From: a virus
Lineage: Duplodnaviria; Caudoviricetes
Strand: one strand, 5' to 3'
DNA: 54,584 bases
IMG/VR virus record: IMGVR_UViG_3300032226_000620
Coordinates: 1-54,584 of that record
Within the stretch, counting starts at the first letter, position 1, and each line of letters begins with the position of its first letter. Made by a program: the position numbers and the translations under genes. Under the pieces are notes generated by a model. It searched no databases and was not told the DNA's origin. It was given only the letters and a program-made list of their open reading frames with translations. Shown here one piece after another: positions 1-54,584 of the stretch.

Positions 1-297
1 CCGCCAAAACCACTTCCAACTAGGCTCAGTGTATACAGGAAGTATATCACTTGAGAGTCGTACCATTCTAAGATCTTCATCTAGTGTTCCTACCCTGCTG
101 ACTAATTTGTAGCAGGCTTCTATATTTTTTTCCATTAAATCCCAAAGTCGCTGTTCTGCTTCTTGAGGATGTTCACGCAACCACCTAACTGTGGTAGCAC
201 CAGTATTTAAGTCACGATCACGAGCATTAATTTTCATGCCGTTAACTTCTGCAGGATCATTGATCCATTTGCAGGCAAAGCCTATGCGTTTAGTCAT
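1..297 (-). CDS. uvsE: UV DNA damage repair endonuclease UvsE/UVDE, N-terminal part (runs off the window start)
   Basis: Hand translation MTKRIGFACKW...LNTGATTVRWL...RMVRLSSDILPVYTEPSWKWFWR; the IGFACK and RLSSDILP motifs are typical of UVDE TIM-barrel endonucleases; not in the ORF track because it is truncated. Confidence 0.85.
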   Translation of the reverse strand, partial: MTKRIGFACKWINDPAEVNGMKINARDRDLNTGATTVRWLREHPQEAEQRLWDLMEKNIEACYKLVSRVGTLDEDLRMVRLSSDILPVYTEPSWKWFWR

Positions 298-464
298 TAA
301 TGTACCGCTGCTTTCTCATTAACTGTGCATTCAACTACCCAATCGTTAAATTGAGTAAACTTAGTTACTTCTACTCCTAACCCAACAGCTTCATTTACAA
401 AATGCTGTAACAGCGCATTGTACAATTCGTCGGGCATGGTATCTTTGTCAAACTTGATTTTCAT
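297..464 (-). CDS. hypothetical protein (55 aa)
   Basis: Hand translation MKIKFDKDTMPDELYNALLQHFVNEAVGLGVEVTKFTQFNDWVVECTVNEKAAVH*; its TAA overlaps the uvsE ATG (TAATG coupling). Confidence 0.7.
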   Translation of the reverse strand: MKIKFDKDTMPDELYNALLQHFVNEAVGLGVEVTKFTQFNDWVVECTVNEKAAVH

Positions 465-750
465 CTTTAACTTTTGCAGAAATTACATTGGCGATACGGA
501 AGGAACGCCATTCCTTTTTGTCCAAACACCAAACACTCATGATATCTGGATTGGATTTCTTTTCTTTTTTGGGAGCAGGAAAGTCTACAGGATTGTCTGT
601 ATTAGTAACATGCACTGGAGGTGGAGGAAGCAGAGCTTCATTGAGTGTACACGGCATAGAACGAACTGTTCCGTCTACTTTGGTAAATTCTACTACACAC
701 TCTCCTGTGTGTAGTAGGGCGGATAATTGGTCACGAGTAATAGTAGTCAT
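448..750 (-). CDS. WYL_2/SH3-like beta-barrel phage protein
   Basis: VVEFTKVDGTVRSMPCTL...VWCLDKKEWRSFRIANV pattern of T4-like WYL_2 (DUF2693) proteins. Confidence 0.7.
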   Translation of the reverse strand: MTTITRDQLSALLHTGECVVEFTKVDGTVRSMPCTLNEALLPPPPVHVTNTDNPVDFPAPKKEKKSNPDIMSVWCLDKKEWRSFRIANVISAKVKDENQV

Positions 751-756
751 GCTACT

Positions 757-785
757 ATTATAACACAGTTATTGCCAGTTGTCAA
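757..785 (-). promoter_or_regulatory. sigma70-type promoter, probably giving a leaderless mRNA
   Basis: TTGACA-17nt-TATAAT; ATG at 750 is 6 nt after the -10 box. Confidence 0.75.
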
Positions 786-1587
786 CTACAAATGGATCCG
801 GAACAACATCTGGGTTAGGATCTCCGTGAAATACTGCAATTGAGCATTGTGGATTAACTACTAGGTCGTGTGCTATAAATTTAAACCCACTTTTCCCTGT
901 TCGAACAACTAATTCGTCCCTATTGCGGATTTCCCATTTATAACTCTGTATCCATTCTACGGGCCAAAACTTAATACGGTCTTTTGCCACATGCCATGTC
1001 CAATCTTGATCACCGTGCATCCTTTGGGCATTGGCAGGACTAGTAACAAACTTTTGCCAGATGTCGTTCTGTGTTCCGTGCCGCCAACTCATCACACTAC
1101 TGTTTAACATTCTCCAATTTGGATGAAATTTTCTATTGAAATCTTGGATTCCCATAAATTCGTATTCTAGATTTTCGACCAACTTGTTTATGTTGTTGCA
1201 GATGACCACATCTAGATCAAGATACAATATTCTTCCCTGTATATCTAATGTGGGATCAAACATATGAACCTTATGCCACCACGGTTTAAGATAGCCTGCA
1301 CTTCGTTGATAGATAGTACGAACACCAGTAATTGGTGTAGGATCGTCAGTTAAACAGGCAAACTCATAAGGTACGGTCATATGGCGAGCAACCATATTAC
1401 GCAATCGTTCTACATAATTTGGACCGTACTTTGTACCAAACTTTACACAAAGCACTGTAATTTTTTCAGCGGCGGGATCAATTGGCGTTGATAGATCAGT
1501 CGTTGCTGCTGGAATGTATCCGTTTTGTTTATAAAAACGAAACTGTTCTTTAGTTAGACTGTCTCTTATTTCTCTTGACAATTTCAT
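769..1587 (-). CDS. glycosyltransferase (GT-A fold, GT8-like)
   Basis: [22 protein letters not shown] (DxD), NSSVM, GDQDW and VFHGDP motifs. Confidence 0.75.
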
Positions 1588-2392
1588 CTATGGCAACCAA
1601 TTCTTCGAGTATGTTTTTTAAATTATCCAGCTTGATCATGTTAGGCCCATCACTAGGAGCATTATCAGGATCTTCGTGAGTTTCCATAAAGACAGCACTT
1701 ACGCATCCGGTGGCCACTGCCGCCCGAGCGAGGTACGGGACCATAGTGCGATCCCCTCCGGAGACTGAGCCCAATCCTCCGGGCTGCTGAACAGAATGTG
1801 TGGCATCAAAGACCACTGGATACCCGGTGCTTGCCATAATAGGTAGGCTACGCATATCCACAACCAAATTGTTATATCCATGAGTGTATCCCCTTTCACA
1901 TAACATGATGCGTTTATTGCCGGTGCTGGCAATCTTTTCTGCAACATTCTTCATATCGTGTGGAGCAAGGAATTGTCCTTTCTTCACATTGATTGCTTTA
2001 CCAGTAACTCCAGCAGCCAACAATAAGTCAGTCTGACGACATAGAAATGCAGGAATTTGTAAAATATCTACACCTGCATCACTAACTTCTTGTGCCTGCC
2101 AGGTCTCATGAATATCAGTAAGAATTGGCACTCCAAGGCTGTGTTTGACTGTGTTAAGTATTTCTAATCCTTCTTTGAGACCAACACCTCGTTTAGTAGA
2201 TACACTAGAACGATTGGCCTTATCAAAGCTGCTTTTGTAAACAAATTTAATTCCTAGCTCGCTAGCAATGTTTTTAATCTGTTCAGCTGTGTCAAGAGCA
2301 TGTTGTTGACTCTCAATTTGACAAGGGCCAGCAATCAACATAAATGGCTGATTGTTGCCTATGGTAATATTATGAATGTTAAATGTATGCAT
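1550..2392 (-). CDS. kdsA: 3-deoxy-D-manno-octulosonate 8-phosphate (KDO8P) synthase
   Basis: [56 protein letters not shown] signatures. Confidence 0.95.
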
Positions 2393-2400
2393 ATAATTAT

Positions 2401-2592
2401 TTACCAGTGCCTAATGGTGTTGGCAATAATAAAGCAACAGGTTATAACATGAATGATTACCCAGAATGTTTTAAAGAACAAAGCCCATCGGGCTTCTCTT
2501 AATGTAAGGATGGGGACATCCGGACGATCGTCGTCTGTGTTCCCCATAAGGTGCCCAGTTGCCCGGGCCCATACTCGTTCAATACTATTCAT
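2401..2592 (-). CDS. small membrane protein, hypothetical
   Basis: 63 aa with a hydrophobic C-terminal helix; coupled to queD. Confidence 0.65.
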
Positions 2593-3041
2593 TAAGCCTC
2601 ATAGATTGCCGAATTGGCACCATGTTCTGCACACTCAACTCGTACACAGTAACAACGATTGCCTGTCTTTTCTCGGATCAAAGCGTCAGCAAAGTTAAAG
2701 GCATGTTCTGCAAACTTTTCTGCGCCTACGCCATCAAAGATTCGGATCTCTGCTAGATCCAGTGCTTCTAGTTCTTGGAACTTGGCCAAGTGTGGATCTG
2801 CTTTATCCAACGCCAACTTGTGGTCAAAGTGATCTTCAAGCCAGGCCTTGAGCGGTTTAAGTCCGCCAAAGTCCACAGCCCAGTTCTTGTTGTCTAATGT
2901 GTCACAGCCAAATGTAAATGTAAACGCTAGACTGTAACCGTGTAGCAAATGACAGTGACTGTGATCTGCGTTGGGTTGACGGAATACCGCTGACAGACCA
3001 ATGTTGTGTCCGTAATGTTTTGTTGAGAAAAATTTTGCCAT
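2592..3041 (-). CDS. queD: 6-carboxy-5,6,7,8-tetrahydropterin synthase / 6-pyruvoyl-tetrahydropterin synthase (T-fold)
   Basis: SHCHLLHGYS, VDFGGLK, FDHK and C-terminal EHGANSA motifs; AGGAG ribosome-binding site. Confidence 0.85.
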   Translation of the reverse strand: MAKFFSTKHYGHNIGLSAVFRQPNADHSHCHLLHGYSLAFTFTFGCDTLDNKNWAVDFGGLKPLKAWLEDHFDHKLALDKADPHLAKFQELEALDLAEIRIFDGVGAEKFAEHAFNFADALIREKTGNRCYCVRVECAEHGANSAIYEA

Positions 3042-3068
3042 CTCTAGTCTCCTTTTTAAGGTAGCAAG

Positions 3069-3121
3069 TTTGACGACATGCAGAGTTTATATAGCGGGAT
3101 GAATGGCGTTAAAAGTCCGCT
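3069..3121 (-). promoter_or_regulatory. candidate structured 5' leader (pseudoknot / riboswitch-like) of queD
   Basis: Stem AGCGG/CCGCU; the loop segment UUUAACGCCAU can pair 9 of 11 with downstream AUGUCGUCAAA; GTAAATA late-type motif at 3140-3146 just upstream. Confidence 0.35.
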
Positions 3122-3125
3122 TCTG

Positions 3126-3773
3126 TTAAGTATACAAGGTATTTACTTCGTTTGCAAGCTCTAATGTAAATTTATTTAAATCAAATACTTCTACATTGGG
3201 CAACTGCCATTCGGTTGGTAAAGTCCATTCCGGCAAATTAAATATTTTAAAAGTTACAGATTCGTAGCATTGAAATATTTTTCTTCCTTGATAGATCCAA
3301 TAGGCAGGATCAACTGCTGGCTTACCAGCTGGGAGATAGTTATTGGTATTTTTATAAACATTGTTAACCAATCGATTCTTTCCGTAAAGATCAAATCCAA
3401 CCATATAGACTGATTTAAATTTTAAGTGTGCGGCTAATAACATAGCATAAGGTCCGCTGCCCCAATGCTCTGGCTGATCAGGTTTTAGTGTACCTTGATA
3501 AGGCAAATTGGGTAAATTATTTACTGAGTCTTTTTGTAATATTTTATGAAAGTCTCTAAAATATCGAGGCCGGGTATAGATGTGACTTATGGTTTTATCA
3601 GCCACAGCCTCTTTAACCATTCTTTGATCACAGCACACAAGATGATCAACTGCAAGATCTCTATGAATGGCATTGCAGCCTATAAGTGTTACTGTATTTT
3701 TTAAGCTGGCAAGATCTAAAGAACTGCGACTTTCTCCGTTGCCAACAACCACAACGGTTTGCGAATAATACAT
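3126..3773 (-). CDS. MptE/DUF115-like (GT29-like fold) protein
   Basis: VVVGNGESR, GCNAIHRD, WGSGPYA, VYMVGFDL motifs. Confidence 0.55.
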   Translation of the reverse strand: MYYSQTVVVVGNGESRSSLDLASLKNTVTLIGCNAIHRDLAVDHLVCCDQRMVKEAVADKTISHIYTRPRYFRDFHKILQKDSVNNLPNLPYQGTLKPDQPEHWGSGPYAMLLAAHLKFKSVYMVGFDLYGKNRLVNNVYKNTNNYLPAGKPAVDPAYWIYQGRKIFQCYESVTFKIFNLPEWTLPTEWQLPNVEVFDLNKFTLELANEVNTLYT

Positions 3774-3774
3774 A

Positions 3775-4902
3775 TTAGCCGCTTTGTTTTATCTCGCCAA
3801 ATGGCATCCATGTTCCCGGACTGCCAGCACGAACGCATACCCATCCTACGCAACGACCAACATCAGGTTCTGTGTTCCATACTATGTCGCCTCTAGTATA
3901 AGTACCGCTGTCGGGTACATTGTTGAGATATTGATGTATATGGTCTTGATATTTTACTGCACCAGCTACATGTAGATCTACTCTAGAATCTCTAGTTCGA
4001 ACACCGATGGCCAATTTTCCATTTAGTACAACTTCAGAAGAATTGAAAGTGATATTGCCCGATGAACCTACGCTCATTCTTGCAATGTTGTCCGTAACAA
4101 TGTCAAAAGGAACACTAGCAAATGTTCCTACGAGGCCTCGACTTTGATCTTTAGTTCCTAGAATAACTTCAACACCGTCCTCACATACTGATAGTCCGGC
4201 ATTTGGACTTTCTATGCCAATACCAAAACGGTTAGTACTATCATTGTAAAATACATATTGTCCTAGATTAACTCCGCCGTCAACTATCAAACCTCGCAAT
4301 CTGCCAACTTCACGCAAATTGCTTTTTGTAATGCCCATGCCTAATGCAGTTGCTGACAATACTGATGTGCCGTCGATACGATATTCTCGATCTTTAAGAA
4401 GTTCAAAATTCTCTGTGCTAACAAACTTGTCAGGATTTACACTGAAGATCAATTGCTTTGTTGAACCTTGGCCTTTTAACAACATGCCCTTACCAACTAG
4501 AGTTTCGCCGCCGGTCACGGTTATTTCTAATGGGGCACTTTGCCCTAATTTTAGATCAGTTTTTAGTTCTCTTACTTCGAGAACATCAACCTTGATAGTA
4601 TTAACAGTTAGTGTATTTTCTACAGACAAGTTACCTTTAACTGAATCAACAGTAAGAGATTTAATCTCAACACCGGAGTCTTTAATAGTTAACTGTTGTG
4701 AAGTTGCTTGATCTTTGATACCAGTACTGGCAAAATTAACAATAGTACCACCTAGTATGTGGTCGCCGGTTAAACTGCGTTTGAGTATTTTGGTATGTAG
4801 ATTATCTAGATCTACAGGGCCGTTGGCCTGTGTTACAAGGGAATTTAGGCTTGAGCCTAAATATGCGAGAGCTTTGTCGAGGTTGTTTTCTGCCATAGTC
4901 AT
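3775..4902 (-). CDS. putative virion structural protein (tail/fibre-like)
   Basis: Beta-rich, RFGIGIESP and KLAIGV repeats, C-terminal GDIVWNTEP..GWVCVRAGSPGTWMPFG; late-type promoter motif upstream. Confidence 0.6.
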   Translation of the reverse strand: MTMAENNLDKALAYLGSSLNSLVTQANGPVDLDNLHTKILKRSLTGDHILGGTIVNFASTGIKDQATSQQLTIKDSGVEIKSLTVDSVKGNLSVENTLTVNTIKVDVLEVRELKTDLKLGQSAPLEITVTGGETLVGKGMLLKGQGSTKQLIFSVNPDKFVSTENFELLKDREYRIDGTSVLSATALGMGITKSNLREVGRLRGLIVDGGVNLGQYVFYNDSTNRFGIGIESPNAGLSVCEDGVEVILGTKDQSRGLVGTFASVPFDIVTDNIARMSVGSSGNITFNSSEVVLNGKLAIGVRTRDSRVDLHVAGAVKYQDHIHQYLNNVPDSGTYTRGDIVWNTEPDVGRCVGWVCVRAGSPGTWMPFGEIKQSG

Positions 4903-4923
4903 GTATTTATCATGACTATGGCA
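4891..4923 (-). promoter_or_regulatory. perfect 13-bp hairpin covering the start codons, with the late-type motif ATAAATA as its loop
   Basis: TGCCATAGTCATG-ATAAATA-CATGACTATGGCA. Confidence 0.7.
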
Positions 4924-4932
4924 TATGGCGAA

Positions 4933-6111
4933 TTACTGTACTTTGAGTAACATGATCTCTTCGTTGATGCGTCCGTTCATCTTGGTATCAACAGCATTGA
5001 TATCGTCTAAGAACTTACGCAGGGCTACTTTACCAGCAGCCTTAAACTCTTTGAGCTGATCTGCTGGCTTACGCAGAGTCTTTTGTACGCTTTTGTGCTC
5101 GTCAAAGTTAATAATACTAGTACCTTTAACTCCTAGGTCTGCAAATTCACTAGCAATGTACTTGCCTAATTTACGGCTCTTTGTGTTATAAGTCCACAAT
5201 TCTTTAGCACCTAGAATGTCTGCAGGATTAATAGACACTAATTTGAGTGGCTCATCTGCTTTCTTATACTTGAGCTTGGCCACAATTTTCTCAGCAGGCA
5301 CAGCTTTTTTAGCTTTAGGTTTGCGATTGACCTTGGCTTCTTGCGCCAACATTTCGCAGGCACTGACAATTTCTTGATAGAACGCTGTAATTTTACGCAG
5401 TTGTACCTTGCTCAAATGGCTGTAGGCTTCTTTTAATTGTTCGTCTTTGGTAGTTGCAGCTTCTTGCAGTTCTTCAAGATCACGAGTATAAAACTCACGA
5501 ATGATACGAGCGTGTGCTGCCTTAGCCTGTTTAGCCTTTAACACATTTAGAACCTTAAATGCTTTTGGATCGAATGCTTCCGGATCAGTTTGAAAAGCTT
5601 CAATAGCTGTTTCAATTTCTTCAGTCATTAGCATACTGGCATCACGAACTCGTTCTTGGATGCTAGGTGTGTACACATCGGGCTTGACTTCTACTTTAAC
5701 TTCTTCGCTGTCGTCAATGTCGTCTTTGCCTTCTGCAACAATTTTAGAAATTTCATTTGCCAACCAAACTGCTGTGCTACGACCTTCGTTAAAGTCTGCA
5801 CGAACTGGCGGCATACCTTTCAACAAACAGGCAGCAATAGCACCTACAGTCATACCGCAACGATTGTCTTTGGTTTTCTTAAAAGAAGAAATCTGATCTT
5901 TAGTATAGCCATTGGCGCTCATCCAATTGATAACTTTGGGTTTGAGTTCCTTTACAGAACTTTCCAAACGATACCAAGCCATTGAAGAATGAAAGTGGCG
6001 GAGAAATTGATTAGCATCCCAAGCATCTGCACCATCCCACTTGGGACTAAAGTCCCGACCTTTAGAGGCCCGAGCAGTTGCTAGATGTTGTGCTTTAGTT
6101 TTAGTAGCCAT
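4933..6111 (-). CDS. hypothetical phage protein (392 aa, Lys/Ala-rich)
   Basis: Long ORF with AGGAG RBS and sigma70 promoter upstream; no motif recognised. Confidence 0.8.
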   Translation of the reverse strand: MATKTKAQHLATARASKGRDFSPKWDGADAWDANQFLRHFHSSMAWYRLESSVKELKPKVINWMSANGYTKDQISSFKKTKDNRCGMTVGAIAACLLKGMPPVRADFNEGRSTAVWLANEISKIVAEGKDDIDDSEEVKVEVKPDVYTPSIQERVRDASMLMTEEIETAIEAFQTDPEAFDPKAFKVLNVLKAKQAKAAHARIIREFYTRDLEELQEAATTKDEQLKEAYSHLSKVQLRKITAFYQEIVSACEMLAQEAKVNRKPKAKKAVPAEKIVAKLKYKKADEPLKLVSINPADILGAKELWTYNTKSRKLGKYIASEFADLGVKGTSIINFDEHKSVQKTLRKPADQLKEFKAAGKVALRKFLDDINAVDTKMNGRINEEIMLLKVQ

Positions 6112-6142
6112 TTTTCACTCCTGTGTGTTAAACAATACTAAT

Positions 6143-6171
6143 ATTATAGCACCGTTTTATGATCTTGTCAA
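6143..6171 (-). promoter_or_regulatory. sigma70-type promoter
   Basis: TTGACA-17nt-TATAAT, with an extended -10 TG. Confidence 0.8.
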
Positions 6172-6374
6172 CCGGCATAGATTGTCTCAACTTCAACCAA
6201 ATCGCCTTCTTCATCTTCGCGATAAATGATGCATTCGGTAATTGCTTCTTCTTTAACATTCAAATTGGCAATTTGTTTGGCTTCTTTCAAGCTCTTAGTT
6301 GTTTCAATCAACTCTTCGTGACCGTCTTCATCGACGGCCCAAACTTCATAGAGTTCCCAGTTCATTTTGGACAA
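6168..6374 (-). CDS. hypothetical acidic protein
   Basis: 68-aa ORF with AAGGAG RBS, in operon. Confidence 0.7.
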   Translation of the reverse strand: MSKMNWELYEVWAVDEDGHEELIETTKSLKEAKQIANLNVKEEAITECIIYREDEEGDLVEVETIYAG

Positions 6375-6388
6375 TCATCTCCTTTTGG

Positions 6389-6955
6389 TTATTCGTCCGC
6401 TTCATCGTCTTGGACTACCCAGCCCAGACGAAACAGATCCTTACGGATCTCATCAGTAACTACACCTTCACCAACATAGGCATCGAGCTCTTTTGCCCGG
6501 GCCTGTTCATCTAGTGATAGTTTCTCGAATTCTTCAATACTTAGTCGTTCATTGCGAATACCACTGCAATACCAGTCAATATAGTCACCTTGTTGACGCA
6601 TATCTGCAATGATACCTCCGGCATAACGCCAACTGCACGACCAGCGTTGATTCTTTAGGATTGGCATAACATCGTGCTTGATAAAATCTCTATTACACAT
6701 TGCCGCATAGAGATTCTGTGCATAGACATCGCTTTCTCGAACTTTTTCTAAAATCCAATCAGTAGAACGAAGATCGTATTCCATATTGTCTTTACGCCAA
6801 TTGGGATCTTCTTCTCGAGACAGCTTATCGAAATCAATATTATCAAACATTTCTAGATATGCTTGGCTAGGTTCTTTGTCATTTTCTTCACAGCGTTCAA
6901 TATACTTTTCTTTTTGAAAGGTATTACGCTTGGGGCTTCTTGAAATTTTTGACAT
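6389..6955 (-). CDS. hypothetical phage protein
   Basis: 188-aa ORF with YAQNLYAAMCN, WSCSWRYAGG, YIDWYCSG segments; in operon. Confidence 0.75.
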   Translation of the reverse strand: MSKISRSPKRNTFQKEKYIERCEENDKEPSQAYLEMFDNIDFDKLSREEDPNWRKDNMEYDLRSTDWILEKVRESDVYAQNLYAAMCNRDFIKHDVMPILKNQRWSCSWRYAGGIIADMRQQGDYIDWYCSGIRNERLSIEEFEKLSLDEQARAKELDAYVGEGVVTDEIRKDLFRLGWVVQDDEADE

Positions 6956-7277
6956 CTGACACTGCTTTCTTTAGAGTTTCTGCATAGTTAAATGCCTGTT
7001 GCTCAGTCATAATGATGCTGGCTTCGTACTTGACATAGCCTTTGGTCAACAAAGTCCAAATAGTCTGCCAACGATTGAGCTTCCACCATTCTGATTTTTG
7101 TGTAGTATAGGTAGTAACAGTGACTCGAGCGTCATCTGCTTCTACCCAAACATTGTGATCGTGATTGTCATCCCCGCACTCGCAGACAACTTGATAGGTA
7201 ATAGCATCACCCCAGTCACTGCGTTTTAAGATTCCTTCTGCAGGAGTCTGTGCCTGTATTCTCTCTTTATCCACCAT
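6924..7277 (-). CDS. hypothetical protein
   Basis: ORF track; in operon; start uncertain. Confidence 0.65.
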   Translation of the reverse strand: MVDKERIQAQTPAEGILKRSDWGDAITYQVVCECGDDNHDHNVWVEADDARVTVTTYTTQKSEWWKLNRWQTIWTLLTKGYVKYEASIIMTEQQAFNYAETLKKAVSDVKNFKKPQA

Positions 7278-7372
7278 TTGTATGTATTCCAGTATTGTTG
7301 TATTGTAACAGGATCTTGTTGATATACAAGTCGTTCTTCACAGTTTTCTATCCAAAGATTCTGTACCCACAT
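7226..7372 (-). CDS. small Trp-rich hypothetical protein
   Basis: MWVQNLWIENCEERL...YWNTYKWWIKREYR; start uncertain; overlaps both neighbours. Confidence 0.5.
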   Translation of the reverse strand: MWVQNLWIENCEERLVYQQDPVTIQQYWNTYKWWIKREYRHRLLQKES

Positions 7373-7541
7373 CCTGAATGGACTCGCAGTCTGAGGGTTT
7401 TGGAGGTCGGTTCCAGCAATAGTCACATTCTTCATCACCACATTTCTCCTCTAGCCATAGGTTACAACTTTCACAATAGTGTGCATCATAATGCTCGTTG
7501 TATTTACAAGCACCTTGACAACTCGAACAAATTAAGTCCAT
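7338..7541 (-). CDS. small Cys-rich putative Zn-binding protein
   Basis: CSSC, CESC and CDYC motifs in 67 aa; coupled to the upstream stop. Confidence 0.55.
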   Translation of the reverse strand: MDLICSSCQGACKYNEHYDAHYCESCNLWLEEKCGDEECDYCWNRPPKPSDCESIQDVGTESLDRKL

Positions 7542-8371
7542 AGACTTTCTCGTATTTTGATAAGACGAATCATCATTTCTTCATCTTCCTTTTCGTAGGC
7601 CTTTTCGATCTTGGTAAGCAGTTTGTGAGCTTTATCGCTGGCTTTACGATCTGCAGGATCTTTGCTATTTAGGCTAGAAAAGAAACTGCCAGGATACTTA
7701 ACTCGCATAGCATCACAATGAGCTGACCAACCGCTTGCTTCGTATGGATCTGGACGATTGCGGTATGTTACTGTCCACCAAGTGTAAAGTTCAATAATTT
7801 CCTTAGCGGCTTTGGCTTGATAGGTCGGCACAGCTTCATGTTTCTTATCTTCGTCTAAGAACTCGGCATTGGTCAATGTTTCAGCCCAATGTAGATATTC
7901 TAAGCCTGCTTCTGGACATCGCCAAGTTCTCCAACGTAGCCATCCCTTGCGATACCAAGGAACATCAAACTTAGTCTTTGCTTCATCACTCCACATGCAG
8001 TGATGCCATGCTTGTTCTATTTCAACGAAGTCCACAAGTTCGTTAAAAAGACATGGCAAAAACCGATTGCCAACATCTTGCCATTGTCCGGGTTTGATGT
8101 CTCTAGGGTGTGCAGTAAGACTATGACTGCGGCTGATCCAGCGATTGTTGATATAATAACGGATGTCATTCAATTTCCTTTCAGGCCAGGTCACAAAATC
8201 TTGTATGTAACCTAGTGCATCTTCAGCTAACCAATAGCGGAAATTGTGTTTCATTTTGGCCGCAGTGGTCCATTCGTCCCATTCTTCTGAGGTACCCGCA
8301 CTGAGCTTTTTGGTACCGCGAAGCCAATCTGCGAAAGGAGTACAACTCCAATATGTTGAGTGATGTGCCAT
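7532..8371 (-). CDS. hypothetical phage protein (Trp-rich)
   Basis: 279-aa ORF directly downstream of a sigma70 promoter. Confidence 0.8.
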   Translation of the reverse strand: MAHHSTYWSCTPFADWLRGTKKLSAGTSEEWDEWTTAAKMKHNFRYWLAEDALGYIQDFVTWPERKLNDIRYYINNRWISRSHSLTAHPRDIKPGQWQDVGNRFLPCLFNELVDFVEIEQAWHHCMWSDEAKTKFDVPWYRKGWLRWRTWRCPEAGLEYLHWAETLTNAEFLDEDKKHEAVPTYQAKAAKEIIELYTWWTVTYRNRPDPYEASGWSAHCDAMRVKYPGSFFSSLNSKDPADRKASDKAHKLLTKIEKAYEKEDEEMMIRLIKIRESLWT

Positions 8372-8398
8372 AGTATATTTTCTCTGTTGAACAACTTA

Positions 8399-8427
8399 AT
8401 TATACTATCTTTTTAGAAACCTGTCAA
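8399..8427 (-). promoter_or_regulatory. sigma70-type promoter
   Basis: TTGACA-17nt-TATAAT. Confidence 0.8.
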
Positions 8428-8444
8428 GATGATTCTTTTTTGAA

Positions 8445-8822
8445 TCAAATCTTTCTTTGGTAGCCGGCAAGGTTAAGCATGATTGAATATTGTTCGTATG
8501 CTTTTTGGACAGCGGCATTGGTGTGTCTATAGTGTGCTTCTTCACGCTCTTTGTCCATAAGCAGTTCAAACATGTCTCTAGAGTGATCACTGTTTCTAAA
8601 GTTCATGAAACGGTTTTCCATTTCTACGAGTGTGTTCAACCTGCTTTCTGGAAGCTCGACTGTATACATCTTTTCAGTCTGTATTTCCATAGTATCCTGA
8701 ATGATGCTGGCATTTAAAGGGTCTGTGAAGAACTGCGGTCTGCGATATCGTGCAAACCGTTTCTGATCATTGATGATATTGACTTCGTAGTTCTCACAGA
8801 ACTTCTTTAATTTTTCTGTCAT
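8445..8822 (-). CDS. hypothetical protein
   Basis: 125-aa ORF coupled by TAATG to the upstream gene. Confidence 0.75.
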   Translation of the reverse strand: MTEKLKKFCENYEVNIINDQKRFARYRRPQFFTDPLNASIIQDTMEIQTEKMYTVELPESRLNTLVEMENRFMNFRNSDHSRDMFELLMDKEREEAHYRHTNAAVQKAYEQYSIMLNLAGYQRKI

Positions 8823-9400
8823 TATTCTCTATAAAAATTAAAAGCAATAGTAATTCGAGCTTCGTCTGTGTCGTTGGTTTCAACACCATGAGGTACATAA
8901 CTTGGCCAAAGTATCAGTGTTCCTTCGGGAGGAAGATAGTGTGTGGACTCTGCTGTATACTGATTTGGTTGTTTAACTAACCCTAACCCTTGCCACATGG
9001 GATTCAATCCTGGATTCGAAAATATAATTCTTCCAGCTTTGGTGGGAACTTTAAGATAAAAACATCCAGAAAATACTCCGCCGTGTATGTGCATGTGATT
9101 CATACATTGACGAGTGTCGTGTATGTTTGCCCATGCTTCGGATAGAACAATGTTGCCATCTAGATTAATTTGTCGAGCAGCGTCGACAGCAACTAGATTA
9201 ATAAAATCAAAAAGTGATTGGAATTTTTCATTATGGTGTAGATTTTTAGGACTTTGATATCCGGCATGATTGGATTTGTATTCTCCTTCAGGGAACAAAT
9301 CTCTAAATTCATAGACCGCATCGATCATTGAATCTCGATGAAGATTAAAGTTAGGCATTTGTTCTTGCCAAAAAGGAATTGAAAATGCAGTTTTAAGCAT
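8822..9400 (-). CDS. Fe(II)/2-oxoglutarate oxygenase (TIGR02466-like)
   Basis: WAN...NHMHIH..FSGCFYL...LILWPSYVPHGV...RITIAFN. Confidence 0.85.
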   Translation of the reverse strand: MLKTAFSIPFWQEQMPNFNLHRDSMIDAVYEFRDLFPEGEYKSNHAGYQSPKNLHHNEKFQSLFDFINLVAVDAARQINLDGNIVLSEAWANIHDTRQCMNHMHIHGGVFSGCFYLKVPTKAGRIIFSNPGLNPMWQGLGLVKQPNQYTAESTHYLPPEGTLILWPSYVPHGVETNDTDEARITIAFNFYRE

Positions 9401-10067
9401 TTGTAGCTACTAGAGATTCTGACATTGGGAATATGGCAGCGATAGCTTTGGCGCAGGCAACAGCAACTTCTTGATGCTCTAACTGTGTGCCATTAGCACT
9501 TCTCAATTCAATGAAGTGAATCCATGAACGCAGTGTGCCATTCATATATAAACGACTTTCAATAAGCCCTTCCGGCAATACAGCTCGAGCTTGTTCTTTA
9601 GCAATTCCGTTGGCAATGGCCCACTCGTACTCTCGTTTGGCTGCATAGATGACTCGTTGTTGAGCTCTGTACCATTCATTTTGTAACAATTGATCATCCA
9701 CGGCAACACTGTTTTGTCTGTTCTTTGGGTCTTGCAACCGTGCTTCTCTGCATACAAACGACAGGTCTTTAGTAGGGTCAGCATATCGCTGACTGAACTC
9801 TTGGAAGCTGAAGCTTCTGTGTCGCAAGATCTGTCGGGCAATGTCTCTGGTGGTAGTGATTTCGATACAGGCTGAGACCATTTCGAGTGGGCTCCAATGT
9901 TGGTGTTTGACCAAGTATCGAATAAGTTTTTCGGAAGTATCTGTGTTGAGTTGATTGGAGGGATTGCTGACACGGGCGCAATACGCAATGAGTTCCTGTG
10001 CATCCGTGAGACCCATATCTCTAAATCCCTCTGTTGGTTGTGAATAGGATAGTAACCGAACATTCAT
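9393..10067 (-). CDS. thyX: flavin-dependent thymidylate synthase
   Basis: HWSPLE, QILRHRSFSFQEFSQRY (RHRx7S motif), ARAVLP. Confidence 0.95.
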   Translation of the reverse strand: MNVRLLSYSQPTEGFRDMGLTDAQELIAYCARVSNPSNQLNTDTSEKLIRYLVKHQHWSPLEMVSACIEITTTRDIARQILRHRSFSFQEFSQRYADPTKDLSFVCREARLQDPKNRQNSVAVDDQLLQNEWYRAQQRVIYAAKREYEWAIANGIAKEQARAVLPEGLIESRLYMNGTLRSWIHFIELRSANGTQLEHQEVAVACAKAIAAIFPMSESLVATNA

Positions 10068-10589
10068 TTATGCTTCCTTTAAAATCTTCATAATCTTCTC
10101 TTTTTCGAGAAGGTCTTTTTCCATTTCTACATACTGTCTACGAAGTTCTTTTAGTTGTTCCCAACGATCTTCGAGAGCGGGATTAGGGTGCAGTATGGCC
10201 AAGCGTTCTTCCATATTGTTCATAAACTCTTTGAGACTCTTGCCATCTACTTTGATATCAGTACCTGCGGCCATATCAATGCCATCGCCATTAATATTAA
10301 CCTTAGGGGGGTTATTCCAATTGTTGAGACCTGTACCTGTTGTAGTATAATATTGTCCACTAGTACCGGCAGTACCGATAGTATAGTGTCCACTATTAAT
10401 GCTGTTAATGGTAGTAATAGACGGTGCTGTAATTGATCCTGTCCACATAGTAGGATCTAAAGTAATGGTATCGGTGCCGTAGCCACTTATACTATAAGTT
10501 GGTTGAGCACCGTAACCACCTAGATCTATTGTATCGATTCCTTGTGCAGTAAATTCTACATCAGGATTGTCTAGATCTTTATCACTCAC
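10068..10589 (-). CDS. hypothetical protein (Thr/Gly-rich N-terminus, coiled-coil C-terminus)
   Basis: ORF track; GTG start. Confidence 0.7.
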   Translation of the reverse strand: MSDKDLDNPDVEFTAQGIDTIDLGGYGAQPTYSISGYGTDTITLDPTMWTGSITAPSITTINSINSGHYTIGTAGTSGQYYTTTGTGLNNWNNPPKVNINGDGIDMAAGTDIKVDGKSLKEFMNNMEERLAILHPNPALEDRWEQLKELRRQYVEMEKDLLEKEKIMKILKEA

Positions 10590-10591
10590 AA

Positions 10592-10783
10592 TTAAGCCTT
10601 GGCTTCTTTTCGAGCGTTCTTTTCTTCTGTGATTTCGTTGCGACGAGCTTTAACACCTTTAGCAACTTCTTGAAGTGCTTTACGAGCACGAGTTCCTGCT
10701 GCACCGTTACCGGCTGTGAACTTTGCGTCCTCAGCTAAGAATGTTTCGAAGTCTGCTTTTAGTTGTTCTACTGTTGTTGACAT
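10592..10783 (-). CDS. histone H1-like (Hc1-type) small basic protein
   Basis: KFTAGNGAAGTRARKALQEVAKGVKARR resembles the Hc1 family core GNKAAGTRARK. Confidence 0.7.
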   Translation of the reverse strand: MSTTVEQLKADFETFLAEDAKFTAGNGAAGTRARKALQEVAKGVKARRNEITEEKNARKEAKA

Positions 10784-10826
10784 AATGTTTTCCTTAAAGT
10801 TATGTTCTAATACTTATTATCGTATC

Positions 10827-10936
10827 TGGTGTGGTCGGTAGGTTTCGAACCTACAAAGGCGTTGTCTAGGACGTTGCCCCGGCGCCAGCTTCTCCTAGGA
10901 AAAAGCGGCAGGTCTGCCAATTCCACTCACGACCAC
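10827..10936 (-). tRNA. non-canonical 110-nt tRNA-like RNA with an extra arm; CUA triplets at the tips of two hairpins (possible amber-suppressor-like); identity undetermined
   Basis: Acceptor GTGGTCG/CGACCAC+ACCA, D-loop GGAATTGGCAGAC, T-arm GTAGG-TTCGAAA-CCTAC; the middle about 50 nt folds into two hairpins rather than a standard anticodon arm. Confidence 0.7.
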
Positions 10937-11038
10937 AAGTATATTATATAACCGTTTACAGTAAAAAACAAATGTTTTTTATTCAAAAGGCAGGTTGTAG
11001 AACTGATTAACGCATATATAATGTAACAAGAGAGAATT

Positions 11039-11791
11039 ATGATATCAGAGTCTACTGAGTTTGGAATTTTAGGTTATGGATATGTTGGTCGAGCTACACA
11101 TTTTGGTTTGCTCAAAAATCAACCGACTGTGGTGCATGACCCTATTATAAACACATCAAAAGAAAATCTAAAAAACTCAAAATATATTTTTATTTGTATT
11201 CCTACCCCCACACACGACGATGTGAAAATTTTAATTAATGAAATACAATCGTTAATTAATCAAAACCCCAAGACACAGATAATCATACGAAGCACTTTAC
11301 CTATTGGTACTTGTGACAGTATCGAGCAACAATTGGGAATAAAAGTGTTATACATTCCTGAATTTTTAAGAGAACGGTTTTGGGAAGAAGACTCGCTTGC
11401 TAGGCCATTGATAGTCGGACATAACAATGCGTCAATCCCTCAATGGTTATTAGATGAAGAAATTGATCAATGTTCTACCGTAGAAGCTGAGATGGTTAAA
11501 ATGTTTTCTAATAATTTTGCCGTGATGAGAATTGCATTTGCCAATCTATTTTATGATTTATCTCAACAGGTTGGTGCAGATTACGATCAAATTAAAAAAA
11601 TGTACTTCCAAGTAGCAAAAAATCAAACATATATGGAAGTACCGGGTCACGATGGTACCAGAGGGTTTGGTGGAAAATGTTTGCCCAAAGATCTTGATTT
11701 TATCATAGATTCTCTAGACTGTTATAATATCGATAATGACTGGTTTAAAAATATACGAGAACTAAACAAACAATGGCAAACAAAGTTTTAA
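11039..11791 (+). CDS. UDP-glucose/GDP-mannose dehydrogenase family protein (short form)
   Basis: GYGYVG, ICIPTP, IIRST, PEFLRE, EAEMVKMFSN, GFGGKCLPKD. Confidence 0.85.
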   Translation: MISESTEFGILGYGYVGRATHFGLLKNQPTVVHDPIINTSKENLKNSKYIFICIPTPTHDDVKILINEIQSLINQNPKTQIIIRSTLPIGTCDSIEQQLGIKVLYIPEFLRERFWEEDSLARPLIVGHNNASIPQWLLDEEIDQCSTVEAEMVKMFSNNFAVMRIAFANLFYDLSQQVGADYDQIKKMYFQVAKNQTYMEVPGHDGTRGFGGKCLPKDLDFIIDSLDCYNIDNDWFKNIRELNKQWQTKF

Positions 11792-12645
11792 TTACCGGAG
11801 CTGCCGGACTTATTGGACGAGAATTATGCAAGCAACTATCTTCAAAATTCTCAGTTACCGGTATTGATAATAATTTTAGATATCCGGACTATCGACCAGA
11901 TTGCAATTTCATACAACAAAATTTGATAGATTATTTAAAATCAGCCAAGAATGATTTTGATTATGTATTTCATATGAGTGCAATTAACGGAACCAAATAT
12001 TTTTATGAAATTCCAAATCAACTAATAGACAATAATGTGTCTTGTGATCTTGCGGTGTTTGAGTTCATGCGTAGCAATACCAATAGCAAATTAATATATG
12101 CCAGTAGTAGCGAAGTTGTAGCAGGAACTAATGAATTTCCCACTCACGAAATTAACGACATCGCTATTAATGATATACACAATCCTAGATGGAGTTATAG
12201 GTTAGGAAAAGTCTTGGGAGAAAATTATCTAATGAATAGCAATATAAATTTTTTAATCATTAGATTTTTTAATGTATTTGGTAAAGATTCCGGAAGCGGT
12301 CATTTTGTTCGAGATATATTGGACAAAATAGTCAACGATGATTATACTCTAATTGGAGCAGACGAAACACGATCATTTTGCAGGGTTGAAGACGCAGTCG
12401 ATGCAGTAATTAATATATGTGACAAGGTGTCAAAGGAAATTATTAATGTTGGAAGCGAAGAAGAAATAACTGTTTTGTCAGCAGCATCGATGATTGCTCA
12501 ATATAAAAATAAAAATGTAACATGGAATACTGTTCCCGGAAAACAAGGTAGCGTTACAAGACGAAAACCGTCGTTGGATAAACTATTAAAATATTACCCA
12601 ACGTTTAGTCCTATGTCTTTTAAGGATGCAGTTAAAGATTTATGA
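11773..12645 (+). CDS. NAD-dependent nucleotide-sugar epimerase/dehydratase (UDP-GlcA decarboxylase-like)
   Basis: ITGAAGLIG, YASSSEV, PRWSYRLGK (YxxxK), RFFNVFG, ETRSF. Confidence 0.85.
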   Translation: MANKVLITGAAGLIGRELCKQLSSKFSVTGIDNNFRYPDYRPDCNFIQQNLIDYLKSAKNDFDYVFHMSAINGTKYFYEIPNQLIDNNVSCDLAVFEFMRSNTNSKLIYASSSEVVAGTNEFPTHEINDIAINDIHNPRWSYRLGKVLGENYLMNSNINFLIIRFFNVFGKDSGSGHFVRDILDKIVNDDYTLIGADETRSFCRVEDAVDAVINICDKVSKEIINVGSEEEITVLSAASMIAQYKNKNVTWNTVPGKQGSVTRRKPSLDKLLKYYPTFSPMSFKDAVKDL

Positions 12646-13637
12646 AAAATCAATTTCAAGATATACCTTTTCAAAACATAGTTAGGTTTGGTCAACGCAC
12701 CATGTTGGACCGGCCACTGTTTTCTACCAGTTGGATACTGGGTAGATTTTGTAACTATAATTGTAGTTACTGCTGGCCGTATGCCAGATCAAATCAGATA
12801 GATCATTTAGATCTAAAAGTTTACACCAATGCCATAGACGAAATCAAACGACAAGCAAGACGAAATGGATTTACACAATTTCATTGGAGTTTCAGTGGCG
12901 GCGAACCTACTGCCTATAAACAGTTGCCTAATTTAGTTAAGCATTTAGATGAAACGGAAAGTAGTTATCAAAGTATCCATATGACTACTAACTTATCACC
13001 TGGATCAAAATGGTGGAGCACTTGGTGCGCTAATACCGCATTGTTACAACGCCGTAGTATAACAGCTAGCTTTCATGATGAGTTCGCTCAAGAACAAGAG
13101 TTTGGAGATAAATGTTTACAGTTACAGTATGAGCTAGTTCATGTAACAGTTAATCAAGTAATGGTGCCTGAAAAATTCTACGAACTATACAATAGGATGG
13201 AACGATTGCATAGTCGTGGAATCAATGTAACACTTAAACCTCAAAGTAATCCAACAGCCAGCGGCATAGTAGACGGATACACCGAAGAAATGATCTCCTT
13301 AATGCAAACAGGATTTCCTCAAAAATTACAAGGTGAAGAGATATATCAGATAGCGTTATACGATGATAATAATACTGAATATCTTTTTGATCAAGCTGAA
13401 AGATTTAATGCTTTTGGATTTAACAAATTTCAAAGTTGGAGTTGCAATAGTGGTTATCAGAGTTTAATAATACGAGGAAACGAAGTTAAACGATCTTATA
13501 GTTGCCACGATGCACCATTAGGTACTTTGACCGAAGGGTTTAGTTTGATTTGTAATCCAAGAATATGTGTTACACCGAGTTGTGTTAGTTCGGCAGATAG
13601 TAAGATACCTAAAAGAAAGATAATTTATGTTAGATAA
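12642..13637 (+). CDS. radical SAM protein with C-terminal Cys-rich (twitch/SPASM-like) domain
   Basis: CNYNCSYC, SGGEPT, C-terminal CNSG...C...CxxxxC. Confidence 0.9.
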   Translation: MKNQFQDIPFQNIVRFGQRTMLDRPLFSTSWILGRFCNYNCSYCWPYARSNQIDHLDLKVYTNAIDEIKRQARRNGFTQFHWSFSGGEPTAYKQLPNLVKHLDETESSYQSIHMTTNLSPGSKWWSTWCANTALLQRRSITASFHDEFAQEQEFGDKCLQLQYELVHVTVNQVMVPEKFYELYNRMERLHSRGINVTLKPQSNPTASGIVDGYTEEMISLMQTGFPQKLQGEEIYQIALYDDNNTEYLFDQAERFNAFGFNKFQSWSCNSGYQSLIIRGNEVKRSYSCHDAPLGTLTEGFSLICNPRICVTPSCVSSADSKIPKRKIIYVR

Positions 13638-14406
13638 GTTCTTACCTTTTAAAATAGACAATCATCTAAAGAAAAATAATTTTATACCTATTGATTCTTT
13701 TGACAGGGTAGGAGATTGGTCTGGATCAGATACCCGAGAACTCTATAGAAAAAATTTAAAAACACAGCCTCAGGATTGGTATTACAGAATCAATCCTGTA
13801 AAATATACCAATAATTCTAAAGGATATAGAACAGCAGAATTTGATAAAATAAAATGGGCAGAATCGATTGTAATATTTGGTTGCTCTAATGTATACGGAG
13901 TAGGTGTCGATGATCCTCATACACTGAGTCAACAGCTAGAAAACATTTTACAGATACCAGTTATAAATCTAGGACAAGGTGGAACATCCATAAACTTTAA
14001 TCTACATAATTCTGTAATGTTAGCTGACGGGTACCCAACACCAAAAGCGGTAATAATGGGTTGGCCAAGCTATGATAGATGTGTGTCTTACAACAGAACC
14101 GGAGTAGACAACTACGGATCTTGGAATTTTGAAAAAAATAATTATATGGATCTATGGACCAAAGACAAATACAATCCAAGAGCCAATGCAGTTATGGCCC
14201 AGAAAATTTTTCAACTGATATGGAAAAATCGAACAGCGACATATGAATACTCCTTTGATTCGGGTACCGCAGAATTGTTGGGTTTCGATAGAACCTTTGA
14301 AAAAATCAAAAACATCGACTTTGCCAGAGATCTACTTCATCCCGGACCCGATGCTATTAGAAAGACCGCGGAAATTATATCTGCTTCTTTGCAAAATAAA
14401 ATTTGA
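13627..14406 (+). CDS. SGNH/GDSL-like protein
   Basis: IFGCSNVYG, INLGQGG, RDLLHPG blocks. Confidence 0.6.
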   Translation: MLDKFLPFKIDNHLKKNNFIPIDSFDRVGDWSGSDTRELYRKNLKTQPQDWYYRINPVKYTNNSKGYRTAEFDKIKWAESIVIFGCSNVYGVGVDDPHTLSQQLENILQIPVINLGQGGTSINFNLHNSVMLADGYPTPKAVIMGWPSYDRCVSYNRTGVDNYGSWNFEKNNYMDLWTKDKYNPRANAVMAQKIFQLIWKNRTATYEYSFDSGTAELLGFDRTFEKIKNIDFARDLLHPGPDAIRKTAEIISASLQNKI

Positions 14407-15386
14407 AAATGTATAAATTAAATCAGATCCGAGATATTCACTTAGAAATTACCAGCAAGTGTCAAGCTCGTTGCCCTATGTGTCCTCGTCGAATTAATGG
14501 AGGAATAATTAATCCTTTGCTAAAATTAAATGACATAGGATTAACAACATTCAAAAATTGGTTCTCTGTTGATTTTATTCAACAATTAGATAGTTTGTTT
14601 ATGTGCGGTAATTTAGGCGATCCTATAATAGCTCAAGACTGTTTAGAAATATTTCAGTATCTCCGAGAAATAAATCCTACAATTCGATTAAGTATGCATA
14701 CCAACGGCAGTGCAAGGAATGATGAATGGTGGAAAGCATTAGCCCTTACAAAAGTTAAGGTAACATTTGGCATAGACGGACTAGACGATACCCATCACTT
14801 GTACCGAATTGGCACGGACTATTACAAGATATTACACAATGCTAAAACATTTATCGACACAGGCGGTAACGCCGAATGGCATATGCTGGTGTTTAAACAC
14901 AACGAACATCAGATAAAAGATTGCGAGAATCTTAGTATAGAATTAGGATTTAGTAAATTTACAATCAAGCATACTAGTAGATTTAAAGACGGAAAATTTA
15001 ATGTTCTTGACGAACAAGGCAAAACTATTAATATATTGTACCCTACAGAACTTAGCAAAACACTTACTTCAAAAGTAATAAACCTAGTGCCGTCTGAAAT
15101 AAAATGTAAAGCACAAAAATACAAACAATTATATATTAGTGCAGATGGCGGAGTTAGCCCCTGTTGTTGGTTAGATCTATCTTGGCAATTACCAAATCAA
15201 GATAATAGAATAAATTATATGGATACCATAGAAGCATTTCCTAATTTAAATAAAACTTCATTACAGGAAATATTCAACTCGGGGTTCTTTAACAAAATAC
15301 AAGATACCTGGATAGATAAACCATTGATAGAATGCAATAAACAATGTGGGCACTTTGATAAATTAGGAGAACAATTTGTTAATTGA
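14403..15386 (+). CDS. radical SAM/SPASM-twitch protein
   Basis: CQARCPMC, GNLGDP, HTNG, ISADGGVSPCC, CNKQC. Confidence 0.9.
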   Translation: MKMYKLNQIRDIHLEITSKCQARCPMCPRRINGGIINPLLKLNDIGLTTFKNWFSVDFIQQLDSLFMCGNLGDPIIAQDCLEIFQYLREINPTIRLSMHTNGSARNDEWWKALALTKVKVTFGIDGLDDTHHLYRIGTDYYKILHNAKTFIDTGGNAEWHMLVFKHNEHQIKDCENLSIELGFSKFTIKHTSRFKDGKFNVLDEQGKTINILYPTELSKTLTSKVINLVPSEIKCKAQKYKQLYISADGGVSPCCWLDLSWQLPNQDNRINYMDTIEAFPNLNKTSLQEIFNSGFFNKIQDTWIDKPLIECNKQCGHFDKLGEQFVN

Positions 15387-15972
15387 TACCGAACATCTAC
15401 ATCATTGGATGCAGGCGATAAGGCAAAGCCCGGACCCCATAAGAACTATGGATGCATTTTGGAGCGGCCAACTCAATAGTAAAGAATGGTTAATTACAAA
15501 CTTGCACAAGCACGTGAATAAATTTGTAACTGTAGACATCTACGGAGGTTGGGTCGGGGTATTAGCCAGCATGTTATTTCAGAGCGATGTGCCTGTGTCA
15601 AATATACGCAGTATAGATATAGATCCAATCTGTGAGCCTATTGCTACTACAATGAATAAAATTGAAGAAATGGTAGGAAGATTTAGGGCAGTTACCGCAG
15701 ATATGTGTACCATCCGTAGCGATGCAGATGTCATAATCAATACTAGTTGCGAACACATTACTCAGGATCAATATGATCAGTGGATATCCGGAATGCCATA
15801 TAACAGTCTTTTTGTTTTACAAAGCAATAATTACAATATACCCGAGCATGTTCGAATTGCTAATAGTTTAGAAGAGTTTAAAGAACAAAGCCAACTTGAA
15901 AATATTTTGTATGCCGGTGAGTTAGATTTACCTTTATACAAAAGATTTATGATTATAGGAAAACAGAAATGA
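15376..15972 (+). CDS. class I SAM-dependent methyltransferase-like protein
   Basis: DIYGGWVG, SIDID, ADM, INTSCEH. Confidence 0.65.
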   Translation: MLIDTEHLHHWMQAIRQSPDPIRTMDAFWSGQLNSKEWLITNLHKHVNKFVTVDIYGGWVGVLASMLFQSDVPVSNIRSIDIDPICEPIATTMNKIEEMVGRFRAVTADMCTIRSDADVIINTSCEHITQDQYDQWISGMPYNSLFVLQSNNYNIPEHVRIANSLEEFKEQSQLENILYAGELDLPLYKRFMIIGKQK

Positions 15973-16565
15973 TTGAGAAAAAACTCTTAGACTTCCCTCG
16001 CATCAGTGTATTTGAAGATGTAATTCCATTAGATGTATGTGATGCTATGATTACCAAATATAAAAATGCGATGAATCCTAATGCTGGTATAGAAAGTCGT
16101 GAACAAACTTATGGGCAAATAACAGAAGAAGTAGAACAGCGTAGCATTAGTTGGGATACCGATCCTGCCGATAGACAATATTTTAAATCATTGTTGGCCG
16201 AAACCGTAGGAATACCCGAGAGTCATGTAGAAGCAGGTGACATATATTTTTACGAAGTAGGTCAATATTTTGGTCTACATCATGATTATCCATACAATCC
16301 TACTGTAGTGCCGTACTACAGCAAAGGCGGCGATCGAAAGGCAACTGCTATTTTTTGGTTCAATGATGACTATCAAGGCGGTCGTTGTACATTTCCCGAA
16401 CTTGGAGTAACAGTTGAACCCAAGAAGGGAGGCATTATGTACTTTGAATACGACTATCCAGACGAATTAGTAAACAAGTCGACCATACATGAGTCTTTGC
16501 CTGTTACTCAAGGAAGAAAATGGATCGCGGCGTTCTTTATGTCCAACGGCCCTAGAATAGAATGA
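15969..16565 (+). CDS. prolyl 4-hydroxylase-like Fe(II)/2OG oxygenase
   Basis: YEVGQYFGLHHD, DRKAT, GGRCTFP, HESLPVTQGRKW. Confidence 0.85.
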   Translation: MIEKKLLDFPRISVFEDVIPLDVCDAMITKYKNAMNPNAGIESREQTYGQITEEVEQRSISWDTDPADRQYFKSLLAETVGIPESHVEAGDIYFYEVGQYFGLHHDYPYNPTVVPYYSKGGDRKATAIFWFNDDYQGGRCTFPELGVTVEPKKGGIMYFEYDYPDELVNKSTIHESLPVTQGRKWIAAFFMSNGPRIE

Positions 16566-17236
16566 ACACAGAAACCTGGACACCTTTCTTTAAATATAAC
16601 GATGATGGTGTATCGTGCCTTGCCCAGCAGACCTATGAACCTTTAATTAGTCCTGATCGAAAGATTTTTTGTGCAAACTACGATTGGCAAAACCTTTATC
16701 AAAGAAAATATGAGACTCGTGAACTATACACAGCAGATGTTTGTAGTTGGTTTTTTGAAAATGAAGTAGATCATTTATTAAAATTCCAAAACAAGTCTTA
16801 TACTCCTACTGTTCTAGACATTGATCGTAAAAATAAAAAAATATTTTTTGAATGGAACGGTTACACATTTAATGAAATGTTATTTAAAGGAGATGCTGTT
16901 GAGTGGGAGGAATCTCTAAAGTATATAATGTTAGATCTCTATGAATCAGGAACTTATAAACTTACTATGTATCCGCATTGTCATTACTTAGACAAATACG
17001 GAGTGATGAAAACCATCGATTGGTACGGGTGTGTTCCGGTAAAGTTTCCGTTTATTGAAGCAAAATACATGGATGCAATTGTACACGAAACAGCTAGATT
17101 TAGACTTGATGAAACAGAAAGAACCAATACTCATTATAATTTAGAATTGATGTACAAACAGTCTATGTGCAATCATGTTAGATGGGCAGGTAAAACACTA
17201 AGGTATATCTATGACGAAATACATTGGGACAACTAA
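16562..17236 (+). CDS. protein-kinase/phosphotransferase-like fold protein with a degenerate catalytic loop
   Basis: FENEV..L..F, P.VLDID, IFFEW, YKLTMYP...MKTIDWYG; paralog of 28671..29366. Confidence 0.45.
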   Translation: MNTETWTPFFKYNDDGVSCLAQQTYEPLISPDRKIFCANYDWQNLYQRKYETRELYTADVCSWFFENEVDHLLKFQNKSYTPTVLDIDRKNKKIFFEWNGYTFNEMLFKGDAVEWEESLKYIMLDLYESGTYKLTMYPHCHYLDKYGVMKTIDWYGCVPVKFPFIEAKYMDAIVHETARFRLDETERTNTHYNLELMYKQSMCNHVRWAGKTLRYIYDEIHWDN

Positions 17237-17786
17237 AAATTTAATCGATTGGGATTCAGTTATCAAAAAGATTATTCCTCGAACGGGCGATTATAATTCT
17301 GTTAAATCTGTAGTGGATCGTTCAGAGTCTAATTGGGCCGACGATCCTCCACTATTGGGGGCATACCACGAGATTATAGGTACCTGGCAAAAGGCCAACT
17401 ACGATCTAAATAATATCGAATGGTGGGACTACTATCCAGAACAGCACTATGATCTAGATATTCAAAATAAATTTGCTGACATAGTTAATGCAGAACCATT
17501 GCGAGTGTTTGTTAGTGAAGTTATGCCAGGTCAGTGTGTTCCGTATCATTGGGATGTAGAGGATCATGAAGAAGAGTGGCTAAAGTTAGGGCAGCTAGTA
17601 CGGTATGTTTGTTTCATAGACAAGCCTCAGTTCGGACATGTCTTTATATTAGAACAAGAATGTTTTTATAATGTTGAACAACATCTGATATATCAATGGG
17701 ACCACTATAGAAATCATCATGCAGGAACAAACTGCGGAACCGAACCTTATTATTTGTTTCACTTTTTAGGAAGGCCTAGAACATGA
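17211..17786 (+). CDS. AspH-like (Asp/Asn beta-hydroxylase) cupin oxygenase
   Basis: PGQCVPYHWD...HHAGTNCG (HxD...H triad). Confidence 0.7.
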   Translation: MTKYIGTTKNLIDWDSVIKKIIPRTGDYNSVKSVVDRSESNWADDPPLLGAYHEIIGTWQKANYDLNNIEWWDYYPEQHYDLDIQNKFADIVNAEPLRVFVSEVMPGQCVPYHWDVEDHEEEWLKLGQLVRYVCFIDKPQFGHVFILEQECFYNVEQHLIYQWDHYRNHHAGTNCGTEPYYLFHFLGRPRT

Positions 17787-18292
17787 TAACTTACGTTGAT
17801 ATCTGTCCGATTGATTGGTCACAATTAATAACTCACCTAGAAACTCAAAAACCATACATTGGTCCAAAACATAGAGCGGGAGACAATATTCCGGGATTAA
17901 AAGAAGTAACCGATATGTGGGAAAAATCAGGCTACGGATCTTCTGTGCAATGGGATATGTTTTATTCCGGTGAACACTTTGATAATAAAATTGTTGATCA
18001 GGTTGTTGAATGGACTGGCTTATCTTCATATACAAATGCTTGGGTAAGTAGAATACATCCGGGATATTTTGCGCCAGTTCATTGGGATGTACAGGACAAC
18101 GAACCATTACCGGACACTGTCAGATTTCACATACATATGAGTAAACCCCAGTTCGGACATATTTTTATTGTTGAAAATACCTGTCTGTATAATCAAGAAC
18201 AGGGGGCCACATATAAGTGGAGTGGTAGAAAACTATGGCATGCCGGTACCAACTGTGGACTAGTGCCTAAATACATTTTTAATATATGGTAA
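17783..18292 (+). CDS. AspH-like cupin oxygenase
   Basis: PGYFAPVHWD...WHAGTNCG; tandem paralog of the previous gene. Confidence 0.7.
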   Translation: MITYVDICPIDWSQLITHLETQKPYIGPKHRAGDNIPGLKEVTDMWEKSGYGSSVQWDMFYSGEHFDNKIVDQVVEWTGLSSYTNAWVSRIHPGYFAPVHWDVQDNEPLPDTVRFHIHMSKPQFGHIFIVENTCLYNQEQGATYKWSGRKLWHAGTNCGLVPKYIFNIW

Positions 18293-19671
18293 ACAAGATA
18301 ACCGAGTGGCAAGAAAAAATTGAAGCAGTATCAGGAAGCAAAACTTTCTGTGTGCTTCCATGGATACACTTTGCTACTCGTCCTAACGGTGACATGCGGC
18401 TATGTTGTTCAGCTAATGCTAGCGGAGCTGGGGAGAACCATACTGTAGGCCTAGTAAAAAATGAACGGGGACAGCCAGCAAATTTTGGCCGTGAAACTCC
18501 TATGAGTGCTTGGAATAACGAATACATGAAAGATGTACGCCTGACCATGTTGGAGGGAAAGATACCTGCTAGCTGTAGTAAGTGTATTGCCGAAGAGTCT
18601 CGAGGGGTTGCTAGTAAGCGTATTTGGGAAACTGGTTCTTGGATGGAAGAAGGCATCGATGTTGAAGAACTTATTAAGCAAACTGAAGAAGATGGAACGG
18701 TTCCAGAGAAACTTGTTTATCTAGATTTGCGATTAGGGCATACTTGCAATTTAAAATGTGTTATGTGCAGCCCTCACGACAGTAGCCAATGGGTTGGAGA
18801 CCATAAAAAGATTTATCCTTTGTTTCAGGCTAAAGAACTTAAAGAACAAATGAGGTGGGACCGAAAGGAGTTCAATAACTTCTGGCATGAAAATCCAGAC
18901 TTCTGGAAAGAAATGTATGCACAAATTCCTAACTTAAAGCAAGTATACTTTGCGGGCGGAGAGCCATTAATGATTCGTGAGCATAAGTGGTTTTTAGAAG
19001 AAATTATTCGACAAGGGTATGCAGACAAAATACTCATTCGTTATAATACAAACGGTCTACTTATAGACGACAAAATTATTGACCTTTGGAAACAGTTCAA
19101 AAAAGTCAAGGTAGGGTTCAGCATCGATGCTATAGGAGACCGTAACTATTACATTCGCTATCCTAGTGATTGGGATACTATTGAAAAGAACCTGCACAAG
19201 TTAGACAACACTCCCGATAATATACAAGTTAGTATAGCAACAGCTATTCAGATACTAAACATCAAACACTTGGCTGAGTTTGCTCGTTGGAAGATTGAAC
19301 AAAATTTTAAGAAAGTTAATTTTGAAAACACAGTAGGAGGTATCCAGGCCGGTGGTGGAATTTTTAACATGCATTTATTGTACATCCCAACCTTCTTAAG
19401 TATTAGATTGTTACCTTTTGAAGATAAAGCAGAAGTACATAGAAGCTTTGACGAACTTGCTGTTTGGTTACACGCTAACTATAGACAAGACGAAGATTTC
19501 TGGAAACTAAATCCCTACGGATGGAAACGTTGGCAAGCTGTATTAGACTTTATGGATGCCGAAGATCATACATCTCAGTTGCCTGCTTTTAAAGAATACA
19601 TTGAAAATCTAGAAGCATTGCGCCAAACAGATTTTAAAAACACATTTCCAGAATTGTCTCACTTGATATGA
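18286..19671 (+). CDS. radical SAM protein with N-terminal twitch/SPASM-like domain
   Basis: FCVLPW..NGDMRLCC, CSKC, then CNLKCVMC, AGGEP, YNTNG. Confidence 0.9.
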   Translation: MVNKITEWQEKIEAVSGSKTFCVLPWIHFATRPNGDMRLCCSANASGAGENHTVGLVKNERGQPANFGRETPMSAWNNEYMKDVRLTMLEGKIPASCSKCIAEESRGVASKRIWETGSWMEEGIDVEELIKQTEEDGTVPEKLVYLDLRLGHTCNLKCVMCSPHDSSQWVGDHKKIYPLFQAKELKEQMRWDRKEFNNFWHENPDFWKEMYAQIPNLKQVYFAGGEPLMIREHKWFLEEIIRQGYADKILIRYNTNGLLIDDKIIDLWKQFKKVKVGFSIDAIGDRNYYIRYPSDWDTIEKNLHKLDNTPDNIQVSIATAIQILNIKHLAEFARWKIEQNFKKVNFENTVGGIQAGGGIFNMHLLYIPTFLSIRLLPFEDKAEVHRSFDELAVWLHANYRQDEDFWKLNPYGWKRWQAVLDFMDAEDHTSQLPAFKEYIENLEALRQTDFKNTFPELSHLI

Positions 19672-20645
19672 TAACACAGGTTATTAATTCTAGGTCTCCA
19701 GAGACACTGTACATACAATACATGATTGGAAACTTATGTAATTATAAATGTACCTATTGTTTTCCAGGAAGCAACGAAGGAGATTACCCCTGGCCTGATG
19801 TTAATTTAGTAATTAAAAATTTAGATCATTTAATCAACATATACAAACAACAGGGCAAGACTAAATTTGAGTTTTACATATTAGGTGGCGAACCTACTAT
19901 ATGGAAAGATTTGCCTTTGCTCTGTAAGCATCTAAAAGAAAATCATAATACAGTTATTCGTATTTCTACTAACGGCAGTAGATCAGTTAATTGGTGGTCG
20001 CGTAACATAAAATACTTTGATAGCATAGAAATATCAGTTCATCACGAGTTCTGCAAAGTTGAACATATTAAGGCAGTAGGAGATCTGATATACGACAGAA
20101 ACATCAAGGTAGTAGGCAATGTTTTAATGGATCCTATCAACTTTACAGATTGCCAAACTATTATAGAAGAATTAAAAGAAAGCAACAATGCGTGGCCTAT
20201 TATTTCCAAAGTAGTTCACTTTAATGGAGAAGTGCGTTATACTGATAGTGAGAAGGAATATTTTTTAGACCCTATTAAGCGTTGGCCCAACATGGATTGG
20301 TGGCACAGTTTACCTAACCACGAGCACAATGAAGTGTGGGTAGTAGACAACGATGAAAAGAAACTAGTTGAAGAAAACTGGTTTGCACTAAATGACAAGA
20401 ATAGATTTAAAGGTTGGAGTTGCAATCTTGGAGTCGACTATTTTGAAATATATCAAGACGGCACAATTAGAGGAACTTGCCAACAGTCTGTTTATAACAC
20501 ACTAACAAAATACAGTGTTTACGATATAAACTTTATTGATAAATTTATTCCTAATATACAGCCTGTGATATGTGGCAAGGAACAGTGCATATGTGCCGGA
20601 GAAACTACTATAGATAAGAAAGTTATACCGATACAATTGGCATAA
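19668..20645 (+). CDS. radical SAM protein
   Basis: CNYKCTYC, LGGEPT, STNG, C-terminal CNLG...C...CxxxxCxC. Confidence 0.9.
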   Translation: MITQVINSRSPETLYIQYMIGNLCNYKCTYCFPGSNEGDYPWPDVNLVIKNLDHLINIYKQQGKTKFEFYILGGEPTIWKDLPLLCKHLKENHNTVIRISTNGSRSVNWWSRNIKYFDSIEISVHHEFCKVEHIKAVGDLIYDRNIKVVGNVLMDPINFTDCQTIIEELKESNNAWPIISKVVHFNGEVRYTDSEKEYFLDPIKRWPNMDWWHSLPNHEHNEVWVVDNDEKKLVEENWFALNDKNRFKGWSCNLGVDYFEIYQDGTIRGTCQQSVYNTLTKYSVYDINFIDKFIPNIQPVICGKEQCICAGETTIDKKVIPIQLA

Positions 20646-21717
20646 TAGTAGTAGAGCTCCATAGCTGTTTAAAGTCGTTGAAGTCTCGAGCTTTGGGCAC
20701 ACACATACCACAGCCGCATCTTTGATTAGGACATATAATCGGCCTAACTGAGCCTGATAACATATTCTGGACTTGATTAAGTATTGCATCAGAATTGTTT
20801 AGATTCCCAATCGGACCTCGACCAGTATGAGTTGCCTGACAAGTTTGATGATGAAACACATCTCCAGACTTTTGATCAATGTGTAAAAAATACCAGTTAA
20901 CAGTGCAGTACCAATTTTTGAACCAGTTGTCTACAAGTTTAACTTCTTGCCATTTATTATCAACCAATCCTTCAGTGCATCTTCCGCCACAACAGGCACG
21001 ACCAATATTAGTTCCTTCAACAGACTGATTTACTTTGCAAGATTGCCCCATCCAACTATAAAACCATTCTTGTTGTTTCTCTGTGTACTCGTGGCTGGTT
21101 CTGCGGTTAGTGCCATCTGCATCTACAAACCAACCTTTGCGCAATACATTTCCATCGCCTATCGGAACCGGATTAACTTTAACTCCTTGGCTTCTTAACA
21201 TTTCACATAGTGTAGTAGCTTCTTCAAAGTAATCACAATGCAACATAATGTTTGCCTGAAGTCCTATATTGAATTTGTTTAGTTCTAATATGTTAGTAAC
21301 TGTTCGTTGTTTAAGAGGATCTTCGGCATGCCAACTAATTGTAACATGAGAAAAATTATCTAATATGCGCTGTGTAAAATTAGGACCCCAAGTTCCATTA
21401 GTGGTAAGACTGAGTCTAAATTCATCATACTGTTTAACATAATCAATAAATGGCCAAAATGCAGGATTTATAGTTGGCTCGCCACCAGTGAAATCTATGT
21501 TAGTTCCAACCTTGTCTACTCTCAAATTATTATATAATTGTACATAGTCTTTTACAAAATTAAAAGTAGTTATTAATTCTTTCAGGTCGGGTAACTCACT
21601 GGTATTGTCGTGCCTGGTGCTTTCGCAATAGGTACAATCTAAATTGCACCTACGAACTATGTCCCAAGTAACCATTAAGGATTCAGGATTTTTAAGTCGA
21701 ATGGCTGTTGTTTGCAT
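20623..21717 (-). CDS. radical SAM protein
   Basis: CNLDCTYC, TGGEPT, TTNG, additional CCGGRC and CPNQRCGCGMC clusters. Confidence 0.9.
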   Translation of the reverse strand: MQTTAIRLKNPESLMVTWDIVRRCNLDCTYCESTRHDNTSELPDLKELITTFNFVKDYVQLYNNLRVDKVGTNIDFTGGEPTINPAFWPFIDYVKQYDEFRLSLTTNGTWGPNFTQRILDNFSHVTISWHAEDPLKQRTVTNILELNKFNIGLQANIMLHCDYFEEATTLCEMLRSQGVKVNPVPIGDGNVLRKGWFVDADGTNRRTSHEYTEKQQEWFYSWMGQSCKVNQSVEGTNIGRACCGGRCTEGLVDNKWQEVKLVDNWFKNWYCTVNWYFLHIDQKSGDVFHHQTCQATHTGRGPIGNLNNSDAILNQVQNMLSGSVRPIICPNQRCGCGMCVPKARDFNDFKQLWSSTTIMPIVSV

Positions 21718-22591
21718 ATTTTGTTAGTGGAATATCTGCGGCACAGGTGCAAAAATCTCGAGTACATACAATAGAATCTTTAGGAATAGTAAATGTGCCG
21801 TGATAGATATTGCCAAGACTACCGCCGACTCGACAAGTGGCACGATGTACATCACCGTCCCAATTTATCATTAGGCTTTCTATCCCCGCATTGCAAGACC
21901 ACCCTTTGTACTGATTGCGATTTAGTTTGATTATATCGTTGGCATGTATGATTTCTTCGTCATCTATGATACAGTTTCCTTTGATGGTGGCTTCTTTTGA
22001 TTTAATCCACTGTAGGTCTTTTATATCATATCGCATGTCGTCGAATAAATCGTGATCGCCTTCAGTCCATCGTATTCTTCTAATAGCATAGGGAATGCTT
22101 TCACCATCTAATCTTCCAGTAGCAGTCAATACATCTTTCATATGCTTGTGGTGAGCCATGATATTAACCATGATATTTTTATTCATGGTTCCTAATATTT
22201 CTATAGTATTAACAACTCTCATCCAATCGTATTCAAAGTGTACACTGAACACATATTGATCTACGGGTAACTGATCATACCATTCGGCTTTTCGCGTACC
22301 ATTAGTAGTAACACTGATCCAACTTATGCCTTTTTCTTTTGCATAGACTATTAAATCTTCAAAGTGTGGATGTACAGTTGGTTCCCCGCCAGTAAAACTT
22401 AAACGAATAGGCTTGCCCAGTGTCACTAGTTTATCGATTGATGATTTAAGTAAATTTATATCAGTATGTGGACTCGAATTATCGTGGATAATAGATGGAC
22501 AATATGTACAGTCGTAGTTACAGCGTTTGCCAAGATTCCATTCAATTTTAATATTAGCTTGATGCGGCCAGCGACTAGTGACTTTAAACAT
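21692..22591 (-). CDS. radical SAM protein (MoaA/QueE-like core, twitch C-terminus)
   Basis: CNYDCTYC, TGGEPT, TTNG, CNAG...C...CTRDFCTC. Confidence 0.9.
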   Translation of the reverse strand: MFKVTSRWPHQANIKIEWNLGKRCNYDCTYCPSIIHDNSSPHTDINLLKSSIDKLVTLGKPIRLSFTGGEPTVHPHFEDLIVYAKEKGISWISVTTNGTRKAEWYDQLPVDQYVFSVHFEYDWMRVVNTIEILGTMNKNIMVNIMAHHKHMKDVLTATGRLDGESIPYAIRRIRWTEGDHDLFDDMRYDIKDLQWIKSKEATIKGNCIIDDEEIIHANDIIKLNRNQYKGWSCNAGIESLMINWDGDVHRATCRVGGSLGNIYHGTFTIPKDSIVCTRDFCTCAADIPLTKYANNSHST

Positions 22592-23837
22592 ACGGCTTAA
22601 ACTCTGGCATCACTTTAAACAAACTTTGATTACGGGTGGCATCTAATGCATGATTAAAATCTAAAAAATCTTGCCACAAATTGCATTGGTCTTTAGATTG
22701 TAAGTAGTTAATATTATCCTGTATTTGTTGATGTGTTATCTTGCCTAACAGCGGATTTTTTTTGACTGCTTGCCAACTGTCCACCTGAGATTTTACTGCC
22801 AGTAGTTTTGTGATAGCTAGTGCTTTTAAATCATTTGGCAATACCTGTGCTGACAAGCAATTAGGATAGCTAACACGATGACTATAGAATACAATGTCCA
22901 TGGTGTTAATAAAGTAATCAATACATTCTGCGGCCTGCAAGATATTACCGGCTTGTGCTGTAAAGGCTCCAACAACTCGACTTACATTTGGTATCTTTTT
23001 TATTTCTTTAATATTTTCTTCAACCTGATTAAAATCACCGTTACCGCGTATGTAGTTGTAAACATCGTGAATGCCGTCAATGCTGACATTAACGGCAACG
23101 CTTCTAAAATGAGGCCAATAGTCATGTATAGTCCTTCCTTGACTTATGCCAAGTGTTGTACCATTTGTGGCGTACTTAATTTCGATGTCCTTGCCGTGGG
23201 GTTTCAGCATGTCGAGTATTCGATAATGCTGCGGATCCATCAAAGGCTCACCGCCTGCAAACTCCACACGACGGAAGTGCGGCAATAGTTTTTCAAAACT
23301 TTCCCACCAATTATCGCTATCGTCAAACGGACCAATATATTGTCCAGGTTTAGTTACTAATCGTTCTACTGTAGGAACTAGATAATTGTTTTCTTTTTTG
23401 TAAAACGGAACAACTTTATCCCAGTCCTTCCAGTTGGTACTATCTAATGGGTTACACATACGGCATTTCAAATTACAAAGATTATTAAGTTTTATCTCCA
23501 TAGTTGGAAACTCAAATGGTAGCACTTCTTCTAGTACTACATTAGGGTATAAGTTAATTCGTGCTTCTGGAATAACACCATTAATATGTCGTTGGCGTAG
23601 ACTTTCTACGCCTTGGTCTTCTAAATCAAAACAAGGTTTGCAAACTGCTGGCCGTTCCCCATTTAAAATTTGCCTACGAACTTCACGGATCTGGGGTCCG
23701 TTCCAAATGTTTTCTAAAGAGTCATCCTGTATCCAGCCAACAGGTTGACTACGACAGCATACTTTAACAGCACCGTCTTCTCTAGTTGCCAATCCTGTAA
23801 AAGGATGCATACAAAATGTTTTACTTTGATTGTTCAA
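22584..23837 (-). CDS. radical SAM protein with N-terminal twitch-like domain
   Basis: FCMHPF...VCC, CKPC, CNLKCRMC, AGGEP, ATNG; start placed at TTG 23837 (the ORF-track extension overlaps the upstream gene); paralog of 18286..19671. Confidence 0.9.
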   Translation of the reverse strand: MNNQSKTFCMHPFTGLATREDGAVKVCCRSQPVGWIQDDSLENIWNGPQIREVRRQILNGERPAVCKPCFDLEDQGVESLRQRHINGVIPEARINLYPNVVLEEVLPFEFPTMEIKLNNLCNLKCRMCNPLDSTNWKDWDKVVPFYKKENNYLVPTVERLVTKPGQYIGPFDDSDNWWESFEKLLPHFRRVEFAGGEPLMDPQHYRILDMLKPHGKDIEIKYATNGTTLGISQGRTIHDYWPHFRSVAVNVSIDGIHDVYNYIRGNGDFNQVEENIKEIKKIPNVSRVVGAFTAQAGNILQAAECIDYFINTMDIVFYSHRVSYPNCLSAQVLPNDLKALAITKLLAVKSQVDSWQAVKKNPLLGKITHQQIQDNINYLQSKDQCNLWQDFLDFNHALDATRNQSLFKVMPEFKPYV

Positions 23838-24501
23838 TTGCCCACTCTCGTTCTTTACACCAGAAACATTTCTTACACACAGGAACATGTTGTCCGGGTG
23901 TATATGTGGTATAATTTATATCTTCAAATTCCCCTTCACAACTACGAGTTAAATTTAATAGGTCCTGGATATTATATTTGTGATATTGTTTGATGATCCA
24001 GTCTTTTTTGATGTACACAAACGGATGACAAATATCAATACCGTTATGTACAAAGTGTGGAGGTATGTGCCCTTCATCCCTGTCATTTAATGATCCTTCG
24101 ATTTTAATATCTGGATTCTTATTGATCCCACCGTATAGCGCATCAAGTTTGTATTTGTGTGCAACATACTCATTGTGCGATCTTAATATAATTTGATTAC
24201 CACTTTTTAATTTTCCATATTCGTCTATAATAGTTGGGCCTTTATCACCCCACTCTAATTCCGACGGTATCAAATTTCTATGTAGATAAAAATTATTTTT
24301 AAATCTATTCTTAAACCAATCAATAACATTATCGGCTACATGTTCTTGCCATGGGCGTGTTTTCCAAAGCCTTACTTGATTAGTAAAATGGATATCGGCA
24401 TCGGTATTAGAACATATTAAGTATGATAACAAGGCACTATCGGCCCCACCGCTGATGCTAATGCCAATTCTTGTCCATTGTGGGTTTAGATATAGGTCCA
24501 T
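23821..24501 (-). CDS. QueC-like PP-loop adenine-nucleotide alpha-hydrolase
   Basis: ISGGADSA PP-loop, PFVYIKKDWI, TRSC...CKKCFWCKER Zn motif; start moved to ATG 24501 behind a TAAATA motif. Confidence 0.75.
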   Translation of the reverse strand: MDLYLNPQWTRIGISISGGADSALLSYLICSNTDADIHFTNQVRLWKTRPWQEHVADNVIDWFKNRFKNNFYLHRNLIPSELEWGDKGPTIIDEYGKLKSGNQIILRSHNEYVAHKYKLDALYGGINKNPDIKIEGSLNDRDEGHIPPHFVHNGIDICHPFVYIKKDWIIKQYHKYNIQDLLNLTRSCEGEFEDINYTTYTPGQHVPVCKKCFWCKEREWAIEQSK

Positions 24502-24541
24502 GATATATTTAAGTGAGTTATAGTAGCACATAAATATTTCC
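24502..24541. promoter_or_regulatory. back-to-back late-type promoters (TAAATA) for divergent leaderless genes
   Basis: Minus strand TTAAATATATC-ATG; plus strand ATAAATATTTCC-ATG. Confidence 0.55.
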
Positions 24542-25222
24542 ATGTATAAAAAAATGATCACTAAACAAATCTGGCAATGCCCAAAAGGACTAATTGAACA
24601 AGCATTAACAGAATTTCCCATTACAGAAAGTGTTGTACTTAATGAGTCTAACGGTGATTTCTTTTACGATAGTTGGAAAATTAAAGATTTATACAAAGAC
24701 ACAATTTGGCAACATGTTTTAGATACATTGCCTATGTCTATTGGACAGGCTCGCATTATAAAAATGGAGCCTGGAGAAAGCTATATGGCACATGCCGACA
24801 TAGACAATCGTTGGCATTTAAACCTAACAGGCGAGCAGGCATACTTGATTGACTTAGATGAAAAGATCATGTACGAGTGTGTCAGAGATAACCACTGGTC
24901 TTATATGGATGCCAGCCGTATACATGCGGCCACTAACTATGGATCAATTCCACGCCTACAATTAGTAGTTCGTGAACCATTACGCTGTAGTCGTCAACCT
25001 GTTGACCTAGTTAGTATTAGCATGGAAGCCGCATATGAACAACACGACTTTAGATACAAGTTTGATAAAGTGTTCAGTCCGTTTTTAAATCGTGCTAACT
25101 GGGCATACAAATTGGCAAATTTCGCACACACGACATCTACATTGTCATTTAAACTAGAACGCGAACTACTAGAAGAGTTTGAAAAATTAATCACACCGGA
25201 GTTTAAAGTTACCTATGCTTAA
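24542..25222 (+). CDS. AspH-like cupin oxygenase
   Basis: ARIIKMEPGESYMAHAD.DNRWH...IHAATNYG..RLQLVV. Confidence 0.75.
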   Translation: MYKKMITKQIWQCPKGLIEQALTEFPITESVVLNESNGDFFYDSWKIKDLYKDTIWQHVLDTLPMSIGQARIIKMEPGESYMAHADIDNRWHLNLTGEQAYLIDLDEKIMYECVRDNHWSYMDASRIHAATNYGSIPRLQLVVREPLRCSRQPVDLVSISMEAAYEQHDFRYKFDKVFSPFLNRANWAYKLANFAHTTSTLSFKLERELLEEFEKLITPEFKVTYA

Positions 25223-25661
25223 AGTTGGCATTACAGGAACTACTCGTGGACTTGGTAAAGCATTACACGATCACTTTGTTAACAAAGGATGTTGGGTAAT
25301 AGCTTTTAACAGAGGATCGGATATTGTAAGTGGTGCTGTGGGGTGCGACTTGTTCATCAATAATACCTATGGTATACAAACAGATTTACTTAACCAGCTG
25401 TATGCAAGTGTTGGCAAGATGGTTGTTATGGGCAGTATAGTCACAGACTTTCCTGATCCAGAAATGCCAGAGTACACAGATCATAAATCACAATTAGAAC
25501 AAAGAGTGTTGGATCTTAATAATCCCAACATACTATTATTAAAATTATCCAGTACTGCTTATAATGATTCGCAAATTGTTATCAATGCCATAGAGTACTG
25601 GCTAGAAAATCCGTTAGTCAATGTTATATCCTTTAGAGCTACCGGAGCACCTAACAGATGA
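25215..25661 (+). CDS. short truncated SDR-like oxidoreductase
   Basis: ITGTTRGLGKAL, DLFINN, VMGS. Confidence 0.7.
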   Translation: MLKVGITGTTRGLGKALHDHFVNKGCWVIAFNRGSDIVSGAVGCDLFINNTYGIQTDLLNQLYASVGKMVVMGSIVTDFPDPEMPEYTDHKSQLEQRVLDLNNPNILLLKLSSTAYNDSQIVINAIEYWLENPLVNVISFRATGAPNR

Positions 25662-26260
25662 AAATGGTAATCACTGGCCATACCTGGGGTATAGGCAAAG
25701 CCTTATATAACAGTTTTAAGTCTGCCGAATGGGAAGTTGTTGGGTTGAGTCGCAGTAATGGCTATGACATCGACGCAGACTTTGATCGTGTGGTAGAAGC
25801 CGCAATAGGTGCTGACTTGTTTATCAACAATGCTTACCGTGACCGACAACAGACTCGGCTAGTTCACGCATTAAAGAATAAAGTAGGTAAGATGATTGTT
25901 ATGGGTAGCGTAAGTAGACATTACCCAGAGCTTATACATACCGATTATGTACACGATAAACAAGAGCTAGCAGAAGCTTGTAGGCTTATCAGTATAGACC
26001 CCAATGGTATTGATGTGCTACATCTAGATCTAAGTTTTATAGAAGGACAAGATCCAGACCCCAACAAGCCAACTGATTTTATAAGTGATTATAATATACA
26101 ATATGAAGAAATTATCAACGCCGTTGATTTTTGGATGACTAATCCTAAGATCAGACAAATGGAATTTAGGTGGAAATTGACTCCATTTGTTTATAATCAA
26201 CTTAAACAGGCTTTCCCAACATTAGACTCATCTAGAATACAGTATGAATCAAAAAATTAA
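25658..26260 (+). CDS. SDR-like oxidoreductase
   Basis: ITGHTWGIG, DLFINNA, VMGS, YVHDK (YxxxK); tandem paralog. Confidence 0.7.
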   Translation: MKMVITGHTWGIGKALYNSFKSAEWEVVGLSRSNGYDIDADFDRVVEAAIGADLFINNAYRDRQQTRLVHALKNKVGKMIVMGSVSRHYPELIHTDYVHDKQELAEACRLISIDPNGIDVLHLDLSFIEGQDPDPNKPTDFISDYNIQYEEIINAVDFWMTNPKIRQMEFRWKLTPFVYNQLKQAFPTLDSSRIQYESKN

Positions 26261-27182
26261 ACTTGACACTTACCTATCAGTAGTGGTCAATAATATATGT
26301 AATCTTACCTGCAGTCATTGTGGCGGACTAGCCTGTTACGACTTTACTGGTAATTTTGCCTGGAAGGATAGTGCCGAACGCTGGGAAAAATGGGCCGAAT
26401 ATTTAGACACAGACAACATTGCCTTTGCTGGCGGCGAGATGTTCCTTCATCCTAACTTAGATGAATGGTTTTTAAATATGAGACGCCTATGGCCATATGC
26501 ACATATAGAAATACCAACCAACGGTTCTAAATTAATTAAGCGTAAAGATTTGGCACATCTTATTATGAAAGACGGCAACGCACACCTACGAGTATCATGT
26601 CACTACGAATCAGAGGATGAATACCAAAAATTAAAGAAAAATATACTAGAAGTTCTTGAGCCTTGGATCAATGAGTTACGAGTAGTCGATGAAGAATACA
26701 TTCCTAACAAACAAAACAGATCAACATCATACTATGTTGGCAACAATCGTATCTTAAGATACGAACATTTTATACACTTCTTTCAACCATATCATCATCA
26801 TGTTGAAAATGGTACTGTGTATTTTCATATGGGTGGAGATCAAGAAGAAAGTTTTAAACTGTGTGTATGGCATAGCGAGTACAATATTCAACATGGCATC
26901 ATGTATCATTGTCCGGCTGTAACAAATTATCCTGAGGCAAAACATCAAGTAAAATATGTACCTGAAGCACAGGAAATTTTAGAAAAGTATAAGGCTTGTG
27001 ATCCGTTAGACGGGTACGATCGTGTGTATCAATTTATAGAACATGAGTTAAAACAGTCAATTGAAGTTTGTAAGTTATGTGCCTTTGACAAACAAAAAGA
27101 TACTCAACTTCCTAATATAAAATTTACTCTCGATCCAAACTTTAAAAAGAAGTTTAGAAATATTCCAATTAAAGCCATCTAG
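26244..27182 (+). CDS. radical SAM protein
   Basis: CNLTCSHC, AGGE, PTNG, C-terminal C...C...CKLC. Confidence 0.9.
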   Translation: MNQKIKLDTYLSVVVNNICNLTCSHCGGLACYDFTGNFAWKDSAERWEKWAEYLDTDNIAFAGGEMFLHPNLDEWFLNMRRLWPYAHIEIPTNGSKLIKRKDLAHLIMKDGNAHLRVSCHYESEDEYQKLKKNILEVLEPWINELRVVDEEYIPNKQNRSTSYYVGNNRILRYEHFIHFFQPYHHHVENGTVYFHMGGDQEESFKLCVWHSEYNIQHGIMYHCPAVTNYPEAKHQVKYVPEAQEILEKYKACDPLDGYDRVYQFIEHELKQSIEVCKLCAFDKQKDTQLPNIKFTLDPNFKKKFRNIPIKAI

Positions 27183-27720
27183 GATAGCGTTCTAGATTAG
27201 CAAGAAATTTTTCCGGATGTATACGCCAAACTGTTTGATCCGTACTACGATAATTCAGTTCGCATACACGCTCTACAATACCTAGTTTAGCCAATGTAGG
27301 AAAGTAATGTCTATGCACCAGGCGTTGACTTGCTACTGTGCTTTCATTGCTGGTAGCATACAGTTCACCTTTTGCCCATTCGATACATGTAGGAAGTAAA
27401 AACTGATCTGTCAAGTTTTGATGTTCAGCAATTAATTTCTTAGGAGTGATGAGACCACTATTCTTCCTTGCGGTACCAAATGTACAAGTACGAGCCAGTA
27501 CACGATAAGCATTTGGTCCCATCGGTGTAAAAGAATGTGCAGCCACGCTACCAACGGCCTTAGAGTCTTGATACAGTATCCACACTTGTTTTTCAAGTTC
27601 ATTGTCAAAGCAATCAATCATTGCCTTTTGACTAGCATTATTAACAAAGCCTCGACTAGCAGCCTCTTTGTAGAAATCATCTAAGTCCAAGGACTCTGAC
27701 CATTTAACGACGGTGTACAT
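27169..27720 (-). CDS. hypothetical protein, possible GNAT-like fold
   Basis: WILYQDSKAVGSVAAH...YRVLARTC; fold guess only. Confidence 0.5.
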   Translation of the reverse strand: MYTVVKWSESLDLDDFYKEAASRGFVNNASQKAMIDCFDNELEKQVWILYQDSKAVGSVAAHSFTPMGPNAYRVLARTCTFGTARKNSGLITPKKLIAEHQNLTDQFLLPTCIEWAKGELYATSNESTVASQRLVHRHYFPTLAKLGIVERVCELNYRSTDQTVWRIHPEKFLANLERYPRWL

Positions 27721-28678
27721 GTATTACATCTTCTTTATTTCTGTTAAAATGACTTGTGCCGCACATATCGCACTCTGATATAGAACAGTATTTGGTAGCA
27801 TGGAATTGCATTACTTCTTCATCAGTACATGTTTCTAGATCTAGGTATTTGTAGTTTAGATACTTTTGCCAATCTGGGTCATCTAGGCTTTCGTGAAATT
27901 CTAGAAATCTCTCTAGCGTTCCTAATGCCGAACACTTGTACAATTTTTTGTCTATCATAAAACTACACATTGGACTACTACAACCGTCCTTGTACGATAA
28001 TGCAGGGTCGTTAGTCATGAAGGGTTTAGGTTTTCCGTCCTGCATATAATGATGCATTTTAAAATCAGTCTGAGGTCTAAAATGTACAAAAATCTTATCA
28101 TTATGATAATAATTGTCAACCGGTTGTTCGCCAAGAAAATACTCACCTTGCCTGACAATCCAAGCGTCAAGATAGGGATCGTTTCTAGGGTTGTCTAGTC
28201 TTAACAATTTACTTAAAAATATATTTGCGTCGCCTTTGTCCAACTGTAGCCGACTAACTAATTGATCCACACTTTCAGTGATCTTAGTTGTCATCTTAGG
28301 GTCAAAGGCCGCAAAGTGATCACATACAAATAAACTGGTTTCGTATGTGGTCATCATGTCCACTACTTCATCTATTTTTTTAGACAGCAAAGTGCCATTT
28401 GTAGAAACCTGTATTTTTGCTGTCGGATCTATTTTTCTTATATGAGCTAGGATAATTTTAATTTTATCTAGATAGTACAAAGGTTCCCCACCGATAAAAC
28501 TGTAAAGATCAATATCAAACTTTTCTTTTGCTAGGGTAACACCTTCGAGAATAGTATCAATGTCTGGATCAGTTTCGGTGGTTCTAATGATGTCACTTCG
28601 AGTGTCGCAGTGCCTGCAGGCTAGGTTACATTTAGTACCATAGTAAATATCAAACATTTTAATATACGGTTTAGTCAT
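27704..28678 (-). CDS. radical SAM protein
   Basis: CNLACRHC, IGGEP, STNG, C-terminal C...KLYKC...CDMC; start at ATG 28678. Confidence 0.9.
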   Translation of the reverse strand: MTKPYIKMFDIYYGTKCNLACRHCDTRSDIIRTTETDPDIDTILEGVTLAKEKFDIDLYSFIGGEPLYYLDKIKIILAHIRKIDPTAKIQVSTNGTLLSKKIDEVVDMMTTYETSLFVCDHFAAFDPKMTTKITESVDQLVSRLQLDKGDANIFLSKLLRLDNPRNDPYLDAWIVRQGEYFLGEQPVDNYYHNDKIFVHFRPQTDFKMHHYMQDGKPKPFMTNDPALSYKDGCSSPMCSFMIDKKLYKCSALGTLERFLEFHESLDDPDWQKYLNYKYLDLETCTDEEVMQFHATKYCSISECDMCGTSHFNRNKEDVIHVHRR

Positions 28679-29366
28679 AGATATGTTTTGCTTCTTCCAT
28701 AAAATCAGCAGGAAAGTTTGTTTTGAAACTTTCAAATGCTAGTTGTTGTATTACATGATGCGGAGTAGGGGTATCTACATCGATGCCCATCGATTTCATT
28801 TTAGGAAATAAATCTGCTTGTCGGTCTTGGCTGATATGACTCATTACACTCCGTAAACTTATTGCGGCATCTGCATCCTTGTAACAGAAAAAATAATTGA
28901 TGCTTTTTAGTTTACCGTTGACTATAAAATAACTACTAGGATGCAGGCTATATTTGTAAATCCCTAACGTTTTGTGAGCACGAAAAATATCTAACATCTG
29001 TTCACGCCAGTTGGGCAGTATATCGTCATAGGTACAGTTGTTGTCTAGAGTTTGTTGCCAAAAATCTACACCTTGTATTTTAAAAAACATTTTACGACCG
29101 GCCAAATCTATCATTGTTATTTCTGGAACTAGATTTGGATAGACATTTCGCATCTGTGTGATAAAATTAATTTCTCGTAACCATTTTTCATCCATTAATT
29201 TTGAATCAACCACTTGATTTTGTCCTTTGTGATAATCAGTGTCGTTAATATAATGTTGGCAAAATACTGTTTTGTCTTGATTAACTAAACTAGTGTATAT
29301 AAGGTTGTTTCGGCACAGTCCTTTGCCTGGCACATTATTATAATAATATTCAAAGATGTCTTCCAT
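28671..29366 (-). CDS. kinase-like fold protein with a degenerate catalytic loop
   Basis: WLREINF, LVPEI..ID, YKYSLHPSSYF..NGKLKSINYF; paralog of 16562..17236. Confidence 0.45.
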   Translation of the reverse strand: MEDIFEYYYNNVPGKGLCRNNLIYTSLVNQDKTVFCQHYINDTDYHKGQNQVVDSKLMDEKWLREINFITQMRNVYPNLVPEITMIDLAGRKMFFKIQGVDFWQQTLDNNCTYDDILPNWREQMLDIFRAHKTLGIYKYSLHPSSYFIVNGKLKSINYFFCYKDADAAISLRSVMSHISQDRQADLFPKMKSMGIDVDTPTPHHVIQQLAFESFKTNFPADFMEEAKHIYD

Positions 29367-29393
29367 GCTAGTACTTATTAGATAAGTATGTGC
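29367..29393. promoter_or_regulatory. back-to-back late-type promoters (ATAAGTA)
   Basis: Minus strand ATAAGTACTAGC-ATG; plus strand ATAAGTATGTGC-ATG; nearly symmetric. Confidence 0.6.
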
Positions 29394-30209
29394 ATGATAA
29401 AAGGTATTGGCGGAAAGCCCTATATAGATTTAGATCCATTTTTAGATATAAAGGGATTTATAGATTTGCATCCGGAAATCTGTAAAGGATTTGCTCTGGC
29501 TAGAGACTATGCCAAAGAAGGCACATGGATGGCCCCAGGGTTTGATCAAACTCGCGGAAGCTATATATGGGATTGGAAACCCATCTATAAAGCATTCGAA
29601 GAATACCAGGTTCTTCCAGAGGATCATCCTATTAAAATTGCCGGCTCAGAAATATTTCCAAATAGCTTTAAAGATTATAGACAACGCAACTTATTCACTC
29701 GATTTCTTAAATCTGCCATGGGCGCAAATGATCCTTACATATATTATTTTCTATGGGAAGAAGGAGACTGGAATACTCGTAACGCCGCTAGAAAACGTAC
29801 AATAATACAAGGATATTTTCCAGGAGTTGTTAAATGGGTAGAAAATCTAACAGATACTAATATTATTAGTCAAATTGGTCGTGTAATATTTTTCTTATGC
29901 GATCATAATGGCAAGGCATTTGAACATCGAGATTTAGATGCTAATAATGGAGTATCTGAGAATGACTTTTATACTCCACATACTAATGAGTTTATACACA
30001 TAAGGTATCGTACCAAGCGCGGATTTTATATTTGGGATCCAGATACTCAAGACAAGCATTATGTAAACTCACACGCTGCATTCTGGAATGATCAAGATTG
30101 GCATGGTGGTGAAAGCAGCCTTGAACAAGAATACGGATTGAGAATCGACTGTAAATTTACAGATGAGTTCCGTGCTAAATTAGGTATCAATCATTTGAAT
30201 AATTATTAA
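29394..30209 (+). CDS. putative Fe(II)/2OG cupin oxygenase
   Basis: GRVIFF...EHRD...FWNDQDWHGG...LRID. Confidence 0.6.
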   Translation: MIKGIGGKPYIDLDPFLDIKGFIDLHPEICKGFALARDYAKEGTWMAPGFDQTRGSYIWDWKPIYKAFEEYQVLPEDHPIKIAGSEIFPNSFKDYRQRNLFTRFLKSAMGANDPYIYYFLWEEGDWNTRNAARKRTIIQGYFPGVVKWVENLTDTNIISQIGRVIFFLCDHNGKAFEHRDLDANNGVSENDFYTPHTNEFIHIRYRTKRGFYIWDPDTQDKHYVNSHAAFWNDQDWHGGESSLEQEYGLRIDCKFTDEFRAKLGINHLNNY

Positions 30210-30703
30210 TGAAATACTTAGGTAACTACACTCATTGGATTGATCCTTTATGGGAACACAAGATACTAACAATAAACGGGCAAGCTCGTCCAAGAGACTG
30301 GCCTCCTGCTACTGCTGCGGAGTCTGCTGAATATAGTAGATACAGAATGGCGGGCTATGATTTGAACGCTGTTAACTGGTGGGTATACGAAGAACAAGAT
30401 TTAAACCTACAAATCACTCCAACATGGACCATAGGCAACATACATTGGTGGTTTACTAAAATGTTACCAGGACAGTATATGCCAATGCATACAGATCCAC
30501 ACGCCTACGACAAACCTTGTAAGAGGTACTGGATGCCATTACAAGATTACACGGCTGGTCATGTGTTTATCTATAAAGATGAAATGATCACTGGATACAA
30601 GGCAGGTGATGTATTTCAGTTTGAAACTGCAACTGATATACACGGTGCGGCCAATATTGGTCACACATCACGCATAATGCTATTGGTTACGGAGTACATA
30701 TGA
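30209..30703 (+). CDS. AspH-like cupin oxygenase
   Basis: KMLPGQYMPMHTD...RYWMPLQD...HGAANIG..RIML. Confidence 0.75.
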   Translation: MKYLGNYTHWIDPLWEHKILTINGQARPRDWPPATAAESAEYSRYRMAGYDLNAVNWWVYEEQDLNLQITPTWTIGNIHWWFTKMLPGQYMPMHTDPHAYDKPCKRYWMPLQDYTAGHVFIYKDEMITGYKAGDVFQFETATDIHGAANIGHTSRIMLLVTEYI

Positions 30704-31458
30704 AAATAGGTTTTTTTGGTGACAGTTTTTGCATGGAAGCAAGTAACCCGCACAGCTGGTACTACAAATATGAAACTTTCATAAGACAAATTGAAAAACA
30801 CTACTCAGCAGAAATTGTAAATTTAGGAGTTGGAGGCAGTAGTTATTGGGATGTTATGCTAAAACAATTTCCACCGTATGCAACTAACTTACCGGATGTG
30901 TGTATATTTTGTTGGACTGATCCAAGTAGGATCTATCATCCTACTATAAGAAATATTGGTATATGGACTACGATGAAACGCAACTGGAAAGATATTCATT
31001 ATACACATCTCTTAAACTATAAAGAATTGCATGCCGCCAAAGAATATTTTATGTATTTGCATAACTGGGAGAAAAGCCAGAAAGAAGCAGTATCTGCATT
31101 TTATTATTATGATAGGGAAGTGCTAACAGCATTACAACATAAAACTAAAATTATACATTTGTGGAGTTTTGGTTCCACCATCAACTGGGAACAAGAAGAA
31201 TCCTGGTGTCCTAATAATATAAATTATGCATATAGATGGCAAACTGGCATAGAAATAAGACCTAGCCTAAAGTGTTTTAGTGCCATTGGGAGAAATACAA
31301 AAAACGATGACATGGCAGCAAATCATTTAGGCAGTTCGCTTAACAATAGGCTTGTTGCTGACATGATTATTGAAGCAATTGATAATCATTCTAACGGTCA
31401 ATTATTAATTAAAGATGCCATGTGGGAACAGTATCAAACAATTCGGCTCGCAAACTAA
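30700..31458 (+). CDS. SGNH/GDSL-like protein
   Basis: FFGDSF, NLGVGGSS, C-terminal NH. Confidence 0.65.
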   Translation: MKIGFFGDSFCMEASNPHSWYYKYETFIRQIEKHYSAEIVNLGVGGSSYWDVMLKQFPPYATNLPDVCIFCWTDPSRIYHPTIRNIGIWTTMKRNWKDIHYTHLLNYKELHAAKEYFMYLHNWEKSQKEAVSAFYYYDREVLTALQHKTKIIHLWSFGSTINWEQEESWCPNNINYAYRWQTGIEIRPSLKCFSAIGRNTKNDDMAANHLGSSLNNRLVADMIIEAIDNHSNGQLLIKDAMWEQYQTIRLAN

Positions 31459-32536
31459 AATAAACACTAGCATCCGGCATGGCAGATTGAATAGCATCTA
31501 CTAATACTTGCTGTTTGTACTTTCTATATTCTAAACTGTAAAAAAATACAGTACCTTCGTAATTAAAAATATTTGATAAGTTTATCAGCGTGTCTGGTAT
31601 GCTGATATCGATGTGATCTATTAAACTATCTTTGCCGAGCAAATCACATAACACAAACTTGAATTTAGGATAGCGAGCTTGCCAATAGTCTAACGATGCT
31701 TGGTTATAATCGTACATAATAACGGTGGCGTCCGATTCTAAATAATTAGTGAACCACATACCGCTAGCAGGTGTCACAATCTGTTTATATTTTTTAATAG
31801 GCAAGTCTACAGTTTCTGTATTATCAGTATGTACAAATGTATTGCGACAATAGTTTAACCTATGATACGCCCATCCTAACTGTTTGTAAAAATCTTTAGG
31901 ACTTTCTGGATAGAAGTGAATTTTATTATTTCTTACACTGTCATCAAAAACTACCACTGGAAGATTGTTATCAAATGCCTTACTTAATATATTCCAGCCG
32001 TGGCACCTGTGTTGATAATCTGTTAATATTGTTCCAGCAACGATTGCTCTAGGAGTATAGTCATCATGATAATTATTAGTAGTTCGGTATGGTGCAACTT
32101 GTACGTGTTGAGACCCGAGTTCTTGTTTTCCAATAGCTGGCTGTCCTATCATATTATAATGAAATAAATTTATAACATAGCATTGATGGTGTAACTCGTA
32201 ATATGCATCTTTTCTATCTAAAATGTGCCCAGCAACTAAAAAATCTACTTGTATCAGAGTTTCTATTGCTTCAAAGAATTTAGATCCATTTGTAAACTCT
32301 GTGCCTGTGCTTAATACCACAGCATGAGTGTATCCTAGATTTGCTACATGTTTGAGTAATACATCTTCATCGATCCATTGATAAACTGGATAGCCTTTAT
32401 TATAGACATTGGCTAATACTCCGTCTGCTTGATTTTTAATTAGTTCACAAATACCGCTAGAATAGCTTCGTGTGTTATCTACAAAACAAAATGCAATATT
32501 GGTACGCCATTTGGGATTAAATTCTATCACATTCAT
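31409..32536 (-). CDS. hypothetical protein (possible GT-A N-terminus and methyltransferase-like C-terminus)
   Basis: Long ORF; start at ATG 32536 (ATGA overlap); GHILD..YYELH.QC, MYDYNQASL, NLSNIF. Confidence 0.6.
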   Translation of the reverse strand: MNVIEFNPKWRTNIAFCFVDNTRSYSSGICELIKNQADGVLANVYNKGYPVYQWIDEDVLLKHVANLGYTHAVVLSTGTEFTNGSKFFEAIETLIQVDFLVAGHILDRKDAYYELHHQCYVINLFHYNMIGQPAIGKQELGSQHVQVAPYRTTNNYHDDYTPRAIVAGTILTDYQHRCHGWNILSKAFDNNLPVVVFDDSVRNNKIHFYPESPKDFYKQLGWAYHRLNYCRNTFVHTDNTETVDLPIKKYKQIVTPASGMWFTNYLESDATVIMYDYNQASLDYWQARYPKFKFVLCDLLGKDSLIDHIDISIPDTLINLSNIFNYEGTVFFYSLEYRKYKQQVLVDAIQSAMPDASVYFSLRAELFDTVPTWHL

Positions 32537-33009
32537 TTTAGTGTGCTTACTTGGCAAGTATAAAAATTTTCAGCACTGGCGTTAGAAGCCCAGTGTTCAA
32601 CTTTGTGATCAAAGAACCACACATCGCCGGCTTTCCAATTGGTTAGTACTAAATCGTCTAGCTGTACTATGTGTCCTAGTTTCCAATCTTCCAACATAAT
32701 AAGATATCTAATGCAATTTTCTTCGGGTACATTTTTTTTAGTTTTAAGCATATAGAAGTGATCTCGATGAACTGGGATTACTTCTTTTGGTTCAAGACAT
32801 AACCAGCACACACTTCCGTGTTGAACGTTTAGTGTGTCATAGTAGCGCATGAACTCAGGTACTTCCTCGTTGAATGTTTGTTTGAGCATCGTACCTTCGT
32901 AATTACTATGTGGGACGGCATGTGGTGCTATAGGTGTTTCATACTGAAATTTAAAAGCAGCTAAATCTTTTTTCCAAAACGGATAAATTTTTCCAATAGT
33001 GCCTTTCAT
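32533..33009 (-). CDS. AspH-like cupin oxygenase
   Basis: PKEVIPVHRDH...RYLIMLEDW..GH...EHWASN; start at ATG 33009 (ATGA overlap). Confidence 0.7.
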   Translation of the reverse strand: MKGTIGKIYPFWKKDLAAFKFQYETPIAPHAVPHSNYEGTMLKQTFNEEVPEFMRYYDTLNVQHGSVCWLCLEPKEVIPVHRDHFYMLKTKKNVPEENCIRYLIMLEDWKLGHIVQLDDLVLTNWKAGDVWFFDHKVEHWASNASAENFYTCQVSTLK

Positions 33010-34064
33010 CGGAAGTAATCCTCTAATGAGCCCGTACGCCGCAAGTCCAACGTAGCACAATGGAAGCCCCCGCTTAATGTTGCCGCGTGTCGCATCGGCA
33101 ACGGAATAACTGTAAACTTGCGTTTTTCTAATTCTCGTACTAGTGATGTTTGTGTGTTGCCTACACATACTGTATTAGGATTGACACTTAGTATATTCAT
33201 ACCAATATACGGACTACACGGACTAACGCTGCCAGGTCCACTAGCTGGCGGAATAATAGCAGTAACATCTTGGAAGTAAATCTTGTCCCACGATTCAAAT
33301 AACTTGGGACAGTTGTCTGGATTGACTCGAGTACTGTTAAGCAATACCAGTCCCGGTCGTAATGGAATGATGGTGCTGTCCATGTGTGCAAAACTGTAAA
33401 TGTGTTCTGCGGCATGCACACGATATCCACGACGCTCTAGAGTATTGCGTAACCATTGTAATCCTAAATGATTGCCTGTGTTACTAATTTGGAATAGGAT
33501 ATCTTTGCCTAACCTAATACAATTAGGAGCATCAAACACAGGCTCAAGGTTAGTTAAACTTGGCTGACTTAAATCTGTAAAATTATAGCTGGCATCTGTA
33601 AGGATTGGCTTAGGAGCTGCAATCCACTCTACTCCATCTTTGACTGCATCTAGCATAATATCGTGATAGGCACGAGTTTCAAAATATCTGGCGCGACACG
33701 GACTCGGGGTCTCGATCATTAGATTGTCTAAAGGTAGTAACAAGTCTCGCGGACACCAAGTATACCAACCGGTTGTTGACCATTCGGGCGTACTAAATTG
33801 TTTAGCGGTATCTTGTATTTTAGGACGATGTACTTTAACATGGCATTGCTCTAGTGCAGCGACCAATGCCTCCATATCCTCGTTTGCTTCATCTATTAAC
33901 CATTGAGGATATTGTCCAGCTAATGGTTTAATTTTTTCAATATCGTAGTTAGTATAGCACATGCTCATAGTACTGGCATCTACTGTAGGTACACGAGCAT
34001 TGTCTGCTCTTCCTACAATAATTTCTTCTAACGGATCCCAGTGGTTGTGGCTTGATATTTTCAT
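33006..34064 (-). CDS. L-arginine-dependent amidinotransferase (StrB1/glycine amidinotransferase family)
   Basis: SHNHWDPLEEIIVG, CPRD, FDAPN, HMDST, GGFHCATLDLRR (Asp-His-Cys triad). Confidence 0.9.
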   Translation of the reverse strand: MKISSHNHWDPLEEIIVGRADNARVPTVDASTMSMCYTNYDIEKIKPLAGQYPQWLIDEANEDMEALVAALEQCHVKVHRPKIQDTAKQFSTPEWSTTGWYTWCPRDLLLPLDNLMIETPSPCRARYFETRAYHDIMLDAVKDGVEWIAAPKPILTDASYNFTDLSQPSLTNLEPVFDAPNCIRLGKDILFQISNTGNHLGLQWLRNTLERRGYRVHAAEHIYSFAHMDSTIIPLRPGLVLLNSTRVNPDNCPKLFESWDKIYFQDVTAIIPPASGPGSVSPCSPYIGMNILSVNPNTVCVGNTQTSLVRELEKRKFTVIPLPMRHAATLSGGFHCATLDLRRTGSLEDYFR

Positions 34065-35125
34065 TGTTGTATCTTTAATAAATGTGAAAATCCTGTTTGC
34101 TCAAACCAATAAGATTTTTCACTGTCGGTTATGTTTAAGTTACTGATAAATTTTTGGTTATCTTCTGCAAGAGAAATAAACACACTATAATTATGCTCGA
34201 CATCTTTTTGTATGTCTTCTTTATGCTGTTTATAATTTTCCATAAAGTATTCGGTATTAGCTACCACCGCGTCTAAACGATCTTCTTCATTTTGTATAAA
34301 TGCATAATCTTTGATCAACATGTATTCTTCAAATGTTCGCAAACCAAAACTTTTGATGTAGTTAAATTGTTCAGGATAGCCAGCAAACACAAAGGGATGT
34401 TTCATTGCAATAGCTCGCCAAGTCTTCTCGGTTAAGAATTTATAATTAGTTGCTGGATCATAAGCATTACCTTCGCTTATAACACTAAGCGCAGTGTCTA
34501 CAAATACACAAGGATCAATCCATGCTAAATTGTTAATCCATGGCTGGTTGTATGTATCTTGTGTATCCCATTCTTGCCTTGATGTTTTAGAATAGTTTTT
34601 TGATTTTTCGTAGATGTCATCAACGCGGCGATCACAATCTTCTAAAAATTTTGAATATTGTTTATCTGTGTAATGTGACATAGCATTACGGCACCATTCT
34701 TTATCACTATCGACCCATGGAGGGAAAAAAGTCCATATTGAATTGTCTAACATTTTCTTATCGTAAAACTTACCTAATAACTTAATACGATTTATCCTGC
34801 TAGGAACACCCCCAAGAAATAAAAATGATTCGCTATTACTATTCCAGGAAGGTAGTTGTATATTTTTAAAACTATGATAAACGATACTATGATAATAGTT
34901 AAAATACAAATGATTAGGATGTTCACACATACCTGCAATTAGTTTGACTTCTATGTCTACTGGAAATGTTTCTGGATCTCTATACAAAAATCCGTCCATT
35001 AACAGTAGCCCGTAAGCAATATTATATCCTTGTTCTTTGGCACATTCTAATTGTTTAACAATGTGTCTATATCGTTCTTGCTCGTCGACATGCAATATTT
35101 CAAAATTAATTATTTTACCTTTCAT
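34061..35125 (-). CDS. putative glycosyltransferase (GT10-like C-terminal motif)
   Basis: SVISEG...FLTEKTWRAI..KHPFVFAG resembles the GT10 EN...YxTEK..AL...P motif. Confidence 0.5.
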   Translation of the reverse strand: MKGKIINFEILHVDEQERYRHIVKQLECAKEQGYNIAYGLLLMDGFLYRDPETFPVDIEVKLIAGMCEHPNHLYFNYYHSIVYHSFKNIQLPSWNSNSESFLFLGGVPSRINRIKLLGKFYDKKMLDNSIWTFFPPWVDSDKEWCRNAMSHYTDKQYSKFLEDCDRRVDDIYEKSKNYSKTSRQEWDTQDTYNQPWINNLAWIDPCVFVDTALSVISEGNAYDPATNYKFLTEKTWRAIAMKHPFVFAGYPEQFNYIKSFGLRTFEEYMLIKDYAFIQNEEDRLDAVVANTEYFMENYKQHKEDIQKDVEHNYSVFISLAEDNQKFISNLNITDSEKSYWFEQTGFSHLLKIQQ

Positions 35126-35982
35126 AACAGCTTATTAAAACTCAATCGATTGGTGCTAGTTCCCCTATTGTACTCTTTCCATTCATCTCCACCGATGCCA
35201 AATAATATTGTATTACTAGGAACAACATTGTACTGTAAACATAAATCTAGTTGTCGATGTTTATATTTGTTATACACAAAATCCGGTCCAAATTTAGATA
35301 ATAGTTCTAGACCTAGTTGCGGCCCTAATCTATTGGTGTATCCTATTTTATTTGCAACAAACAAACTGTCGTCGTCGTCTAGTCGTGTTAACCGCATACC
35401 TATCCTTGCATGTGCTACAGGAAATATCTTACTTAAACTAAATGTAATGTCAGTAATGCAGGGATGATTAAAATTAAAGTCAATATCAGAACATATTCCA
35501 AAATAAGCACAATCAACAAGTACAGGGATTCCCTTTTCGGTGCATTGCTCTAATAATGTTTCGTGTAATTGATGCTTGCCGCCAGTATCGCTAAATGGTA
35601 AACTGATTACTACAGCATCATTAGGGTCTAGACACTCGTCATCTAACCACAACCAGTTAGGCCAACTATTCCTCCAGACTAGTCTATGGTATACATACTC
35701 GCCTCGAAAGCAGCGGAACCTGCGTGTACAATTTTTAATATAAAATTTATCAAATGATTCTGTGGTACCGTTACTGTAACATGCAAACGGAAAATGTTCC
35801 AACCCTTGTACATTATTCAAGGTAGTTTTAGAAATCCAGTTTAAATATTCTTGACAAAATTCTTCCGATAAATCAAGAGTTAGATCTAACTTAGTTCTAT
35901 CTATTACAGTTAATGTTTCAGAATCTTTAATAGCCATAGATTCTCCGAACATCATTTGTCTTTTGTCATTCGGGGGCGACAT
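35122..35982 (-). CDS. PLP-dependent enzyme (fold type I, aminotransferase-like)
   Basis: NGTTESF, ISLPFS, LVDCAY, FSLSKIF..ARIG; AAGGAGG RBS before ATG 35982. Confidence 0.75.
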   Translation of the reverse strand: MSPPNDKRQMMFGESMAIKDSETLTVIDRTKLDLTLDLSEEFCQEYLNWISKTTLNNVQGLEHFPFACYSNGTTESFDKFYIKNCTRRFRCFRGEYVYHRLVWRNSWPNWLWLDDECLDPNDAVVISLPFSDTGGKHQLHETLLEQCTEKGIPVLVDCAYFGICSDIDFNFNHPCITDITFSLSKIFPVAHARIGMRLTRLDDDDSLFVANKIGYTNRLGPQLGLELLSKFGPDFVYNKYKHRQLDLCLQYNVVPSNTILFGIGGDEWKEYNRGTSTNRLSFNKLL

Positions 35983-36520
35983 TAAACGCCTCCTTATTAA
36001 CATTGAGGAATATTGTTATACGGGTTTCTAGTGTATCGTTCATGCCGCCATGCGGCAATTGGCCATCAAATACCAAAGGAACCCTTGCTTTATTTTTAAT
36101 TAATTTATAGTCAACTATTGAGTAGCCGTGATCGTATAATGGAATTAGAATGTTATAACACCGACCAGTATTATCATATTCGGGGCGTGTGTCATCATCT
36201 ACGTGTATTGGTATGAGTGAGGCTTTAAATAAAACATTAATTGCAAATCGTTCTACACCCTTCATAATTTTGGCATGATCCATGATGTGTTTTGCAATGT
36301 CTTCTAACCCTTGATTGAATGTGTAATATGCATCTATATCATATGGATTCACTATAATACTTTTCCAGTTTATAGATGTGCCAACATTTTTCTCTCCAAT
36401 ATCAACCCAAAAATCTGAAACATCATGTTTCATCAATTCTTCTACATACTCAACAAGTTTTGGAATCTTATGGTTGTCAACATAAGACTCGGGAGGAAGT
36501 ATCATTGGTCGATCCATCAT
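35966..36520 (-). CDS. AspH-like cupin oxygenase
   Basis: IPIHVDD...FDGQLPHGGMN...RITI. Confidence 0.7.
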   Translation of the reverse strand: MMDRPMILPPESYVDNHKIPKLVEYVEELMKHDVSDFWVDIGEKNVGTSINWKSIIVNPYDIDAYYTFNQGLEDIAKHIMDHAKIMKGVERFAINVLFKASLIPIHVDDDTRPEYDNTGRCYNILIPLYDHGYSIVDYKLIKNKARVPLVFDGQLPHGGMNDTLETRITIFLNVNKEAFNVAPE

Positions 36521-36534
36521 CTACCAACGGCTTA

Positions 36535-37053
36535 TTAGTTAATGAATCGTGATGAATCTACTATCATGGTAATCCATATATGAGTTTGATTGGAATTGTT
36601 AATTGTGCTTCGATACACTTCATGGTCAAAAATAATAGGCGACCCTTTTACAGAAACCGATGTTGTGTTATCAATAACATGTAAACCGTGTGTGGTCACA
36701 GGCACAATTACATTATAGCTAGGAACCGTTCCAGACGGAATTGGATCTCCTTGATGGACTGGTATAGATGAATTTGGATTTAAAAAATTAACAAAAATTC
36801 TATCTACACCTTCTATGTTTCTACTATACGCAGTAATCGGCTGTACTAATTGCTCTAAATCATCGCTAATAACAGATTCGCCTGTGATGTCATATATCAC
36901 TACAGCAGAATAATTTGACGCTATGCCTTCATCTTTAAGACCTATATCAACTAGATGTGTTGAAATGGGTTGGTTACAAAAATTTTCAACTAATTCAATT
37001 AATGAAGGTAGTTTAGCAAGATCTAAGTATGAGTTGGATTCGAGTATTTTCAT
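36535..37053 (-). CDS. AspH-like cupin protein with degenerate metal ligands
   Basis: LNPNSSIPVHQGD...FDHEVYRSTINNS; paralog of the previous gene lacking the distal His. Confidence 0.55.
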   Translation of the reverse strand: MKILESNSYLDLAKLPSLIELVENFCNQPISTHLVDIGLKDEGIASNYSAVVIYDITGESVISDDLEQLVQPITAYSRNIEGVDRIFVNFLNPNSSIPVHQGDPIPSGTVPSYNVIVPVTTHGLHVIDNTTSVSVKGSPIIFDHEVYRSTINNSNQTHIWITMIVDSSRFIN

Positions 37054-37092
37054 ATCAATATTTATAAGTTATTATGCATGATAAGTAAAGAT
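37054..37092. promoter_or_regulatory. back-to-back late-type promoters
   Basis: Minus strand TATAAATATTGAT-ATG (exact T4 late TATAAATA); plus strand ATAAGTAAAGAT-ATG (37093). Confidence 0.6.
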
Positions 37093-37845
37093 ATGAACGA
37101 ATCAGCTGTGAAATTCTATGAAAAAAACAAAGACTTTGCATGGACTGTACAACCAATTCCAAGTAATCTAACTACTGACATCCAAAAAGCACAATGGATT
37201 TTAAATACTGCTGACTTTGGTTGGATAGAATTAGATATTGACTTTGATTTAACTTCATGGCAAAAAGAAGTTGAGCCAGCTCGACCTTATTTTGTAGCCC
37301 ATCGTGAAGACAACAACACAGGATGGAACAGTTGTTGTATACATGGTATCGATACAGATAAAACAGGTGCTTGGACAAACTACGGCTACACAGACGAAAG
37401 TACAGTTCCCTATGGCTGGACTGAACTATCTCACAAGACTGTAGAGATTAAAAAATTCTGGCAGGACAAATTTCCGTCAGATAATTATAGACGCATTCGT
37501 TTTATGGAATTAGAACCTAAGTCAGCAATTACTCCTCACAGCGACATGCCCGGAAAACTTCCGGGAGAGGTTGGTATGGATATGTTAGACTTTGGAGTCC
37601 CTGTAAATCTAGCTGTGATACACCCTAATGACTGTTACATGGTATTAGAAGGATACGGAATAGTGCCTTTTCAACAAGGTCGTGCATTTGTGGTTAATAT
37701 AAGAAAATATCACAGTGTAATTAATTTTAGTGATCAAAGTAGAATACATGTTATTGGCCACAGCAATGGCTACGGTTCTAAAAAACAAGAATTTGCCCAG
37801 CTGTTGGTTAGGAGTTACTGTAAAATGGAAGCAAGTTATGTCTAA
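37093..37845 (+). CDS. aspartyl/asparaginyl beta-hydroxylase-like oxygenase
   Basis: GWNSCCIHG, RIRFMELEPKSAITPHSD, HSVINFSDQSRIH; alternative start 37078. Confidence 0.8.
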   Translation: MNESAVKFYEKNKDFAWTVQPIPSNLTTDIQKAQWILNTADFGWIELDIDFDLTSWQKEVEPARPYFVAHREDNNTGWNSCCIHGIDTDKTGAWTNYGYTDESTVPYGWTELSHKTVEIKKFWQDKFPSDNYRRIRFMELEPKSAITPHSDMPGKLPGEVGMDMLDFGVPVNLAVIHPNDCYMVLEGYGIVPFQQGRAFVVNIRKYHSVINFSDQSRIHVIGHSNGYGSKKQEFAQLLVRSYCKMEASYV

Positions 37846-39289
37846 GACTATCACACGAAATTTTATTAGTGATAATTTCATCTTTACTGATATACAAGAC
37901 GACTCTAAGAAAACTTATAACAAACAGTCTCTAATAGAAAAAATAAATTATTGGAAATACATTTTAAAATATCAGTATAATGCAGTGTCAAAAGAGTCTA
38001 TCCTTATAGGCCTGCAGGTGGTTGACATAAACTATTTTGCAATCATCATTGCCGCTGCTGAGTTGAGTCTTAGAATTGTTGTGGTAGATTATAATCGAAC
38101 TGATAAATTTGAAAATATTGACTATACTGATCCAAAAACTAAAGCACTTGCTCCCATCGATATTTTCTTGCACGACTTTACTGATGCAGCATTAGAATCT
38201 AATAGAGGTTATGCTAAATTTGTATTTTTTAAGAAAATGTCAAACAGGACCTACAGCACAAAGGATTGTTTTAATTTTCAAATTAATTCAACACTATATG
38301 AAAAGTTATCAACCCTGCAGCCAGATCCTTCTGATATATTATTTAGAGTAACTAGCAGCGGAACAACCGATGCACCTAAAGTGATCGAACACTCGCATGA
38401 ATTTATTTTTGAAATTTCTCAAAGAAACAGTAAAAACTATTCTGGCATAGCATTACATGTCAGTAATCTAAATCACGGTGCTAGTGCATCTGTAACACTG
38501 TTACCATTGCTTGCTAGCAATCGTGTCACTAGACACTTATTTTACGATAGCGGTAACGTTGAATCAATAGATGGACTGATTCGACATTTAGAAAATTACA
38601 AAGATGATCTAGGTTATCTATCATTTCCTTATCCATTTCTCATTGACAAGTTCATAGAAATAAGTAGAGAAAAAAATATTCGATGGCCTAAATTGGATTT
38701 GATTACCTTATCGTATATTCTGCCAAGTGCTAAACTTGCAGTAAGAGATGGAATTTTTAAAAGCATAACTAGTATTTTTGGATCTAATGAAACCCTAGGA
38801 CCGTTGTTTATAAATAGATCCGACCAAAGTGTTTGGGATATTGATCCTAAAAATTTCACTAAACCTGACGATTTCTATAATATTGAATTATCTAAAGAAG
38901 GCAAAATAACTGTTACTGTGCCAGTTTATAACAAGAAAATCGTAACCAATGACTATTTTGAAAAGCAGGGAGAAATTTTTATTCATCGAGGTCGTTCAGA
39001 CATGTTTAGAATCAATGGCGAAACTTTGAATCTCAAATTCATCAACGACTACAACAGCACGAACACTAACACATATATTGTAGTAGATACAGTAAATCAT
39101 TGCCTATACCTTGCTTGTTGGCAAGATCTTGCTTTAGAAAAAATAAATCAAATCAAACAAGAAATAGAAGATAAGTTTGAAAGAATCAAGATTACCAAAG
39201 TAGATCGTTTAGACAAAAGCAATTTTTATTACGGAATAAAAATAGACAATGAGCTTTTGAGAGAATATTTCAGGACCTATAATGTTTGA
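37838..39289 (+). CDS. adenylate-forming (AMP-binding/ANL) enzyme
   Basis: TSSGTTDAPK P-loop, FGSNET, TND, GRSD motifs; start at ATG 37838. Confidence 0.75.
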   Translation: MSKTITRNFISDNFIFTDIQDDSKKTYNKQSLIEKINYWKYILKYQYNAVSKESILIGLQVVDINYFAIIIAAAELSLRIVVVDYNRTDKFENIDYTDPKTKALAPIDIFLHDFTDAALESNRGYAKFVFFKKMSNRTYSTKDCFNFQINSTLYEKLSTLQPDPSDILFRVTSSGTTDAPKVIEHSHEFIFEISQRNSKNYSGIALHVSNLNHGASASVTLLPLLASNRVTRHLFYDSGNVESIDGLIRHLENYKDDLGYLSFPYPFLIDKFIEISREKNIRWPKLDLITLSYILPSAKLAVRDGIFKSITSIFGSNETLGPLFINRSDQSVWDIDPKNFTKPDDFYNIELSKEGKITVTVPVYNKKIVTNDYFEKQGEIFIHRGRSDMFRINGETLNLKFINDYNSTNTNTYIVVDTVNHCLYLACWQDLALEKINQIKQEIEDKFERIKITKVDRLDKSNFYYGIKIDNELLREYFRTYNV

Positions 39290-39527
39290 CAATCATTTAA
39301 ACAAGAGTCGCGTTACCTATTTTCAACATCTAAGATGGGCCATAGTTGCAGGTATCAGATTAATATGGGCAGGAATTGCCAGTATTATTCATGGAGTTTG
39401 CCCTAGATTGTTTGATCAAGTTGCTCCAAGAACAATAATCGATATCTTTTACGGACACCTTAAAAATCATCCCAACCAAGATTATAAACAAATAATCTCG
39501 GAAGCTGAGAAAAAATCTAAATTTTAA
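39282..39527 (+). CDS. DUF6356-like small protein
   Basis: H.....TYFQH...A.......A.IIHG..P.LF pattern. Confidence 0.6.
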   Translation: MFDNHLNKSRVTYFQHLRWAIVAGIRLIWAGIASIIHGVCPRLFDQVAPRTIIDIFYGHLKNHPNQDYKQIISEAEKKSKF

Positions 39528-41974
39528 GGATTTATTCCGTAATAAGGCATGGCGTAGGTTGTGGCTCCAATTTTAACTTTCAGATATCCGACAACACCGC
39601 CACCTAGATTTACTTGCCCCGAAGCGCCTCCTGCTGTAGTCGAAGTACTGGAATTGACTTTGAGGATTAAATCAGGACCAAACGACAGTGCAGTTTGTGG
39701 AACAAATGAAGCATCAAATACGCTAAATGACATTTCAGTAGGTACCAGTCCAGCTGATGGAGCACCACTAACTGTGACCTGCATGGCTGCCATAGGAACC
39801 GATGATGCAGTGCTGTCGCGTCCGTACCATATTAGACTGGTTCCTGAATCTCCTGATTGCAGTGCCGCTGGCGCAGTTAAGGTTCCTCTTGATCTAACAA
39901 ATTGCACAGCCTGACCGTCTGCTCCTGTACTGGCACCATTTATAGTTAATAGGTCGTAAGCATCATTTAAATTTCCGTCAGTGTCGATACGCAGGCCTGC
40001 TTTGGTTCCACCGGTAGTAGTTCCAGAAAGCACCATAGTTTTACCAGTGTACTGTTCAGAGTTTGTTGAAATGTTTTCAACATTGCCTACTACTTTGCCT
40101 TCAACAGCATCTATCAATTTGGTTGAGTTATCACCAAATACTGATCCTACAACATCTCCTTCAAATGTGCCTTTTACCACAGCAGCTGGAATTTGACCAC
40201 TGGTAGCATCTACCAGTAGTGTAGAATTGTCAGCAAAGATTGATCCTTTAACATCACCAACAACAGTACCACTTACATTACCAACATGGAATCCAGTTGT
40301 ATCGCCAACTAAATTGCCAGTTACATTTCCTACAACATCTCCTTCAAATGTGCCTTTTACCACAGCAGCTGGAATTTGACCACTGGTAGCATCTACCAGT
40401 AGTGTAGAATTGTCAGCAAAGATTGATCCTTTAACATCACCAACAACACTACCACTAACACTACCTATTAAATTACCGGTAACTGTTCCAGTCAAATTAC
40501 CGGTAACTGTTCCTATTACTGCGTTGGTTGCTGACAGAGTGTTAGAAAACGGATTATAAGTTAATCCGCTATCAGTATAGATCGCATTGTCGCCCGTTTG
40601 ATCCTCAAAGAATGTAATGAAGTGAGTAGCATCTGTACCAGTCACATTGGTTGTGACTGTGATAGCATTAGCGCCAGCCGATGTGCCAATAGCACTGCCA
40701 CCTACTGTGGAGCCTGCCGGTAAATTAATAACTGTTCCGTTGCCGCTAATAGTAGCATTACCAATCCATAGGGCATTTGCGCCTTCTGTCAAATATAGTT
40801 TATTAAATTTTCTAGTGTACGAACCTAGATTGTACGATTCGCTAATGCTAGGAAATACATCGCCGCCTACAAACAGTTCATTTTCAAAAGTTACATCGCT
40901 GTTAAAAATTATAGCCGGTGTAACAGTAATTGCACTGCTATCTGCACTGTCGATTAATGAAGTAAAAATGTTTCCAGTTACACTACCTGTAACATTGCCT
41001 GTAACATTACCAGTGAATATGCTTGCTGAAAGAGTGTTTGTGCTAGGAAAATAGGTTAATCCTGTGTCAGTTCTAACTTGTTCATTGCCTGTGGCTGTGT
41101 CAACAAATGTAACATAATGAGCAGCAGCAGATGTGTCTGTTGCAGTCAGTGCTATTGTAGATGCTACAGTTGCAGAACCTGCATTGCCAGTCACATCTCC
41201 AGTTAGATTACCTTGCACACTACCAATCAATGTTCCGCGAAGTACGCCGTCTCTTGCATCAACTAAAATAGAACTGTCGAAACCAAATACTGATCCGTAA
41301 AGATCACCGTTAAACTGTCCGGTTGCTGTGTTAACTAATACTGTGCTATCTGCACCGATCACATTTCCAGTTACCACAATATTGTAGGCATCGCCTTCAT
41401 TAATACCTAATGCTTGTCCACCAATAGTTGATCCTGTAGGAAAATCTATAGCTGTTCCGGTTGAAGTAATTACGGCATTACCTAGGTATATCGAATTGCC
41501 GCTTAGATAGATATCTTTAAATCTGTAGGCAGCACTTCCTATATCATAGGCAATGTTTGTGTCTGGTATAATATCGCCTTGTGCTACAAAATTACCATAA
41601 ATGGTATGAGTATCAGAATTAACAATTACTCCGGAATCATCTGATACTAAATTTCCTTTGAAGCCATCACTGGCTCTAATTTGACCAATATAATTTGATA
41701 AATCTTGTTGTACAGTTGCCTGTAATCTATTACCAATATATGCAAATGTAATGCCGCTATGTACGGTATTGTCATTTTGACCAATACCCAAGAACATAGT
41801 AGCTGTAATAGATCTAGAGTCGTCTACACTGAAATTGGTCACAGGTAGTCCACCGGCTGTGGTTCCATTTCCCACGTAAACGCTTCCTGTGGTTGTATCG
41901 TAAACGAGTTCGCCCGCTAATGGTGTGTTGGCCAGCCTATCAGCTGTGGGTCCTCTTCTAATCTGTAAAGGCAT
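39524..41974 (-). CDS. tail fibre / virion-decoration protein with Mtd-like N-terminus and G-[N/D]-[V/L]-[T/V] repeats
   Basis: MPLQIRRG...LAGELVYDT N-terminus, GNVTG/GDVVG repeats, repeated GSVF.DNST.LVDA modules; TATAAATA upstream (about 42007-42014). Confidence 0.75.
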   Translation of the reverse strand: MPLQIRRGPTADRLANTPLAGELVYDTTTGSVYVGNGTTAGGLPVTNFSVDDSRSITATMFLGIGQNDNTVHSGITFAYIGNRLQATVQQDLSNYIGQIRASDGFKGNLVSDDSGVIVNSDTHTIYGNFVAQGDIIPDTNIAYDIGSAAYRFKDIYLSGNSIYLGNAVITSTGTAIDFPTGSTIGGQALGINEGDAYNIVVTGNVIGADSTVLVNTATGQFNGDLYGSVFGFDSSILVDARDGVLRGTLIGSVQGNLTGDVTGNAGSATVASTIALTATDTSAAAHYVTFVDTATGNEQVRTDTGLTYFPSTNTLSASIFTGNVTGNVTGSVTGNIFTSLIDSADSSAITVTPAIIFNSDVTFENELFVGGDVFPSISESYNLGSYTRKFNKLYLTEGANALWIGNATISGNGTVINLPAGSTVGGSAIGTSAGANAITVTTNVTGTDATHFITFFEDQTGDNAIYTDSGLTYNPFSNTLSATNAVIGTVTGNLTGTVTGNLIGSVSGSVVGDVKGSIFADNSTLLVDATSGQIPAAVVKGTFEGDVVGNVTGNLVGDTTGFHVGNVSGTVVGDVKGSIFADNSTLLVDATSGQIPAAVVKGTFEGDVVGSVFGDNSTKLIDAVEGKVVGNVENISTNSEQYTGKTMVLSGTTTGGTKAGLRIDTDGNLNDAYDLLTINGASTGADGQAVQFVRSRGTLTAPAALQSGDSGTSLIWYGRDSTASSVPMAAMQVTVSGAPSAGLVPTEMSFSVFDASFVPQTALSFGPDLILKVNSSTSTTAGGASGQVNLGGGVVGYLKVKIGATTYAMPYYGINP
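40145..40448. repeat. two apparently identical ~121-bp direct repeats (40145-40265 and 40328-40448) inside the fibre gene
   Basis: Same DNA sequence, 183 bp apart, encoding VVGDVKGSIFADNSTLLVDATSGQIPAAVVKGTFEGDVVG. Confidence 0.9.
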
Positions 41975-42052
41975 GCTTAACTCCTGGAATGTTCGTATCC
42001 TATGTTATATTTATACCTTTGTTTCTTTTCCCTAAAGTTAGAAATTTTAGTC

Positions 42053-42079
42053 AAAAAAATAGGCTCCGAAGAGCCTATT
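42053..42079 (-). terminator. rho-independent terminator
   Basis: AATAGGCTC-TTCG-GAGCCTATT followed by a T run. Confidence 0.9.
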
Positions 42080-42094
42080 AAACTGCGTAGATTA

Positions 42095-42700
42095 CTACAT
42101 GGTAGGTCCGTTGCCGTTCCTAAATCCAGATGATCCACCTTCTGTTTCGATCCTTTTGATAACATCTTCAAACAATATGGGTGCAAAGTCTGGTGTTTGT
42201 TCTACGCAAACGCAATGGTAACGAACATCGAACTCATCACCGTACAATATTTCTCCTGTACGGGCATCAACACCACGAGGCTTCATAACACGATTTGCGT
42301 GAGTGTGTCCGTGAATGTTAACACCAAAACGGCCCAAGCTGTCACTATGCAATGGAATATGACTTAAGATCATACCATCCATTACATGATACGCCCGCAA
42401 CTCACGGAAGTACTCACGATATTCTGCGTCTGGAAAAATATCGTGGTTGCCACGGATAAGCACCTTGTCTCCATTCAAACGAGACAGAGTTTTCAGCGCC
42501 TTGCGGTTTATAACCACATCGCCAAGGTGATAGACCTTGTCCGTGGGCTTGACTCGTTCGTTCCACGCTTTGACCATTGCTTCGTCCATTTCCTCTGCTG
42601 AGTCCCATGGACGAAGTTTTGTAACGCCATCATTACGGGTAAAGCGGCAGACACCGGTATGTCCGAAATGCGTGTCTGATACTAAAAATACACTAGGCAT
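42095..42700 (-). CDS. calcineurin-like metallophosphoesterase
   Basis: SDTHFGH, HLGDV, GNHD, SHIP, HGHTH. Confidence 0.9.
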   Translation of the reverse strand: MPSVFLVSDTHFGHTGVCRFTRNDGVTKLRPWDSAEEMDEAMVKAWNERVKPTDKVYHLGDVVINRKALKTLSRLNGDKVLIRGNHDIFPDAEYREYFRELRAYHVMDGMILSHIPLHSDSLGRFGVNIHGHTHANRVMKPRGVDARTGEILYGDEFDVRYHCVCVEQTPDFAPILFEDVIKRIETEGGSSGFRNGNGPTM

Positions 42701-42712
42701 CTTGCCCTCCTT

Positions 42713-43117
42713 TCATTCTATTGCTCTTCGAAAAATTATTTCTTGCTTTGAAAATGCATCAACTTCCCAGGGCATGTTCAAATACTTTGTTCGTTTGCTA
42801 TACTGTTTACCACACCAAACGGCACTTCCGTTTTCTGCAGTTTTTAGTTTGCCTTTGGCCATTTGTGCAACATGAACCATTTCATGCGATAAAGTTAGCC
42901 CAATTTCTTTCAACTTCATTGGACTGATTACCACCACATAGCTGTCTAGGATATCCACAGGAACTGTCATACCCATTCCGTCACACTCGCCTCGAGCAAC
43001 TCGAATTACCACTGCCTTACGACTACGTGTCAATCCTAGTTGCTTAATTATTGAGGGCATAAGACATTCAATAAATTTGCGAGTTTTTTCACTACGGGCT
43101 TCAACAAGATATTCCAT
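42713..43117 (-). CDS. putative zincin metallopeptidase
   Basis: TLSHEMVHVAQ (HExxH) and PWEVDA. Confidence 0.7.
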   Translation of the reverse strand: MEYLVEARSEKTRKFIECLMPSIIKQLGLTRSRKAVVIRVARGECDGMGMTVPVDILDSYVVVISPMKLKEIGLTLSHEMVHVAQMAKGKLKTAENGSAVWCGKQYSKRTKYLNMPWEVDAFSKQEIIFRRAIE

Positions 43118-43141
43118 GAGCTTCCTTTGAACAGTTAATGT

Positions 43142-43170
43142 ATTATAACATCAAATGTTCAAAATGTCAA
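43142..43170 (-). promoter_or_regulatory. sigma70-type promoter
   Basis: TTGACA-17nt-TATAAT with extended -10. Confidence 0.8.
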
Positions 43171-43172
43171 CC

Positions 43173-43379
43173 TTAGCACTCTAAATCAATATGGCGACCT
43201 TTGTCCAAGTCTAATCGAAGATTCCGAGATACTCGATCTGCTATAACTTGATCTAATCTGCGTTCTTCAACCTTTTTGGCATAATCCGCAGTTCGTTGTT
43301 TTTCCAAACGAATCTGATCCAGACGATACTGTTCTAGATTGTACTTGATGACACTTTGTTCTGCTCTCGAAATGCTCAT
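43173..43379 (-). CDS. hypothetical protein
   Basis: 68-aa ORF with ATGA coupling. Confidence 0.65.
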   Translation of the reverse strand: MSISRAEQSVIKYNLEQYRLDQIRLEKQRTADYAKKVEERRLDQVIADRVSRNLRLDLDKGRHIDLEC

Positions 43380-43843
43380 AGGTCATTCCTAAATGTACGC
43401 CAATCGTCGATGTTGGGCTTTTCGTTTTCATCGTATGTCCAACCCAAGGCCTTCATCATGCGATGCTTGACTAACAGATTTGGACTACGCCAGCGGCCTA
43501 CATCATTAAAGCCCATCATGACTCCAAGTTCACAAACTGCACCCGAACGGCAAACGCCAGCGTAGCAGTGAACAACCACATTCATGCGATTTTCCAAAGC
43601 ATGTTGTAAAAGAGCCACAAGTTCGTTGGCTTGCTCTTGACTGCATCGCATGGCTTCGTCTAGGCATTCGTCGTTGGCTTCAATATCCAAGAACTCAAAA
43701 TTGTGACGCTCTTTAAACTGGTGCTTGGCTTCGGGTCTCCAGCTAGCAGGATCAACAATGCTGATCAGCATACTGTTTGGTCCAGCATCGTGATGAAACC
43801 CTGTTGGGATATCAGCGGCTGCTACATTTTCAATCCACGGCAT
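43376..43843 (-). CDS. protein-tyrosine/dual-specificity phosphatase-like protein
   Basis: VVHCYAGVCRS (CX5R) and PN..V motif. Confidence 0.85.
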   Translation of the reverse strand: MPWIENVAAADIPTGFHHDAGPNSMLISIVDPASWRPEAKHQFKERHNFEFLDIEANDECLDEAMRCSQEQANELVALLQHALENRMNVVVHCYAGVCRSGAVCELGVMMGFNDVGRWRSPNLLVKHRMMKALGWTYDENEKPNIDDWRTFRNDL

Positions 43844-43853
43844 ATCGTCTCCT

Positions 43854-44027
43854 TCAATAGGTTTCTTTCACAATGTCAAACTTGTCAGCAGGCCATTTAG
43901 CTTTGAATTCATCTGATTTAACATATTCATTGTATGCTTTAGCATCAAAGAACATTTTACTGAACACAGTTTTAAATGTGCCTTTTGGGTTTATGGTCAA
44001 ATAAACTGATTTTGCCTTGCCTGCCAT
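43854..44027 (-). CDS. hypothetical protein (57 aa)
   Basis: MAGKAKSVYL...; AAGGAG RBS before ATG 44027. Confidence 0.7.
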   Translation of the reverse strand: MAGKAKSVYLTINPKGTFKTVFSKMFFDAKAYNEYVKSDEFKAKWPADKFDIVKETY

Positions 44028-44043
44028 TCTAGCTCCTTGTGTG

Positions 44044-44262
44044 TTATAATCTGTAACTAACTCGGCCCTTTGATAAATCATAAGGGCTAACTTCTACCTT
44101 AACTCGATCGCCTAGAATGATACGAATCTTGTGTTGCTTGAGTTTGCCGCTGGTATAACACAGCATTAGGTTGGGCATGTTTTCAATTTTTACCTTGTAC
44201 ATGCTGCCCGGCAGAACTTCTTCTACAACGCCTGTTAATTCAATAATATCTTCTTTGGCCAT
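44044..44262 (-). CDS. infA: translation initiation factor IF-1
   Basis: MAKEDIIELTGVVEEVLP...SGKLKQHKIRIILGDRVKVEVSPYDLSKGRVSYR. Confidence 0.95.
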   Translation of the reverse strand: MAKEDIIELTGVVEEVLPGSMYKVKIENMPNLMLCYTSGKLKQHKIRIILGDRVKVEVSPYDLSKGRVSYRL

Positions 44263-44499
44263 CTAGGTTTTATCTTTCTTTTTTACGCGGCCAATTCGGC
44301 TCGCCTTATTCCAATCGTATTTAATACCATCCGGACAAACACCATCCTTGATGCTGTCTACACCAAAATGTCCACACACTTCAAACTCACCACCATTAAT
44401 GGTTACAAACATGCCTACTGTTTTGGCAAATGCCATTGCCTCATCCAAACTAGGCAATGTGTTTAGAGTGAGTCCTTTTTTGCTTATTACTTTGTACAT
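44263..44499 (-). CDS. hypothetical protein (78 aa), probably leaderless
   Basis: MYKVISK...FGVDSIKDGVCPDG..YDWNK; the ORF-track extension overlaps tRNA-Thr; ends in TAG abutting the infA ATG. Confidence 0.7.
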   Translation of the reverse strand: MYKVISKKGLTLNTLPSLDEAMAFAKTVGMFVTINGGEFEVCGHFGVDSIKDGVCPDGIKYDWNKASRIGRVKKKDKT

Positions 44500-44505
44500 A
44501 CGACT

Positions 44506-44534
44506 ATTATACTGTCTTTCTTTCAATTTGTCAA
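44506..44534 (-). promoter_or_regulatory. sigma70-type promoter, leaderless
   Basis: TTGACA-17nt-TATAAT, then 6 nt to ATG 44499. Confidence 0.8.
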
Positions 44535-44535
44535 G

Positions 44536-44609
44536 TGGTGCTCTAGCCAAGAATTGAACTTGGAATTCAGTCTTACCAAGACTGTGTAATACCATTTTAC
44601 TACAAGAGC
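44536..44609 (-). tRNA. tRNA-Thr(GGT)
   Basis: Cloverleaf, anticodon arm CAGTC-TTGGTAA-GACTG, encoded CCA. Confidence 0.9.
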
Positions 44610-44610
44610 G

Positions 44611-44685
44611 TGGTCCGGCGTAAAGGAATCGAACCTCTGTTCGTACTTTAGAAGAGTACTGTATTTTCCACTATACGAACGCCGG
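44611..44685 (-). tRNA. tRNA-Arg(TCT)
   Basis: Anticodon arm GTACT-CTTCTAA-AGTAC, encoded CCA. Confidence 0.9.
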
Positions 44686-44691
44686 ATAAAG

Positions 44692-44730
44692 AAAAACCCT
44701 GCCGTAAGTACTATGTCTTAGAGGGCAGGG
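44692..44730 (-). terminator. terminator-like hairpin with a long loop
   Basis: CCCTGCC...GGCAGGG followed by TTTTTCTTT. Confidence 0.45.
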
Positions 44731-44785
44731 CCGTGTTATTTTTGACAGACTACTTATCACATTATACTCCGCCTGTCAGGGAGAG

Positions 44786-45223
44786 TTATTGTTTTACATC
44801 GTATTCGTAGTTTACTGTATTTAGATTTTCTCTAAAAACTCCAGCACCGTTTTTAGTATGAAACCGTTTGGCCATTTCAGTCTTTGGGCTAAGGGTAACA
44901 AAACGCTGCACACTAGGAAATTGTTTTTGTATTTCTGCTACAGTTGCTCTCAACAACTCTACACCAGCCCCCGGGGCGTAACTCCAAATTGTGTAGAATA
45001 TTGCCGCAGTTGGCACTTCAGCATCTTGAACTAGATCGCTAACATCTTCTGGAATAAAGTCCTGTAGACTAACACACACCATTGCTCGGGGAATGTCATC
45101 TACTAGAGCACTTACAAACTTGTTTTTGCCCACTCTAAATTCTTTAGATAATTCCGGACGAACGGGATCATCCTTTACATAATCTAGTAGCGGATCGGTT
45201 AGATTTGTTATGAAGGACAACAT
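44786..45223 (-). CDS. GNAT-fold protein resembling the malonyl-CoA decarboxylase catalytic domain
   Basis: AAIFYTIWSY..GAG..LL....IQKQFPSVQRFVTLSP; start at ATG 45223. Confidence 0.55.
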   Translation of the reverse strand: MLSFITNLTDPLLDYVKDDPVRPELSKEFRVGKNKFVSALVDDIPRAMVCVSLQDFIPEDVSDLVQDAEVPTAAIFYTIWSYAPGAGVELLRATVAEIQKQFPSVQRFVTLSPKTEMAKRFHTKNGAGVFRENLNTVNYEYDVKQ

Positions 45224-45284
45224 TTTATTCTCTCTTTTATATGCGTACTTATCTTTTTTTTGCAAAAAGTCTATTACAAGGAGA

Positions 45285-45842
45285 TTACAAGATATATTCG
45301 ATGTCCGCAGCAAGAATAAATCTGTAATCCATGCTTTGAACAATACCCGGACGATGCCAGGTATCGCTAGGATAAATGTTCCATGTGTATTCGTTAGGAC
45401 CAATAAAAAACTTTCCATCGTTCTCAGGACCCATAGGTGCGATCTCTGTTCCGCAAGTTTCTCTATTTTCTACATCTTTAGGAATATGTAGATACAAAAT
45501 ACCACTCAACATTTTGGCATTGGGATTTTGTGGATGCCAATGATTGTGCCATAGTTTCTCACGATCTTCGGCACCTTCTAGGTTAGTCATGAAACTCCAG
45601 GCCATCATATTTGATACTTTTACTTCACGGCCTAGATACATGAATACACTGAACATAAAGCTCATTCGATATTTTAACCATACTTCTTCCGGACGAGAAA
45701 ATATGTTTTCTTTAGTCTGATATTTGGGACTATTTGTAAAATAATTCCCACCAGCAATAATGCTCTTGATAATGCCTATGGCCTTGTGATTATCTTCTGG
45801 GGTAATTACACTACTAAAATCGAATTGTTTAACTGATATCAT
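45285..45842 (-). CDS. putative Fe(II)/2OG oxygenase
   Basis: WHNH...LSGILYL...GTE...IYPS..WHRP...RFILAAD. Confidence 0.65.
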   Translation of the reverse strand: MISVKQFDFSSVITPEDNHKAIGIIKSIIAGGNYFTNSPKYQTKENIFSRPEEVWLKYRMSFMFSVFMYLGREVKVSNMMAWSFMTNLEGAEDREKLWHNHWHPQNPNAKMLSGILYLHIPKDVENRETCGTEIAPMGPENDGKFFIGPNEYTWNIYPSDTWHRPGIVQSMDYRFILAADIEYIL

Positions 45843-45849
45843 TTTATAA

Positions 45850-45923
45850 TGGAGCGGAGTGAGAGAATCGAACTCTCGACCGAAGATTGGAAATCTGCTG
45901 TTTTACCATTAAACTAACCCCGC
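45850..45923 (-). tRNA. tRNA-Gly(TCC)
   Basis: GCGGGGT...AGAT-TTCCAA-TCT..., T73 discriminator, CCA. Confidence 0.9.
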
Positions 45924-45941
45924 ATACATATATTTACTTTT

Positions 45942-46016
45942 TGGTCTCGTTACCAGGAATCGAACCTGGATTTATTCTTTAGGAGAGAATCGTTCTATCC
46001 ATTGAACTACAACGAG
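45942..46016 (-). tRNA. tRNA-Arg(CCT)
   Basis: ATTCT-CTCCTAA-AGAAT anticodon arm, CCA. Confidence 0.9.
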
Positions 46017-46199
46017 TTATTCTTCTTCAGGCGGATTTGCCAGCGGACTAGTTGATGGTTTTTTCTTAGACCATTGACTATAACTTGCACCGTCGACTCG
46101 GCCACTTTGATTGGGTTTGAGTCTTTGAATTTCACCGCCTTTAGCGAGAAACTCAGCCATTGCTGCTTCTGTTGCCGCTTGCTCTTCTGCTTTTGTCAT
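46017..46199 (-). CDS. SutA-like RNA-polymerase-binding small protein (60 aa)
   Basis: EAAMAEFLAKGGEIQRLKPN resembles the SutA RNAP-binding core (AMEEFLARGGKVQEIEPN, from recall); start at ATG 46199. Confidence 0.55.
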   Translation of the reverse strand: MTKAEEQAATEAAMAEFLAKGGEIQRLKPNQSGRVDGASYSQWSKKKPSTSPLANPPEEE

Positions 46200-46216
46200 T
46201 GTCGCCTTTTTGTAAT

Positions 46217-46293
46217 TGGTCGGAGTACAAGGATTCGAACCTTGGACCCCCTGGTCCCAAACCAGGTGCGCTACCAGACTGCGCCACACTCCG
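46217..46293 (-). tRNA. tRNA-Pro(TGG)
   Basis: CCTGG-TTTGGGA-CCAGG anticodon arm, CCA. Confidence 0.95.
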
Positions 46294-46296
46294 AAT

Positions 46297-46370
46297 TGGT
46301 TGCGGGACCAGGAATCGAACCTGGGACTCGAGCTTATGAGACTCGTGTTTTACCGCTTCACTATCCCGCG
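46297..46370 (-). tRNA. tRNA-Met(CAT), initiator-like
   Basis: CAT anticodon, C1:A72 mismatch, CGCGGG acceptor. Confidence 0.85.
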
Positions 46371-46374
46371 ATAA

Positions 46375-46586
46375 TTAGTGCCTAGCTACCTACACCACAT
46401 AGGCCCTAGACTGAGCTGTTACTCTGTCCATAACATTTGTTCTTTTGGGAAAGGCGTTAGACCAAACCCTAGGCAGTTTCCAGTATCCCTTAAAGAGGGA
46501 CTGTGAGGTCAGGTCCTAGTGTACCCCCTGTTCTATCGTTTCAGGGACGGATTGTTTACTGACGGAAACAATCAAACCGGGGTCTG
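46375..46586 (-). ncRNA. unidentified multi-stem structured RNA candidate (~210 nt)
   Basis: No ORF; stems CAGACCC/GGGTTTG, GATTGTTT/AAACAATC, CCCTG/CAGGG, CTAGG/CCTAG, CAGT-CCCT/AGGG-ACTG, CCTAT/GTAGG. Confidence 0.55.
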
Positions 46587-47162
46587 TTAGACTAAACCTT
46601 CTTCTTGCAAAGTTTTGACAACATCTTCACTGAGTGGAATCTCAGTTTTGATATTCAGCTCAAGGATTTCGTCGTTGAGCTTTTGCTTTTGCTTCTTGAG
46701 ATTTTTAATCTCAGCTTTGACCTGATCGATCTGCTCTTGGCTGACTACAGTTGTTGAAACTGTGTCGCCGTAGCCGTAGATCGAACGACGAGCGCCTTCG
46801 CCCTTATCGTTGCGAATCTTCTCTAACTTGCCGTTGATCACAGCAATGTCTGTTACCGCCGTCAGCTTAGACAACTCTTCCAATTGACCGATACGCTTGT
46901 CAATGAAGGCAGCAGTGGCCAACTTCATGTCAACACCACTTTGGGCATTGGCTGTACCGACCAAACCACGGATGTTATACAGAGCCAACAACAGACGCTG
47001 ACGCCGACTGTCATTGGCAAACAGTGTTTCGTTAGCCTTGACCAACGCTGTCTGCACATCCTGGAACTCATTGAGTTCTAGTGTTGCTTCGATTTTGATG
47101 CTCTTGATAGCATCGTTGATGCCGGCTTGCACGGCATTGGCTTTACGCAATGTCAAATTCAT
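46587..47162 (-). CDS. coiled-coil protein, DIP1984/DUF6847-like
   Basis: Helical throughout; C-terminal IKNLKKQKQKLNDEILELNIKTEI resembles the DIP1984-family ending (from recall). Confidence 0.5.
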   Translation of the reverse strand: MNLTLRKANAVQAGINDAIKSIKIEATLELNEFQDVQTALVKANETLFANDSRRQRLLLALYNIRGLVGTANAQSGVDMKLATAAFIDKRIGQLEELSKLTAVTDIAVINGKLEKIRNDKGEGARRSIYGYGDTVSTTVVSQEQIDQVKAEIKNLKKQKQKLNDEILELNIKTEIPLSEDVVKTLQEEGLV

Positions 47163-47388
47163 CTCTGTGTCCTTTTTTCTTTGTTTTAACTGTTTTCAAA
47201 AAATCTAATCGGGTATACTTACCCTGTTCTATCTCATTCAACGCGGTTACAATAAACCCGTTCTTACCTTCAACCATGGGCATGTGACCTTTTCGCAGTT
47301 CGCGGGCTCGTTGGCTAGCAGCCAGTACCATTTCAAATCTATCGCCGTATGCGGCCACTGCGTCTTCTGATGAAAGTTGCTTGTTCAT
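47143..47388 (-). CDS. rpoZ: RNA polymerase omega subunit
   Basis: SSEDAV...DRFEMVLAASQRAREL..G..P.V......VTALNEIEQG. Confidence 0.85.
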   Translation of the reverse strand: MNKQLSSEDAVAAYGDRFEMVLAASQRARELRKGHMPMVEGKNGFIVTALNEIEQGKYTRLDFLKTVKTKKKGHRDEFDIA

Positions 47389-47410
47389 ATTTTTCCTAAA
47401 TTAAAAATGA

Positions 47411-47649
47411 CGGGTCAATGAAAGGTCAAGTAAAAGACCGGACAATATGCAAACAGAAGAGTTGTAATCTTCCTTCGACAATGTGCAAAATTCAATACAC
47501 AGAGGTCCATATATCTCCGATTAACAAATGACATTTTATTAGGGATCGGATCACATAAACACGGCCATTGTTCAGATGGTTGTAATTTTTGGAGTAAGCA
47601 TGAAGCTCACGCCTTTGTGTCTTTTCTCATCTACCTTTCATATCACCGG
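47411..47649 (-). ncRNA. unidentified structured RNA candidate (~240 nt) leading the rpoZ operon
   Basis: Closing helices ATGAAAGGT/ACCTTTCAT and AAAAGAC/GTCTTTT; internal hairpins; repeated TTTGCAYATTGTC and ATTACAAC motifs; own sigma70 promoter. Confidence 0.6.
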
Positions 47650-47676
47650 TTAAGTTATTTCTAACCTAACAAACTT

Positions 47677-47705
47677 ATTATAGCAGAAAGAGCCTGCTAT
47701 GTCAA
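47677..47705 (-). promoter_or_regulatory. sigma70-type promoter
   Basis: TTGACA-17nt-TATAAT with extended -10. Confidence 0.85.
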
Positions 47706-48391
47706 CTGTTATTAACATTAAATGTTATCTCTTTGATAATTAATTTTGCCAATTCAGTATGTGCGTCTATTCCGTGATGATAATTTTTAGTGGTTGTAAA
47801 ATTATTGTGATGGGCCCACGAATGATAATTTGTAGCACCGCCAAAATTAATAATATTGTTCATTTTGGGTATCTCTTCATCGAACAGTGGTATATGTAAA
47901 TATTTTTTTGTATATAATCTACATATGCTATCTACACAAAACATCATTGATTTAAGATTGTTATAGGGATACAGTATTTGCAGATAATGTTTATTTGCTG
48001 GCATATCAAAACGATCACCCCATTGCACTCCTATCTGTAAAAAATTATCCATATCACAGCCAAATCCACCTTTGGGGTAATATATCTCGTTTCTATCTGT
48101 ACTTGTGTATCCAAATAATGCCAGACTATCCGGATGATCTATCACTGCCTGAGTTAGCAATCGTAGGCTTCGATTATTACTACCCCCACTCATGGCATAG
48201 TTATAACAAGGCACATCAAAATGATCTGCTACTATCTGAGGGAATGCCAATAATTTTCCAGGAAGGTCTAACTCGTCAACTGTGGCTTTTCCTGTTCTGT
48301 ATTCCTCAGTCATTTCTTCAACGCCTCTAGCCAATTCTAATCCCGCTACATTGCTGTCGCCAAATGCTAAAACAGATTTAAAATTTATCAT
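47702..48391 (-). CDS. SGNH/GDSL-like protein
   Basis: AFGDSNVAG, NYAMSGGSN, C-terminal HHG..AH. Confidence 0.65.
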   Translation of the reverse strand: MINFKSVLAFGDSNVAGLELARGVEEMTEEYRTGKATVDELDLPGKLLAFPQIVADHFDVPCYNYAMSGGSNNRSLRLLTQAVIDHPDSLALFGYTSTDRNEIYYPKGGFGCDMDNFLQIGVQWGDRFDMPANKHYLQILYPYNNLKSMMFCVDSICRLYTKKYLHIPLFDEEIPKMNNIINFGGATNYHSWAHHNNFTTTKNYHHGIDAHTELAKLIIKEITFNVNNS

Positions 48392-48402
48392 TATGTAAAA
48401 AC

Positions 48403-49905
48403 TTATTTTAGTTTTTTTAAACTATACGATTTTATAAAGCTGTCAAATATTCCTGGATAGGGATAACTTTCTTTTTTTGTTAAATTAAGTATCTTCGATA
48501 GATCCGCAATTTTTTTTCTCGAGCTCATTTCAGGCCAAGCTAAACACCACGAATCAATAGTAAAATCTTGAACCATTGATTCGTGAACGCTAGTAGTTAT
48601 ATCCTTAGCTTGAAAGAAATTCATAGTATCATGTTCCCAGATAGTCTCGGCCTTTGACCATCCTCCTGATCGCCAATTGAAAAACTCTTGGTCGCTAAAA
48701 TGCCGTTCAATTTCCGCTACCCCCATAGAACGCAGCCCGTACTTTTGTAGGTTTTTACTAAACTTACTAGCGTTGGTATGATTATGTTCGTCGTTAACTG
48801 ATAAATCTTCAACAACTAAGGGAAATACAACTAGGCCTTCAGAAATCCAATTTTCTTTTAACCAGCGCATATTGCTATCCCAATCTGCATGTGTATCAAA
48901 TGGCAATCCCACAATAAGACTTACTGTTCCTTTATAAACCAAACCTCGGTTCTTAAAATAATCTTTAGATTTAAGAATTAAACTTTTAACTTTTTCCGGA
49001 TCGAGCCCCTTACCAATCATTTTGCCGCTTTGATGATTAAAAGTTTCAATGCCGTAATATTGACCACCAAAATTCATTCTAGCAAGTTCTTCTATCATGT
49101 TCGATTGAGATAACAAGTCTGCCCTAATAAATCCGCTAAAGAACGGATTAAAATTCAAACGTTCTACGACATTAGCAAATTTGGAAATTTTTTCAACTCG
49201 ATCATTAAAAGTTTCGTCTGCAACATAATACCTATCAATACCAAACTTGTCGTAATTGTAACGCATTTCGTATTCAAAACTTTCTGCAGATCTAGAGGTG
49301 TCTTCTTTCACACCCAGAACAGGAAAATTGCAAAACGAACAAGAGAACTTACAGCCTCTCGAAAACTCTACAGTTAGCCATTCCCAAGGTTCTAGGAAAT
49401 CTCTATCCTCCATTATAACAGAATAGTCTCCTATATTATAGGACGGATATGACTGTAGAGCTTTAATCACTTTTCTTTCCCCAAAATGCTCAGGAGAAAA
49501 TATAATACCGCTAGTTGCACTACCTGCTAATTTTTTTGCCACAGCAAGTATAGCTTCTTCGCCGTAGCTGTCAACCCAGATATCAATGTCATTGAGATCG
49601 GCCTGTAGCACATTCTGTCCGCCCGCAACTGTTTTAATGTGTGGATATGTTAACTTTAACCATGCGGTAAAATCTCGCATGTTTTGATTCCAAAAAGAAA
49701 AGAAAATACTAAATCCAAAAAACAATGTTTTAGATGTAACATTCTTTCTTGTAAATTCTTTGAGAAGTTCTAATTCCCAGAACGGGGCAAAGTCAATTAC
49801 TTCAACATCCATGTCGTGTTTTCGTAGGTATGTGGCTATCCTATGAGCACCGCTATTTCGTTCCCAGGGATAACTTCTTGACGAAAATATTAAGGCATGG
49901 TTCAA
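48403..49905 (-). CDS. B12-binding-domain radical SAM protein (class B methyltransferase-like)
   Basis: N-terminal GAHRIATYLR..DVEVID...TVAGG domain, then EFSRGCKFSCSFC, DETFN, GIET, LIVGLP. Confidence 0.85.
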   Translation of the reverse strand: MNHALIFSSRSYPWERNSGAHRIATYLRKHDMDVEVIDFAPFWELELLKEFTRKNVTSKTLFFGFSIFFSFWNQNMRDFTAWLKLTYPHIKTVAGGQNVLQADLNDIDIWVDSYGEEAILAVAKKLAGSATSGIIFSPEHFGERKVIKALQSYPSYNIGDYSVIMEDRDFLEPWEWLTVEFSRGCKFSCSFCNFPVLGVKEDTSRSAESFEYEMRYNYDKFGIDRYYVADETFNDRVEKISKFANVVERLNFNPFFSGFIRADLLSQSNMIEELARMNFGGQYYGIETFNHQSGKMIGKGLDPEKVKSLILKSKDYFKNRGLVYKGTVSLIVGLPFDTHADWDSNMRWLKENWISEGLVVFPLVVEDLSVNDEHNHTNASKFSKNLQKYGLRSMGVAEIERHFSDQEFFNWRSGGWSKAETIWEHDTMNFFQAKDITTSVHESMVQDFTIDSWCLAWPEMSSRKKIADLSKILNLTKKESYPYPGIFDSFIKSYSLKKLK

Positions 49906-50507
49906 CTATATGTCCCCCAAAGAGCAATCCTTAACGATTCTTGATTTGTTACACCGTGTATTTTATTGAAATTTAACCAATGCCACATGTCTTCTTCTAA
50001 ACAATGGTCTTCGATTTGATCTAATTTTGAGTACGGAATTGCGCTGTAGTTTTCTAGTGCAAGATGTTGGTAATCCGGTTTTACTTCATACCATGTGGTT
50101 CTTACATCTGTGCCGCCTGCCTTTAGTAGATATAACATTCCGTCAATTCTAGCCTTGGGGTCATCAATATGAGGTGCTACAAAGTTTCCACCCGTAACTA
50201 TCTGTAGGTAATAATAATTAAAAGTAATGTCGGGATGATTAATTGTTTTATAAAAATTACAGATACTATCAATAAGTTCTTGTGGAATAGGATAAAATCC
50301 TACTCCTCCAGTTTCGTGTCCGTTTGATTCTTGAAAACGTTTATCAAATTCTACAAATGATATACTGTTTGTATCTACAGTTTGATAACCGGAATACCAT
50401 GCAGACATAGGTACATTGTTTTTTTGATTTTGTTCTGCTATTTGAATTAGTTGTTGTTTTATATCGTTTGGTAACGATGGTATTCCTGTGTGTTTTTTAT
50501 AGTACAT
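49902..50507 (-). CDS. putative Fe(II)/2OG cupin oxygenase
   Basis: VAPHID...YLLKAGG...IHGVTN...RIAL. Confidence 0.65.
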   Translation of the reverse strand: MYYKKHTGIPSLPNDIKQQLIQIAEQNQKNNVPMSAWYSGYQTVDTNSISFVEFDKRFQESNGHETGGVGFYPIPQELIDSICNFYKTINHPDITFNYYYLQIVTGGNFVAPHIDDPKARIDGMLYLLKAGGTDVRTTWYEVKPDYQHLALENYSAIPYSKLDQIEDHCLEEDMWHWLNFNKIHGVTNQESLRIALWGTYS

Positions 50508-50512
50508 AAAAT

Positions 50513-51064
50513 TTACCAGTCAAGGTCAGTGACTGCCCATCTAGACCAGATATTATATTTTCCATTGTAATCTCTGCGGCAGTAATAGATGTAGTACTCG
50601 TCTATTGCCATGTCACCTTTTTGATCCCCAACAGATCCGATTGCCTTAATGGGTTTAAGTGTGGGTTTTAGATTTAATCTTCCCCGTAACTTTAATCTAT
50701 GTTGATGATCTAATGTAACAGCATACTCTTGATCCTCAGACGACTTTGTTGAGATTATTAGTCTTTCTAGACCTGGTTGCCATTCTTCAGTCCAAATCTC
50801 AAATGAACTTTGATTTTTGTTGTTAGTGATTAAACTGATATTATTTGTAGAGATAAACTTAGAGCTTAAGGTACTAGACAACGCATCCCAACATAGCTCG
50901 TTTCCTGCCGATTCTAGTGCTCCCTGATTGTTAGCATAGACAGCTAGTGTGCCGGGTATGCCCGGCCCAACTAGATTGGTGTTGGCAATATAGATTGTAC
51001 CATCAACTTCGGATACGCTTATATTACCAAGTGCTACAATTTTACTTGGGATACCATCAGTCAT
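50513..51064 (-). CDS. hypothetical protein, possibly structural
   Basis: Beta-rich; C-terminal GSVGDQKGDMAIDEYYIYYC...WSRW fibre-tip-like motif. Confidence 0.55.
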   Translation of the reverse strand: MTDGIPSKIVALGNISVSEVDGTIYIANTNLVGPGIPGTLAVYANNQGALESAGNELCWDALSSTLSSKFISTNNISLITNNKNQSSFEIWTEEWQPGLERLIISTKSSEDQEYAVTLDHQHRLKLRGRLNLKPTLKPIKAIGSVGDQKGDMAIDEYYIYYCRRDYNGKYNIWSRWAVTDLDW

Positions 51065-51070
51065 TTAAAT

Positions 51071-51202
51071 TTATTTTTGAGAATCGTACCAAATCATCCA
51101 TTCTGTAAGTTTTATCACTACCTCACGGGCATCGCCGCCTTCTTCTAGCGTTTCTAATCCTTGACGGACCAGCGATATTAATTCTAAAATCTTTTCATCC
51201 AT
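51071..51202 (-). CDS. hypothetical protein (43 aa)
   Basis: Hand translation MDEKILELISLVRQGLETLEEGGDAREVVIKLTEWMIWYDSQK*; AAGGAG RBS. Confidence 0.6.
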   Translation of the reverse strand: MDEKILELISLVRQGLETLEEGGDAREVVIKLTEWMIWYDSQK

Positions 51203-52148
51203 TTGATTTCTCCTTGGCACACATTGCGTGTAACGCATTATTTATTAGCATTCCTATCTTGTAACTAGACTGCTGATGCAAATGAAAAGGTGCTAGACCA
51301 TGTGGATGATTTAGATCAATAAAAAAAGGTTCTTGTAAAGCAATTACAGGTACCTGTTCTCCAAAATATCTCATAAATCCCTTGACAATTAGATCTGCCT
51401 GTCTTTCTGCATAGCTATGATCGCCGTCATGCAATTTTATTCTAGAAGTTTTATAAAATGGCAAATAGGTGTCCAAGGATGTTGTCAACTTGCTGACCCT
51501 ACCAATGTTGCTTTCGTATCCCAGACTGGTCAAATGAGTCTTGACTATGATAACCCTAGTTCCAAAAATGCTTTTTATATCTTTGGCAAATTCTTTTAAA
51601 AGCTCAAAAGTTTCATGTAAAGAGTATGGCTCGTCAAATGCCGTTTGATACTTGGCGTTAGATATGTATTCCGAGAATAACCAGTGTAAGGGATCACTGG
51701 GATCCGCTAGAGGTGTTAACTGCGGTAAAATAGTAAACCGTTCCTTACCTTGACTAATCTTGGTATAAAATTCTGTGCTGAAGCTTAACAACAAGATATC
51801 TTGATTGGTAGCATTTTTTCTAAAGAACTCCAAATAAGGAAACTTACAGATCTCTTTGTGTGCAGCATAGTGATGTGGTTTAAGTTTATCCTTAGATGTT
51901 GATAAAGTATCGTAAACTCTTTCGGCTATAATGCCTGCTGGCTGATACAACGAAATTAAACTGGTAACTAGAGATGCTGTTTTTGGTGCCTGATCAAAGT
52001 CCAAATGTTTGTTTAAATGAGGGCCAACATTCAATATGTCAATACTAAAATTCTGTCTAATGATATCTATGGTAGCACACTCATACAGATCGCAGCCACC
52101 CCATAAAAATACTCTTGGTTTATCAACTTTTTCTAATATTAAAGGCAT
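51195..52148 (-). CDS. hypothetical protein (possible SGNH-like)
   Basis: 317-aa ORF; VFLWGGCDL N-terminus and H.HGLAPFH C-terminus. Confidence 0.65.
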   Translation of the reverse strand: MPLILEKVDKPRVFLWGGCDLYECATIDIIRQNFSIDILNVGPHLNKHLDFDQAPKTASLVTSLISLYQPAGIIAERVYDTLSTSKDKLKPHHYAAHKEICKFPYLEFFRKNATNQDILLLSFSTEFYTKISQGKERFTILPQLTPLADPSDPLHWLFSEYISNAKYQTAFDEPYSLHETFELLKEFAKDIKSIFGTRVIIVKTHLTSLGYESNIGRVSKLTTSLDTYLPFYKTSRIKLHDGDHSYAERQADLIVKGFMRYFGEQVPVIALQEPFFIDLNHPHGLAPFHLHQQSSYKIGMLINNALHAMCAKEKSNG

Positions 52149-52180
52149 ATGCTATGTAGTTGAATTATAGTAAATAATCA

Positions 52181-53056
52181 ATGAAATTGAAAATTAACTT
52201 TTCTGAAAATCAATATATCTTAGTAGCATTATTCGACAACAACGCTGTAAAAAAATGGTTTAGGCGTTTTTCCAATTGTGAGTATACCATGGGAATAGAG
52301 TCAATGCCTGCCCTTAACAACACATATGTCAACGCAGACTCACAATGGAATAAGATACTAAAGACTTTTTCAATCTTAAATGACCTGGGATATTATCCCA
52401 ACATCGAAGTGCCTGCGTCTTTCGATCGCAGTCAACAAACTTTAAATTCTTTACATAGATTTTTTACCTACAATGCAACTTGGGGTAGGACAGATTCAAA
52501 CATTCAGAATATATACGATGAAAAATTTCAACTACCCAAGCATATCAATTTTGAAGAATGGTGGGATTTAATTGATGAAATAAACAATTCTGTACATCGT
52601 TTAGAACAAATCATTCCTTGTCAAAATTTTGTTGAACAGGTTAGCACATTTAAATTTGTGCCAAACAATAAAATAACCTTGAGTTGGTTACAATTCACAG
52701 AAGACGAGCTCAAACATAATTATGAGTATCTTGAAAAAAAATCGCAGTTTGAACATCTGGTATTACTAGATAGATCAATTTTGGGTAAATGTGTGCTTCA
52801 ATCTTTTGTAGACGATGACGATCCTACTGCTGATGACTGCACAGGAAGATTGGGATCACATGGTGGGTTTGTAGTTGAATTTGACAATTCAAGAAAAACA
52901 GTTTATCAAAGTGATCAATTTCAGCAATGGATTTCTAAATATAGATTGTCTGCTGAAAACTTACCGTATGATTTTCCTATAGGTTATATAGAAAAAAAAT
53001 CATTTGTTCTTCATCCATCGGGATACTTATTTCAAAGTATAGATTTTATACCTTAG
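52181..53056 (+). CDS. hypothetical protein
   Basis: 291-aa ORF; GTAAATA motif 4 nt before the ATG; LNSLH..F and INNSVHRLE motifs. Confidence 0.7.
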   Translation: MKLKINFSENQYILVALFDNNAVKKWFRRFSNCEYTMGIESMPALNNTYVNADSQWNKILKTFSILNDLGYYPNIEVPASFDRSQQTLNSLHRFFTYNATWGRTDSNIQNIYDEKFQLPKHINFEEWWDLIDEINNSVHRLEQIIPCQNFVEQVSTFKFVPNNKITLSWLQFTEDELKHNYEYLEKKSQFEHLVLLDRSILGKCVLQSFVDDDDPTADDCTGRLGSHGGFVVEFDNSRKTVYQSDQFQQWISKYRLSAENLPYDFPIGYIEKKSFVLHPSGYLFQSIDFIP

Positions 53057-53071
53057 ATCTGTAAAAATAGT

Positions 53072-53146
53072 TGGTGCCGGTTGTCGGGATTGAACTGACG
53101 ACCTACCGCTTACAAGGCGGTTGCTCTACCACTGAGCTAAACCGGC
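53072..53146 (-). tRNA. tRNA-Thr(TGT)
   Basis: ACCGC-CTTGTAA-GCGGT, CCA. Confidence 0.95.
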
Positions 53147-53155
53147 ATACTACTT

Positions 53156-53231
53156 TGGTGGAGGATAACGGGATCGAACCGTTGACCTATAGCTTGCAAA
53201 GCTACCGCTCTCCCAGCTGAGCTAATCCCCC
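53156..53231 (-). tRNA. tRNA-Ala(TGC)
   Basis: GTAGC-TTTGCAA-GCTAT, G3:U70, CCA. Confidence 0.95.
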
Positions 53232-53238
53232 GTGTGTC

Positions 53239-53418
53239 TTACTTATCGCCGCCGGCGCCCGTTGGACGCTTTTCTCTCTTAGGCTGAACGGCCGCTGCCA
53301 ATTCTGCCTGGATCATCATGTTCTTGAATTGATTACGCTGATCTGCTGTTGCGCCTTTCATTAGGGCAACCATACGCTTTGTAGTCTTACTTAATTTAAA
53401 TGTCTTACCTGGTTTCAT
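53239..53418 (-). CDS. small basic hypothetical protein (59 aa)
   Basis: Hand translation MKPGKTFKLSKTTKRMVALMKGATADQRNQFKNMMIQAELAAAVQPKREKRPTGAGGDK*; AAAGGT RBS. Confidence 0.65.
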   Translation of the reverse strand: MKPGKTFKLSKTTKRMVALMKGATADQRNQFKNMMIQAELAAAVQPKREKRPTGAGGDK

Positions 53419-53438
53419 AATTTACCTTTTAGTTAATT

Positions 53439-53528
53439 TGGCCGAGAGTCAGGGAGTCGAACCCTGTGACCCGTTTTACTTGATCTACGGTTTAGCAAAC
53501 CGCTGCATTACCATCCTGCCCACTCTCG
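53439..53528 (-). tRNA. tRNA-Ser(GCT)
   Basis: GCGGT-TTGCTAA-ACCGT, long variable arm, G73, CCA. Confidence 0.9.
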
Positions 53529-53538
53529 AAATCTTCAT

Positions 53539-53629
53539 TGGTACCCCCGGCGGGAGTCGAACCCACATTGACCAATTATCTGTTGCTACGGGATATAAAT
53601 CCGCTGTTTTACCGTTAAACTACAGGGGT
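53539..53629 (-). tRNA. tRNA with UAU anticodon (Ile2-like) and an atypical long variable region
   Basis: ACCCCTG/CGGGGGT acceptor, GCGGA-TTTATAT-CCCGT arm, about 20-nt variable region, GTGGG-TTCGACT-CCCGC T-arm, ACCA. Confidence 0.7.
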
Positions 53630-53637
53630 TCTGTATG

Positions 53638-53713
53638 TGGTGGGTCGTGACAGTCTCGAACTGCCGACATTCTGCGTGTAAGGCAGACGCTCTACCAACT
53701 GAGCTAACGACCC
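53638..53713 (-). tRNA. tRNA-Val(TAC)
   Basis: TCTGC-CTTACAC-GCAGA, CCA. Confidence 0.95.
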
Positions 53714-53718
53714 AAATT

Positions 53719-53885
53719 ACCATTAATTGAAAGCACTATAGCCCTACGGGACTTAGCAGATTTCGGAGTGGGATGCTTTCCCTCCTAAGCCATTGCCACA
53801 GTTTTGTCAGAGGAGCAAGATGGCCCTATTCCTCATGAGTCTAAGCGTCCCTAGACGATACCTGTCAATGCCTTCAATTAATGGT
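53719..53885 (-). ncRNA. long irregular hairpin RNA (~165 nt), 6S-RNA-like architecture
   Basis: 20-bp closing helix ACCATTAATTGAAGGCATTG/TAGTGCTTTCAATTAATGGT with G-U pairs on the minus strand; inner helices GGGAC/GTCCC, CTTAG/CTAAG, GCCAT..TTGC/GCAATGGC. Confidence 0.55.
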
Positions 53886-53965
53886 GCGCAAGGAGAGACT
53901 CGAACTCTCAATCCTTTCGGCAGTGGCTTCTAAGACCACCGTGTATACCATTCCACCACTTGCGC
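53882..53965 (-). tRNA. tRNA-Leu(TAG)
   Basis: GTGGT-CTTAGAA-GCCAC, variable arm, CCA. Confidence 0.95.
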
Positions 53966-54019
53966 AAAATTGTCAACTTAAATTTTTAAATAACATCACT
54001 AATTGTTTAGTGTGTAACT

Positions 54020-54048
54020 ATTATATAGTCATTGCTTGTTTCTGTCAA
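54020..54048 (-). promoter_or_regulatory. sigma70-type promoter within the tRNA array
   Basis: TTGACA-17nt-TATAAT. Confidence 0.8.
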
Positions 54049-54067
54049 CATCTTTTTAAAAATAATT

Positions 54068-54151
54068 TGGTACGACTGGAGAGACTCGAACCCTCAATCC
54101 CGAAGGCGGCAGATTTTAAGTCTGCTGTGTATACCATTCCACCACAGTCGC
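54068..54151 (-). tRNA. tRNA-Leu(TAA)
   Basis: GCAGA-CTTAAAA-TCTGC, variable arm, CCA. Confidence 0.95.
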
Positions 54152-54155
54152 ATTT

Positions 54156-54231
54156 TGGTACCAAGAGCTGGACTCGAACCAGCCACACCCTGTGCTTCAA
54201 ACAGGTGCTCTACCAGATGAGCTATCTTGGC
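54156..54231 (-). tRNA. tRNA-Phe(GAA)
   Basis: CCTGT-TTGAAGC-ACAGG, CCA. Confidence 0.9.
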
Positions 54232-54232
54232 A

Positions 54233-54584
54233 TTAATCCTTTACTGTAGTGTCAACTACATCAACACTAACACTTTCGGAATAGTATCCATTGCTGGAAC
54301 CATACCATCGAACAGTTACAAATCCCTTGCGTGTAGCAAACTTGTAAAATGTCCATGTGTAGGATTCTTCTCCAGTGTCTTCGCCTTCGTAGTCAGAAAC
54401 TTCTTCAGCTTCTAACAGTGGAGATCCAACTAGATCGTCGAGGTCTCCGCAGATGTCTTCAATGTAAACATGTTCGCAACAGTCTTGGTGATGACTGAAT
54501 CGTACATAGTTTGTATCCGAAAGATACAGAGTTAATTCTGCATCGCCTGCTTCTGCACGATACAGTGTTCGTCCTAGCAGATCC
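54233..54584 (-). CDS. conserved phage hypothetical protein, C-terminal part (start outside window)
   Basis: Hand translation ...HHQDCCEHVYIEDICGDLDDLVGSPLL...ESYTWTFYKFATRKGFVTVRWYGSSNGYYSESVSVDVVDTTVKD*. Confidence 0.75.
   Translation of the reverse strand, partial: DLLGRTLYRAEAGDAELTLYLSDTNYVRFSHHQDCCEHVYIEDICGDLDDLVGSPLLEAEEVSDYEGEDTGEESYTWTFYKFATRKGFVTVRWYGSSNGYYSESVSVDVVDTTVKD

Follow-up and report, generated by a model that had tools for sequence, protein, structure and literature searches.

An island of radical SAM and other tailoring-type enzymes in the tail-fibre region of a large freshwater T4-like phage and its possible role in glycan tailoring

An island of approximately 28 kb (11039-39527) in a large, uncultured T4-like phage from freshwater has 36 ORFs, among them nine radical SAM enzymes and a wide set of other tailoring-type enzymes, which confirms an earlier observation on this DNA. 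We put at about even the chances that this island is a hypervariable locus for glycan tailoring, situated in the tail-fibre region. The product would most likely be an unusual surface sugar polymer, either built or decorated by the encoded enzymes. The earlier note had proposed a chemical coat on a macromolecule. A surface target is still the best reading of the sequence, but it is now a glycan that is favoured over peptide, DNA or tRNA because of the comparative context, namely the bacterial loci described below and the phages CP220 and S-SCSM2R.

Island architecture and flanking genes

The window, i.e., the whole stretch of DNA analysed (54,584 nucleotides), is one whole IMG/VR record and amounts to approximately 15% of a large T4-like phage. 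ORFs in the island are tightly packed (coding fraction 0.998; Table 1) and, when the longest ORF is taken for each gene, 28 of the 29 same-strand neighbour pairs overlap; there are six strand switches. Such a contiguous, overlap-coupled block had indeed been described before, with about 34 genes. Neither replication nor packaging genes were called by Pfam in the island, as had been claimed, many of the ORFs being without any Pfam call. Similarly, PKS and NRPS were not found among the island ORFs by Pfam, and a search for a conserved short precursor ORF found none, its top small-ORF cluster being a tRNA-like element, in agreement with the earlier view that there is no scaffold synthase and no precursor peptide.

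The reported fibre gene neighbourhood also stands, with an Mtd_N fibre-like gene on the right and a tail-fibre PHROG on the left. The late-type promoters invoked earlier are not supported: the T4 late promoter motif, TATAAATA, was observed three times with 6.8 expected and is not enriched. Only two copies are ahead of a gene start, one of them 34-41 nt upstream of the start of the right-hand fibre gene.

Table 1. Features of the island and its flanks (positions in the window; bits and E-values are profile matches unless stated otherwise)
Position	Strand	Assignment	Evidence
769..4902	-	Left flank: glycosyltransferase-like 769-1587, KdsA-like 1550-2392, QueD/PTPS 2592-3041, fibre-like 3775-4902	phrog_1962; DAHP_synth_1 250 bits; PTPS 51 bits; tail-fibre PHROGs
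11039..11791	+	Nucleotide-sugar dehydrogenase, short (250 aa)	PF00984 59.4 bits, PF03721 41 bits
11773..12645	+	NAD-dependent sugar epimerase/dehydratase (SDR)	PF01370 105 bits
12642..13637	+	Radical SAM, family X paralogue 1	PF04055 41.3 bits; CNYNCSYC at residue 37; four conserved C-terminal Cys
13627..14406	+	SGNH/GDSL-like, weak	hhalign probability 92% to 30700-31458; no Pfam match at E<=0.01
14403..15386	+	Radical SAM with C-terminal SPASM	PF13186 34.3 bits, PF04055 30.3 bits
15376..15972	+	Class I methyltransferase-like Rossmann protein, lead only	Invariant GGWxG, DxDP motifs
15969..16565	+	2OG-Fe(II) oxygenase	PF13640 42.7 bits; conserved H104/H105, D106, H174
16562..17236	+	Protein of the 28671 paralogue family	hhalign 99.7% to 28671 family; no Pfam or PDB match
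17211..18292	+	Two tandem AspH-like cupins (17211-17786, 17783-18292)	Conserved HxD...H; blastp 37% mutual identity; hhalign to 30209
18286..19671	+	N-terminal-twitch radical SAM 1 (NF033640)	409 bits (cut-off 170)
19668..20645	+	Radical SAM, family X paralogue 2	PF04055 46.5 bits; paralogy, alignment
20623..21717	-	Radical SAM, family X paralogue 3	PF04055 40.9 bits; paralogy, alignment
21692..22591	-	Radical SAM, family X paralogue 4	PF04055 48.9 bits; NF038073 (STM4011 family) 54.5 bits, far under cut-off 200
22584..23888	-	N-terminal-twitch radical SAM 2 (NF033640)	318 bits
23821..24621 (start probably 24504)	-	PP-loop ATPase, QueC-like C-terminal Cys motif	Invariant SGGxDS, TRSCEG, CxxCFWCxER; Pfam below cut-off: QueC E=0.005, PP-loop E=0.06; TilS N-terminal domain E=0.002; no PDB match
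24542..25222	+	AspH-like cupin	PF05118 22.5 bits, just below cut-off 22.6; conserved H84, D86, H128
25215..26260	+	Two tandem short SDR-like proteins (25215-25661, 25658-26260)	blastp 33% mutual identity; weak adh_short/Epimerase N-terminal matches
26244..27182	+	Radical SAM	PF04055 30.9 bits
27169..27720	-	Conserved protein, possible acyltransferase (weak)	FeeM E=0.029 only; homologue in 23 loci
27704..28735	-	Radical SAM	PF04055 52.5 bits
28671..29366	-	Paralogue family member of 16562	hhalign 99.7%
29388..30209	+	Conserved protein with HRD...H	AlphaFold model pLDDT 76.1, pTM 0.79
30209..30703	+	AspH-like cupin	PF05118 19.9 bits, under cut-off; hhalign to 17211, 17783, 32533
30700..31458	+	SGNH/GDSL-like, weak	PF13472 E=0.029; hhalign to 13627
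31409..32557	-	Virus-only-family protein	Atlas matches are viral clusters only; G001 homologue 49% identical
32533..33168	-	AspH-like cupin	PF05118 24.7 bits, above cut-off
33006..34064	-	Amidinotransferase-like (pentein) enzyme	GGFHC C-terminus; Pfam ADI E=0.011
34061..35125	-	Protein with SEG...TEK motif	Two copies in G001
35122..36003	-	Fold-type-I PLP aminotransferase-like	SLSK motif; Aminotran_1_2 E=0.04
35966..37053	-	Two tandem paralogues (35966-36520, 36535-37053)	blastp 30% identity; HVD...H in the first, missing from the second
37078..37845	+	Asp/Asn beta-hydroxylase family protein	PF05118 34.3 bits
37730..39527	+	ANL-like adenylating enzyme (37730-39289) and DUF6356 small protein (39282-39527)	AMP-binding E=0.002, under cut-off; DUF6356 49 bits
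39524..41974	-	Fibre-like protein bounding the island	Mtd_N domain, PF18454 37.9 bits

Radical SAM enzymes and their bacterial relatives

Nine ORFs (12642, 14403, 18286, 19668, 20623, 21692, 22584, 26244 and 27704) carry one CxxxCxxC each and score 30.3-52.5 bits with PF04055, in every case above its cut-off of 29.5 bits, so the number of radical SAMs given before is correct. They contain 8-15 Cys each. The additional Cys clusters also noted earlier comprise four further invariant C-terminal Cys common to the four paralogues of family X, an N-terminal four-Cys twitch domain in two ORFs and a Pfam SPASM domain in one. The profile of the SPASM protein (14403) has Tes, NifB, MoaA and anSME as its top PDB matches, all weak. 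A tenth radical SAM gene, B12-type-like, lies beyond the island (48403-49905).

Both twitch proteins belong to the family NF033640. In the first one (18286) C22, C41, C97 and C100 are invariant along with CxxxCxxC, and its N-terminal domain gave a match to the auxiliary-cluster domain of the twitch enzyme BtrN, which oxidises a sugar. The second one (22584) has 5576 homologues at E<=1e-5, and the 120 listed all come from metagenomes and have either no name or a generic one.

At the model cut-off NF033640 is rare in bacteria, being found in two of the 401 Pseudomonadota and three of the 401 Bacteroidota genomes sampled; the context given here is that of five annotated loci (for Bacteroidota, three annotated of the four fetched). 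The first Pseudomonadota locus has four tandem copies in an ABC-transporter-type O-polysaccharide cluster together with a WbsX glycosyltransferase, a TylF sugar O-methyltransferase, Wzm and RmlD, and one 854-aa ORF there is a fusion of the O-antigen exporter Wzt (ABC_tran and Wzt_C) to an NF033640-family radical SAM. In the second locus the gene is near a GT2 and an SDR epimerase. The Bacteroidota arrays (two to four copies) neighbour a methyltransferase-GT2 fusion, GDSL proteins, a PhyH dioxygenase and a weak GT11 match, i.e., companions of the types also present in the phage island; at one of the five annotated loci no glycosyltransferase was found among the neighbours tested.

Cupins and the adjacent fibre

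The motif HxD/E...H is carried by nine island ORFs. Six of them (15969, 17211, 17783, 24542, 29388 and 30209) have it conserved among their homologues, while for 32533, 35966 and 37078 the basis is one or two sequences only. Nine of the approximately ten cupins claimed earlier thus have the motif and 36535 does not; the Pfam cut-off is passed by three (15969, 32533 and 37078), with two more just under. The AlphaFold model of 29388..30209 has a strand-rich C-terminal half and low confidence at the HRD segment, and no match was found in PDB, Pfam or phage searches.

With such enzymes next to fibres, the AspH-like hydroxylases and radical SAMs might instead have the repeat-rich fibres beside them, or other structural proteins, as direct substrates. 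Asn/Asp hydroxylation, epimerisation, methylation or cross-linking, as by proteusin-type maturases on peptides, would then harden the fibres or vary their receptor-binding surfaces. We regard this as unlikely. PF05118 is indeed a protein Asp/Asn hydroxylase family, peptides are substrates of many SPASM enzymes (NCBIfam match lists), and the 816-aa fibre is rich in Gly, Thr, Val, Asn and Asp, with short repeats. For S-SCSM2R, moreover, an amidinotransferase and a 2OG dioxygenase are reported among the proteins detected in the virion preparation. However, none of the nine radical SAM ORFs has an RRE/PqqD domain by Pfam, and the cluster motif of family X begins at residue 24-37, which leaves no space for a leader-binding domain. 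The fibre has no Cys, and therefore thioether chemistry is ruled out. The sugar-nucleotide, amidinotransferase-like and aminotransferase-like enzymes would be left unaccounted for, and the bacterial context of NF033640 is that of polysaccharide clusters.

Other island genes

The previously proposed UDP-sugar dehydrogenase and epimerase are both borne out by Pfam. The dehydrogenase has the N-terminal and central domains with the GGKC catalytic motif and lacks the C-terminal UDP-binding domain (TIGR03026 103 bits, cut-off 189.8, profile positions 70-296 of 413). The amidinotransferase, PLP, QueC-like, SGNH, SDR and ANL assignments keep their motifs and sub-threshold Pfam matches (E 0.002-0.04), but none passes a cut-off. 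For the amidinotransferase there is additional tblastn identity to annotated phage amidinotransferases, 37% to the S-SCSM2R 'inosamine amidinotransferase' and 30% to CP220 gp086 (96% of the query). The methyltransferase-like protein (15376) has no PDB or Pfam match; its Atlas feature matches are to Methyltransf_31/NAS clusters (0.87-0.94). The 'GT10-like' (34061) and 'kinase-like' (16562 and 28671 family) labels found no confirmation: 34061 and 16562 have no Pfam or PDB match, and none of the 120 listed homologues of 34061 (192 in total) has a Pfam domain. In homologue searches most of the island families are viral dark matter.

A mix of amidinotransferase, aminotransferase, SDR, twitch radical SAM, ANL and sugar dehydrogenase is reminiscent of pathways to aminocyclitols and nucleoside antibiotics, and cytosylglucuronate decarboxylase and BtrN are among the PDB matches. 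The infected cell might make a diffusible small molecule, aminoglycoside- or nucleoside-antibiotic-like or a RiPP, aimed at competitors, the host or co-infecting phages. 'Antibiotic synthesis genes' is in fact what the S-SCSM2R authors call the homologous trio. We consider this improbable: besides the lack of PKS, NRPS and a precursor ORF noted above, Pfam recognised no exporter, self-resistance gene or leader protease among the island ORFs, and the fibre-gene setting and O-antigen-like shuffling suit a surface structure better.

Campylobacter phages rich in radical SAM genes have their guanine bases replaced, and nucleic-acid hypermodification, either a 7-deazaguanine-type or other base on phage DNA or modified phage tRNAs, has to be weighed too. 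QueD/PTPS in the left flank, the PP-loop protein with its QueC-like motif, the ThyX gene adjoining the island and 14 tRNA genes in the window point that way. Nevertheless, it is very unlikely. QueC, QueE and FolE were below family cut-offs, a riboswitch was looked for and not found, and TGT/DpdA was found in none of five records (the window and four related ones), its absence being unproven because all five are fragments. To our knowledge, nine to sixteen radical SAMs with about nine cupins far exceed any base-modification pathway.

Related phages

A marker enzyme of the island is encoded on 152 IMG/VR stretches at 67-92% identity, and the relatives carry a T4-type Gp23 capsid gene. A 186-kb relative has homologues of 31 of the 36 ORFs and 15 CxxxCxxC ORFs in an island that is again fibre-flanked; the right-hand fibre gene of the window has a homologue bounding the island of the relative G001, which has fibre-like genes at its borders as well. 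Related records have six to 16 radical SAM matches each. Between relatives the gene content is kept and the order is shuffled, and homologues of 12642 (at >=60% coverage), 14403 and 15376 were found in 75, 72 and 74 of 80 loci, respectively. The amidinotransferase-like gene adjoins the AspH-like cupin 32533 also in G001 and in S-SCSM2R.

Radical SAM enzymes are oxygen-sensitive, and the genes could be unrelated auxiliary genes aiding low-oxygen host metabolism. Such general boosters have been proposed in print for CP220 and CPt10. For this island the chance is very slim, since the genes stay and move as one block in up to 80 related loci, no ORF reaches a housekeeping equivalog cut-off and the families are almost all virus-only.

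A putative glycan-tailoring pathway

In the glycan-tailoring reading the island would be to the phage what an O-antigen or capsule gene cluster is to a bacterium, placed within a 'host recognition' region. Activated sugars may come from the short UDP-sugar dehydrogenase, the SDR epimerase/reductases and the flanking KdsA-like enzyme, and the large tailoring set would then rewrite them. The twitch/SPASM radical SAMs could abstract hydrogen atoms at unactivated carbons, with oxidation, epimerisation, deoxygenation, C-methylation or C-C chemistry as possible outcomes, and the cupin/2OG enzymes could hydroxylate or isomerise. Amino, guanidino or amidino groups may be added by the aminotransferase-, amidinotransferase-like and PP-loop enzymes, and methyl and acyl decorations by the methyltransferase-, SGNH- and ANL-like ones. 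The glycan would be displayed either on virion proteins, e.g., the fibres next to the island, or on the infected cell's envelope polysaccharide. The shuffling and paralogue turnover observed among relatives would be a source of structural variants, with an arms race as the selective force.

The sugar genes of the window (dehydrogenase, epimerase, KdsA-like and PHROG glycosyltransferase) argue for such a pathway, as do the BtrN match of the twitch family, the gene neighbourhoods in bacteria and cultured phages, and the fibre-bounded, shuffled layout of the island. On the other hand, canonical GT2 (PF00535) was not found in the window or the four related records, and DegT was found in one of these five only (within the island of G003). 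Pfam recognised no flippase, polymerase, ABC exporter or sugar nucleotidyltransferase among the island ORFs, and no canonical glycosyltransferase was found inside the island, 34061 being the candidate. In addition, the best PDB profile matches are generic (MoaA, SkfB, Tes and viperin), twitch/SPASM enzymes act also on peptides, lipids and cofactors, and the classical substrates of AspH-family hydroxylases are proteins or lipid A.

Comparison with known phage modules

The earlier suggestion of an undescribed system is not supported. Radical SAM and amidinotransferase modules of CP220/CPt10 and the S-SCSM2R cluster are in print, and so are cassettes of radical SAM genes from the host recognition cluster of pelagimyophages and an environmental T4-like genome that has 12 such genes. 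These similar modules are smaller, and none has a demonstrated function. Individual genes have counterparts in other phages as well. Family X paralogue 4 (21692) is distantly related to proteins of the Campylobacter phages CP21 and CPt10 (CP21_027, tblastn 22-23% identity over 96% of the query), radical SAM 26244 is 31% identical to ORF306 of S-SCSM2R (tblastn E=8e-14), the aminotransferase-like protein is 25% identical to a 'putative aminotransferase' of Pelagibacter phage Mosig, and the ANL-like and DUF6356 genes are likewise adjacent in Ralstonia phage RsoM2USA. In CP220 the neighbours of the amidinotransferase gene are five radical SAMs, two nucleotide-diphospho-sugar transferases and a PAP2 phosphatase, and in S-SCSM2R five glycosyltransferases, a DegT/AHBA-type aminotransferase, a radical SAM, a 2OG oxygenase and RmlC. 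Both the position and the dynamics of the island match those of the published host recognition clusters of pelagimyophages and cyanomyophages.

Organization of the enzyme island

The earlier note had placed an island of tailoring enzymes with nine radical SAM proteins at positions 11039-39527, and this is borne out: the region holds 36 ORFs at a coding fraction of 0.998, and all nine radical SAM enzymes are confirmed. When the longest ORF per gene is taken, 28 of the 29 same-strand neighbour pairs overlap, and the coding strand switches six times. The G+C content is 0.34-0.39 in the island vs. 0.40-0.42 in both flanks. The same note had read the island as a pathway putting an unusual chemical coat on a macromolecule, most probably of the virion, partly on account of late-type promoters. 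This interpretation is supported in part: a tailoring role is retained as a candidate, and the promoter argument falls away, the motif scan of the window having revealed no enrichment of the T4 late promoter motif. The features are collected in the table, where ORFs given by a single number are named by their lower coordinate and L-numbers denote loci compared in other genomes.

Features of the window and of the compared loci
Feature	Position	Strand	Remarks
Family X radical SAM enzymes	12642, 19668, 20623, 21692		Four paralogues; four further invariant C-terminal Cys
NF033640 radical SAM enzymes	18286-19671, 22584-23888		409 and 318 bits, respectively; profile positions 1-397 of 398
SPASM radical SAM enzyme	14403		
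Singleton radical SAM enzymes	26244, 27704		
Tenth radical SAM enzyme, B12-binding-type-like	48403-49905	-	Outside the island, amid tRNA genes
ANL-like gene and small DUF6356 gene	37730-39527	+	Neighbours in Ralstonia jumbo phage RsoM2USA as well (L098:2396-4037)
Left-flank genes	769-3041	-	PHROG glycosyltransferase; KdsA-like Kdo-8-phosphate synthase (250 bits); QueD/PTPS
Small Lys/Ala-rich ORF, 63 aa	10592-10783	-	Resembles histone/H-NS-type DNA binders; kept in 7 related loci
tRNA-like element	10826-10942	-	Just upstream of the island; 8-bp acceptor stem, GGTTCGAAACC T arm, ACCA end, long insert
14 tRNA genes in two arrays	44536-54231	-	Right flank
IF-1 homologue of related phages	L009:3151-3369	-	Near the island there and in 18 other loci; none in the window
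N-terminal-twitch-like radical SAM genes of Vibrio phage K566	L099:14866-21602		Four in a row, beside a PagP-like lipid A acyltransferase gene

Radical SAM enzymes

Phages seldom carry radical SAM enzymes. Each of the nine island proteins has a single CxxxCxxC motif and scores over the PF04055 cut-off of 29.5 (30.3-52.5 bits). They form five groups: the four members of family X, the two of NF033640, one SPASM enzyme and two singletons. Membership of NF033640, a family with an N-terminal twitch domain, was defined as a full-length match above 170 bits together with an N-terminal Cys-rich auxiliary-cluster domain; in 18286 and 22584 this domain is N-terminal and carries four invariant Cys residues, and the other seven enzymes, at 23-63 bits, are outside the family. 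The SPASM profile PF13186 gives 34.3 bits for 14403, 35.8 for 22584 and 20.8, below the cut-off, for 18286. The extra Cys sets place these enzymes and family X, with its four invariant C-terminal Cys, in the SPASM/twitch subgroup, with one or two predicted auxiliary 4Fe-4S clusters. Matches of the subfamilies in the PDB are generic only (MoaA, SkfB, Tes and viperin; in the case of the twitch domain, BtrN). For the tenth radical SAM enzyme, the best NCBIfam matches are PhpK-type P-methyltransferases at 44 bits, far under the cut-off.

It could be asked whether such enzymes make a diffusible small molecule, which we regard as improbable. As to a peptide substrate of the RiPP type, no conserved short precursor ORF was found across 80 loci and the island; the top cluster was the tRNA-like element and the others were unrelated small genes. 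Pfam searches of the 36 ORFs, which divergent forms may escape, revealed no RRE/PqqD-like domain, leader protease or exporter, and family X has no N-terminal leader-binding domain, because its CxxxCxxC motif begins at residue 24-37.

The tRNA-like element itself is called by neither ARAGORN nor Rfam, is kept in 20 related loci and has a fold z-score of -2.2; its hairpin could present a UCCUAGG loop (possibly with anticodon CUA). Among the 65 ORFs examined for stop codons, TAG is the rarest (5 TAG, 21 TGA, 39 TAA).

Cupins and other island enzymes

An HxD/E...H triad is found in nine island ORFs; it is kept across homologues in six, and in three more is seen from one or two sequences only. Three cupins pass the Pfam cut-off, namely 15969 (PF13640), 32533 and 37078 (both PF05118), and 24542 and 30209 score slightly under it. 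Profile comparison unites 17211, 17783, 30209, 32533 and 24542 in an AspH-like family. The HxD...H cupins may instead be sugar epimerases or isomerases. AspH-family enzymes are protein hydroxylases and fibre genes adjoin the island, as would be expected if the island modified virion proteins. We nevertheless judge this unlikely: the adjacent fibre contains no Cys, and this reading offers no role for the enzymes that act on sugars and amino groups.

Among the further enzymes named in the earlier note, two are solidly identified: the epimerase, and a sugar dehydrogenase of a short form without the C-terminal domain. The amidinotransferase, aminotransferase, PP-loop/QueC-like, SGNH, SDR and ANL assignments are carried by motifs and by sub-threshold matches; the amidinotransferase-like ORF (33006-34064) has a further basis in 30-37% identity to annotated phage amidinotransferases. 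Profile and homologue searches gave no confirmation of the "kinase-like" and "GT10-like" (34061) proteins. Nor was a usable match among PDB sequences obtained with family profiles built for 29388, 16562, 15376, 34061 and the PP-loop protein, and when ten non-radical-SAM ORFs were compared with NCBIfam, the sugar dehydrogenase alone was informative. Atlas searches returned virus-only clusters plus one methyltransferase lead. For 29388 there was no match in cultured phages; its structure model (pLDDT 76.1) suggests a strand-rich C-terminal half, with low confidence around the HRD motif. The ANL-like protein has no relative in IMG/VR.

Modification of nucleic acids would be in line with the flank QueD, which scores over the cut-off, and with the PP-loop protein, which has a QueC-like Cys motif and a QueC score below the cut-off. 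Such a role is very unlikely, as TGT/DpdA is found in none of the five records searched (the window and four related IMG/VR records, all fragments), there is no riboswitch, and Rfam gives the 14 tRNAs only. Of the 7-deazaguanine DNA modification set (DpdA/TGT, FolE, QueD, QueE and QueC), QueD alone is over the cut-off.

Conservation in viral relatives

The island is more than a chance assembly. An IMG/VR scan with 18286 revealed relatives encoded on 152 stretches; in the best 80 the identity is 67-92%. In these best 80 of 152 loci, homologues were counted that span 60% or more of the query and lie no more than 10 kb from the 18286 homologue. Such homologues are present for 12642 (75 loci), 14403 (72), 15376 (74), 19668 (77), 20623 (63), 21692 (76) and 22584 (79), and in about half of the loci for 16562, 17211, 17783, 23821 and 24542; the counts are rough because contig ends cut many loci and paralogues cross-hit. 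Sub-lineages retain the gene content of the island with altered order. The 186-kb IMG/VR relative G001 has homologues (at least 60% coverage) of 31 of the 36 island ORFs, 25 of these at 40% identity or more, and lacks 11039, 13627, 36535, 37730 and 39282. Its island spans approximately 43 kb with 15 CxxxCxxC ORFs. On one side there are large ORFs of structural size, one of them resembling the fibre-like gene at 3775-4902 of the window, and on the other a homologue of the fibre-like gene at 39524-41974. Five related records have 16, 15, 9, 6 and 7 PF04055 matches. For 22584 there are 5576 database homologues at E<=1e-5, and the listed ones come without exception from metagenomes, where the contigs reach 344 kb.

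The large freshwater phage lineage bearing the island is widespread. Twenty listed sequencing runs, belonging to 14 studies, contain near-identical DNA, the labelled ones being freshwater or lake metagenomes. With its 54,584 bases, the window is an entire IMG/VR virus record. Its completeness is put at about 15% by CheckV, so the genome would be roughly 350 kb provided that the estimate holds, and the lineage would spend 28-43 kb, roughly a tenth, on the island. There is no nucleotide match to the window among 50,697 cultured phage records. The flank genes have distant protein relatives in jumbo phages such as PA5oct, and the T4-type major capsid gene Gp23 is found in three of five related IMG/VR records that were reached via the island and searched (285-328 bits). 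The nearest relatives of the KdsA-like flank gene are alphaproteobacterial genes, including those of Pelagibacteraceae (60-67% identity); this affinity is the sole pointer to a possible alphaproteobacterial host and a weak lead.

NF033640 enzymes in bacteria

NF033640 is scarce in bacteria, with matches over the cut-off in none of 14 control genomes, 2 of 401 sampled Pseudomonadota and 3 of 401 sampled Bacteroidota. The bacterial context comprises five annotated loci in all. One proteobacterial genome has four tandem copies inside an ABC-transporter-type O-polysaccharide cluster, together with a WbsX glycosyltransferase, a TylF sugar O-methyltransferase, Wzm and RmlD. In an 854-aa ORF of this cluster (L191:8579-11143, minus strand), Wzt including its carbohydrate-binding C-terminal domain is fused to an N-terminal-twitch radical SAM enzyme. 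At the second proteobacterial locus a GT2 glycosyltransferase and an epimerase adjoin the radical SAM gene. The Bacteroidota loci (three annotated of four fetched) have arrays of two to four copies with a methyltransferase-GT2 fusion, GDSL proteins, a PhyH dioxygenase and a weak GT11 match, and one of the three has no glycosyltransferase among the neighbours tested. A search for bacterial loci by way of the marker-family alignment gave no conserved stretch, and with a single protein one 28-residue fragment only. The literature searched, which included few subscription journals, yielded no account of NF033640 or of N-terminal twitch enzymes for either phages or O-antigen clusters, and nothing on this family came from the literature on phage RiPP clusters, N-terminal twitch/SPASM enzymes and radical SAM enzymes in O-antigen clusters.

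Putative function of the island

The best reading of the island, to which we give about an even chance, is glycan tailoring. It is suggested by the bacterial and cultured-phage contexts, by sugar genes both within the island and alongside it, and by a shuffling, close to fibre genes, that resembles that of O-antigen loci. Nucleotide-sugar genes are represented by the dehydrogenase and epimerase within the island and the KdsA-like gene in the flank; the decisive leads come from gene contexts elsewhere. No glycosyltransferase, exporter or nucleotidyltransferase is recognised in the island, and Pfam reveals no export or polymerisation genes there (Wzx/Wzy, Wzm/Wzt). PF00535 occurs in none of the five records (the window and four relatives) and DegT in one, and the sole glycosyltransferase match is at the PHROG level and outside the island (769-1587). 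The phage could rely on the export machinery of the host or modify proteins. Our confidence in glycan tailoring goes no further because no glycosyltransferase, exporter or nucleotidyltransferase is recognised in the island, the bacterial loci number only five, and the structural matches are generic.

A more specific and rather doubtful proposal is that of a "viral serotype locus", in which an O-antigen-like gene set, shuffled at a rapid pace, would subject sugars or polysaccharide to radical reactions, the phage would wear the product as a coat on its fibres or capsid, and the same family would serve as an O-polysaccharide tailoring step in bacteria. The N-terminal-twitch and family X arrays would then run a previously undescribed class of sugar or polysaccharide radical chemistry. 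Virion surface chemistry, beyond the sequence of the fibre proteins, would diversify in the arms race against hosts, grazers and defences, and NF033640 would represent a new bacterial O-polysaccharide tailoring step physically coupled to the exporter Wzt.

Should a glycan be its target, the island would open up a large store of new carbohydrate radical chemistry, and the function of NF033640 and of several virus-only families would become approachable for the first time. The role of the hypervariable "LPS gene" islands in T4-like aquatic phages would also become directly testable, because cultured relatives (S-SCSM2R and CP220) hold homologous sub-modules.

Relation to known systems

The island is a much expanded form of T4-like phage islands already in print. 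Like the lineage of the window, the Campylobacter phages CP220, CPt10 and CP21 are T4-like myoviruses with many radical SAM proteins (11-12; 11 in CP220 and 12 in CPt10), and CP220 and CPt10 have an exchangeable cluster of five radical SAM genes and a putative glycine amidinotransferase gene (Timms et al., 2010, PMC2853527). In the same report a metabolic benefit at low oxygen was proposed; that the island genes are general metabolic boosters is extremely unlikely in our view. CP220 gp086, 30% identical to the ORF at 33006-34064 over 96% of the query, has five radical SAM genes around it, with two recognisable nucleotide-diphospho-sugar transferase genes and a PAP2 phosphatase gene coming next; the latter three set CP220 apart from the island. 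The Campylobacter modules share with the island family X homologues (22-23% identity) and a position close to tail-fibre, gp5 and QueD genes. They are, however, smaller (10-12 genes), with low identity to the island and no annotated cupin expansion. The search with the N-terminal-twitch family gave no match in these Campylobacter phages and returned only RsoM2USA, Vibrio phages K566/K567 and one marine fragment.

Pelagimyophages and cyanomyophages have a host recognition cluster, a non-syntenic island of 34-45 kb that lies between VrlC and gp14 and contains tail fibres, glycosyltransferases, LPS-type genes and radical SAM cassettes that vary among close relatives (Zaragoza-Solas et al., 2020, PMC7029224). 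Our island, too, is large and non-syntenic and probably belongs to the structural part of a T4-like aquatic phage genome, and the Asp/Asn hydroxylase, a core gene of pelagimyophages and cyanomyophages, belongs to a family also present in our island (PMC7029224). In keeping with such a cluster, Gp23 accompanies the island in some records, fibre-like genes lie at both ends (window and G001) and the order is shuffled. In contrast to the island, recognisable glycosyltransferases dominate the host recognition clusters and radical SAM genes are few, and freshwater pelagimyophages are reported in that study to have none (PMC7029224).

The marine Synechococcus cyanophage S-SCSM2R (244 kb) offers a cultured system. 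The paper on it lists 22 cell-wall-modification genes, terms an aminotransferase/amidinotransferase/radical SAM trio "antibiotic synthesis genes" and reports that the virion preparation contained a 2OG dioxygenase and a further amidinotransferase (PMC12801897). Its ORF309 is 37% identical to the amidinotransferase-like ORF of the window and has as neighbours five glycosyltransferases, a DegT/AHBA-type aminotransferase, RmlC, a radical SAM enzyme (31% to 26244) and an AspH-like 2OG oxygenase (33% to 32533). Amidinotransferase and cupin genes are neighbours in the window, G001 and S-SCSM2R alike, and S-SCSM2R, like the window, has KdsA and epimerases, in addition to RmlC. It differs in having one radical SAM gene in this stretch, compared with nine in the island, and 13 annotated glycosyltransferases in its genome. 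A T4-like marine environmental viral genome, for which 12 radical SAM genes were counted in the setting of Fe-S cluster supply, resembles the lineage of the window in being uncultured and T4-like with a double-digit number of these genes (Nishimura et al., 2017, PMC5332604). None of these four accounts assigns a tested function (Timms et al., 2010; Nishimura et al., 2017; Zaragoza-Solas et al., 2020; PMC12801897).

Bacterial O-polysaccharide clusters have tandem N-terminal-twitch radical SAM genes with methyltransferases and SDR sugar enzymes in common with the island, but they also encode Wzm/Wzt, RmlD and clear glycosyltransferases, none of which is recognisable in the phage island. New in comparison with the published phage islands are the scale (9-16 radical SAM enzymes and about nine cupins), the conservation across at least 152 environmental stretches, and the two dominant radical SAM families, one of them linked to O-polysaccharide clusters and Wzt. 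Under any reading, the island brings CP220/CPt10, the pelagimyophage clusters and the environmental genome with 12 radical SAM genes into a single frame.
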